Assembly: GCF_963506605.1 (NCBI RefSeq)
Contig: NC_083279.1
Location: forward strand, 82,460,001 to 82,524,000
Direction: 5' to 3'
From: Zootoca vivipara
Lineage: Eukaryota
DNA: 64,000 nucleotides
Position numbers and translations under genes: made by a program. The notes beneath the pieces are model-generated. The model was not told the origin of the DNA. It ran no database searches and was given only the letters and a program-made list of their open reading frames with translations. Below are positions 1-64,000 of this stretch, piece by piece. Within the stretch, counting starts at the first letter, position 1, and every line of letters starts with the position of its first letter.

Positions 1-984
1 TGAACACTTAAATTCCAAGTCCTCTTAGCATTATTCAGATCACTCTGTAAATAATAAAGGATAGGGAAGAGTCAGCTCTCTGTTTCCATCGTCAACCTTT
101 GCTTCCCTCCCTTTTTCCTTTTTTTCCATTTAATGTTATATTTCGTATCTATAATCCAATTTCTTCCAACCTTGCTTGTACAAATATAATTTGAACTAAC
201 ACTCAGAGGAGGGTTGCCGAATCATAAATGTAGAGAAGAAAACTTTAAATAAAGAAGCCATAGGCTCCCCTCCCTCCACCATCTTTCGCACCAGATGAAG
301 TCTTCTCTCAAGTTTAAACCTTAAAGTCCTTGTAGTTGGTTTTGTTCTGCAGTTTGTGATCTCATCTCTTCTAGCGTGTGCCTGTACTTTAGTCCAATTA
401 AGCTCTAATTTACAGGAGAACCTCTGCTTCTTGATGGAGGTGTTGGAGGGTTTTCAACAGGCAAAGTGCTTTTGCACTCAGCGCCTCCCTGTTATGCCAG
501 AGCGAGAGCCAGGTTCTGAGATGAACTGCGAGTGAAGCCTATTCCCCCCTGTCCTTGGGGGGCGGGGATTTGCAAGGATAATTACCCTCAAACATCCTTG
601 TTTTTCCTTCGCCAACAGTCTCCCATTGCCATGGGGTCTGCTTCCACTAAGACAGAACGGAACTGGAAGCCGCACATTTTAGTTACTTAGCTTATATAAG
701 CCAATTCCTGCCACCCTGCCTTGCCTTTCTGTTTGAGGAATTGATCTAGCCCCAATGTCCGGCAACTCTGAGTTGTTTATTGAAATCAGAAGTGTAGTCA
801 GAAAAGCCATTAATTGATTTTACTCATCAAACAGAAGTGATCACACTTCCCTTCAGGGGGAAACACAAGATTTGGGAAGATTTTGAGCAGAGGAGAGAGA
901 ACCACAATTTCTGGGGAATAAATTCTCAAGGCTGTTATTCTTCCATTCAGTTTTTGCAGCTCGATCTGGTGCAGTCCACCTTCC

Positions 985-3900
985 ATGGATCTCTCTATCA
1001 GTGCTGTGGTCTTCCTGTTCCTCACCTACCACCTCTGTGAGGCAGGTGGTCGAAGCTATAATTCAATCCTCATGGTGCCCAATGGCGGGAAGTGGGGAGA
1101 ATGGGGAAAAATTCAAATCTGTCCCTCAGGATATGCATTCGGATTCGCATTGAAGGTAAAGGCTTCTCTATATCTTCTTTTTGATACCCTGACCCCAAGG
1201 AGTAGTATAATAGTATAGTATAGTATAATATAATTAATATAATATAATATAATATAATATATATATTTCAAGTTGCTTCCCATCTTTCTTTCAGGGGCTG
1301 CTCTTGATGATAGGGGGAGGTACTCTGTACTCTCTCCCCCTTACAATATATATTTCAAGTTGATTGCCATCTTTCTTTCTGAACCTATTGCCTGTATATT
1401 GCTGCCTGCAAGGTTCTTTGAAGTGTTGACTGCCATGCTTAAAGATTTAATAGCTCTAAAAAGTCTCCATGCCACTTTGTCTATCCACAATGGAGAGGCT
1501 TAGAGCAAATTGGATTTTACATAAAAGAAAACTACCATGAATCTGGATGGTCTAGAGCAGGCATCCCCAAACTTCGGCCCTCCAGATGTTTTGGACTACA
1601 ATTCCCATCATCCCTGACCACTGGTCCTGTTAGCTAGGGATCATGGGAGTTGTAGGCCAAAACATCTGGAGGGCCGCAGTTTGGGGATGCCTGGTCTAGA
1701 GGAAAAAAGGGACAAGGATACAGACAAGTTTGGAGTGCAATGAGCTGGCAATATTGTGGTCAGGTTTATCTCCCTGAAAGGTGAGCGCCCAATTGGCAAA
1801 TGCAGACTAAACTGTTAGTGTGAAAGCAATCTTGGTCAGTTCTGGTGCTTTCTAGGAGGGTTGCCATACATCCAGATTTTCCCTGAAATGTCCAGGATTT
1901 CAACAACTTTCCCCAAAAAAGCTCAACAAGTTTTTGTGTCCGGGTTTCACTTCTTGAAATAATATGGCAACCCTAACTTCACAAACTGGAGGAAACCTGC
2001 TGTGGAATATGAAGACATAAGAGAGGGATGGAGGGTGCCTCAGCCAGTCATTATCAAGATCAATTTTTTCTTATTAAATTTGCTTACTTGGGGCCATTGG
2101 ACTGGTTGCACCAAAAAGCTACTGTCTTTTGGTGCAGCTGGGAATGTAAACCTTAATCCATAACCAGTTAATACTTGTACACAAGTAGGGGCCTGTAAGC
2201 TACGGTATTACTTTGGAAAATTTAGACTGCAGACGCAGTCTGAATGGGAGTGTTGTCAGAGTCCAAGTTCGGTTAACTACAATAACAACCCCCCTTTTGT
2301 ATCATACATAATATCTTTTTTCTGTTTTGTTTTCTACATGGGTACGATTTCTTGTTTCTTCAGTTTTGTGTCTGGTCTTACTCTGTACACTTGTAATTTT
2401 TTTATTTTTCAATAAAGGATATAAAACAGAATCATAGCTTGCAAAAACAGCTTTATTGCAGTCTCTTTCTCTCTTTTCCACCAGGTACAGGGAAAACAAG
2501 GTATGTCTACTGATGATACTTCCCTCAATGGCATCCGTCTCCATTGCAGTAGGGGTGACGTTGTACAATCTACCGTCGGACCGTGAGCATCTTCTTGGCT
2601 TTTCTCTGTTTTGTTTGGAAAGTGATGGTGTGAGGGGCTGGCTGAAATCTATTATGCTTCAGCACCAGGGCAGGATAATATCAGGTCAGGGTCTATCAGC
2701 CTCATTCTCAGCTCTCGGAGCCTAAGGATACCAACTCTAGGTTGCCTTCCGAATTTTAGAGGGACCCAAGCCCCACATAACAAAGAGGAAAGAGACTGCA
2801 ACAACAGAGTACAAAGGTCAGGAAAAGCAGAGTTTCTTCCTGAGGACCAGACATCCCAAGGAAAGAGAGAGCAAGAGGAAACCGCCATCTATCCTGAGAG
2901 TGGGGAACCTCAAGTCCAGGGGTCAAATGTGGTCCCCTAGGCTTCTCTGTCTGGTCCTCATGAATATCTGTGACTGTTACAGATATCCCAGCTCCTTTGA
3001 TGACCACACAATTGTTTTGGTACCAGAGATGCTCTGTAACATATTCAAGCAAGACCCCAGCCCCCAGTCTCCAATGCAACACAGAAGACAATTGCTAGGG
3101 CTGGTTAGATGTCCTCATGCCACCCCATTTTGTCTATCTTGGATAGACGATAAATCTACTTGTCAGAGCATTTCGGCTTTGAAACCCCAACCACCTCAGT
3201 GGTGGACTGGTGGTAGAAAGCAAAAAAGATATCACATACTGTTGTATAATATTAATATTAATAGTACAGATAACTACAATATATATATAAGAGAACTACA
3301 ATACAGTGGTACCCCACAAGACGAATGCCTCATGCAACGAAAAACTCACAAGATGAAAGCGTTTTGCATTGCGCGAGGCGTCTCGCAAGACGAAGTTTCC
3401 TATGACCGCGCTTCACAAGATGCAGGGCCGTCTTGAGCAGATCGCGCGCCCTGGTGCTGAGGGGCTGAGATCGCTTCGCCGCCCGCCCCGCCCTCGCAGG
3501 GCGCAATTGGTTTCTGTGCGGCTTTGCCAGCCCCGTGCCATGCTGCACTGCGCCACCGGGGGTCTACGAAGAGCCGGCCCTGACAAGATGAATAGGAACG
3601 CATTAACTAAATGGGTAGACGGGGTAAACCAAGAAAATTTTAAACCATGCTTTGCAAGATGAATTTTTTGCTATACAAAGCAACTCACAGAACAAATTAT
3701 TTTTATCTTGCAAGGTACCACTGTATCTTGTAATCAATTTTAGGCACTTACCAGCATCTGTTTTCATGAAAATTGGGGAATAACCTATACGTTTCAATGA
3801 CAGATTTTTTTAAAAAAAAATGTTTAAAAGTAGGAACTTTTCACATAGAGATTTACCAAGCAAGACCTCAATATTTACAAGGAACCAAATTAGATTTCAA

Positions 3901-4627
3901 ATTACCTCATCATACCACAACTTTTTAACACCCCTCAAATCAGGATTTTTAAAGATGGAAAATTCAACACGCCCTAATATTAGGGTTTAAAACCCCTTTA
4001 AAGATTCTTTAGCTCCATCCCTAGATTGTTCCAGGGGCAGATTGGGAGGGTGTGGTGTGGGTGACCCCTGGGTGGCACAGGGCAAATCCACCTAATCCAG
4101 GGCTCACAACACACAGCCCTTCTTATAAGCTGAGGTTTGGGAGACATACTATACCTGATGAGGTCTACAAAAGACACCTTTAAAAAAATCTAAGGAGGCA
4201 ACTGCCCTCTTGACTTTCGTGTGGAAAGCAATTCATTCCAATTTAGGTCATATTTCCAGAGGAGGCAGACATTACCACATTGTCTCTTTTCTTTTCTTTT
4301 CTTTTCTTTTCTTTTCTTTTCTTTTCTTCTTGCAGGTTGGGAGAGTGGACAAAGATTAAGGAATGCCCCAAGGACTACCTGGTTTCCTTCGCTCTCAGAG
4401 TGGAAGACGATCAAGGGATGTCTGATGATACGGCAGCCAACAACATCCAGTTCAACTGTGGAGATGGGACTGGACTGGAGGGCGAGGGACTGGACTTCGG
4501 TACTTACGGCCCGTCGAGCAAGCGCTGCAAAACTGGTTCCATCTGCGGGATCCAAACAAAGGTGGAGATAGGTTCAAGTAATGATGAAACAGCACTTAAT
4601 GATGTCAGGTTCTTCTGCTGTGACTGA
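985..4627 (+). CDS. VMO1: VMO1-like copy 1; exons 985-1155, 2485-2582, 4336-4627; 186 aa secreted protein
   Basis: GT-AG splice sites join 171+98+292 nt in frame. Signal peptide [91 protein letters not shown]; 8 mature Cys, as in the VMO1 family. The ORF track misses exon 2. Confidence 0.93.
1204..1266. repeat. (TATAG)/(TATAA)n microsatellite in intron 1 of copy 1
   Basis: Visible tandem repeat. Confidence 0.85.
1293..1345 (-). mobile_element. 53-bp terminal remnant of the solo LTR found at 50916-51354
   Basis: Matches 51302-51354 (AGGGGCTGCTCTTGATGATAGGGGGAGG...CCCCTTACA). Confidence 0.8.
1558..1693. mobile_element. hAT-type MITE (136 bp, palindromic)
   Basis: TIR CAGGCATCCCCAAACT; 8-bp TSD GTCTAGAG (1550-1557, 1694-1701); empty site in copy 2. 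Confidence 0.92.
3304..3723. mobile_element. Tc1/mariner (Tigger-like) MITE
   Basis: TIR CAGTGGTACC...GGTACCACTG flanked by TA. Confidence 0.8.
3423..3582. mobile_element. hAT-type MITE nested in the Tigger-like MITE
   Basis: TIR CAGGGCCG...CGGCCCTG; 8-bp TSD ACAAGATG. Confidence 0.85.
4286..4328. repeat. (CTTTT)n microsatellite in the polypyrimidine tract before exon 3 of copy 1
   Basis: Visible repeat; much shorter in copy 2. Confidence 0.85.
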
Positions 4628-4701
4628 ATCACCTGGGCTTCATCCTGCTACAACACAGCTGCCTGTTTTCTAATGGTTTGTTGGCATGAAACTTAACCAA
4701 C

Positions 4702-4707
4702 AATAAA
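4702..4707 (+). terminator. Polyadenylation signal of VMO1 copy 1 (paralogous AATAAA at 21441-21446, 37393-37398, 56608-56613)
   Basis: AATAAA 75 nt after the stop codon in all four copies, followed by a GT-rich element. Confidence 0.75.
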
Positions 4708-6015
4708 TGTTAACGAAAGAGTTGCGTGTACCTTTTGAAGCTTTGTCCCTTCCTGATCTCGATTCCTTAGGCCTGCATGAATTGGTTTTGGATAGGAGGC
4801 CAATGCGAAGTTAAAGAGGGTACCATCCTAGAGCCGTAGTGTGATATCTTTAGCCCATTGATCTAGCCAGGCCCACCAGCCTCTCAATTTGTCCCATGAG
4901 GTTTCTTTGGACAAATCACACCCACTTGCCAATCACCAGCCATCTCAGGCACAGAGATCTCTCATGACTGATCTAAGAACCATGCGGTGAGATTTGAGGA
5001 TTTGAAGGAATCTTTGCACCAAGCATAGCAGCCAACTCCTTTGCCTCCCCCATAAACTATTTGAGGGGGTCATGCCTCCACCCCCCCCAAGTTGATGGGC
5101 ATTGCCATTTGAATGGTGTGCATTACATGATCAATTATGTGGGGCAGAGCTTACCTGCCTCACCCAAAATTGTATTCAAGTCGGCACCCCTGGCACCAAG
5201 CGCCACCAAGAGCCCAAAGTGCAAGCAGAGTCTTATCCCGAATTTTAGCACTCTGCCCAACAGTGCTAAGCTCAGAGATACCTGTAAGCCTCGGGCTGCT
5301 ATTTGAGAGTAGAAGGCAACATTTCCACATATTCCTACTCCAGACAAATTTATTGAAAGATATAATGAAGTTCATTTATGAATCACCGGAATACCAAATC
5401 TTGTAACAATATAGACTATGTATGTTATTTTCTCTTACAGAATTCCTTTTGAGTATTTCTCTCATACACAAGTACAGGAGAGACATCTTTCTATAATACT
5501 TTGGTTGATTGCCTATTCTGTTCTTTCACCAATGAAAAGGAAATGAAATAAAATTAAGAATAGGTGTGTCCCCTCTTATCAGCTGTGAGAGGAGCAGGAA
5601 GAGGAGATACAGGCAGCATGTATGTCAGAGTGTGTGTGAGCAAACAAACGAGGGGTGGCAAGGTGAAACATTCACCTCTTGTGGTCATGGCAGACAGAAG
5701 TGGGTTAGGAGGAGCTGCTTCTCATAGTGCTCAGCCCTAGGAAGATGCAGAGGTCACCTGGTTAAGAGGCGGGAAAGGCCTCAGAATGCAGCAAGCCGGA
5801 AGTTTGCACAACTGCTTACTAAAATGAAATGAAGAGGTGGGGGAAGAGATGTTGCCAAAAGAGAACCGGGGCCTAGGAGGCCCTCTAAGAAACATAGGAG
5901 TGCTCCCTAAAATGCACTAATGTTTGGTTGTAATTACTTTGTGCTGCTCTGGGCAAACACATTTAATCAATAAAATAGAAATCTCAGTAGAAGCAGCCCC
6001 CCATCATTAAAAAGC

Positions 6016-6963
6016 ATAGAATCATAGAGTTGGAAGAGACCACAAGGGCCATCCAGTCCAACCCCCTGCCAAGCAGGAAACACCATCAAAGCATTCTTGA
6101 CATATGGCTGTCAAGCCTCTGCTTAAAGACCTCCAAAGAAGGAGACTCCACCACACTCCTTGGTAGCAAATTCCACTGCTGAACAGCTTTTACTGTCAGG
6201 AAGTTCTTCCTAAAGTTTAGGTGGAATCTTCTTTCTTGAAGTTTGAATCCATTGCTCCGTGTCCGCTTCTCTGGAGCAGCAGAAAACAATCTTTCTCCCT
6301 CCTCCATATGACATCCTTTCATATATTTGAACATGGCTATCATATCACCCCTTAACCTTCTCTTCTCCAGGCTAAACATACCCAGTTCCCTAAGCCGTTC
6401 CTCATAAGGCATCATTTCCAGGCCTTTGACCATTTTGGATGCCCTCCTCTGGACACGTTCCAGCTTGTCAGTATCCTTCTTGAACTGCGGTGCCCAGAAC
6501 TCGGCACAGTACTCCAGGTGAGGTCTGACCAGAGCAGAATACAGTGGTACTATTACTTCCCTTGATCTAGATGCTATACTCCTATTGATGCAGCCCAGAA
6601 TTGCTTTGGCTTTTTTAGCTGCTGCATCACACTGTTGACTCATGTCAAGTCTGTGGTCTACCAAGACTCCTAGGTCCTTTTCACATGTACTGCTCTCAAG
6701 CCAGGTGTCACCCATCCTGTATTTGTGCCTTTCATTTTTTTTGCCCAAGTGTAGTACCTTACATTTCTCCTTGTTAAAATTCATCTTGTTTGCTTTGGCC
6801 CAGCTGTCTAATCTGTTAAGGTCATTTTGAAGTGTGAACCTGTCCTCTGGGGTATTAGCCACCCCTCCCAATTTGGTGTCGTCTGCAAACTTGCCCAGGA
6901 TGCCCTCAAGCCCATCATCCAAGTCATTGATAAAGATGTTGAATAAGACTGGGCCCAAGACAG
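6016..6963 (-). mobile_element. CR1 LINE, 5'-truncated
   Basis: ORF2 C-terminus ([26 protein letters not shown]..), (ATTCTATG)n tail; empty site at about 40950. Confidence 0.95.
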
Positions 6964-7084
6964 CAACTGTTTCAATAGTGAAGCATAAGACAATATGAAG
7001 TTGAATATACAACATCACTAAAAAGTATACAGCCACATCTAAAACGCTGAGGATTCAAAGGTTCACTTTTAAAACATCGGACAA

Positions 7085-7290
7085 TAATGACCACAAAGTT
7101 GGCACCAGGGGGGCCTTTCCAGGGAAGGCATTTCAGAACCAGGCTGACACCATCTATGAGACCCTCTATCCAGGAGCACTGGAAGAGAGCCTCTGATGGT
7201 GATTTTGGGGTCCAGGTAAGTACACCTGGGAGGAGGTGATCCTTGAGGTAAGCTGCTCCCAGGCCATTTAAGGAGTAGACAATAAATCAC
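7085..7290 (-). mobile_element. Old L2-type LINE 3' fragment (paralogs at about 29285-29530 and 41090-41315)
   Basis: Degraded WLP..FKALLLTxK.LNGLG-like translation. Confidence 0.5.
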
Positions 7291-8218
7291 TAGTGCAATA
7301 TAGTGAAATGGTCCACAAGCCCTTTAAGAGTCTTGATACCCTATGTGGAACTTTCTGTGGTCTTTTCAAAGTTACCCCACCTATAACTCACTGCAGTTAG
7401 TCTAACAGGAAGATCATGGATAATGGACACAAGACTACCTCCAGCCCGGTAAGGTTATAGTGTATCAGATTAAGCTGATAAAAATTCATTTGCCTGGATG
7501 ATTCATTTAAGCAAACAATGGGTGAAATGGACAGTTCAGCAATTTGTTTCAGTGCTTACCTTCAAGCAGCAGTTAGTTTCAGCAGTTAGCTTTGGTAGTT
7601 GGATTTTCCAGTTTTGCGTGTTCAGACCCAGAGACCTCGCAGCTAAATAAATTGACACTTGACTCAAATTTCAGTTCGGTTTTTGGCAGAATTTAAGCCA
7701 TGACTTTATTGATTACAGAAAGAGAGTGGTTGCATAGGCTCTGGTTCGACTAGCTCACTGCACTCTTGCAGGCAGTGCTGACCCAGGTCCCCAGCATTGG
7801 TCAACAAAGGTGAACACCCGGATAGGCAAAAAGCCAGGAACAGACTATGTTCACCACCCAGATGTCCCCCTGGACTCAGGCACGGGCACAACCCACTCTC
7901 AGGGGTTGACCAAACCATTTGAGTCCCTGGATTCCTTTAACGGAATACCTTTCACATGGGGATGGCGAGAGCGTTCTCCCATCCCTATCACCTGAACCAG
8001 TGCCTATCCACCACACAAGCACCCGCGCTTGCCGCCAACCACTCACACCTGTAACTAATCCATTAACCCCACTGACACAGAGGTCAGCCACAAATCATTC
8101 CCAATCACACTCACACATTTATTAGCAAAAATATGTAGAAGATAAAGAAATAATAGAGTGTATTCTTTTTAGAAACAGCAGTGTGAAATTCATCTAGTCC
8201 CACCCCATGCAATGCATG

Positions 8219-8266
8219 ATGTAGGGCTCAAACCCATGACCTTGGGATTAAAAGTCTCATGCTCTC
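8219..8266 (-). pseudogene. Degraded tRNA-Lys-like sequence or SINE head (paralog at 30466-30512)
   Basis: Reverse complement AGAGCATGAGACTTTTAATCCCAAGGTCATGGGTTTGAGCCCTACAT resembles the anticodon and T arms of tRNA-Lys; 5' end and acceptor stem lost. Confidence 0.6.
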
Positions 8267-9039
8267 CTCTACGCCAGGCATGTACAACATGTCAATCATG
8301 AGCCCCCAGTTGACCGCGGGGTTGTTTCTGGTCAATCACAGGGCCTTTCTCTGCAACCTCAGATGCAGCAGCTCAGGTGCAGGAGGCGGGCTTAGTGTAG
8401 TTTTCCTTCATGGGAAAGGGGGTGGCTGCCGGAGACAGATGGAGGCACGAGGAGGAGCCGCGTGGGAAGCCTCCCTTTGACGGGGGAGGGGGGGAGAGTG
8501 ATCGCATGCTGGTTTGGGGGTGGGGGTAGGAGAAGCTTTGCATGGGACAGCTCCGCAGCCCAATGGGTTTGAGGGGGGGAGAGAGAGAGAGCGCTGCTGG
8601 GGGGGGGAGAAAGGGCTGCTTTGGGGCGAGAGAAAGACAGATAGGTGCCAGCCCACCCTGCATCCATCCCTGCCCCCATGGGGGAAGCAGCCAATACCCG
8701 CCTGCCCACTGTGCACCCAACTCTTGGTGATAGAGCACTGCCTGTTTTTGATAATGGATCATAGAGCAGCAAGTTGCCAAATCCTGTTCTAACGCAAAGT
8801 GCACAGTACTGGTCTTTGGCACTGACATGATGTCCTCACCCTTCCGATAGCCCTCCCCCCTCCCACAGGTAAATGGGTTCTGGTTGTGGAGGCACTTCCT
8901 AAAAGGCTGCTGGTAATGGGGGGTGAAGAAGGGACAGGACAAAGAAGATTTCATAGCCTTCCCAATGCTCTGCTTTGTGATGGCTCAGAGAAGGTGTTGC
9001 TCAGGACAGAGAGTTCATACACTTCATTGTCCTGCCCCC

Positions 9040-9122
9040 TTTAAATCCCCTGCTCACATTCATATTTCATCACTCGGCTTAAGGAAGCTCTCATTCTGCC
9101 TGGCAGCTGAGAGACAGTAAGT
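9040..9122 (+). promoter_or_regulatory. Diverged orphan paralog of the putative promoter/leader exon
   Basis: CCTTTAAATCCCCTGCTCAC...GGCAGCTGAGAGACA|GTAAGT, within a block (about 8770-9345) homologous to 48880-49470. Confidence 0.4.
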
Positions 9123-9964
9123 AGAACTACATTGCTCTGCTCTAAGAAGTTTGGTAAGGGAAGACAAGGGTTGCAACATGGCCAGAATTTCAGAGGCCTG
9201 ATCAGTAGTCAGTAACCAGTGGGGATCCAGTCAAGCATTTGTGTTAGTGGTATTAGGCCCTTGTTTTTGTGAAAAGTGTACCCCGCTTTTCACAAAAGAT
9301 TTCAGGGTATTTAACGATGCATTCATTTTGAAGTGTTGCAAATGTATGGCAGCATTCCCCAACCTTATGATCTCTAGATATTCGGGACTACAATTCCCAT
9401 CAGCTGGAACCACCACCATGTTGGCTGGCTGGGGATGGATGGGATTTGCAGCCAGAGCACATGGAATTCACCAGGGTGGGAAAGGTTGGCCTAAGGGATA
9501 CTGCAAGGCTATGAAATATATCTACTCCCCTGTGTTGTCTTATCCCTCTCCCACCAACATTAGCCTTTAGTAAGCCCAGCAGAATACTGGTGCCTGCAGA
9601 AGCTCACTGGTATCTCCCACTGTGCCCTGCAAAGCCATGGGAAAGAGGACCAGTTCATCCCTTAGGAGCAGTTTCCAACTGTTTTTCAAACTGGTGCTCT
9701 GGTGTGGAATTAATAATGCTGTGAGTTTGCTATAATAAATTCCAAGATGCTGAAGGATGGGTTGGTGGGAAGGTAGTTGGCTCTGCTAAGAGCCTACGGC
9801 ATTAGGCAGAGACAGAAATAAGGAAAACTCACCCACCTTCAGTTAGGCACAAGTCTTTAGGTTTATGCACACATTACACTGGGGAGAGGTGTATCCTTTC
9901 TCTACACTTATACAAGTGCTTGTGTGAAAGAGTGTACACTGATTGATTTGTACACCTCACCTAC

Positions 9965-10107
9965 GGTATCTGAAGAAGTGTGCATGCACACAAAAGTTCA
10001 TACCAATGACAAACTTTGTTGGTCTCTAAGGTGCTACTGGAAGGAATTTTTCTATTTTACTTTGATTTTGTTTCAATGGCTGACCAACATGGCTACCTAC
10101 CTGTAAC
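9965..10107 (+). mobile_element. Penelope-like element terminal (pLTR) fragment with degenerate hammerhead motif
   Basis: Homologous to the terminus of the GIY-YIG element at 19024-19613; GGTAT-CTGAAGA-stem-AAAAGTTC-ATACC. Confidence 0.75.
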
Positions 10108-10419
10108 AGATACACAGAATTACACTTACAGGAATGCACTGAGGGGACACCCCTTGAGGTGAAAAATGAGAGCTGGTTGGAGCAAAAAGACAAATGTAGA
10201 GGAAGTACTTTCCTCCTTTTATTTATTTTTGCTTTCTACTTGCTAGTACACATCTGCCAAATAAATTGTGATGATGGCAAGCAGCAGAGTGGAGTCTCCT
10301 GTCAATTCTATTTAAATGTTATACATGTCTTCACTTTAAATTATTTTACTTTATTGAGCCGATTGGAAGTATGCTGATTGGAAGTATGCATCTGTTTCAA
10401 GTTAAATAACTGCTTTGCC

Positions 10420-13400
10420 ACTCACCACGGCCTGATTATCGGACCAGAAACAGAGCTGCCAGTCTTTGAACTCCATGGTCCAGATGTGCACTGCCACTAC
10501 AATGGGGGAAAACTCAAGAAAGGTTAAATCATGGGTAATGGCTGCCAGTGCTCAGGCCACCACTGAGCGTGCCAACAGCCATGGAAATGAAGCCCCAAAC
10601 CCAACGACCAACACGTCCGAATGGACCTGGAAATCGAATTGCAGATTCAAAGTATCCTGCCACAAGGATACGCCATTGAACTCCCTCAGGAATTCAAGCC
10701 ACATCTCGATATCTGCCCTGACCTCACTGGGCAACTGTACTCGAGGATGGGGTGACCGCAGGCCTGTAGAGAGTCTGATTAAGCGTGCACAAAAGGGGCG
10801 ACCAGGGGCTACCACCCTGCATGCGAAATTCAAATGGCCCAACAGGGACTGAATCTGCCGCAGAGTAACTTTTTCCCATGGCAAAAATCCATAATGCTGT
10901 CACACAAAGCCACCAATTTTACTTCAGGCAAAGCGGAAGTTACTGCAACAGTATCCAACTGAATTCCAAGGTAAGACAACCTCGTGACTGGGCCTTCAGT
11001 TTTATCAGCTGCCAATGGAACACCTAACTCCTCAGTTAGGTCGTTAAAAGCATGCAATAGTAGCAAGCATTCATCCGAATCGGCTGCAGAACGTAGTAAA
11101 TAGTCATCGAGGTAATGGGTCACGCTCCTAAAACTTGTCTTGGTACGCAAGGCCCAGTCCAAAAATGTACTGAAGGCTTCAAAGGCTGCACAGGATATAG
11201 AGCAGCCCAGAGGCATAGCCTTATCCACATAATACGCTCCATCTAACTGGAGCCCAAGCAACTTAAAATCATGCGGATGCACAGGAAGTAAGCGATAGCA
11301 GCTTCCACATCACACTTTGCCAAAAGTGCACCTTTCCCAAAACTCCTTATCAACTTAACTGCTTGGTCAAAAGTGGCATACTTGACAGAACACAACTCAA
11401 GAGGGATAGCATCATTTACTGATGAACCCTGTGTGTAAGATTAATAATGAATTAAGCAAAATTCCCCACGGGCCTTTTAAAGGGGAAAAGAAATCCGGGT
11501 AGGGAAGGCACTCAAATGGACCAGCTATCCTACCCAAAGCCAGTTCCTTCCTGATCTTTTGCTTTGCAACATCAGGCATCTTTGCGGAAGGGATTTTGAG
11601 CAGAAGGGATCCTGGTGGCCTGACATAGAAAACTCTCATTGTAGCTTATAGCTGCCGCCTCACTGGCCAATGCAAAAGTCTTTTGCACCAAAGATTGATA
11701 AATTCAAATTTAGGTGCAAACTTCTCTTGGGGTAAGCTGCAGAAATAACCCCAGCAAATACTTGAAAAGCATCAAGCCACTTCTCAAAGGTTCTCTCCAT
11801 TTTAAGGGAGCTGGCCTTGCCCGATGCAACCTGCTTGTCCTTGTCTGGAAATTCAGTAGGGGGAAGGAGTTTGAAAATATCCACATAACGACAGTTGAGT
11901 ATCCTATTTCACATCCTGGATGGCAAATGTGCACCTGGAATAATATCCCTGACAGCATTGGTCAAAACTTTAACGTCTTTGACCAGTTCACCATCAATGC
12001 ATTCGAGAGGAAGGCCATACCTGGCCCTGTGCGTGATGGCTCTACGCTGCCATGCCCACCTGGGCAGGCCCGAAGCCCCCTCACCATGACCCCAATACAG
12101 ACCCAGAACCACGTCTGAATCGTCATCGGAGGTCTGAGAAGATGTACCAGTAGAAGAGGAGGAATCACCATCTCTGTGCCTCTTGGCCCTGTGTGTGGAG
12201 CGATGACTCCTCTGCTGCTTGCCGCCAGATGAAGGGACTCTAGGCACTGGGAGATCCTCCTCTGAAGACTGGATGCTGAGCGCCTCCCTCGAAGGAGGCG
12301 ACTGAGCCTGCCCAGAACTAAAAACATGTGAGGAGCTTGGCTGGGAAGATCCCTCACATGCTGTGCAAATTAAGGCCCTGAACTCCCAGACCCCGGGGGT
12401 GCCAACTGCAAACGAGGCAGACCAGACCGGAAGGCCCGTTGTATCATGGCCCCCATACTCCTAGTACGACTCACTAGGGCTAGCTGGGACTGGGATCCTG
12501 GAAGGCTGAAATTAGGAGAGCAAGGCCCCGGAAGGGTCATAAGCCTCACTCCCTTCACTCACATCTGAAGGACCATGAGCCTCAAAAACAGTGGAAGACG
12601 TGGAGGGGCTGGACTGAGAATCAGGCTGCCTCCCAAATTACTAAACCAAAGACTCAAGTTCCGGATTAAATCTTGACATGGCCGCAGGGTCTGAACCAAT
12701 ATCAGTCATGATTGCACCCAAGCGATCCAGCATATGCTGAGGAACCGCTGGGGCCGGCGCTGAATGCAATGACTGAGATGGGCCTCTAATCACCCATTTT
12801 GAAGGGAGAGCAGGACTGGGATTCCTCTTAATAGGCATCTTGATCCCTTCTTTACTAAGCTGGGGGGGGGTTTACTGAAACGTACACACAATAATAAAAG
12901 CACTCTGGTGATCAAGGTGGCACTCCCGCCAAAACAAGATGGTGCTCTTACCAAACAACCAGCTGGGGATAAACCTCCCCCAACTCAGAAAGGAGGACAA
13001 AATGGCGATCGGGCTTAAAGGGGGGGGGGTTCCCTAGGAAATTTCCCACCAGCCCCGGAGCAGAACGGGCAATGGAAAATTTGCTAATCTATCAGAGAGG
13101 GAACTCTCAAAAACGATACCCAAAGCGACCAGCTGGACAGAACAGCCCAGACAATGAAACCCACAAATCACCCGATAAATTCAAACCCCCGAAGCTGCAG
13201 CCCCAGCCAGAACTGAGAATAAAAAGCTGTTGTGCAAAGAGCAAAGGCAAAGTTAAGCAGGTAGCGCTTATGGGGCAAAATCCCCGTGGGGCGAAAGCCC
13301 CTCCAGGGGGAAAGGAAGGGAACTAATAATAATTAACAAAGGAGGGGAAGAAAACAATTGGAAGGAATTAAGGGAAAGAAGGGATAAGGGAAAGAAATGG

Positions 13401-15233
13401 CCAGGACGATCCGTTAAAGGCAAGTCTCTCTCGGCTGCACAGAGGACACATAGAATCATAGAATAGAATAGAATCATAGAATCATAGAGTTGGAAGAGAC
13501 CACGAGGGCCATCCAGTCCAACTCCCTGCCAAGCAGGAAACACCATCAAAGCATTCCTGACAGATGGCTGTCAAGCCTCCGCTTAAAGACCTCCAAAGAA
13601 GGAGACTCCACCACACTCCTTGGCAGCAAATTCCACTGCCAAACAGCTCTTACTGTCAGGAAGTTCTTCCTGATGTTTAGGTGGAATTTTCTTTCTTGTA
13701 GTTTGAATCCGTTGCTCCGTGTCCGCTTCTCTGGAGCAGCAGAAAACAACCTTTCTCCCTCCTTTATATGACATCCTTTTATATATTTGAACATGGTTAT
13801 CATATCACCCCTTAACCTTCGCTTCTCCAGGCTAAACATACCCAGCTCCCTAAGCCGTTCCTCATAAGGCATCGTTTCCAGGCCTTTGACCATTTTGGTT
13901 GCCCTCTTCTGGACACGTTCCAGCTTATCAGTATCCTTCTTGAACTGTGGTGCCCAGAACTGGACACAATACTCCAGGTGAGGTCTGACCAGAGCAGAAT
14001 ACAGTGGTACTATTACTTCCCTTGATCTAGATGCTATACTCCTATTGATGCAGCCCAGAATTGCATTGGCTTTTTTAGCTGCTGCATCACACTGCTGACT
14101 CATGTCAAGTTTGTGGTCAACCAAAACTCCTAGATCCTTTTCACATGTACTGCTCTCAAGCCAGGTGTCTCCCATCCTGTATTTGTGCCTTTCATTTTTT
14201 TGCCCAAGTGTAGTACTTTACATTTCTCCTTGTTAAAATTCATCTTGTTTGCTTTGGCCCAGTTGTCTAATCTGTTAAGGTCATTCTGAAGTGTGATCCT
14301 GTCCTCTGGGGTGTTAGCCACCCCTCCCAATTTGGTGTCATCTGCAAACTTGCTCAGGATTCCCTCAAGCCCATCATCCAAGTCATTGATAAAGATGTTG
14401 AACAAGACTGGGCCCAAGACAGAACCCTGTGGCACCCCACTAGTCACTACTCTCCAGGATGAGGAGGAGCCATTGATGAGCACCCTTTGGGTTCGGTCAG
14501 TAAGCCAGCTACAAATCCACTGAATGGTAGCATTGTCTAGCCCACATTTTACCAGCTTCTTTACAAGAATATCATGGGGCACCTTGTCAAAGGCCTTGCT
14601 GAAATCAAGATAGGCTACATCCACAGCGTTCCCTTCATCTACCAGGCTTGTAATTCTGTCAAAAAATGAGATCAGATTAGTCTGACATGACTTATTTTTC
14701 AGGAACCCATGCTGACTTTTAGTGATCACAGAGTTTCTTTCTAGGTGCTCACAGACTGTTTGCTTAATGATCTGCTCTAGAATCTTTCCTGGTATTGATG
14801 TCAGGCTGACTGGGCGGTAATTGTTTGGGTCCTCTCTTTTCCCCTTTTTGAAAATAGGGACAACATTTGCCCTCCTCCAGTCTGCTGGAACTTCGCCTGT
14901 TCTCCAGGAATTTTCAAAGATTATTGCCAGTGGTTCTGAAATCACCTCTGCCAGTTCTTTTAATACTCTTGGATGTAGTTCATCTGGCCCTGGAGACTTG
15001 AATACATCTAAACTAGCCAAGTATTCTTGACACGCTGTTAGCTTGTTCCGAATGCACAGGCCGAAAGAGGAAGGTCTGGGTCATGTGGATGGGTATATAT
15101 AGGTCCCTCGATCCGTTTGGACCCATTGGCCAGATTGAACCCAACATCGAGGGACCTACCAATCAGGTGTTGTGACTGACCAATCTTACCCACCCACAAC
15201 ATAGGAGGTCGGTCTCCAGGTCTCACCGCAACA
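10420..15233 (-). mobile_element. Ngaro/DIRS-order retrotransposon remnant (terminus, gag-like ORF, RT, start of RNase H), interrupted by CR1
   Basis: RT: HPHDFKLLG..YYVDKAMPLGCSISC..HYLDDYL; QSLLGHLNFACRVVAPGRPF; RNase H VHSD; frameshifted. Confidence 0.85.
13450..15028 (-). mobile_element. CR1 LINE with full RT domain, inserted in the Ngaro terminus
   Basis: [38 protein letters not shown]; one frameshift in a T-run near 14200; TSD GACAC; empty site at about 47920. Confidence 0.95.
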
Positions 15234-15800
15234 TGTGCCCTCTTTTAGGGAAGACACGATTTCTAGCGTCAATAATCCGTTTTAGAAATTAAAGGTCATG
15301 GATGTACTCAAATGTAGAACACTCCCTCGAGCAATGGGACTTCCTTTCCTCTGTTTGCATCCTCTGCAGAACCTCAAAATGTGCTCCAAAGGGTTGGGGA
15401 ACCCCACAGAGCTGATTTTTAGATTGTGTGTGTGAGGAGCTGGCAGAGGAAGAAAAGAAACGATAAGTCCCATGGTACAAACAGATTTCTGATGTCCATG
15501 TGAATGGATCATTGTTTCATTATCCTCCACCTTTGTTTTTAAATTCCCAAACTTTGCTTCCAGAATGTCCATCCATATATTCATATGCTCCTGTTTAGAC
15601 ATCAATTGCAGAGACATTTCTTCCTTCAAAGCATTCACTAAAGCTGTCCACTGGAGTGCTTTTCATTCAGAGTAGGAACCATGTTTTTCAGGTCTGCTTC
15701 CCTGTTGGGATGTGCCCTTAAGTGACTTCCATTCAAAGAAAAGTAGTGGGCAATGTTGCTTTCATTCGTTGAAGTGGTGCTTGCTGAATTTCCACACCTA

Positions 15801-16034
15801 CCCTGTTTCTCATATTTTAAGACATACCCATAAAATAAGCCATAGCAGGATTTTTAAGCATTCAAGGAATATAAGCCATACCCCGAAAATAAGACATAGT
15901 GATAGGCGCAGCAGCAATGCCGGCTGCGGCAGGAGGAGGAGGAAAAAATAAGACATCCCTTGAAAATAAGCCATAGTGTGTTTTTTTGAGGAAAAAATAC
16001 ATATAAGACATGTCTTATAATATGAGAAACACGG
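15801..16034. mobile_element. Tc1/mariner (pogo/Tc2-like) MITE
   Basis: TIR CCxTGTTTCTCATATT / AATATGAGAAACACGG with TA flanks. Confidence 0.8.
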
Positions 16035-16276
16035 TAAAGGCGCAAAGTGTGGTATATCTTGGCCCATTTTTATGGCTAGTAGGGATAGTCATTTCTGCAT
16101 CAGGATAGGAAGCGCTTGCCTCATGCCACCATCTCCCCACTCCCCTTAAACATTTTTAAAGACTTTGCAGCTCAACATTGGCCTTTCTTCCTCATGATTG
16201 TTTGTATCATCCAACAGGTCTTTGCAGGTCTCTAATAAACCTCACAGTGTGAGGCATCCTGTAAAAGTCTGAAGGG

Positions 16277-17152
16277 TAGAATCATAGAGGTGGAAGAGAC
16301 CACAAGGGCCATCCAGTCCAACCCCCTGCCAAGCAAGAAACACCATCAAAGCATTCCTGACAGATGGCTGTCAAGCCTCCGCTTAAAGACCTCCAAAGAA
16401 GGAGACTCCACCACACTCCTTGGCAGCACATTCCACTGTCGAACAGCTCTTACTGTCAGGAAGTTCTTCATAATGTTTAGGTGGAATCTTCTTTCTTGTA
16501 GCTTGAGTCCATTGCTCCGTGTCCGCTTCTCTGGAGCAGCAGAAAAGAACCTTTCACCCTCTTCTATATGACATCCTTTAATATATTTGAACATGGCCAT
16601 CATATCAGCCCTTAACTTTCTCTTCTCCAGGCTAAACATACCCAGCTCCCTAAGCTGTTCCTCATAAGGCATTGTTTCCAGGCCTTTGACCATTTTGGTT
16701 GCCCTCCTCTGGACACGTTCCAGCTTGTCAGTATCCTTCTTGAACTGAGGTCCCCAGAACTGGACACAGTATTCCAGGTGAGGTCTGACCAGAGCGGAAT
16801 ACAGTGGTACTATTACTTCCATTGATCTAGATGCTATACTCCTATTGATGCAGCCCAGAATTGCACTGGCTTTTTTAGCTGCTGCATCACACCGTTGACT
16901 CATGTCAAGTTTGTGGTCTACCAAGACTCCTAGATCCTTTTCACATGTACTGCTCTCATGCCAGGTGTCTCCCATCCTGTATTTGTGCCTTTCATATATA
17001 TTTTTTTGCGCAAGTGTAGTACTTTACATTTCTCCCTGTTAAAATTCATCTAATTTACTTTGGCCCAGTTTTCTAATCTGTTAAGGTCATTTTGACGTGT
17101 GATCCTGTTCTCTGGGGTATTAGCCACCCCTCCCAATTTGGTGTCATCTGCA
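16277..17152 (-). mobile_element. CR1 LINE, 5'-truncated
   Basis: ORF2 C-terminus [20 protein letters not shown]...; empty site at about 48500. Confidence 0.93.
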
Positions 17153-17574
17153 GCTGAGGGTGAAATTCTGCAGTTCTGGTATTCTGTGGACATATCTACA
17201 TCACAAAGTTATATCAGATTTCTGATTTTTTGGCCTTGAAATGATGTCCTCACCCTTCTGCCAGGTCTCTCCACTCCCTCTGGGAAATGGCTTCTGCTTG
17301 TGCAGGAACTTTGTAGAAGCCACTGGTAAGAGAGGTGAGGAAAGCACAGGACCAGGAAAACTTCACTGCCCTCTCCATCTGCTCTGTTCCGTGATGGATC
17401 AGTGGAGCATGGGAGTTGCATTGCTTAGGACAGAGAGTTGCTACATTTCCTTGTCCTGAACCCTTTAAATTCCCTGTTCACAGTCATGTCTCTTCACTCA
17501 CTAAAACAGAATTGGAGGGAGTTTGCATAGGAGAGACATTTTAGCAAGGGCAAAGGGTGGGTAAGAAATGCACA

Positions 17575-17860
17575 TTTTATTAGTTTTTTCAATAATATTT
17601 TTATTAGTTTTCATTTACAATCCAATAATAGCCTCATTATAACAATACCATTTTATAATACAATTATTAATATCAATCCTTCAAATATCGAATTATATAA
17701 TTTAGATAAAGTAGCCTCCCATGTGCTAGAATTGATGGCTTGATTATTTGCTTTATTTCTGAATTCCAAAATCTTATTAATTTTCATTGCATTCCAGTCA
17801 TAATAATAATAATTCCCTTATACAACAACTGCAATATTAATAATTTCTATTCTCTTCTTG
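17575..17860 (-). mobile_element. AT-rich L1-like 3' fragment (paralogs at about 31585, 49535, 62515)
   Basis: T-rich tail with TTTATT and L1-like composition; no diagnostic ORF. Confidence 0.4.
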
Positions 17861-18216
17861 TTGACACATTAAATGATTTATAAAAGTACAAGTGAGGAAC
17901 TCAAACTGTAAGATATTATATTATTTTATTATTATCTTTCTGTTTGGGGTGGGACAAATGTTTTGTCAGGGTGGGTAGTAGTGGGTTGTAGCATAACTGT
18001 TTCTTGTTTTGTTTCTACTTTTATTATTTTGTTAAGTTATTGTATAGTTTGTATTTGCTTTTAAATGGGAATGGGTCAGGGCTGCCTGGGGGAAACACAA
18101 GATTCAGGAAGATTTTGAGCAGAGGAGAGAGAACCACAATTTCTGGGGAATAAATTCTCAATGCTGTTATTCTTCCATTCAGTTTTTGCAGCTCGATCTG
18201 GTGCAGTCCACCTTCC

Positions 18217-21200
18217 ATGGATCTCTCTACCAGTGCTGTGGTCTTCCTGTTCCTCACCTACCATCTCTGTGAGGCAGGTGGTCGAAGCTATAATTCAATC
18301 CTCCTGGTGCCCAATGGCGGGGAGTGGGGAAAATGGGGGAAAATTGAATACTGTCCTTCAGGATATGCATACGGATTCTCATTGAAGGTAAAGGCTTATC
18401 TATATCTTCTTTTTGATACCCNNNNNNNNNNNNNNNNNNNNNNNNNNNNNNNNNNNNNNNNNNNNNNNNNNNNNNNNNNNNNNNNNNNNNNNNNNNNNNN
18501 NNNNNNNNNNNNNNNNNNNNNNNNNNNNNNNNNNNNNNNNNNNNNNNNNNNNNNNNNNNNNNNNNNNNNNNNNNNNNNTTCCCATCTTTCTTTCTGAATG
18601 CATTGCATGTATGTTGCTGCCTGCAAGGTTCTTTGAAGTGTTGTCTATCCACAATGGAGAGGCTTAGAGCGAATTGGATTTTACATAAAAGAAAATTACC
18701 ATGAATCTGGATGGTCTAGAGGAAAAAAGGGACAAGGATACAGACAAGTTTGGAGTGCAATTAGCTGGCAATATTGTGGTCAGGTTTATCTCCCAGAAAG
18801 GTGAGCGCCCAATTGGCAAATGCAGACTAAACTGTTAGTGTGAAAGCAATCTTGGTCAGTTCTGGTGCTTTCTAGGAGGGTTGCCATACATCCAGATTTT
18901 CCCTGACATGTCCAGGATTTCAACAACTTTCCCCAAAAAAAAGCTCAACAAGTTTTTGTGTCCGGGTTTCACTTCTTGAAATAATATGGCAACCCTAACT
19001 TCACAAACGGAAGAGTCCAAGTTACAGGTAGGTAGCCGTGTTGGTCTGGATCGAAGTAAAATAAAAAAATTCCTTCAGTAGCACCTTAAAGACCAACTAA
19101 GTTTTTATTTTGGTATGAGCTTTCGTGTGCATGCACACTTCTTCAGTGAAATGGAAGTTTCCAGGCACTTATGTAGAGAAGGGGTGGGGAGGGGTGGGGA
19201 TGGGGAGGGGGGATCACTCAGAAGGGTGGTGGAAATGGGTGATTGACTGACTGATAGCTGTTGATGACCGGAAACGACTGCAAATGGTTTTGTATGAAAA
19301 AGCAAGGGTTGAGATGGCTGAAGATCGCTTATCATGTATAATGAGATAAGAATCCGATATCTCTGTTCAAACCAGGTCCCTCCATGGTTTTGAGCTTGGT
19401 GATAAGTTGCAATTCAGCAACTTCTCTTTCCAGTCTATTTCTGAAATTCTTTTGTAGTAAGACAGCTACTTTGAGATCTTGTATAGAATGTCCTGGGAGA
19501 TTGAAGTGTTCTCCTACTGGTTTTTCTGTCTTCTGGTTCCTGATGTCAGATTTATGTCCATTTATCCTTTGGCGTAGGGTTTGGCCTGTTTGTCCAATAT
19601 AGAGAGCTGAAGGGTCCAAGTTCGGTTAACTACAATAACAACCCCCCTTTTGTATCATACATAATATCTTTTTTCTGTTTTGTTTTCTACATGGGTACTA
19701 TTTCCTGTTTCTTCGGTTTTGTGTCTGGTCTTACTCTGTACACTTGTAATTTTTTTATTTTTTAATAAAGAATATAAAACAGAGTCCCAGCTTGCAAAAA
19801 CAGCTTTATTGCAGTCTCTTTCTCTCTTTTCCACCAGGTACAGGGAAAACAAGGTGGTACTACTGATGATACTTCCCTCAATGGCATCCGTCTCCATTGC
19901 AGTAAAGGTGAAGTTGTACAATCTACCGTCGGACCGTGAGCATCTTCTAAACTTTTCTCTTTTTTGGTTGGAAAGTGATGGTGTGAGGGGCTAGCTGAAA
20001 TCTATTATGCTTCAGCACCAGGGCAGGATAATGTCAGGTCAGGGTCTATCAGCCTCATTCTCTGCTCTCGGAGCCTAAGGATACCAACTCTAGGTTGCCT
20101 TCTGAATTTTAGAGGGACCAAAGCCCCACATAACAAAGAGGAAAGAGACTGCAACAACCAAGTACAAAGGTCAGGAAAAGCAGAGTTTCTTCCTGAGGAC
20201 CACACATCCCAAGGAAAGAGAGAGCAAGAGGAAACCACCATCTATCCTGAGAGTGGGGAACCTCAAGTCCAGGGGTCAAATGTGGTCCCCTAACTTCTCT
20301 GTCTGGTCCTCATGAATATCTGTGACTTTTAGGGGTCAGGACCTCAGGCAGGAAGGAGAGGCAGGCTGAGCAAAAAAGCTGTATGAAAAGGCCAAGACCT
20401 ACCTAACCAGTGGCTGTGCCTTCCTGAGAGAAAGTTGAAGCTCTCCTTCCTGCTGGGGGCACTGGCTTAAAAAATCAATGCCTCCACTCAACAGCTGTTT
20501 AGCAGAGACCTTGATCCTGTGGGGTGCAGATGCTGCTTTGCCAGTGGCTTTCTTGCAGGAAAGTCACTACCACTTAAGTGAGTGGATCCCATTCTGGGTT
20601 GGTGCTGGTCACTCAACTTCATGAAGGAGTAGCAACACCCCACAGAATCAGGTCGTTCTGCTTAATATCTGTTAGGCAGGGGAGTAAATCCTGCATAGCA
20701 CTGATGCACCCTGACCTTAAACAAACCCCATTCTTAACAGAATATTAGGGTTTAAAATCCCTTTAAAGATTATTTAGCTCCATCCCTAGATTGTTTCAGG
20801 GGCAGATTGGGAGGGTGTGGTGTGGGTGACCCCTGGGTGACACAGGGCAAATCCACCTAATCCAGGGGTCACAACACACAGCCCTTCTTAGAAGATGAGG
20901 TTTGGGAGACATACTATACCTGATGAGGTCTACAAAAGACGCCTTTAAAAAATCTAAGGAGGCAACTGCCCTCTTGACTTTCGTGTGGAGAGCAATTCAT
21001 TCTGATTTGGATCATATTTCCAGAGGAGGCAGACCTTACCACGTTGTCTCTTTTCTTTTCTTTTCTTCTTGCAGGTTGGGAGAGTGGACAAAGATTCAGG
21101 ATTGCCCCAAGGACTACCTGGTTTCCTTCGCTCTGAGAGTGGAAGCCAATCAAAAGATTGGTGATGATACGGCAGCCAACAACATCCAGTTCAACTGTGG

Positions 21201-21366
21201 AGATGGGACTGGACTGGAGGGCAAGGGACTGGACTTCGGTACTTACGGCCCGTGGAGCAAGCGCTGCACCGCTGGTTCCATCTGCGGGATCCAAACAAAG
21301 GTGGAGATAGGTTCAAGTAATGATGAAACAGCACTTAATGATGTCAGGTTCTTCTGCTGTGACTGA
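18217..21366 (+). CDS. VMO1: VMO1-like copy 2; exons 18217-18387, 19838-19935, 21075-21366; 186 aa
   Basis: Same exon sizes and phases as copy 1, canonical splice sites, no stops; exon 2 [32 protein letters not shown]. Confidence 0.93.
18422..18578. other. Assembly gap (157 N)
   Basis: Run of N at the intron-1 microsatellite position. Confidence 0.99.
19024..19613 (-). mobile_element. Penelope-like retroelement, 5'-truncated, in intron 1 of copy 2
   Basis: GIY-YIG endonuclease half [34 protein letters not shown]; TSD GTCCAAGTT. Confidence 0.92.
19112..19146 (-). ncRNA. Minimal hammerhead ribozyme core in the Penelope terminus
   Basis: CTGAAGA-A-GTGTG CATG CACAC-GAAA-GC-TC-ATACC; 5' arm of helix I missing. 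Confidence 0.6.
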
Positions 21367-23397
21367 ATCACCTGGGCTTCATCCTGCTACAACACAGCTG
21401 CCTGTGTTCTAATGGTTTGTTGGCATGAAACTTAACCAACAATAAATCTTAACAAAAGAGTTGTGTGTACCTTTTGGAGCTTTGTCCCTTCCTGATCTCG
21501 ATTCCTTAGGCCTGCATGAATTGGTTTTGGATAGGAGGCCAATGCAATGTTAAAGAGGGTACCATCCTAGAGCCGTAGTGTGATATCTTTAGTTCATTGA
21601 ACTAACCAGGCCCCCCAGCCTCTCAATTTGTCCCATGAGGTTTCTTTGGACAAATCACACCCACTTGCCAATCACCAGCCATCTCAGGCACAGAGATCTC
21701 TCATGACTGATCTAAGCACCATGCGGTGAGATTTGAGGATTTGAAGGAATCTTAGCACCAAGCATAGCAGCCAACTCCGAGGGGCCGTGGTCCTTTGCCT
21801 CCCCCATAAACTATTTGAGGGGGTCATGCCTCCACCCCCCAAGTTGATGGGCATTGCCATTTGAATGGTGTGCATCATGTGATCAATTATGTGGGGCAGA
21901 GCTTACCTGCCTCCCCCCATATTGTATTCAAGTCGGCACCCCTGGCACCAAGCGCCACCAAGAGCCCAAAGTGCAAGCAGAGTCTTATCCCGAATTTTAG
22001 CACTCTGCCCAACAGTGCTAAGCTCAGAGATACTTGTAAGCCTCGGGCTGCTATTTGAGAGTAGAAGGCAACATGTGCACATATTCCTACTCCAGACAAA
22101 TTTATTGAAAGATATAATGAAGTTCATTTATGAATCACCGGAATACCAAATCTTGTAACAATATAGACTATGTATGTTATTTTCTCTTACAGAATTCCTT
22201 TTGAGTATTTCTCTCATACACAAGTACAGGAGAGACATCTTTCTATAATACTTTCGTGGACTGCCTGTTCTGTTCTTTCACCAATGAAAATGAAATGAAA
22301 TAAAATTAAGAATAGGTGTGTCCCTTCTTATCAGCTGTGAGAGGAGCAGGAAGAGGAGATACAGGCAGCATGTATGTCAGAGTGTGTGTGAGCAAACAAA
22401 CAAGGGGTGGCAAGGTGAAACATTCACCTCTTGTGGTCATGGCAGACAGAAGTGGGTTAGGAGGAGCTGCTTCTCATAGTGCTCAGCCCTAGGAAGATGC
22501 AGAGGTCACCTGGCTAAGAGGAGGGAAAGGCCTCAGAATGCAGCAAGCCGGAAGTTTGCACAACTGCTTACTAAAATGAAATGAAGAGGTGGGGGAAGAG
22601 ATGTTGCCAAAAGAGAACCGGGGCCTAGGAGGCCCTCTAAGAAACATAGGAGTGCTCCCTAAAATGCACTAATGGCTGGTTGTAATTACTTTGTGCTGCT
22701 CTGGGCAAACACATTTAATCAATAAAATAGAAATCTCAGTAGAAGCAGCCCCCCATCATTAAAAAGCATAGAATCATAGAATCATAGAGTTGGAAGAGAC
22801 CACGAGGGCCATCCAGTCCAACCCCCTGCCAAGCAGGAAACACCATCAAAGCATTCTTGACATATTGCTGTCAAGCCTCTGCTTAAAGACCTCCAAAGAA
22901 GGAGACTCCACCACACTCCTTGGTAGCAAATTCCACTGCCGAACAGCTCTTTCTGTCAGGAAGTTCTTCCTAATGTTTAGGTGGAATCTTCTTTCTTGAA
23001 GTTTGAATCCATTGCTCCGTGTCCGCTTCTCTGGAGCAGCAGAAAACAATCTTTCTCCCTCCTCCATATGACATCCTTTCATAGATTTGAACATGGCTAT
23101 CATATCACCCCTTAACCTTCTCTTCTCCAGGCTAAACATACCCAGTTCCCTAAGCCGTTCCTCATAAGGCATCGTTTCCAGGCCTTTGACCATTTTGGTT
23201 GCCCTCCTCTGGACACGTTCCAGCTTGTCAGTATCCTTCTTGAACTGTGGTGCCCAGAACTCGGCACAGTACTCCAGGTGAGGTCTGACCAGAGCAGAAT
23301 ACAGTGGTACTATTACTTCTCTAGATCTAGATGCTATACTCCTATTGATGCAGCCCAGAATTGCTTTGGCTTTTTTAGCTGCTGCATCACACTGCTG

Positions 23398-23742
23398 TGT
23401 CGGAGAACCAGCCGACTCTTAGGTGCGAGGAAATCATGAGACGAGAGTCAAGAGTTTCAGATTGAGAGCATGAGCAGAGTGCGCTGACTGCCTCTCAGCC
23501 TCAGCTCCTTTATTAAGGATCCTTTCCTCGTAAAAAACATTAACCTTTTAACCTATACATGACTCATGCAAACAAGGAAGATGTGTAAACCGACAGGCTG
23601 GCGCCAGTGGTCCTGTGGTAAATCACTTGATTGATTACCCCCCAATAAACCTGTGCCTTACACAGAGAACTCCATTTGTACATTCCCACAGAGTATTTCC
23701 TGTGTACATTCCCACAGAGTATTTCCTGTGTACATTCCCACA
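23398..23742 (-). repeat. ERV 3' LTR
   Basis: Preceded on the minus strand by PPT AAAAAGAAAGAGGTGA; contains AATAAA on the minus strand. Confidence 0.95.
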
Positions 23743-23762
23743 TCACCTCTTTCTTTTTATTT

Positions 23763-25100
23763 TTAAGCAACAGGGTTAATCAACTCATCGGAAGCCTCGA
23801 TAGGGAGTCGCTGATACCTCGCAACGAAGGCTCCACGTGAAATTCCACGTGAAATTCCAGTGGAGGGGCGTGCAGCCTGAAACCAGGTCATGCATTGACC
23901 AAAGAGGGAGGGTAAACATTGAATGCAGCAACATAACATAACCAAGCCACAGGCTAATCCTATAAGCGTCAAAAGTGTTTTCCTGATCCAGGCACCGTTA
24001 GGCAACCAAGACAGCAGCCATTCCCATGGATCAAAACCCACGGCAGGTTGCAAGGGCCGTGCAGCCACCAAGTTCTCCATTTCTTGTATAATATGAGTAA
24101 TGTCAGGACCATTATCTTGCACATACATGCAACAATGACTATGTATTAAGGCACATACGCCTCTTTTCGAGGCTAAAATCACATCCTGTAATTCTGTATT
24201 GATCAATTTCATGCCTTTAACTGTGTCGTTGAACAAAGCCTCTGTCCAGTTAGCTAAGTGATGCAAATCTCTATAATTCATTTTGCTACTCCTAATAATG
24301 GCAAAATACTACAAGCTATCTGAGTATCAATATATTGTGTTATAGGGGCATTGACTTCGTGTTTATTGCGCAAGCGGGTGTGAGGAAGAGCATCTAACTT
24401 ATACACCAGTGGTATCACTACCCCTAGAGTGCAAGTCCCTGAAAAAGCAGAGGGAATCTCTTTCTATTCTTTCTTACCACACAAAAGCCACAGATTTGAT
24501 TGTAACACGCATGTGGATCTCCAACTCTTCTTCATCCAATCAAACCATGAATGAAAATCACGGCATGTAGCCTGTTGGTAATATGTCATGTATCTGGTAA
24601 CATTATTAATTGTTACCTTGGGCCTGCCGCTTTGGGTAGTGACGTTAAGAAAACAAGAGCTACCATTAACATATAAGTCCAATTACAATAAGGATAAGGA
24701 CCTAAAAATCTGCTACTATCGTGATTAAAACGAAAACATCGTGGAGCTACTTCTAATAATGATAATATAACAGGGGGTGAACTAATACGATTATCTCTCA
24801 TATTATTACTAATTCTAAAAGAATCATTAATAGGAATACCATGCAGTAATATACCCAAATGGTGTGACTGCGGGGGAATATGTAAGCAAATCCAACAATC
24901 AGAATAGTTAAGCAATTTCGCAAACTGAGAAATATCCTGTACATAGGTATTATTATTCCATATGGAATGATAAGAGTCAGGTCTTTGATACTTCTGTAAA
25001 ATGGCAGCACGCCTAGAGCGATTATGGCTTGCAGATCGAATAAATGGAAGGTGATCTTAACGGAGTGCAGCCATATTTAGAACACGATGCCGCCAGGTGC
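23763..25100 (-). pseudogene. env: ERV env remnant, gamma-type
   Basis: SU CWIC (CxxC), TM CALIHSHCC (CX6CC), hydrophobic membrane anchor; frameshifts and a deleted ISD. Confidence 0.8.
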
Positions 25101-25199
25101 AATGATGTTTCAGACCGGGTGACAGGTGCTGTCCTCCAGAAAGAGTGTAGAAAGGTCTGCCTCCTCCCTTTGCGGCATCTGCGACTGAATGGGCTGAAG

Positions 25200-26945
25200 A
25201 AGAAGCTGTAGATGATTGCCAGGGTCGTACACAGCGTGCTGGCACCCACAGAGGGTCCCCATCGATGGCATACCCACGTCCCCAGGTAATCAGCGGTACA
25301 GGGCCACGCCATGCTGGATCCGGAAGTTTCCTGAAAGACACAAGGGGACGAGGCAGCTCCTCCTCTTTTCTAAAATGTAATTCTGCTGGAGGAAGCTGCT
25401 TATAATGTGGATATAAAAGATTAAAAAGCACTTGATGCACAATATAAGATATTTCAGCAATAGGAGCGTTCTTTCCACTTAGTTGTGGAAAAAGCAGAGA
25501 TTTAAAAGTTGAATACGCTCGCTCAACAATTGCTTGTCCTGTAGAATTAAAAGGAATACCATGAGTTAATTTCACATTCCACAATTTACAGAAATCAGAA
25601 AATCGCTTAGAAATATACGCAGGGCCATTATCCGTTTTGATGCTGCTAGGCTTTCCCATGACTGAAAAACAGCGCAGAGTGTGCTGTATTACGTGCCTGG
25701 CTGTCTCCCCTTTTAAGGGCGTCGCCCAGTTGAAGCCCGAAGACGTGTCCACCGTGAGGTGCAGTCTTGAAAAAAGAGGCTAACAACGGGGTGAGAGTGA
25801 CATCCATTTGCCAAATTGAGAGAGGGGCAATCCCTCTGGGATTGACAGCATCAAAAGGAAACATGGTAGGGGCTTTAGAACAAGAAAAACATTGCGAGAT
25901 AATGTCTCGTGCCTGAGAAATTGGCATTTGAAAAGACTTGGCTAGAACCTTGGCAGATTGATGAAAGGTGGCATGGCTCAGCAGAGGGTCAGAAAACAAA
26001 GAAAAGACCTGCTCTTGCTTCAAAGCGAGAGACAATTGCAACAAAATCATCATCCAGAGTAGGGTAATGTATGCCACTGACAAGAATGTTAGAAATCTGG
26101 AGACATACTGAATACAAACAATCAGGTTAAACTTCACATTCAGAAACAGATCAAATGCCAAAATCACCACAGCCAATTCAGAACGCTGAGCGGATTTCTG
26201 CTCCGTAGTAAATCTTGTTTTCCAGGCCCCCTCCTCCCTCCACACAACCACCCCCCTCGTCTTTGTCCCATCTGTGAAGAGGGTGAGAGCAAAGGGGATA
26301 GGGGAGGGGGAGCACAGGGAACGGAGGGAATAGGAGACAGAGGAAAGAAAAATCAATGCCACAGCACATTGTCTTCCCTTGATAACAACGTCCATAACAG
26401 CTGCTGGAGAAGTATAGACATTTCGCAGTGGTGCATGGGGCAGGTGTAGCCATTCAACAAGACAAACGCGAGACTGAAAAAATTCTGCAGGCCTGTAGAG
26501 AACAGCTGTGGGCAGCAATTTTGTGGCAAAAACAGCCAATGACAATAGTCCTGTGGAATCCAGGCGATCCACCATAGATTTTTGCAAATGGTGATAAATC
26601 GTTGCCAGGGCTGATTCGTTGCCAGGCATATCCTGGGTTACCGGTGTGATGTCTGCCGATTGCTTGTGTCCTTTCAGGGCATTGTACAAAGGTGATAGTA
26701 CACACATTGGTAAGTCTATGTATGATTTTGCCCAATTCGAATGTCCTAACAGCAGTTGTAAATCCACCAGCCAGAGTACAGCTGGAAAATGCAGCTGTGG
26801 TATCAGGGGGGGGTGCTGCTTGTTGCGTATCCTTGTGTTCCAGGTATGTGATAGGCAGGGTGCGTTGAATTTTTTCCGGGGCGATTTTAAGCCCTGCAGA
26901 GGTGAGATCCTCTGTCAGCTGGTGCACCCATGTTTCAGGAATGTC
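25200..26945 (-). pseudogene. pol: ERV pol remnant (RT C-terminus, RNase H, integrase), frameshifted
   Basis: LQLLLGHSNW, LFTDG..SAQRSEL, WQMDVT, IKTDNGPAY, GIPFNSTGQAIVER, WRGPVPLITWGRGYA. Confidence 0.9.
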
Positions 26946-28307
26946 TTTAGCGGCAAGCAATTTTGCTGTGTGGGATTCAGAGCCGATTGATTGACAGGCT
27001 TTTAACATGTCGGCTATTGCCACATTAGGTGTAGCTACCAGCGGGCGCAAAGCTTGTTTACAGTCATCATTGGCATTATCAAAGGCTAATTGTCTGATGA
27101 TTACTTCTTGCGCTGCTGTATCTTGAACCTGGCGTCTAAGGGTATTGTACAGTCTATCTATGAAAGCGCCATAAGGTTCAGTGGGTCCTTGCTGCACGCT
27201 CCCCCATTGCCCCCCTTTTTCTAACTTCACAGGAGGGACAGACATCAAAGCCTCCTGGGCAGCTGAATTTGTGGCGTCCCAGTACTGAGGATCCAGAGCC
27301 AATTGCTGCGCAGTTGTTAAAAAATTCCCAGCTCCTGTGAGACCATCCAGGACGTCTGCAGGAGTTAACAGGACAGGGGGAGGTGCGCCTGCTACCAGAG
27401 CTGCAAAGGCATTGGCATGTGCTGCCAGTGTAGCATTATTCAAATTTGTTTGGATATCATGGACCCAGCGTTGACAAGCCCAGGTCCAACTTTGCATAAA
27501 AACCATCATTTGATTTGGTTTGAGCACTGTTCTAGCCAGTAATTTAATATCCTCTGGCAATAATTGCTGTTGAAAAATAGTGCCAAAGAGACCAAGAGTA
27601 TACGGGGAATGCAATCCATTGTCTCTTACTGACTGATACAATTCTTTGATGTATCGGAGTTCAAATTGCTCGTGCCGTGGTGCCCCGCCCCCGGGTACAA
27701 TCACAGGATAAGCAGCTGACATTTCAGTAGAATCAAAAGCCAGCACAGGAGCTGCTGCTTTAAGAGATTCCTGGAGCTTTGTAGTATTCCCCCCCTCCTG
27801 CTTCACAGTGGGCCTGGTACTTTGAAATGCAGGCAAAACCTGAGAGACATAAGCTGGAGGGGGTGGGGTGGCAGACAAAGAGAGTTGCTGTTTTCCTGGC
27901 GGAGTTAAATTAGGTGGGTCCGGACCAGGGGGCATGGGGGCAGGCAATGCTGGATAAACAGAAGGCTTCAGTGGGGGAGGCGTGCATGCGGGCGGTGCAG
28001 AGGGGAGGCTTGAAGCAGCTGCCAGAAAGATATTCTTTGGCGTCACTAGTGCCAAGCATGCTCTTATTTTTCCCCACGTAATTAAGACACGTACTCCAAT
28101 GCTGGGATGAGCATGAAAATGTTCACCAAGTTTGTCCCAAAAATCTAATTCCCAAGTTCCATCCTCCGGAAACCATGGACAGTGCTCATTAGCAGTATGA
28201 ATAAAAGCAATAAGATCGTCTTCTGAGGCATGCTGATTGTTAGAAGTCAGCAGGTATTTTAAGTCTTTAAGAAAACGTTTCTGTGGCACAGAAAGCGAAG
28301 TGCCCAT
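26454..28307 (-). CDS. gag: ERV Gag (MA-CA) fused in frame to an RT fragment; 617-aa open frame
   Basis: MG start, betaretroviral MA motif CPWFPEDGT..FWDKLG, PSAP and PPAY late-domain motifs, MHR QGPTEPYGAFIDRL, then GLKIAPEKIQ (RT); no NC zinc knuckles. Confidence 0.85.
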   Translation of the reverse strand: MGTSLSVPQKRFLKDLKYLLTSNNQHASEDDLIAFIHTANEHCPWFPEDGTWELDFWDKLGEHFHAHPSIGVRVLITWGKIRACLALVTPKNIFLAAASSLPSAPPACTPPPLKPSVYPALPAPMPPGPDPPNLTPPGKQQLSLSATPPPPAYVSQVLPAFQSTRPTVKQEGGNTTKLQESLKAAAPVLAFDSTEMSAAYPVIVPGGGAPRHEQFELRYIKELYQSVRDNGLHSPYTLGLFGTIFQQQLLPEDIKLLARTVLKPNQMMVFMQSWTWACQRWVHDIQTNLNNATLAAHANAFAALVAGAPPPVLLTPADVLDGLTGAGNFLTTAQQLALDPQYWDATNSAAQEALMSVPPVKLEKGGQWGSVQQGPTEPYGAFIDRLYNTLRRQVQDTAAQEVIIRQLAFDNANDDCKQALRPLVATPNVAIADMLKACQSIGSESHTAKLLAAKDIPETWVHQLTEDLTSAGLKIAPEKIQRTLPITYLEHKDTQQAAPPPDTTAAFSSCTLAGGFTTAVRTFELGKIIHRLTNVCTITFVQCPERTQAIGRHHTGNPGYAWQRISPGNDLSPFAKIYGGSPGFHRTIVIGCFCHKIAAHSCSLQACRIFSVSRLSC

Positions 28308-28461
28308 TGTAAATGCAGGAAGAGAAAGATAAGCAATAGCTGGGAGCCAACTCACCGGGGATCCTAAGATGAGGTAGACGTCTGAACCCTTGCCGGGCGG
28401 GTGAGTAGCTGATGCAGGACCACGACGTGCGTCCTTTCAACAATGGCGTAGAACTTTTTAG

Positions 28462-28478
28462 CCTCACACGGGGCACCA
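28462..28478 (-). promoter_or_regulatory. ERV primer-binding site complementary to elongator tRNA-Met
   Basis: TGGTGCCCCGTGTGAGG starts 2 nt after the 5' LTR and matches the vertebrate tRNA-Met(e) 3' end CCTCACACGGGGCACCA. Confidence 0.8.
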
Positions 28479-28480
28479 CT

Positions 28481-28825
28481 TGTCGGAGAACCAGCCGACT
28501 CTTAGGTGCGAGGAAATCATGAGACGAGAGTCAAGAGTTTCAGATTGAGAGCATGAGCAGAGTGCGCTGACTGCCTCTCAGCCTCAGCTCCTTTATTAAG
28601 GATCCTTTCCTCGTAAAAAACATTAACCTTTTAACCTATACATGACTCATGCAAACAAGGAAGATGTGTAAACCGACAGGCTGGCGCCAGTGGTCCTGTG
28701 GTAAATCACTTGATTGATTACCCCCCAATAAACCTGTGCCTTACACAGAGAACTCCATTTGTACATTCCCACAGAGTATTTCCTGTGTACATTCCCACAG
28801 AGTATTTCCTGTGTACATTCCCACA
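28481..28825 (-). repeat. ERV 5' LTR
   Basis: Identical by eye to 23398-23742. Confidence 0.95.
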
Positions 28826-30583
28826 CTGCTGACTCATGTCAAGTCTGTGGTCTACCAAAACTCCTAGGTCCTTTTCACATGTACTGCTCTCAAGCCAGGT
28901 GTCACCCATCCTGTATTTGTGCCTTTCATTTTATTTGCCCAAGTGTAGTACCTTACATTTCTCCTTGTTCAAATTCATCATGTTTGCTTTGGCCCACTTA
29001 TCTAATCTGTTAAGGTCATTTTGAAGTGTGATCCTGTCCTCAGGGGTGTTAGCCACCCCTCCCAATTTGGTGTCGTCTGCAAACTTGCTCAGGATGCCCT
29101 CAAGCCCATCATCCAAGTCATTGATAAAGATGTTGAATAAGACTGGGCCCAAGACAGCAACTGTTTCAATAGTGAAGCATAAGACAATATAAAGTTGAAT
29201 ATCCAACATCACTAAAAAAATATACAGCCCTGTATAACCCTGAGGATTCAAAGGTTCAAACATCGGACAATAATGACCACAAAGTTGGCACCAGGGGAGC
29301 CTTTCCAGGGGAGGCATTTCAGAACCAGGCTGACACCATCTATGAGACCCTCTATCCAGGAGCACTGGAAGAGAGCCTCTGATGATGATATTGGGGTCCA
29401 GGTAAGTACACCTGGGAGGAGGTGATCCTTGAGGTAAGCTGCTCCCAGGCCATTTAAGGACTTTAATCGTCAAGAGCAGTTCCTTTGAACGGGAACCAGA
29501 CATGACTGGGAGCCAGAGTAGACAATAAATCACTAGTGCAATATTGTGAAATTGTCCACAAGCCCTTTAAGAGTCTTGATACCCCATGTGGAACTTTCTG
29601 TGGTCTTTTCAAAGTTACCCCACCTATAACTCACTGCAGTTAGTCTAACAGGAAGATCATGGATAATGGACACAAGACTACCTCCAGCCCGGTAAGGTTA
29701 TAATGTATCAGATTAAGCTGATAAAAATTCATTTGCCTGGATGATTCATTTAAGCAAACAATGGGTGAAATGGACAGTTCAGCAATTTGTTTCAGTGCTT
29801 ACCTTCAAGCAGCAGTTAGTTTCAGCAGTTAGCTTTGGTAGTTGGATTTTCCAGTTTTGCATGTTCAGACCCAGAGACTTCGCAGCTAAATAAATTGACA
29901 CTTGACTCAAATTTCAGTTCGGTTTTTGGCAGAATTTAGGCCATGACTTTATCGATTACAGAAAGTGAGTGGTTGCATAGGCTCTGGTTCGACTAGCTCA
30001 CTGCACTCTTGCAGGCAGCGCTGACCCGGGTCCCCAGCATAGGTCAACCAAGGTGAACACCCAGATAGGTGAAAAGCCAGGAACAGACTATGTTCGCCAC
30101 CCAGATGTCCCCCTGGACTCAGGCACGGGCACAACCCACTCTCAGGGGTTGACCAAACCATTTGAGTCCCTGGATTCCTTTAACGGAATACCTTTCACAT
30201 GGGGATGGCGAGAGCGTTCTCCCATCCCTATCACCTGAACCAGTGCCTATCCACCACACGAGCACCGGCCGGCGCTTGCCGCCAACCACTCACACCTGTA
30301 ACTAATCCCTTAACCCCGCTGACACAGAGGTCAGCCTCAAATCATTCCCAATCACACTCACACCTTCATTAGCAAAAATATGTAGAAGATAAAGAAATAA
30401 TAGAGTGTATTCTTTTTAGAAACAGCAGTGTGAAATTCATCTAGTCCCACCCCATGCAATGCATGATGTAGGGCTCAAACCCATGACCTTGAGATTAAAA
30501 GTCTCATGCTCTCCTCTACGCCAGGCATGTACAACATGTCAATCATGAGCCCCCAGTTGACCCCGGGGTTGTTTCTGGTCAAT

Positions 30584-31032
30584 CAGCTCTTACTGTCAGG
30601 AAGTTCTTCCTAATGTTTAGGTGGAATTTTCTTTCTTGTAGTTTGAATCCATTGCTCCGTGTCCGCCTCTCTGGAGCAGCAGAAAACAATATTTCTCCCT
30701 CCTCCATATGACATCCTTTCATATATTTGAACATGGCTATCATATCACCCCTTAACCTTCTCTTCTCCAGGCTAAACATACCCAGCTCCCTAAGCCGTTC
30801 CTCATAAGGCAATGTTTCCAGGCCTTTGACCATTTTGGTTGCCCTCTTCTGGACACGTTCCAGCTTAGCAGTATCAGTATTTTTTTTTGCCCAAGTGTAG
30901 TACTTTACATTTCTCCCTGTTAAAATTCATCTTGTTTGCTTTGGCCCAGTTGTCTAATCAGTTAAGGTCATTCTGAAGTGTGATCCTGTCCTCTGGGGTG
31001 TTAGCCACCCCTCCCAATTTGGTGTCATCTGC
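30584..31032 (-). mobile_element. CR1 fragment (deleted paralog of 16277-17152)
   Basis: Same 5' junction TCATCTGCAGCTGAGGG; 3' end removed by deletion. Confidence 0.9.
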
Positions 31033-32250
31033 AGCTGAGGGTGAAATTCTGCAGTTCTGGTATTCTGTGGACATATCTACACCACAAAGTTATATCAGAT
31101 TTCTACCAAGTGAACTGTCAGGCTGAGGACCCGCATGTGGCTCCAGAGTGACAGTTTGCCCAACCCTGTTCTAAAGCAAGATGTACGGTCCTGGTCTTTG
31201 GCCTTGAAAGGATGTCCTCACCCTTCTGCTAGGTCTCTCCACTCCCCCTGGGAAATGGCTTCTGCTTGTGCAGGAACTTTGTAGAAGCCACTGGTAATAG
31301 AGGTGAGGAAAGCACAGGACCAGGAAGACTTCATAGCCTTCTCCATCTGCTCTGCTCTGTGATGGATCAGTGGAGCATGGGAGTTGCGTTGCTCAGGACA
31401 GAGAGTTCCTACATTTCCTTGTCCTGAACCCTTTAAATTCCCTGTTCACAGTCATGTCTCTTCACTCAGTTTATGGACTCTCTCCTTCTGCCTGCAGGGT
31501 TGCAAGTCTATGAAACAGAATTGGAGGGAGTTTGCATAGGAGAGACATTTTAGCAAGGGCAAAGGGTAGGTAAGAAATGCACATTTTAGTTAGTTTTTTC
31601 AATAATATTTTTATTAGTTTTCATTTACAATCCAATAATAGCCTCATTATAACAATACCATTTTATAATACAATTATTAATACCAATCCTTCAAATGTCG
31701 AATTATATAATTTAGGTAAAGTAGCCTCCCACGTGCTAGAATTGATGGCTTGTTTATTTGCTTTATTTCTGAATTCCAAAATCTTATTAATTTTCATTGC
31801 ATTCCAGTCATAATAATAATAATTCCCTTATACAACAACTGCAATATTAATAATTTCTATTCTCTTCTTGTTGACACATTAAATGATTTATAAAAGTACA
31901 AGTGAGGAACTCAAACTGTAAGATATTATATTATTTTATTACTGTATTATCTTTCTGTTTGGGGTGGGACAAATGTTTAGTCAGGGTGGGTAGTAGTGGG
32001 CTGTAGCATAACTGTTTCTTGTTTTGTTTCTACTTTTATTATTTTGTTAAGTTATTGTATAGTTTGTATTTGCTTTTTAAGGGGAAAGGGTCAGGGCTGC
32101 CTGGGAGGGGTTTCCCTCTAGGGGGAAACACAAGATTCAGGAAGATTTTGAGCAGAGGACAGAGAACCACAATTTCTGGGGAATAAATTGTCAAGGCTGC
32201 TATTCTTCCATTCAGTTTTTTGCAGCTCGATCTGGTGCAGTCCACCTTCC

Positions 32251-32469
32251 ATGGATCTCTCTACCAGTGCTGTGGTCTTCCTGTACCTCACCTACCGCCT
32301 CTGTGAGGCAGGAGATAGGAAGTATAATTCAGTCCTCACGGTGCCCAATGGCGGGAAGTGGGGAGAATGGGGAAAAATTGAATTCTGTCCTTCAGGATAT
32401 GCATCAGGATTCCTAGTGAAGGTAAAGGCTTCTCTATATCTTCTTTTTGATACCCTGATCCCAAGGAAT

Positions 32470-32535
<66 letters not shown>

Positions 32536-35500
32536 GTTGATTGCCATCTTTCTTTCTGAACCAGTTCCTGTATATTGCTGCCTGCAAGGTGCTTTGAAGT
32601 GTTGACTGCCATGCTTAAAGATTTAATAGCTCTAAAAAGTCTCCATGCCACTTTGTCTATCCACACTGGAGAGGCTTAGAGTGAATTGGATTTTACATAA
32701 AAGAAAATTACCATGAATCTGGATGGACTGGCGGAAAAAAGGGACAAGGATACAGACATGTTTGGAGTGCAATGAGCTGGCAATATTGTGGTCAGGTTTA
32801 TCTCCCTGAAAGGTGAGCGCCCTATTGGCAAATACAGACTAAACTGTTAGTGTGGAAGCAACCTTGATAAGTGCTTTCTAGGAGGCTTGCCATACATCCA
32901 GATTTTGGGTGACATGTCCAGGATTTCAACAACTTTCCCCCAAAAGCTCAACAACATTTTCGTGTCCAGATTTCACTTCTTGAAATAATATGGCAACCCT
33001 AACTTCATAAACTGGAGGAAACCTGCTGTTGAATATGAAGACATGAGAGAGGGTGCCTTAGCCAGTCATTATCAAGATCAATTTTTTCTTATTAAATTTG
33101 CTTACTTCGGGCCATTGGACTGGTTGCACCACAAAGCTACTGTCTTTTGATGCAGCTGGAAATGTAAACCTTAATCCATAACCAGTAATACTTGTACACA
33201 AGTAGGGGCCTGTAATTATGAACAGATAACTGCTAATTCAGGTTGCAAGCTAGTAGTTTGGAAAATTCAGACTGCAGACGCAGTCTGAATGTGAGTGTTG
33301 TCAGAGTCCTGGTTCAGTTAACTACAATAACAACCCCCCTTTTGTAACATAAAACAATATCTTTTTTCTGTTTTGTTTTCTACATGGGTACTATTTCTTG
33401 TTTCTTCGGCTTTGTGTCTGGTCTTACTCTGTACACTTGTAATTTTGTACTTCTTATTTTTCAATAAAGAATATAAAACAGAGTCCCAGCTTGCAAAAAC
33501 AGCTTTATTGCAGTCTCTTTCTCTGTTTTCCACCAGTATGCTGTACCACAAGGTTTTGATGGTGATGACACCGGCCTCAATGGCATCCGTCTCCTTTGTA
33601 GTAGTGGTGAAGTTATACAATCTAGCGTCGGAATGTAAGCATCTTCTTGATTTTTCTCTTTGTTGCTTGGAAAGTGATGGTGTGAGGGGCTGGCTGAAAT
33701 CTATTATGCTTCAGCACCAGGGCAGGAATATGTCAGGGTCTATCAGCCTCATTCTCAGTTCTCGGAGTCTAAAGATACCAACTCTAGGTTGCCTTCTGAA
33801 TTTTAGAGGGACCCAAGCCCCACATAACAAAGAGGAAAGAGACTGCAACAACCGAGTACAAAGGTCAGGAAAAGCAGAGTTTCTTCCTGAGGACCACACA
33901 TCCCAAGGAAAGAGAGAGCAAGAGGAAACCATCATCTATCCTGAGAGTGGGGAACCTCAAGTCCAGGGGTCAAATGTGGTCCCCTAACTTCTCTGTCTGG
34001 TCCTCATGAATATCTGTGACTGTTAGGGGTCAGGACCTCAGGCAGGAAGGAGAGGCAGGCTGAGCAAAAAAGCTGTATGAAAAGGCCAAGACCTACCTTT
34101 ACCAGTGGCTGTGCATTCCTGAGAGAAAGTAGGCACAATACTGAAGCTCTCCTACCTGCCAGAGGAACTGGCCTAAAAGATCAATGCCTCCACTCAACAG
34201 CTGTTTAGCAGAGACCTTGATCCTGTGGGGTGCAGGTGCTGCTTTGCCAGTGGCTTTCTTGCAGGAGAGTCACTACCACTTACAGAGCTGGTTACATCAT
34301 AGACAATTAAATGAACAGTTTAAGGAAGACAGTAAGAAAGGTTTTAGTTATACAGTTTCAAACTTTCAAAAAGAGATAGTCAAGAGTGATACGAAATTAC
34401 TTTAAAAAAATTTATAATCTCCTACTTTATGGGGAAACGTTAGATGAAGTATGTTTCCGAGCACATTTCAAAGTGTTGGTGCTGACCTTTAAAGCCCTAA
34501 ACGGCCTTGGTCCAGTATACCTGAAGGAGCATCTCCACCTCCATCGCTCTGCCCGGACACTGAGGTCCAGTGCCGAGGGCCTTCTGATGGTTCCCTCGCT
34601 GCCAGAAGTCAAGTTACAGGGAACCAGGCAGAGGGCTTTTTGGTAAGTGGCACCCACCCTCCCACCAGATGTCAAAGAGAAAAACAACTACCAAACTTTT
34701 AGAAGACATCTGCTGCCAAGGAGTGTGTTGGAGTCTCCTTCTTTGAAGGTCTTTAAGCAGAGGCTTGACAGCCATCTGTCAGGAATGCTTTGATGGTGTT
34801 TCCTGCTGGGCAGGGGGTTGGACTGGTCTCTTCCAACTCTATGATTCTATGATTAATCTTTTTGGATGCAGAGAAGGTCTTTGATAACATATCCTGGGAA
34901 TTTATTAATGGATATTGGACAATTGTGTATAAGAGGAATTATAGCGATATATTCTAATCGAAAAGCAAAATTAATAGTAAATAATGTAGTAACAGAAAAT
35001 ATTGAGATTACGAAAGGTACAAGACAGGGATGTCCATTGTCACCATTGTTATCCATCTCGGTTCTGGAAGTCTTCCTAAAGACCAGACACCCCCAAACTG
35101 CGGCCCTCCAGATGTTCTGGCCTACAACTCCCATGATCCCTAGCTAACAGGACCAGTGGTCAGGGATGATGGGAATTGTAGTCCAAACATCTGGAGCGCC
35201 GGAGTTTGGGGATGCCTGCTAAGGACTATAAGGGAAAATGAGAAAATAAAAGGAATTTCAGTGGGCAGAAAAGAGTATAAAGCCTTTGCAGACGACTTGG
35301 TATTGACAGTGGAAGACCCATTATGCAGTATTAATGAGGTATTAGAAGAAATTGAACAATTCGGACAAGTTGCAGGTTTTAAATTAAACAAAAAGAAAAC
35401 TAAAATGTTGGCTAAAAATGTGAAACAAGATTTGGTGGATAGGTTGCAACAACAGACTGGTATAGAAATAGTCAAAAAAGTAAAGTATTTCGGAATTTGG

Positions 35501-49797: not shown

Positions 49798-50259
49798 TGT
49801 CCATAAGCTTTAATTAGCTTGTGTTTAAGTAAACAAACTTACCGGTCCAGTTGCGCTTCCGGACGTAAATCTTCCTTTTCAGCAGAGCGTTTTGCGCCAC
49901 GGCAAAGAGTAAGGGTGAGTCAGCTAGAGTCATAAATTCAGGAACTCTGGAGGACGTTGCAAACTCAAAAGACTTTATTTACAGAAAATATAGCCTGGAG
50001 ATAAGGCAGACATCCTTCATCTCTTGCCAAGTAGAAACTTAAACAAAACTTTGCCTCAGCGCACAATCTTGAGGCATGATTACAGCCACCAAGAGAAAAA
50101 CCACTCCTAAGAGAAAAAAACGCTACTACCGGTAAGAGAATGAGCACATGTAAGGAACTGACTATTTATACAGGCTGTCTTACATTCCCAGATGTTTCAT
50201 GATGCTCAGCTGCTCAGTGTTCAGAGCGATTAGTATAACTTAACCCTTTAATACCAACA
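49798..50259 (-). mobile_element. Solo LTR (462 bp) upstream of the copy 4 ATG
   Basis: TGT...ACA ends, 5-bp TSD AATAT, TATAAATA and AATAAA on the minus strand; empty site in other units. Confidence 0.85.
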
Positions 50260-50662
50260 AATATTAAAAATTTCTATTCTATTCTTGTTGACACATTAAA
50301 TGATTTATAAGAGTACAAGTGAGGAACTCAAACTTTATGATATTGTATTATTTTATTATCATCTTTCTGTTTGCGGTGGGACAAATGTTTAGTCAGGGTG
50401 GGTAGTAGTTTAATTTTAGCATAATTGTTTCCTGCTTTGTTTCTACTTTCATTATTTTGTTATGTTATTGTATAGTTTGTATTTGCTTTATAAGGGGAAA
50501 GGGTCAGGGCTGCCTGGGAGGGGTTTCCCTCTAGGGGGAAACACAAGATTCAGGAAGATTTTGAGCAGAGGAGAGAGAACCACAATTTCTGGGGAATAAA
50601 TTGTCAAGGCTGTTATTCTTCCATTCAGTTTTTGCAGCTCGATCTGGTGCAGTCCACCTTCC

Positions 50663-53600
50663 ATGGATCTCTCTACCAGTGCTGTGGTCTTCCTGTTCCT
50701 CACCTACCACCTCTGTGAGGCAGGAGATCGGAAGTATAATTCAGTCCTCACGGTGCCCAATGGCGGGAAGTGGGGAGAATGGGGGAAAATTGAATTCTGT
50801 CCCTCAGGATATGCATCTGGATTCTCATTGAAGGTAAAGGCTTCCCAAGGAGTAGTCACTATAATATAATATAATATAATATAATATAATATAATATAAT
50901 ATAATATAATATAAATGTCAGGGGATTCTTGCGACTACTCTCGAGTAACGACGCTCCTCATGTTACTTTTCCACAACGTGTTTATTGGTGCCTCTATTTA
51001 CAGTGAGCTAGGTGCAGAAACATGTCTTCTTACTCCAATGCAGAATCTGGAAGTGCCCCCCGGCGCGAACGCCCCCAACATAAATGTCGCGGGACACTGA
51101 ATCTCCTCCCCTTTCTTCTCTTTCGTAATTCCGGAACCGGATGAAAGGGTCTGCGGTCCATGTTTTCCCTCTCCCCATTTTCCCCTTCTCTCTCCTCCCG
51201 CCTGTGGAGTCTGGGCTCTTTCCTCCTGCCTGAGCCCTGGCACTCTCTCTCCGTGTCCTGACTAGCCTCCCCCGAGCCTGTGCTTCCTTCGCTGCTCGGG
51301 GAGGGGCTGCTCTTGATGATAGGGGGAGGTACTCTGTACTCTCTCCCCCTTACAATATATATTTCAAGTTGATTGCCATCTTTCTTTCTGAACCTATTGC
51401 CTGTATATTGCTGCCTGCAAGGTGCTTTGAAGTGTTGACTGCCATGCTTAAAGATTTAATAGCTGTAAAAAGTATCCATGTCACTTTGTCTATCCACACT
51501 GGAGAGGCTAAGAGTGAATTGGATTTTACATAAAAGAAAACTACCATGAATCTGGATGGACTGGAGGAAAAAAGGGACAAGGATACAGACAAGTTTGGAG
51601 TGCAATGAGCTGGCAATATTGTGGTCAGGTTTATCTCCCTGAAAGGTGAGCACCCTATTGGCAAATACAGACTAAGCTGTTAGTGTGGAAGCAACCTTGA
51701 TAAGTTCTGGTGCTTTCTAGGTGGGTTGCCATACATCCAGATTTTCCTTGACGTGTCCAGGATTTCAACAACTTTCCCCCCAAAAGCTCAACAACAGTTT
51801 TGTGTCCAGATTTCACTTCTTGAAATAATATGGCAACCATAACTTCACAAACTGGAGGAAACCTGCTGTTGAATATGAAGACATAAGAGAGGGATGGAGG
51901 GTGCCTTAGCCAGTCATTAGCAACATCAATTTTTTTCTTATTAAAATTGCTTACTTGGGGCCATTGGACTGGTTTCACCACAAAGCTACTGTATTTTGGT
52001 GCAGCTGGGAATGAAAACCTTAATCCATAACCAGTTAATACTTGTACACAAGTAGGGGCCTGTAATTATGAACAGATAACTGCTAATTCAGGTTGCAAGC
52101 TAGTAGTTTGGAAAATTCAGACTGCAGATGTAGTCAGAGTCCAAGTTCGGTTAACTACAATAACAACCCCCCCCTTTTGTAACATACAAAATATCTTTTT
52201 TCTGTTTTGTTTTCTACATGGGTACTATTTCTTGTTTCTTTGATTTTGTGTCTCGTCTTACTCTGTACACTTGTAATTTTATACTTTTTATTTTTCAATA
52301 AAGAATATAACACAGAGTCCCAGCTTGCAAAAACAGCTTTATTACAGTCTCTTTCTCTCTTTTCCACCAGCCATCAGTAGAAGATTTTGATGGTGATGCT
52401 ACCGGCCTCAGTGGCATCCGTCTCCATTGCAGTAGTGGTGAAGTTATACAATCTAGAGTCGGACTGTAAGTATCTTCTTGATTTTTCTCTTTGTTGCTTG
52501 GAAAGTGATGGTGTAAGGGGCTGGCTGAAATCTATTATGCTTCAGCACCAGGACAGGATAATGTCAGGGCCTATCAGCCTCATTCTCAGCTCTCGGAGTC
52601 TAAGGATACCAACTCTAGGTTGCCTTCTGAATTTTAGAGGGACCCAAGCCCCACATAACAAAGAGGAAAGAGACTGCAACAACAGAGTACAAAGGTCAGG
52701 AAAAGCAGAGTTTCTTCCTGAGGACCACACATCCCAAGGAAAGAGAGAGCAAGAGGAAACCACCATCTATCCTGAGAGTGGGGAACCTCAAGTCCAGGGG
52801 TCAAATGTGGTCCCCTAACTTCTCTGTCTGGTCCTCATGAATATCTGTGACTGTTAGGGGTCAGGACCTCAGGCAGGAAGGAGAGGCAGGCTGAGCAAAA
52901 AAGCTGTATGAAAAGGCCAAGACCTACCTTTACCAGTGGCTGTGCCTTCCTGAGAGAAAGGAGGCACAATACTGAAGCTCTCCTTCCTGCCAGAGGAACT
53001 GGCCTAAAAGATCAATGCCTCCAATCAACAGCTGTTTAGCAGAGACCTTGATACTGTGGGGTCCAGGTGCTGCTTTGCCAGTGGCTTTCTTGCAGGAAAG
53101 TCACTACCACTTAAGTGAGTGGATCCCATCCTGCATGGTGCTGGTCACTGGACTTCATGAAGGAGTAGCACCACAACACAGAATCAGGTCATTCTGCTTA
53201 ATATCTGTTAGGCAGGGGAGTAAATCCTACATATCACTGATGAACCCTGACCTTAAAAAAAACCCCATTCTTAAGAGAATATTACGGTTTAAAACCCCTT
53301 TAAAGATTCTTCAGCTCCATCCCTAGATTGTTCCAGGGGCATATTGGGAGGGTGTGGTGTGGGTGACCCCTGGGTGGCACAGGGCAAATCCACCTAATCC
53401 AGGGGTCACAACACACAGCCCTACTTAAAGTTGAGGTTTAAGTAGAGCTGGACCATAAAGAAGGCTGATCGCCGAAGAATTGATGCTTTTGAATTATGGT
53501 GCTGGAGGAGACTCTTGAGAGTCCCATGGACTGCAAGAAGATCAAACCTATCCATTCTTAAGGAAATCAGCCCTGAGTGCTCCCTGGAAGGACAGATCGT

Positions 53601-56533
53601 GAAGCTGAGGCTCCAATACTTTGGCCACCTCATGAGAAGAGAAGATTCCTTGGAAAAGACCTTGATGTTGGGAAAGATGGAGGGCACAAGGAGAAGGGGA
53701 CGACAGAGGACGAGATAGGGGACGACAGAGGACGAGATGGTTGGACAGTGTTCTCGAAGCTACGAACATGAGTTTGACCAAACTGCGGGAGGCAGTGCAA
53801 GACAGGAATGCCTGGCGTGCTATGGTCCATGGGGTCACGAAGAGTCGGACACGACTAAACGATTAAACAACAACAAACATACTATTGCATTAGGAACAAA
53901 ACGAGAGAAAAAGTAAAGATGGAAATTTTAAAAAAATTATGGAGAATGAGAAAAAGCTAATTAAAAATCCAAACAATGTGAAAATAAATCAGAATATCAA
54001 AATGTTACAAAGTCAGTTTGCAATGATTATTAATCAAGAAGTGAAATGGAATATAAAAAGAATGAGACAGAAATTTTTTGAATTTGCAAATAAATCAGGC
54101 AAATGGCTGGTGTGGCAAATCAAAAAAAGGAAATCCCAAATTAAAATTAATAAAATAACCTTGGAAGGAAAAGAAGTAGAGAATCTGAAAGAAATTAGGA
54201 ATGGATTTTAAAATTTTTATAGACAGTTATATAAAAAAGCTGGAAAGGGAAATATAAGCAGAATTGAAGAATATCTAAACAAAAAGAAGTGCAACAAATT
54301 CCATCAGAATAGAAAGAGCGACTGAATGAGTTAATGGAAATTGAAGAAATTTAAAATGCAATAAAAGAATTAAAAAGTGGAAAGGCGCCAGGACCAGATG
54401 GATTCGCTGCAAAATATTATAAAGAACTGAAACATACCCTGCTTGTACCGTTAGAAGAAGTTATGAATAATATATTAAAGAATGGAGAAATACCAGAAAC
54501 ATGGAACATGGAAAGAAGCAAATATCACATTAATACCCAAACCAGACTCTGATTCATTGTAAGTTAAAAACTATTGGCCGATTTCATTATTAAATAATGA
54601 TTATAAATTATTTGCAAGTATTTTGGCAAATAGATTGAAAAAAGTATTGAATGAAATAATACATACAGATCAAGCAGGCTTTCTTCCTGGCCGACAGATG
54701 AAATATAATATAAGGAATGTGGTGAATATCATTGAATATTTGATGGCCAGGAATGAAAAGTAAGCGACATTAATCTTTTTGGATGCAGAGAAGGCCTTTG
54801 ATAATATATCCTGGGAATTTATGGTAAAGAATTTGGAATTAATGGATATTGGACAATTGTTTATAAGAGGAATTAAAGCGATATATTCTAATCGAAAAGC
54901 AAAATTAATAGTAAATAATGTAGTAACAGAAAATATTGAGATTACGAAAGGTACAAGACAGGGATGTCCATTGTCACCATTATTATCCATCTCGGTTCTG
55001 GAAGTCTTCCTAAAGACCAGGCATCCCCAAACTGCAGCCCTCCAGAAGTTTTGGCATACAACTCCCATGATCCCTAGCTAACAGGACCAGTGGTCAGGGA
55101 TGATGGGAATCGTAGTCCAAAACATCTGGAGGGCCGAAGTTTGGGGATGCCTCCTAAAGACTATAAGGGAAAATGAGAAAATAAAAGGAATTTCAGTTGG
55201 CAGAAGAGAGTATAAAGCCTTTGCAGACGACTTGGCATTAACAGTGGAAGACCCATTATGCAGTATTAATGAGGTATTAGAAGAAATTGAACAATTCGGA
55301 CAAGTTGCAGGTTTTAAATTAAACAAAAAGAAAACTAAAATGTTGGCTAAAAATGTGAAACAAGATTTGGTGGATAGGTTGCAACAACAGACTGGTATAG
55401 AAATAGTCAAAAAAGTAAAGTATTTTGGAATTTGGTTAATATTTAATATTTAATATTTGAGTAATATTTACTGATTGTAATGTTTGAAAGAAAATATAAA
55501 GAAAATGATGTATTGATGGTATATCACACCAGTGAAATTAGCCAAAACGTATAAAACAGGTAATAAATGTTGGAAATGTAAGGAAAAAGAAGGAACGTTT
55601 TATCATATATGGTGGGAATGTAAGAAAGTGAAAAACTTCTGGAAAATGATATACAATGAGATGAAAAAGATGTTAAGATATACATTAATTAAAAACCCAG
55701 CTTTTCTACTTGGTATTGTAGGAGAGGATATTAGCAGACAAGATAAAAAAAACTGTTTTTGTATGTGACGACGGCATTAAGAGTACTATTGGCACAGAGA
55801 TGGAAACAAGAAGAATTACCGATGATAGAAGAATGGCAGACGAAGTTAATGGACTACACAAAATTGGACAAGATGACAGGGAGAATTCAAAACTGGCGGG
55901 ACCAGAGGTTCTTGAAGGACTGAACTAAATTTGAGAATTATTTGAAAAACAATTGTAAACAACAAATTATGCTAGTAGGTTTGCAAGAAGTTTTGTAAGG
56001 AGAAATACATGAAATATTATAGAGAACATTTAGGAATATAAAAATTGGTTATTGTTTATTAAAAGTAATAGTGAATTACGGGACACAAGGATAAGTTAGG
56101 AAGATTGGAAAACTTTAGATGGTTTGATGGAAGTACAAAAAAAATATTGTACTGTATAAGATATGAATGAATGTTAAAGGATGTATCGAATTTCCAGGGA
56201 GGCAGACATTACCATATTGTCTTTTTTTTTTTTTGCAGGTGGGGAGAGTGGAAAGAGGTTAAGAAATGCCCCTCCAAGGCCTACCTGGTTGCCTTCGCTC
56301 TGAGAGTGGAAGACGAACATGGGAAAATTGATAATACAGGAGCCAACAACATCGAGTTCAACTGTGGAGATGAGACTAGACTGGAGGGCAACGGACTGGA
56401 CTTCGGTAAATACGGCCCGTGGAGCAAGCGCTGCACCGCTGGTGCCATCTGTGGGATTCAAACAAAGGTGCAGGGTTTAGTTGACCTTGATAACACAGCA
56501 CTTAATGATGTCAAGTTCTTCTGCTGCGACTGA
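50663..56533 (+). CDS. VMO1: VMO1-like copy 4; exons 50663-50833, 52371-52465, 56239-56533; 186 aa
   Basis: 171+95+295 nt in frame; exon 2 [31 protein letters not shown]; exon 3 [24 protein letters not shown]...[14 protein letters not shown]. Confidence 0.9.
50859..50914. repeat. (TATAA)n microsatellite in intron 1 of copy 4
   Basis: Visible repeat. Confidence 0.9.
50916..51354 (-). mobile_element. Solo LTR (probably Gypsy-type) in intron 1 of copy 4
   Basis: TGTCAGGGG...CCCCTTACA inverted termini in an AT repeat; AATAAA on the minus strand; TSD obscured by the microsatellite. Confidence 0.75.
53444..53876 (+). mobile_element. BovB (RTE) LINE 3' fragment
   Basis: [45 protein letters not shown]; (CAA)n tail. 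Confidence 0.93.
53886..56180 (+). mobile_element. Degraded L1-clade LINE in intron 2 of copy 4 (same insertion as in copy 3)
   Basis: [37 protein letters not shown]; same 3' junction before exon 3. Confidence 0.88.
55018..55153. mobile_element. hAT MITE (paralog of 35084-35218)
   Basis: 8-bp TSD CTAAAGAC. Confidence 0.9.
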
Positions 56534-58057
56534 ATCACCTGGGCTTCATCCTGCTACAACACAGCTGCCTGTGATCTAATGGTTTGTTGGCATGAAACTT
56601 AACCAACAATAAATCTTAACAAAAGAATTGCGTGTACCTTTTGGAGCTTTGTCCCTTCCTGATCTCAATTCCTTAAGCCTGCATGAATTGGTTTTGGATA
56701 GGAGGCCAATGCAATGTTAAAGAGGGTACCATCCTAGAGTCGTAGTGTGATATCTTTAGTTCATTGAACTAACCAGGCCCACCAGCCTCTCAATTTGTCC
56801 CATGAGGTTGCTTTGAACAAATCACACCCACTTGCCAATCACCAGCCATCTCAGGCACAGAGATCTCTTATGTCTGATCTAACCACCATGCGGTGAGATT
56901 TGAGGATTTGAAGGAATTTTAGCACAAGCATAGCATCCAACTCCTAAAGGCCGAGGTCCCTTTGCCTCCCCCATAAACAATTTGAGGGGGTTACGCCTCC
57001 CCCCCCAAGTTGATGGGCATTGCCATTCAAATGGCGTGCATCATGTGATCAATTATGTGGGGCGGAGCTTACCTGCCTCCCCCCATATTGTATTCAAGTC
57101 GGCACCCCTGGCACCAAGCACCACCAAGAGCCCAAAGTGCAAGCAGAGTCTTATCCAGAATTTTAGCACTCTGCCCAACAGTGCTAAGCTCAGAGATAAG
57201 CCTCGGCTAATATTTCGGAGTCTGGCTTTCTGAATGTGTGTCTGCCTGACTCTTTCTCTCTCTGTGTGTGTGCCTGTTGATTTTATTTATTTTCTATTTC
57301 TATTTCTTTCTTTATTTGGATTTTTATTCTGCTTTTGGCCCCATCCACCCATGGAAGATTGGCCACATTCCAATCTACTCCTTGGGGTGAAATTGCTTCC
57401 CTGCTCCTGTCATATAGGGATTGACAAATGGATATGTTATTTTCTTCTGAGTCCTGAAGCACAGTAATCAAAACTATGGTTAGAGAGCAGTGGAGTATTG
57501 GATCCATGATCACATCTGTGGTCCCAAAGGCTCAGGTGGCCAGAATAGAAGTTCTCCCCTCTTCCGTTTGCTGCACTGGTAAACGGCTGTTGTAGCTGAG
57601 TGACCCAGACTGCCACCCTCTTGGCAGAATGTGGCAGCTTTGGATCTAGTGGAATCATTGCCTGGTCTGCACCACCCCAGACTCATTCCTGTAATATCCT
57701 GGACTTCATTCTTCCTACTACTGGACACCTTTACTCCTCCAAACAGTTAGGATTGCTCTTTCATTTATGATGTCACTGAGCTGGATCCATGTCGCGATTT
57801 TTCAAAGTAGAGAAGGAATTAAAAAATTGGTTGTTGTTGGGTTTTTTTTATAAAAATATCAGTTTTAAATTCAGACATTTAGAGTTTGATCATGAAAACT
57901 GAGTGCATGATCAAACCTACCCAAGCACTCGGATCAAAGTATTGTGTTAGAGTTCAATGCTTCATCCAGGGATCTCATCGGGAAACCATTAATATTTTTT
58001 AAAAAAACTGAAAGAGGACGAACTGGAAGAGACACAGATGCAGAAAGGGAAAGCAAC

Positions 58058-58137
<80 letters not shown>

Positions 58138-58922
58138 AAGTTGGGGAAATGTGAAGGACGGAAACAAGGGACCAAGCAAGATGGAGGTTAATAAAAAAGA
58201 CAAATTTATTGAAAGATGGAATGAAGTTCATTCATGAATCACTGGGATACCAAATTTTGTGACAATATAGACTATGTATGTTATTTTCTCTTTCAGAATT
58301 CCTTTTGATTATTTCTCTCATACACAAGTACAGGACAGACATCTTTCTATAATACTTTCGTTGATTGCCTATTCTGTTCTTTCACCAATGAAAAGGAAAT
58401 GAAATGAAATGAAGAATAAGTGTGTGCCTTCTTATCAGCTGTGAGAGGAGCAGGAAGAGGAGATACAGGGAGCATGTACTGTATTTTTTTTGCTCCATAA
58501 GATGCACCTTTTCCCTCCTAAAAGGGGTGGGGAAATGCCTGTGCGTCTTATGAAGTGAAGGGTACCCGCAAAGCGAGAGCCATGCGCAGTGGGTACAGTA
58601 CCTAAGCGGCTCTCCGCCTGCCCACTTTACAGCATGCCAGGAGGGCTTCTCCCGGCTCGCTGTAAAGTGGGCCTACCCAGAGCCGCTTACCCACTGCATG
58701 CAGCTCCCGCTCAAGCAAAGCGGGACCCGTGCACAGTGGGTATGGAACCTAAGCGGCTCTCAGTCTGCCCACTTCAAAGCGGGTGGACCCAGAGCTGCTT
58801 ATCCACTGCGCGCACCTCTCCAAGCCAGAGGGAGAGTAGTCGCAGTTGCCCCTGCGAGAGCTGGGGACAGAATCAGTGCCCCAAAAGGGCTCCTTTCGGG
58901 GCGCTTTCGGGGCGCTGAATTT

Positions 58923-59508
58923 ATCACCTGATAAATTCAAACCCCCGAAGCTGCAGCCGCAGTCAGAACTGAGAATAAAAAGCCGCTGCACAAAGAGCCC
59001 AAAGGTAAAGTTAAGCAGGCAGAGGCAAGCTCCGCAAACCGGGAGCGCTCAGGGAGCAAAAACTCTGTGGGGCGAAAGCCCCTGCAGGGGGAAGGAAAGG
59101 AAAGGAATAATAATTAACAAAGGAGGGGAAGAAACCAATTGGAAGGAATTTAGGGAAAGAAGGGATAACGGAAAGAAATCACCAGGATGATCCGTCAAAG
59201 GCTGCACAGAGGACACGCTGTTAACTTGTTCTGAACGCACGGGCCGAAAGAGGAAGCTCTGGGTCTCGTGCATGGGTATATATAGGTCCCTCGATCCATT
59301 TGGACTGTGCCCCATTGGCCCGATTGAACCCAACATTGAGAGACCTACCAATCGGGTGTTGTGGCTGACCAATTTTGTTGTTGTTTAGTCATTTAGTCGT
59401 GTCCGACTCTTCGTGACCCCATGGTCCATAGCACGCCAGGCACTCCTGTCTTGCACTTGACCAATCTTACCCACCCACAACACAGGAGGTTGGTCTCCAC
59501 GTCTCACT
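58923..59508 (-). mobile_element. Ngaro/DIRS terminal remnant
   Basis: Paralog of 47629-48123. Confidence 0.75.
59374..59457 (-). mobile_element. Short BovB 3' end insertion
   Basis: Matches the 3' end of 53444-53876; TSD TGACCAAT. Confidence 0.85.
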
Positions 59509-59510
59509 TT

Positions 59511-59845
59511 GGGTGGCGCTGTGGTCTAAACCACAGAGCCTAAGGGCTTGGCGATTGAAGGTCGCCGGTTCGAATCCCTGCGATGGGGTGAGCTTCTGTT
59601 GCTTGGTCCCTGCTCCTGCCAACATAGCACTTCGAGAGCACGTCAAAGTGCAAGTAGATAAATAGGTACTGCTCCGGTGGGAAGGTAAACGGCGTTTTCG
59701 TGCACTGCTCTGGTTCGCCAGAAGCGGCTTAGTCATGCTGGCCACATGACCTGGAAGCTGTATGCCGGCTCCCTCGGTCAGTAAAGTGAGATGAGCACCG
59801 CAACCCCAGAGTCGTCGGTCAGGGGTCCCTTTACCTTTACCTTTA
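59511..59845 (+). mobile_element. Sauria SINE (paralog of 48124-48461)
   Basis: Same sequence and position. Confidence 0.92.
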
Positions 59846-60309
59846 ATAGGCCTTACAGTGTGAGGCTTCCTGTAAAATTCTGAAGGGTACTATGAAGCTG
59901 AGGGTGAAATTCTGCACTTCTGGTATTCTGTGGACATATCTATACCACAAAGTTACATCACATTTCTATTAGGTGAACTGTCATGGCTTCAACTGAATGG
60001 TTTTATGAACAGCAGATTGATGAGAGAACTGTAACTCTCCCTTTGAGAAAACTAATCCACACATACAGTGGAGCCACAGTTATCAAGATACAAGACACCT
60101 TCTTTTCCCTCTCTCTGACAGCCTCCTCTGTATGTGTCACCCTCCTTCTCCCCTTTCCTCCATTCCTAGTGGTTTCCCATGAGAAGGAAACTTTACTTTT
60201 GCTGGAAGTCTGAACTCCCTGCTTGAGGACTTATGGCCATTAGGGAGAGGATGTGGCTCCAGAGTGACAGTTTGCCCAACCCTGTTCTAAAGCAAGATGT
60301 ACGGTCCTG

Positions 60310-61938
60310 CCAAACTGGAACACCTTGGTATAGACCCACATCTACTGACACTGATACAAAATTTGCACTCTAATAACCAAATATATATTAAAGTTTCAAA
60401 AGATGGTAGACTTGCAGGACCAATTTTCAACAATCGAGGAGTTAGGCAAGACTGTGTCCTGGCACCTACTCTATTCAATCTATTCTTATCTGTTTTACCA
60501 TCATTTCTTCAGAATGTAACCTCTCATATTCCTTATTTAAACAATATCCCACTTTTTTTATTACTATATGCAGATGATGCAGCAATTATCTCACTTTCTT
60601 CTTTGGGTATTAAAAAATTACTTAAGGGCTTTTCAAACTTCTGCTCCCTTAATAATTTAAAAATCAACTATGATAAGACCAAAATTATGCAGGTTACAAA
60701 AAGAGGGAACCCAAAAAACTATAAAATCAATGGACATCTAATACAGGAAGTGAAGCATTTCAATTACCTGGGGATTATATTTAAAAATAATATGAACTGG
60801 AACACACACATCTGTGCGGCAATAGCTAAGGTTAAAGGGACAGCCCACCATATCAAATCTTATTTTTTTCTCCTGAAGGAAACAGATACATTCCAGCAGT
60901 ACTGCAAGTAATTGACATGAAACTTTGTGCCCAACTTTTATATGGCACCCCACTGTGGATTTCAGGTGACCTTAAGATGCTGGATAAATTTCATGCATCC
61001 CTTCTGAGGTCATTACTAGGACTCGCAAATTCTGTAAAATATGAATCAATATGCTGCGAGCTGGGAATATTGTCTTTATCAGCAAGAGCATGGCTGAGGA
61101 CCATGAAATATTGGATCTTCCTGCATTACAGAGCCCTATCCCCTAACTCTCTCCTGTATGATCTTTTAAGTGATAATATAATCTACAATCTATCATTGAT
61201 TTGTAGGAGAAAATTGAATTTGATAGGGCTTAACTTAATTGACTTTGAAAATTCTGATCCCAAAGACATCTGGGAAATTATTAGGAAGACTCTTATAGGA
61301 AAAAGTGTTCTCTCCACGCTTGAGGTTGCAAACCGCAGCACCTGTTCTCCTCTCCATTTAAATCTCCCTCTATGCAGAGATTTTCAAAAGGGATACATGA
61401 CAAATTTGAAAAACCACGAACTGTGTAGGCTGTTTATGCTGGCCAGATTTAATATGTTTCCCTCGATGATGGTGAGAGGAAGATATTTGGGTCTCCCAGA
61501 ATCAGAGTGTCTCTGCAAATGCAGTAAACGGGAACCTGATACTTTGGAGCATATTTTCTTTTCTTGTGAATTTGGAATTCATGCCAGAAGACAACTATTA
61601 GAGGCCTTGCAACTCAATTGGCTGATTTCCAAGCTACCAACTGTTCAGGTCCTACTATCGGACAGGGATGATTAAATTACTACAGCGGTAGCTAAACTTT
61701 TGAGAGCTGTCCATGCAGAAAGGCTGGGCCATTACAAAGAGAGTTAGTGCTCCTTAATTGGTAGGTGATGTGGCAGTGTTAAGTTGTAGTATTTATATAT
61801 ATCTATACTCTTCCTGGAGTTAAGGAACTGACTGGGATAAGCCTCGCTCAACTGAGTCTGTATTTTATATAATCTCTATATAAATTTTATGTGATAATGT
61901 GTGGTTTGATATGCCTAATAAAGGATATTTGTTTGTTT
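60310..61938 (+). mobile_element. 5'-truncated non-LTR retrotransposon, probably RTE-X clade
   Basis: GVRQDCVLAPTLFNLFL, YADD, C-terminal CKC..EHIFFSC, (TTTG)n tail, 14-bp TSD GATGTACGGTCCTG. Confidence 0.85.
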
Positions 61939-62190
61939 GATGTACGGTCCTGGTCTTTGGCCTTGAAATGATGTCCTCACCCTTCTGCTAGGTCTCTCCA
62001 CTCCCCCTGGGAAATGGCTTCTGCTTGTGCCGGAGCTTTGTAGAAGCCACTGGTAAGAGAGGTGAGGAAAGCACAGGACCAGGAAGACATCACAGCCCTC
62101 TCCATCTGCTCTGCTCTGTGATGGATCAGTGGAGCATGGGAGTTACATTGCTCAGGACAGAGTGTTCCTACATTTCATTGTCCTGAACCC

Positions 62191-62269
62191 TTTAAATTCC
62201 CTGTTCACAGTCATGTCTCTTCCCTCAGTTTACAGACTTTCTCCTTCTGCCTGCTGAAAGACGGTAAGT
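62191..62269 (+). promoter_or_regulatory. Putative promoter and leader exon of a fifth VMO1 unit (coding part outside window)
   Basis: Paralog of 49167-49260 with intact ACG|GTAAGT donor. Confidence 0.45.
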
Positions 62270-62636
62270 AGAACTCCAAGTGAGGGCAAAGAAAGGCAAG
62301 GCTTTCAATGTAGCCAGAATGATGTAGGCCTGGTCAACTGTCAGACTTGAGTGAAGTAGAGCTGGGTGGGTTTCAGCCAAGTATTCTTGTTCTTGGTATT
62401 AGGCCCTTGGCATTACCCCACTTTTCACACAAGTTTTCAGGGTATTTAAATATGCCCAGAGTTTGCATAGGAGAGACATTTTAGCAAGGCCAAAGGCTGG
62501 GTAAGAAATGCACATTTTAGTTTTTTCAATAATATTATTAGTTTTCATTTACAATCAAATAATAGCCTCATCATAACAATATCAGTTTATAATACAATTA
62601 TTGATATCAATAATTTAAATATCAAATTATATAATT

Positions 62637-64000
62637 GTCTAGCTCCGAAACGCCCTTGCATGGAGCCCGGACAGCCCCGTGGTTTTCCCTGGAGCTGAGG
62701 GTAATGACAATCGCTGAGACGGCTAGAGCAGTGTTTCTCAACCTTTTTTGGGCCACGGCACACTTGTTCTATGAAAAAAAATCCCGCGGCACACCAACTC
62801 TGTGCCGCCCTATATTTAGTTTAGTTTGGAGGGGAGACGTAAAGCATGCCACTGAAGAACTGCTGCACGGTAGCCAGGCGGACCCACCAGGCGCTCTCAC
62901 CTGGGTTGGGGGGTGGCGAGGGGCCCTCTCCTCCCTATCTTTCCCTTTTTCCCTCACCTGGGGGGGCCTCCCTCCTTTTCCTCTTCTCCTGGGGCAGCTG
63001 GGGTGGCGACGGCTGCGGCGACGAGGCAGGGAGGTGCTGGGCTTCGGAGCTCTTCCCGGCCGCAGGCGGGCTCGCTGGGGGGCTTTAGCGGCTCCCCGCT
63101 TGATCCACCGGGCGATTCCGACGCCCACGCAGCTGCCGCGGAGCCCAGGGGTCCGGCGATCCTCCGGCCGGGCGCTTTCGTTGTCACTCCAGTGGGGTCG
63201 CGGGGGGGCCTCCAGCGGCTCCCCGGTCGATCCGCTGGGCTCGCTTGGCGCCCGCGTACCGGCGGCGGTTCCGGCGGTCCGGAGGCTAGGCTGGCGGCAC
63301 AGGCACGCTGGTCGCTCTCAGGAGCTTCGCGCTGCCGTGCCGCGCGCCATCTTGCCTCGCCGGAAGTCCGTCAGTGCCCTTTCTCCTCGCCGCACGTGGC
63401 GGCACACCAGCCAGTGTCTCACGGCACACTACTGTGCCGCGGAACACCGGTTGAGAAACGTCGATCCCACCAAGTGGCGACGGCGACGGCGAAGAAGACT
63501 TTCTTCACCGCCTCTATTTGCATCTGCAGAAAATAGTAGCAGGAGACTCTTTCAGGTGGTTCGCAATTTAATGGAACACCTTTACCACCGGGGACTGGTA
63601 AAGACCCCAAGATCTCCTGCAATGATTTTGCAAAGTTTTTTGCAGATAAAGTCGCTCAGATTTGGAAGGAGGTAGACACCACCATGGAAGCAGGGCTGGG
63701 GTGGAAGAGTGCTGGAGCATAGAATCAATTTCAGTCCGTTACCTCCAAGGATGTGGACAGGCTGCTTAGATGAGTGAAACCGGTCTCCTTGATCTTTGCG
63801 CATCCTGGCTAGTAAAAGCGAGCCTAGAAGGGCTGGGCGATGGGTTCTGCGGGGTGGTGAATGCTTCCCTCTGCGAGGGAGCCTTCCCAGACCCGCTGAA
63901 AGAGACGGTCATTAAACCGCTTCTTAAAAAAACATATTTAGACCCGGCCAATATGGCTAACTATTGCCCAGTCTCAAATTTACTATTCTTGGGCAAGGTG
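62637..64000 (+). mobile_element. L2-type LINE ORF2 fragment running off the window end
   Basis: APWFSLELR, FFADKV, LKK.YLDPANMANYCPVSNLLFLGKV. Confidence 0.75.
62729..63459. mobile_element. hAT-type non-autonomous element with GC/CpG-rich interior, nested in the L2
   Basis: TIR CAGTGTTTCTCAACC / GGTTGAGAAAC (right end and TSD clipped); CGGCACAC subterminal motifs. Confidence 0.7.

Follow-up and report, generated by a model that had tools for sequence, protein, structure and literature searches.

The analysed window (64,000 nt of the Zootoca vivipara genome; contig NC_083279.1, positions 82,460,001 to 82,524,000) contains a tandem array of four intact VMO1-family genes (g1-g4), which is best read, with a probability of about 0.75, as a set of beta-prism lectin genes that evolves by birth and death while selection diversifies its members. 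VMO1 is customarily seen as an egg or tear protein with one or two gene copies and an uncertain function. Zootoca encodes at least nine VMO1 proteins on a single chromosome, and the subfamily in the window changes faster in its exons than in its introns, a pattern best known from venom toxins. The acceleration is concentrated on loops that are probably the site of ligand binding, and points to a binding function under arms-race or recognition pressure.

All four genes consist of three exons on the plus strand (Table 1). A tblastn search of the whole window recovered each of the three VMO1 exons as exactly four copies and no extra VMO1 exon fragments besides the four genes. All eight introns follow the GT...AG rule, with phases 0 and 2, and coding sequences measure 561, 561, 567 and 561 nt for g1 to g4, respectively. 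RefSeq "VMO1-like" proteins match all four models exactly, exon by exon; the four-gene array is already part of the public annotation, and no paper describing the Zootoca VMO1 array was found in the literature. An AATAAA poly(A) signal follows every gene, and the conserved, TATA-like AATAAAT upstream of each ATG is a putative promoter element. The four intact three-exon genes in 14-18 kb units proposed by an earlier, sequence-only reading are thus borne out by the splice sites, the AATAAA signals, the exact RefSeq matches and ATG-to-ATG distances of 17232, 14034 and 18412 bp.

Table 1. Positions in the window of the VMO1-family genes and associated features (exon 1 of each gene opens with the ATG)
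Feature	Position	Strand	Remarks
g1 exon 1	985..1155	+	holds the ATG, the signal peptide and the first part of repeat 1; RefSeq XP_060129280.1
g1 exon 2	2485..2582	+	
g1 exon 3 to stop codon	4336..4627	+	
g2 exon 1	18217..18387	+	RefSeq XP_034971858.2
g2 exon 2	19838..19935	+	
g2 exon 3 to stop codon	21075..21366	+	
g3 exon 1	32251..32421	+	RefSeq XP_060129988.1
g3 exon 2	33537..33634	+	
g3 exon 3 to stop codon	37021..37318	+	
g4 exon 1	50663..50833	+	RefSeq XP_060129989.1
g4 exon 2	52371..52465	+	3 nt shorter than exon 2 of g1-g3
g4 exon 3 to stop codon	56239..56533	+	
TATA-like AATAAAT	g1 917..923; g2 18149-18155; g3 32182-32188; g4 50595-50601	+	68-69 nt before ATG
AATAAA poly(A) signal	g1 4702..4707; g2 21441; g3 37393; g4 56608	+	75 nt past stop in all four genes
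Hypervariable hairpin loop L1	g1 2485..2514; g2 19838-19867; g3 33537-33566; g4 52371-52397	+	
Hypervariable hairpin loop L2	g1 4403..4426; g2 21142-21165; g3 37091-37117; g4 56309-56332	+	
Hypervariable hairpin loop L3	g1 4565..4585; g2 21304-21324; g3 37256-37276; g4 56471-56491	+	
Assembly gap, 157 N	18422..18578		g2 intron 1, starts 34 nt after donor; unfilled
Fifth repeat unit, probable beginning	61939..62636	+	88.5% identity with 48916-49663, which lies upstream of g4

Matches to the VOMI profile (Pfam PF03762) were obtained for exon 1 (positions 2-33, 23.9-25.7 bits), for the short piece in exon 2 (positions 33-54, 12-19 bits) and for exon 3 (positions 67-167, 105-114 bits, where the cut-off is 25), and the identical RefSeq proteins carry the same domain. 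The match to the chicken 1VMO sequence has an E value of 3.9e-53 at 56% identity, with the solved mature chain aligning from residue 23. An AlphaFold model of the g3 protein (pLDDT 87, pTM 0.83) has 1vmo_A as its best Foldseek match (E 4.4e-18, TMt 0.91, rmsd 1.9), followed by jacalin-type lectins (TMt 0.58-0.74); on this model, the g3 protein is predicted to adopt the beta-prism I fold with three Greek-key repeats. Secretion of all four proteins through an N-terminal signal peptide is predicted from a hydrophobic N-terminus of 20 residues, which the g3 model renders as a low-confidence helix at residues 4-17. Each precursor has 2+1+6 cysteines, one of them in the signal peptide of about 20 residues and eight in the mature protein. 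The eight mature cysteines occur in all four genes, at columns that are invariant or nearly so across the family, and are placed at the open ends of the hairpins in the g3 model. Each gene probably yields a secreted protein of some 166 residues, with the beta-prism I fold and four probable disulfides, in agreement with the VMO1 assignment, the beta-prism fold, the signal peptides and the eight cysteines of the sequence-only reading.

In the protein tree, g1-g4 belong to a clade of lacertids only (support 100/99 and 100/98), with an amphisbaenian copy as sister. The previously suggested pairing of 1 with 2 and 3 with 4 is supported by amino-acid identities of 88% (g1/g2) and 81% (g3/g4) and by the tree (g1+g2 100/96-99; g3+g4 100/99). 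The tree also resolves (Lacerta P0008,(g3,g4)) at 97/89, and both pairs are specific to Zootoca. The split between the pairs is set by the protein tree before the Zootoca-Lacerta divergence; beside this, the cross-pair noncoding divergence of 4-6% is oddly low. Two further, conserved VMO1 lineages (A and B) are present in the Zootoca genome. Furthermore, separate VMO1 expansions of like kind were identified in Podarcis, Anolis sagrei, Paroedura and Emydura, so that multi-copy VMO1 is common among reptiles. The family had been called lineage-specific and at least four copies strong: the lacertid-only clade and the Zootoca-specific pairs uphold the first point, although other reptiles have similar expansions, and the count is exactly four in the window, within the larger family on the chromosome.

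The divergence among the four genes lies in their mature-coding parts, above that of introns and flanks, a feature newly located here. Pairwise K is 0.06-0.19 for the coding sequence versus 0.03-0.06 for noncoding DNA, and mature-coding parts differ by 5-28% compared to 1-7% in upstream/promoter sequence, signal peptide, introns, 3'UTR and downstream DNA. The step at the border is sharp, with 3.7-6.0% difference within 25 nt outside the mature-coding part and 8.7-16.8% inside it. Divergence at clean four-fold sites (4-11%) is in line with that of noncoding DNA, which serves as the neutral reference and may be biased as such if it has been homogenised by gene conversion. A provirus and LINE fragments surround the genes, gaps open 2.4-10 times per kb in the aligned noncoding DNA, and 77% of these noncoding gaps have lengths that three does not divide. 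A stop codon would result from about 4.6% of random point changes to the four coding sequences, yet some 130 substitutions (an approximate count) have introduced no stop and no frameshift. The preserved reading frames in indel- and TE-riddled DNA that the sequence-only reading had stressed are intact, but the mature-coding sequence is the fastest-changing DNA of the locus; an impression of intact ORFs in decaying surroundings may mask the opposite pattern at the sequence level.

Concerted evolution offers another account of this contrast, in which gene conversion homogenised introns and flanks while the exons display the true, older divergence. Cross-pair noncoding divergence barely exceeds that within pairs (3-4.5%), paralogs cluster by species, and the tree nonetheless groups Lacerta P0008 with g3+g4, all of which are compatible with conversion. 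However, at every exon border divergence falls to the intron level over no more than 25 nt, as a step and not as a gradient, and conversion tracts would not respect such borders. In addition, four-fold sites in the exons show no significant excess of divergence over noncoding DNA, and the stretch of exon 1 that encodes the signal peptide is conserved to the same degree as the introns. We thus consider homogenisation an unlikely explanation.

An egg-membrane role for g1-g4 should not be assumed. In chicken, VMO1 is made in the oviduct and makes up a major part of the outer vitelline layer (PMC9363672), and an 8-copy VMO1 expansion in the Amur ide has been read as egg protection (PMC5854124), so that amplification of copies for VMO1 dosage in the vitelline membrane or egg envelope might be envisaged. 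Selection for dosage should hold copies alike, whereas the mature proteins outpace neutral DNA, and two other conserved VMO1 lineages in the Zootoca genome could fill the ancestral role. VMO1 has also been reported from turtle tears, where it is abundant, from snake venom or venom glands and from the lip glands of male frogs. A classical egg-coat function of the array is rather improbable in light of this distribution and divergence.

Whole-CDS dN/dS (Nei-Gojobori, NG86) is only 0.88-1.36 (rounded, 0.9-1.4); multi-hit codons inflate dS. When columns are separated by their conservation in other taxa, omega is 0.15-0.56 at conserved columns and 1.4-2.5 at variable ones (cross-pair p = 0.011-0.041), the pairwise tests being non-independent, with a single internal branch common to all four comparisons across the pairs. 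Relative to noncoding K, dN is 1.7-4.1 times as high in the loop-free part of the mature protein and 6.5-23 times as high in three hypervariable hairpin loops (L1-L3), which were picked once variability was known and within which the alignment is uncertain. DNA alignments show block-wise replacement of the loop segments. As an internal control, lineage A and B orthologues of Zootoca and Podarcis/Lacerta retain 90-91% identity outside the loops, whereas in the same comparison the g1-g4 clade retains 75% outside the loops and 38% within them. Taken together, the nonsynonymous rate of the mature proteins appears to exceed the neutral rate, with scaffold residues under constraint.

A whole-CDS ratio near 1 could also be expected of redundant duplicates that drift under relaxed constraint and are losing their function. 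Two of the copies have changes that could be signs of incipient decay, namely a W to S replacement in g1 (4514-4516) at a Trp kept in 91% of alignment rows outside the lacertid clade, and D to A and N to S replacements within the DDTxLNG motif of g4. Drift is nevertheless highly improbable: dN lies above, not equal to, both neutral references (noncoding DNA and four-fold sites), conserved columns retain low omega, positions at least 90% conserved elsewhere show merely 1-3 departures per gene, and frames and splice sites have survived all substitutions.

The scaffold gap parts exon 1 of g2 from its exons 2 and 3. Exon 1 closes on a complete codon, and the Ns, being wholly intronic, leave the reading frame unaffected. 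On either side of the gap the sequence is collinear with all three paralogs and has their orientation, although the window alone cannot prove continuity across the gap; g1 is the nearest paralog to both flanks (95.2% left, 98.3% right), and all three paralogs have a microsatellite at the equivalent site (1206-1265, 32472-32516 and 50860-50914). Tandem-placed haplotigs or a collapsed or misjoined repeat, as the gap might suggest, are scarcely credible for copies that differ by 3-6% in noncoding and 6-19% in coding DNA (far beyond allelic levels), whose units differ in length, in LINE pieces and in a 5.4-kb provirus that has a target-site duplication of its own, whose gap flanks are placed as described and which RefSeq annotates as four separate genes. 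Exon 1 of the probable fifth unit is not inside the window.

Under the preferred reading of a diversifying birth-and-death array, growth would have proceeded by repeated duplication of single units, presumably through unequal crossing-over between the repeat-rich 14-18 kb units, first in the lacertid ancestor and later within the Zootoca lineage, where it would have given rise to the pairs g1/g2 and g3/g4. Selection would preserve the scaffold of cysteines, Gly/Trp motifs and strands, and would drive the surface to change fast, through replaced amino acids and through small in-frame indels. Change would peak in three hairpin loops related by pseudo-threefold symmetry, at the prism end opposite the disulfides. 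In VMO1 the disulfides form the base of the prism and the cavity its top, and in chicken VMO-I the end opposite the disulfides holds the putative sugar-binding cavity (PMC9363672). By topology rather than coordinates, L1-L3 probably ring this cavity, and the diversified loops at this putative site therefore make it most likely that the array supplies a lectin-like panel with differing binding specificities. The g1-g4 proteins would accordingly bind glycans; carbohydrate binding or transferase-like activity is known for chicken VMO1 only (PMC9363672). Such a panel might be used in exocrine or egg-associated secretions, with changing microbial or gamete glycans as targets. More tentatively, lacertids might possess a germline-encoded panel of variable lectins, with a fixed scaffold and three cavity loops that selection diversifies per genus, much as in venom toxins or immune receptors. 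This panel might serve innate recognition or act as protein chemosignals in exocrine or reproductive secretions. Four genes with three loops each provide concrete targets.

The lizard proteins share family, fold, three internal repeats, eight cysteines and signal peptide with chicken VMO1. In contrast to the chicken protein, which is described as cationic (pI 10), they have an acidic pI of about 5 and a net charge of -3 to -5, and their genes are multi-copy and fast-evolving. The first residue of repeat 2 is Trp in the family consensus as well as in g3 and g4, but Leu in g1 and g2. The Amur ide (Leuciscus waleckii) likewise shows lineage-specific multiplication, with eight VMO1 paralogs; that study assigns vertebrates one or two paralogs, and the expansion it describes is an independent event in a teleost clade, with no exon-versus-intron acceleration reported in the passages considered (PMC5854124). 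Jacalin-related beta-prism I lectins have the same three-sheet prism, with their sugar site formed by loops at one prism end; their sequence identity with the lizard proteins is only 8-16%, and the likeness lies in the fold. The snake venom families of three-finger toxins and PLA2 ("ASSET") have an unrelated fold, and the likeness to them is one of evolutionary mode, not membership: three-exon tandem duplicates with conserved signal peptide and introns, much faster mature-coding parts, block-wise replacement of short exon segments and a fixed disulfide scaffold (PMC2474615, PMC2711939, PMC6062510).

The window (G+C content 44.6%) contains exactly four copies each of VMO1 exons 1, 2 and 3, all on the plus strand, and a translated self-comparison of the window recovered no additional VMO1 exon fragments. 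The four gene models read from the exon junctions (g1 to g4) have coding lengths of 561, 561, 567 and 561 nt, GT...AG boundaries and a pyrimidine tract before the acceptor at every intron, and intron phases of 0 and 2. In profile searches of the spliced models, run exon by exon, the Pfam VOMI profile (PF03762) is covered in order by exon 1 (profile positions 2-33), exon 2 (33-54) and exon 3 (67-167), the last of which by itself reaches 105-114 bits (cut-off 25). The genes are already annotated: four RefSeq proteins each contain the three exon translations of one gene exactly and in order, hence the NCBI pipeline had picked identical splice sites. These proteins (P0089, P0005, P0001 and P0002), which are equal to the exon translations, were used for all whole-protein analyses, and codon counts omitted the codon that spans exons 2 and 3. 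An AATAAA hexamer lies 75 nt 3' of every stop codon, and AATAAAT is conserved 68-69 nt 5' of every ATG. All four genes also keep an acceptor-like TTTGCAG ending 25 nt 5' of the ATG, which leaves room for a possible non-coding upstream exon. Scans against Rfam and for tRNAs gave no matches in the window. The sequence-only reading of four intact three-exon genes with signal peptides, eight mature cysteines and poly(A) signals, arranged in 14-18 kb units, is thus borne out, the ATG-to-ATG distances being 17.2, 14.0 and 18.4 kb.

Each precursor contains nine cysteines, one in the hydrophobic leader (about 20 residues) and eight in the mature protein at family-invariant columns. The alignment with the mature chain of the solved chicken VMO1 structure (1VMO; E 3.9e-53) begins at residue 23. 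The g3 protein was modelled with AlphaFold from 82 homologues (pLDDT 87, pTM 0.83), and the top PDB match of the model is 1VMO (TMt 0.91, rmsd 1.9), followed by jacalin-type beta-prism lectins. By all sequence and structure features that could be tested, the proteins belong to the VMO1/VOMI family. They contain no N-glycosylation sequons. They are acidic, as are most VMO1 homologues, and a special charge of these copies was therefore dropped as a candidate feature; the antibacterial mechanism suggested for chicken VMO1, which relies on a cationic protein, should not be carried over to the lizard proteins.

Zootoca encodes at least nine VMO1-like proteins on this one chromosome. Trees of 86 proteins and of a lacertid-focused set of 48 both contain several old squamate VMO1 lineages and place g1-g4 within a lacertid-only clade (clade D; support 100/99* and 100/98*), the sister of which is an amphisbaenian copy (99/95*; 100/98*). 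Within clade D, g1+g2 and g3+g4 form strongly supported Zootoca-only pairs, matching the two pairs originally proposed, with the Lacerta protein P0008 joining g3+g4 (97/89*), and a third pair consists of the Zootoca proteins XP_060129986 and XP_060129990. The expansion is thus specific first to lacertids and, at a second level, to Zootoca. The observation of a lineage-specific multigene family is real, and its initial interpretation holds. Podarcis has its own VMO1 multiplications, with separate ones in Anolis sagrei, Paroedura and Emydura, and multi-copy VMO1 as such is widespread in reptiles. The literature library searched yielded no publication on VMO1 arrays of reptiles or on selection acting on VMO1, and the sole VMO1 expansion encountered was that of eight paralogues in Amur ide.

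The part of this array worth following up is the exon-specific acceleration of its genes together with three hypervariable loops. In comparisons among the copies, divergence of coding DNA (K 0.06-0.19) is 2-4 times that of aligned noncoding DNA (K 0.03-0.06). Mature-coding divergence amounts to 5-28%, and upstream DNA, the signal-peptide part of exon 1, both introns, the 3'UTR and downstream DNA show 1-7%. The step is abrupt, from 3.7-6.0% within 25 nt of the mature-coding parts to 8.7-16.8% inside them, and a gradient of divergence away from the exons, which selection against conversion tracts should produce, was looked for and not detected. Whole-CDS Nei-Gojobori dN/dS ranges from 0.88 to 1.36. 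The corresponding dS, about three times the intron divergence, is an artefact, as shown by clean four-fold sites; it is inflated by codons with two or three changes, which make up 22-30 of the approximately 65 differing cross-pair codons (g1 or g2 versus g3 or g4). Clean four-fold sites differ by 4-11%, which is not significantly above noncoding DNA, and dN is in excess relative to either neutral reference. With the three most variable loops excluded, all six comparisons have a ratio of dN to noncoding K of 1.7-4.1; in the loops themselves, which were picked after inspection and where the alignment is uncertain, the ratio is 6.5-23. With columns partitioned by how well they are conserved in species not belonging to the lacertid clade, omega is 0.15-0.56 at conserved columns and 1.4-2.5 at variable columns (cross-pair p = 0.011-0.041, in four tests sharing one internal branch), and each gene departs at no more than one to three residues from columns that are at least 90% conserved elsewhere.

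A stop codon would arise from about 4.6% of point changes, and 77% of the noncoding indels are out of frame; g1-g4 contain neither stops nor frameshifts, and their exon length differences are all multiples of three, confirming the preserved reading frames noted earlier. Taken together, divergence, omega and intactness exclude simple decay of the four genes, and they indicate purifying selection on the scaffold combined with positive selection on the surface. Individual departures at conserved positions include a Ser in g1 (4514-4516), where 91% of rows outside the lacertid clade and all other rows within it have Trp, an Ala (52398-52400) and a Ser (52410-52412) inside the DDTxLNG motif of g4, and a Leu instead of Trp at the start of repeat 2 in g1 (4337-4339) and g2 (21076-21078). 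These changes may mark the onset of decay or belong to the diversification. Cross-pair noncoding divergence (e.g., 1692-2979 versus 32724-34025) is 4-6%, barely over the within-pair 3-4.5%; the protein tree nonetheless dates the split between g1/g2 and g3/g4 before the divergence of Zootoca and Lacerta. The discrepancy could stem from partial homogenisation of the noncoding DNA or from distortion of the tree by selection.

Variable positions occur preferentially outside strands (odds ratio 2.0, p = 0.028) and cluster in three homologous hairpin loops, one encoded in exon 2 (L1) and two in exon 3 (L2 and L3), between strands ending '...KV/RVE' and strands starting 'DDT...'. The loop DNA consists of short blocks nearly without similarity within near-identical sequence, plus small compensated indels. 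Cysteines are located at the open end of each hairpin, and the published structure has four disulfides at the prism base and a sugar-suited cavity at the top (PMC9363672); judged from this topology, L1-L3 should therefore surround the putative sugar cavity. Between Zootoca and Podarcis/Lacerta, two other, conserved VMO1 lineages (A and B), serving as an internal control, share 90-91% identity outside the loops, compared with 75% outside and 38% in the loops for clade D, a comparison that is approximate, as clade-D pairs include paralogues.

The single run of Ns in the window (18422-18578) lies within g2 intron 1, 34 nt past the donor and 1259 nt ahead of exon 2, touches no codon or splice site, and leaves the g2 reading frame unaffected. 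Both flanks are collinear and co-oriented with g1, g3 and g4 and are closest to g1 (left 95.2%, right 98.3%), and their comparison with the paralogs gave no sign of a mixed-copy origin of g2 exon 1 versus exons 2-3. Microsatellites occupy the equivalent position in g1, g3 and g4, and a microsatellite is a plausible cause of the assembly break; physical continuity across the unfilled gap remains an assembly claim.

Ongoing structural turnover of the array is visible in a provirus, LINE fragments and a 2.1-kb duplication. The provirus has 345-bp LTRs that are 100% identical with TG...CA ends, and a 6-bp target-site duplication (CTGCTG) whose empty site is found in unit 1 near 6632-6637. Its insertion is later than the g1/g2 duplication, and it looks very young. 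It contains an open gag ORF of 633 aa (Gag_p10, p24 N and C domains) and RT-thumb and integrase pieces of pol in two frames; protease, RT palm and env domains were not recognised in it, indicating that it is internally deleted. The copies of the 2.1-kb duplication bracket a 715-bp piece (43969-44683) with 99.0% identity to the g4 3' flank (56915-57628), which reflects either recent rearrangement or the remains of a unit, now lost, that lay between g3 and g4. Furthermore, a fifth unit probably begins at 61939-62636, which matches sequence upstream in unit 4 and is followed by a 346-aa ORF (62635-63675) without a Pfam match; exon 1 of this unit was not found before the window end (64000). The RefSeq model XP_060129990 (142 aa), which lacks exon 1, may represent the next gene of the array.

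Genes, repeats and other features of the array, in window positions
Feature	Position	Strand	Remark
g1	ATG 985	plus	XP_060129280.1
g2	ATG 18217	plus	XP_034971858.2
g3	ATG 32251	plus	XP_060129988.1
g4	ATG 50663	plus	XP_060129989.1
TTTGCAG, g1-g4	953-959, 18185-18191, 32219-32225, 50631-50637		acceptor-like
Endogenous retrovirus provirus	23398-28825	minus	unit 2 only
Provirus LTRs	23398-23742, 28481-28825		
LINE-type RT fragments (Pfam RVT_1)	6089-7036, 13549-15020, 16277-17152, 60297-61672		intergenic
LINE copies, ~950 bp	6012-6963, 13472-14422, 16277-17152, 22755-23397		93-95% identical
2.1-kb direct duplication	41860-43970, 44682-46826		98.1% identical
CT-rich low-complexity tract	40196-40438		~240 bp, g3-g4 intergenic
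Microsatellite TCTTT	4285-4328		directly ahead of g1 exon 3
Further microsatellites	38702-38760, 58058-58134		

The best-supported explanation is a tandem array evolving by birth and death, with genes for secreted, beta-prism lectin-like proteins and ongoing diversification of the putative binding face of these proteins. Sugar and heparin binding and weak antibacterial activity are known for chicken VMO1. Among the proteins listed for loggerhead turtle tears, VMO1 ranks third in abundance, and there are reports of it from snake venom or venom gland and from the lip glands of male frogs. Snake-toxin families likewise combine conserved introns and signal peptides with accelerated exons and segment switching (PMC2474615, PMC2711939, PMC6062510), a likeness to the g1-g4 array that is one of process only.

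What the first reader, a model, noticed from the sequence alone, without database searches (positions are those of the whole stretch)
2485..56533. Three hypervariable loops on a constant scaffold: candidate diversified recognition system
The strongest variation, including in-frame length changes, lies just before each of the three DDT-x-x-N motifs. Loop 1: VQGKQGMST / VQGKQGGTT / YAVPQGFDG / PSVEDFDG. Loop 2: VEDDQGMS / VEANQKIG / VEPDKGKLR / VEDEHGKI. Loop 3: VEIGSSN / VEIGSSN / VEGLVAG / VQGLVDL. Cys and beta-strands stay fixed. In a threefold beta-prism these equivalent loops should cluster on one face, the proposed carbohydrate-binding end. Inference: an antibody-like repertoire of secreted binders with different specificities (microbial glycans, sperm or egg ligands, or chemical signals).
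Basis: partly seen in the sequence, partly recalled or inferred. Interest (0 to 1): 0.8.

Follow-up and report, generated by a model that had tools for sequence, protein, structure and literature searches.

The report
Fast-evolving VMO1 lectin-like gene cluster
The common lizard carries a row of four intact copies of an egg-membrane, lectin-like gene whose protein-coding parts, above all three matching surface loops, have diverged much faster than the surrounding non-coding DNA; this points to selection for different binding partners, but it is not an antibody-like system.

Summary
The window is from Zootoca vivipara. It holds four intact, same-strand, three-exon VMO1-like genes (Pfam VOMI). 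Models A, B and D equal NCBI proteins exactly.

The assembly gap lies in intron 1 of gene B, 34 nt after the exon-1 donor, so it touches no reading frame.

An unbiased scan ranks those three loops as the three most variable stretches.

New here: exons are more diverged than their introns and flanks in every gene pair (exon 2: 27% against 3% in the adjoining 50 bp). Loop non-synonymous divergence is 6-10 times the non-coding divergence. The promoter, 5'UTR, signal peptide and 3'UTR are nearly identical in all four genes. Other vertebrates keep a conserved xPQGxGDDT loop; the lacertid clade does not.

The AlphaFold model of B matches chicken VMO-I (TM 0.93). The loops are the tips of three disulfide-clamped hairpins.

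Caveats:
- The scaffold also varies (dN/dS about 1).
- Loop dN/dS above 1 is only marginal (p=0.07).
- Only 5 of 12 motifs are strict DDTxxN.
- No expression was seen in three RNA runs.
- No coordinates were available for a 3D test.

"Antibody-like repertoire" is overstated. This is a small germline family (at least 7 genes) under diversifying selection. The scan also noted this same stretch separately as a tandem expansion (s1-853945).

The parts
855..984 (+). Gene A proximal promoter and 5'UTR block with a TATA-like AATAAAT, nearly identical in all four genes
   Evidence: alignment; (0% divergence in the last 50 bp)
985..1155 (+). Gene A exon 1 (signal peptide plus start of repeat 1)
   Evidence: the model equals NCBI protein P0121
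2485..2582 (+). Gene A exon 2; loop 1 VQGKQGMST is at 2485-2511
4336..4627 (+). Gene A exon 3 including the stop codon; loop 2 at 4400-4423, loop 3 at 4562-4582
   Evidence: Pfam VOMI E=3.6e-30; 1vmo_A E=9e-39
18087..18216 (+). Gene B proximal promoter and 5'UTR block
18217..18387 (+). Gene B exon 1
   Evidence: the model equals P0001
18422..18578 (.). Assembly gap inside intron 1 of gene B. It is not coding and was not filled.
19838..19935 (+). Gene B exon 2; loop 1 VQGKQGGTT at 19838-19864
21075..21366 (+). Gene B exon 3; loop 2 at 21139-21162, loop 3 at 21301-21321
32121..32250 (+). Gene C proximal promoter and 5'UTR block
32251..32421 (+). Gene C exon 1
33537..33634 (+). Gene C exon 2; loop 1 YAVPQGFDG at 33537-33563
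37021..37318 (+). Gene C exon 3; loop 2 at 37088-37114 (one codon longer), loop 3 at 37253-37273
50533..50662 (+). Gene D proximal promoter and 5'UTR block
50663..50833 (+). Gene D exon 1
   Evidence: the model equals P0011
52371..52465 (+). Gene D exon 2; loop 1 PSVEDFDG at 52371-52394 (one codon shorter)
56239..56533 (+). Gene D exon 3; loop 2 at 56306-56329, loop 3 at 56468-56488

Best explanation
The window holds part of a lacertid-specific tandem array of secreted VMO-I (VOMI family) beta-prism proteins in Zootoca vivipara. There are four intact genes here and at least seven in the genome.

All four copies share an almost identical promoter, 5'UTR, signal peptide, introns and 3'UTR, so they are probably made in the same tissue. 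The mature-protein exons have diverged much faster than this non-coding DNA. The divergence is strongest in three equivalent segments: the tips of the long beta2-beta3 hairpins of the three internal repeats, just before the conserved Asp-x-Thr turn.

The most likely cause is diversifying selection on a ligand-binding surface at the end of the prism opposite the disulfide base, around the acidic pocket. Under this reading the paralogs bind different, probably glycan, ligands.

Shown here: gene structure, family membership, fold, and the pattern and rate of variation. Inferred: that the loops form one binding face, that the ligands are carbohydrates, and the biological setting (oviduct/egg coat, seminal or other exocrine secretion, in a host-microbe or sperm-egg contest).
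For: Gene structure and family:
- Four intact three-exon genes. A, B and D are identical to NCBI VMO1-like proteins of Zootoca vivipara.
- Pfam VOMI scores 106-114 bits on exon 3 alone.
- AlphaFold models of B and D have pLDDT 84 and 87. Model B matches 1VMO with TM 0.93, rmsd 1.7 A and VIA Z 28.4.

Pattern and rate of variation:
- The loops are the three most variable stretches.
- Exons are more diverged than introns and flanks in all six gene pairs, for example A-C exon 2 27.6% and exon 3 16.6% against 4-6%. The transitions at exon borders are sharp.
- Loop pN is 0.187 (A-B) and 0.298 (C-D) against non-coding 0.030 and 0.043 (p=8e-6 and 7e-10).
- Loop 2 of A and B differs at 8 of 18 nt, all non-synonymous.
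- The loop/scaffold entropy ratio is 2.99 in the lacertid clade and 1.24 in 77 other vertebrate sequences, which keep xPQGxGDDT.

Structure and neighbours:
- Each hairpin is closed by conserved Cys at one end and carries the loop at the other. The review PMC9363672 places the disulfides at the base and an acidic sugar-sized cavity at the top of 1VMO.
- Structural neighbours are almost all glycan binders or receptor-binding toxin domains: jacalin lectins, ZG16, the lamprey immune protein and Cry domain II.
Against: - The classical test is weak. Loop pN/pS pooled over independent contrasts is 1.88 (Fisher p=0.07), because synonymous sites are few.
- The scaffold also evolves at dN/dS of about 0.9-1.0, which fits partial relaxation.
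- Synonymous divergence in exons is itself 2-3 times the non-coding divergence. So either non-coding DNA has been homogenised or an exon-biased mutational process contributes.
- Gene D has lost the second Asp in all three motifs, and the whole lacertid clade has lost it in repeat 3. The ancestral sugar pocket may therefore be altered or lost.
- No reads fell on gene A exons or its 3'UTR in three Zootoca RNA-seq runs (tissue unknown, 6% of each run read).
- No coordinates were available, so clustering of the loops on one face rests on topology and on a review's description, not on measured distances.
- No binding data exist for any lacertid VMO1-like protein in the searched literature.
Confidence: 0.6

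Rival explanations
1. Relaxed constraint. The copies are redundant duplicates drifting neutrally, and the loops vary most simply because surface loops tolerate change.
For: - Scaffold dN/dS is about 1 and loop dN/dS is not significantly above 1.
- Decay of the near-invariant Asp, Asn and Ala of the motifs in gene D.
- No expression in three RNA runs.
- Gene C has no matching protein in the collection.
Against: - Neutral drift cannot exceed the neutral rate, yet loop pN is 6-10 times the divergence of adjacent introns and UTRs, and even the scaffold is 1.7-2.7 times that divergence.
- All four reading frames, all splice sites, all 8 Cys and the invariant core residues are intact.
- Both AlphaFold models are confident.
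- Other vertebrates conserve these loops.
Confidence: 0.12
2. Old, functionally settled paralogs with concerted evolution of non-coding DNA. The A/B and C/D lineages are ancient, gene conversion has homogenised introns and flanks, and selection only prevents conversion inside exons. The exon/intron contrast would then overstate how recent and how fast the loop change is.
For: - In the 48-row tree, (C,D) groups with a Lacerta protein (95/85) and (A,B,P0019) with Podarcis proteins (98/92).
- Exon synonymous divergence exceeds intron divergence 2-3 fold.
- Long blocks of 85-98% identity run across the array.
Against: - The cross-species groupings dissolve in a smaller data set.
- An AU test does not reject a Zootoca-only clade (p=0.106 and 0.247).
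- A and B, which are clearly recent (3% non-coding divergence), already differ at 8 of 18 nt in loop 2.
- This scenario still needs selection that keeps exons different, so it is a variant of the main explanation rather than its opposite.
Confidence: 0.2
3. An exon-segment replacement process supplies the loop variants. Candidates are micro-conversion from other array members or 'accelerated segment switch' as proposed for snake three-finger toxins. Selection then only sorts what this process produces.
For: - Differences are packed into short blocks with identical flanks, for example 8 of 18 nt in loop 2 of A and B (p=2e-8 against a 3% background).
- In-frame length changes occur in the loops.
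- Synonymous divergence is raised in exons.
- The same picture (conserved introns, switched exon segments, fixed Cys) is described for viperid 3FTx genes (PMC2474615).
Against: - No donor segments or pseudo-exons exist in the window.
- The loop codons of A and B differ by scattered single-base changes within codons that are otherwise alignable, not by wholesale unrelated sequence.
- The other array members could not be fetched as DNA.
Confidence: 0.15
4. One reading: an antibody-like repertoire of binders, meaning a large or somatically diversified recognition system.
For: Variable loops on a fixed fold. The lamprey immune protein and lectins are among the structural neighbours.
Against: - Only a handful of germline genes are found.
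- There are no cassettes, no recombination-signal-like arrangement and no extra exon copies.
- The promoters are ordinary and identical.
Confidence: 0.03

Closest known systems
[quoted passage not shown]
   Same: - 59-60% identity to gene B, TM 0.93, Z 28.4.
- Three internal repeats, 8 Cys, the invariant first Asp and Thr of each turn, and a signal peptide.
   Different: - The chicken protein is cationic (pI 10, PMC9363672), while the four lizard proteins are acidic (pI about 5).
- The conserved xPQGxG loop is lost.
- The second Asp of repeat 3 is lost in the whole lacertid clade, and in all three repeats of gene D.
- The lizard genes form a multi-copy array with accelerated exon divergence.
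Snake venom multigene families with accelerated exon evolution (three-finger toxins, PLA2; PMC2474615, PMC6062510)
   Same: Tandem paralogs with conserved signal peptide, introns and UTRs, fixed Cys, and hyperdivergent exon segments.
   Different: - Unrelated fold.
- Lacertids are not known to use these proteins as toxins.
- The tissue of expression is unknown.
- This is a resemblance in evolutionary mode only.
Beta-prism I binders: jacalin-related lectins, ZG16, and Cry delta-endotoxin domain II
   Same: Same fold class (Z 13-15 for the lectins, 7-11 for Cry domain II). From general knowledge, in these proteins the loops at one end of the prism make the sugar or receptor site, and in Cry toxins they set specificity.
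   Different: - Sequence identity is 5-17%, so they are not the same family.
- The sugar-binding motifs of jacalins were not tested here.
- Loop equivalence between the families was not established.

Membership tests
VOMI / VMO-I (PF03762) | Significant match to the family profile above the curated cut-off | tested here: met
   Exon 3 alone of A-D scores 105.7-113.5 bits against a cut-off of 25. Exons 1 and 2 give weaker matches in the expected profile positions. 1vmo_A E=9e-39.
VOMI / VMO-I (PF03762) | Beta-prism fold of three Greek-key sheets from three internal repeats | tested here: met
   AlphaFold model of B against 1VMO: TM 0.93, rmsd 1.7 A, Z 28.4. The model of D has the same strand pattern and pLDDT 86.8. 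A and C were not folded.
VOMI / VMO-I (PF03762) | Eight conserved cysteines (four disulfides) | tested here: met
   All four mature proteins have 8 Cys at the family's invariant or near-invariant columns. The bonding itself cannot be tested here.
VOMI / VMO-I (PF03762) | Invariant first Asp and Thr of the D-D-T turn in each repeat | tested here: met
   D67, D120 and D173 (B numbering) and the Thr residues are kept in A-D.
VOMI / VMO-I (PF03762) | Second Asp of each D-D-T turn. This is family-typical (92-97% conserved outside the lacertid clade), not part of the Pfam definition. | tested here: not met
   Replaced in repeat 3 of all 14 lacertid-clade proteins, and in repeats 1 and 2 of gene D. 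Only 5 of 12 motifs are strict DDTxxN.
VOMI / VMO-I (PF03762) | Binding of GlcNAc oligosaccharides or heparin | not testable with these tools
   Known for the chicken protein only (PMC9363672).
Somatically or cassette-diversified immune receptors (Ig, VLR-like) | Donor cassettes or rearranging segments next to the gene, or many germline copies | tested here: not met
   tblastn finds only the 12 exons of the four genes in 64 kb. The intergenic DNA is made of retroelements.
Jacalin-related lectins | Sequence-family membership and the sugar-binding loop motifs | not tested
   Fold resemblance only (TM about 0.65, 11-17% identity).

The most novel reading that the evidence does not exclude
Lacertid lizards have turned the VMO-I beta-prism into a small germline repertoire of binders. 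Three symmetry-related apical loops around a remodelled acidic pocket are diversified by strong selection, possibly fed by exon-limited segment replacement. All copies are driven by one shared promoter in a single secretory tissue, and they act in species-specific sperm-egg recognition or in defence of the egg or mucosa against microbes.
Probability: 0.2. Interest if true: 0.75.

Novelty: new variant of a known kind. Interest (0 to 1): 0.5.

Why it matters
VMO-I has had a solved structure since 1994 but still lacks an agreed function. A clade in which selection has singled out three equivalent loops next to the conserved acidic turn points directly to the working surface of the fold. It also provides natural variants for binding experiments.

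The exon-over-intron divergence is a textbook signature known mainly from venom and immune genes. Finding it in an egg-coat or exocrine lectin-like family of a species that has both egg-laying and live-bearing populations would tie it to reproductive or host-microbe conflict.

The result is still modest. The genes are already annotated, the family and the evolutionary mode are known, and function and expression remain open.

Tried and rejected
- Expression. One sequencing-run run and one read-laying run gave no reads on gene A exons or its 3'UTR in three Zootoca RNA runs of unknown tissue. Only an intronic repeat was covered. This is uninformative about function.
I therefore had no DNA for the other Zootoca paralogs (P0007, P0019, P0122) or for the Podarcis and Lacerta loci, and could run no codon site models, no orthologous intron comparison and no map of the whole array.
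- 3D mapping of variable sites. The structure tools return no coordinates, so only topology could be used.
- Age of the paralogs. The large tree suggested cross-species orthology, but a focused tree and AU tests left it unresolved.
- Femoral-gland signal idea. The supplements of the Lacerta agilis femoral-gland proteome hold no 'vitelline' or 'VMO1' entry.
- Literature. No paper in the searched library links VMO1 with lacertids or describes this expansion.
- Gene C. The joined model has no reference id, so the full-length protein was never sent to a search or fold tool. It was searched exon by exon and joined only inside scripts.
- The large representative search was not used, because the family was already clear.


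Full report
**What is there**

The 64-kb window (44.6% G+C, one N run at 18422-18578) carries four genes on the + strand, each with three coding exons and canonical GT/AG borders:
- A: 985-1155, 2485-2582, 4336-4627
- B: 18217-18387, 19838-19935, 21075-21366
- C: 32251-32421, 33537-33634, 37021-37318
- D: 50663-50833, 52371-52465, 56239-56533

The proteins are 186, 186, 188 and 186 aa. tblastn finds only these twelve exons, with no relics or cassettes. The spacers are LINE fragments and one endogenous retrovirus.

A word search with the exon-3 reading frame of B identifies the organism as Zootoca vivipara. My joined models of B, D and A are identical to the NCBI 'VMO1-like' proteins P0001, P0011 and P0121. 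Gene C has no counterpart in the collection.

Three more Zootoca paralogs lie outside the window (P0007, P0019, P0122), and Podarcis and Lacerta have similar sets.

**The gap**

The N run begins 34 nt after the exon-1 donor of gene B and ends 1,259 nt before exon 2, so no reading frame crosses it. Its flanks align in the same order and orientation to intron 1 of gene C, where 197 nt separate the two matching blocks. B has 62 read bases plus the estimated 157 N in that interval. The gap was not filled. Whether exon 1 truly belongs to the same copy as exons 2-3 cannot be proved, but its divergence from A (7.0%) matches that of exons 2 and 3 (7.1% and 5.1%).

**Family and fold**

Exon 3 of each gene alone scores 106-114 bits on Pfam VOMI (cut-off 25) and E=9e-39 on chicken VMO-I (1VMO).

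AlphaFold models built with an 88-90 sequence alignment have pLDDT 83.7 (B) and 86.8 (D). Model B matches 1VMO with TM 0.93, rmsd 1.7 A and Z 28.4. The next matches are jacalin-type lectins, ZG16, a lamprey immune protein and Cry toxin domain II.

In both models each variable segment is the low-confidence tip of a long hairpin: strands 51-58/71-78, 105-112/124-131 and 158-167/176-185 in B. The open end of each hairpin carries the conserved Cys. A review of 1VMO places the four disulfides at the base of the prism and an acidic, sugar-sized cavity at the top (PMC9363672). By this topology the three loops and the Asp-rich turns sit at the top. That is inference, because no coordinates were available for distance measurement.

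**The observation**

All eleven peptides are at the stated coordinates. An unbiased sliding scan ranks the three loops as the three most variable 8-residue windows. The fourth is the segment before Cys100 (B numbering), which by topology lies near the base.

The loops make up 15% of the mature columns and hold 34% of all pairwise differences, so the scaffold is not constant. Only 5 of 12 motifs are strict DDTxxN.

**Rates**

In all six gene pairs the exons are more diverged than alignable introns and flanks. For A-C, exon 2 is 27.6% and exon 3 is 16.6% diverged, against 6.2%, 4.0% and 5.7% for the non-coding parts.

In 50-bp bins the change is abrupt:
- Exon 2 is 26.9% diverged, against 3.0% just upstream.
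- Exon 3 is 18.7% diverged, against 3-7% in the 3'UTR.
- The last 50 bp before the ATG are identical in all four genes.

About 130 bp of promoter, the signal peptide and a poly(A) signal at +75 are shared.

Nei-Gojobori estimates give whole-gene dN/dS of 1.2-1.4 (0.88 for C-D), 1.6-6.7 for the loops and about 1 for the scaffold. Pooled over three independent contrasts, the loop pN/pS is 1.88 (p=0.07) and the scaffold value is 0.88.

Against non-coding DNA the contrast is strong:
- Loop pN is 0.187 against 0.030 for A-B (p=8e-6).
- Loop pN is 0.298 against 0.043 for C-D (p=7e-10).
- For A-C, scaffold non-synonymous and synonymous divergence are both 2.7 times the non-coding value.

Loop 2 of A and B differs at 8 of 18 nt, all amino-acid changing.

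**Family context**

Among 11 lacertid-clade proteins the loop/scaffold entropy ratio is 2.99. Among 77 other vertebrate sequences it is 1.24. Those sequences keep the xPQGxGDDT loop, and their most variable parts lie elsewhere.

The whole lacertid clade has replaced the second Asp of repeat 3. Gene D has also replaced D68, N72, D121 and A123. The four mature proteins are acidic (pI about 5), unlike the cationic chicken protein.

**Age**

A 48-row tree groups (C,D) with a Lacerta protein and (A,B) with Podarcis proteins. A focused tree is unresolved. AU tests do not reject a Zootoca-only clade (p=0.106 and 0.247). So it is open whether the exon excess reflects recent acceleration or old paralogs whose non-coding DNA was homogenised. 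Either route needs selection that keeps the exons different.

**Function**

Nothing here shows function directly. Three Zootoca RNA runs of unknown tissue gave zero depth on gene A exons and its 3'UTR. The Lacerta femoral-gland proteome lists no VMO1.

Elsewhere VMO-I occurs in oviduct and egg, tears, semen, a snake venom gland and male frog lip glands.

My reading is a co-regulated set of secreted lectin-like binders whose apical loops are under diversifying selection. The evolutionary mode resembles venom multigene families (PMC2474615). 'Antibody-like' is not warranted.

- The joined model of gene C was not sent to any search or fold tool, because it has no reference. It was searched exon by exon.
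- The retrovirus between B and C was only observed.

Noticed in passing
window 23398-28825 (- strand): An endogenous retrovirus lies between genes B and C. Its two 345-bp LTRs (23398-23742 and 28481-28825) are 100% identical. It has a gag ORF (p10, p24), and pol-derived matches (Integrase_Zn; RVT_thumb, the latter below Pfam's cut-off) in an overlapping ORF; no complete pol was seen. I observed it only.
   Followed up: partly
window 41860-43970 and 44682-46826: A 2.1-kb direct duplication at 98.1% identity in the C-D spacer. Next to it, 43969-44683 is a 99% copy of the 3' flank of gene D (56915-57628).
   Followed up: no
window 1553-1700 (intron 1 of gene A): A short dispersed repeat draws several hundred-fold RNA read depth on both strands, with many variants and loose ends. 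The reads therefore come from copies elsewhere in the genome, not from gene A.
   Followed up: no
window 32251-37318 (gene C): Gene C is intact (188 aa, 8 Cys, canonical splice sites). It has no identical or near-identical protein in the searched collection, whereas A, B and D do, so it may be unannotated.
   Followed up: partly
window 4357-4598: Run X1, filed under a different organism label from the Zootoca runs, holds a 254-nt contig identical to part of exon 3 of gene A. Whether it is RNA or DNA is not on record.
   Followed up: no
window 6086-7036, 13546-15020, 28931-29533, 60297-60911: Reverse-transcriptase fragments of non-LTR elements fill the spacers. Several of them are themselves part of the duplicated blocks.
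   Followed up: no
window 62635-63675: A G+C-rich stretch (53.7%) with a 346-aa open frame and no Pfam match. It could be a CpG island or the first exon of a neighbouring gene.
   Followed up: no
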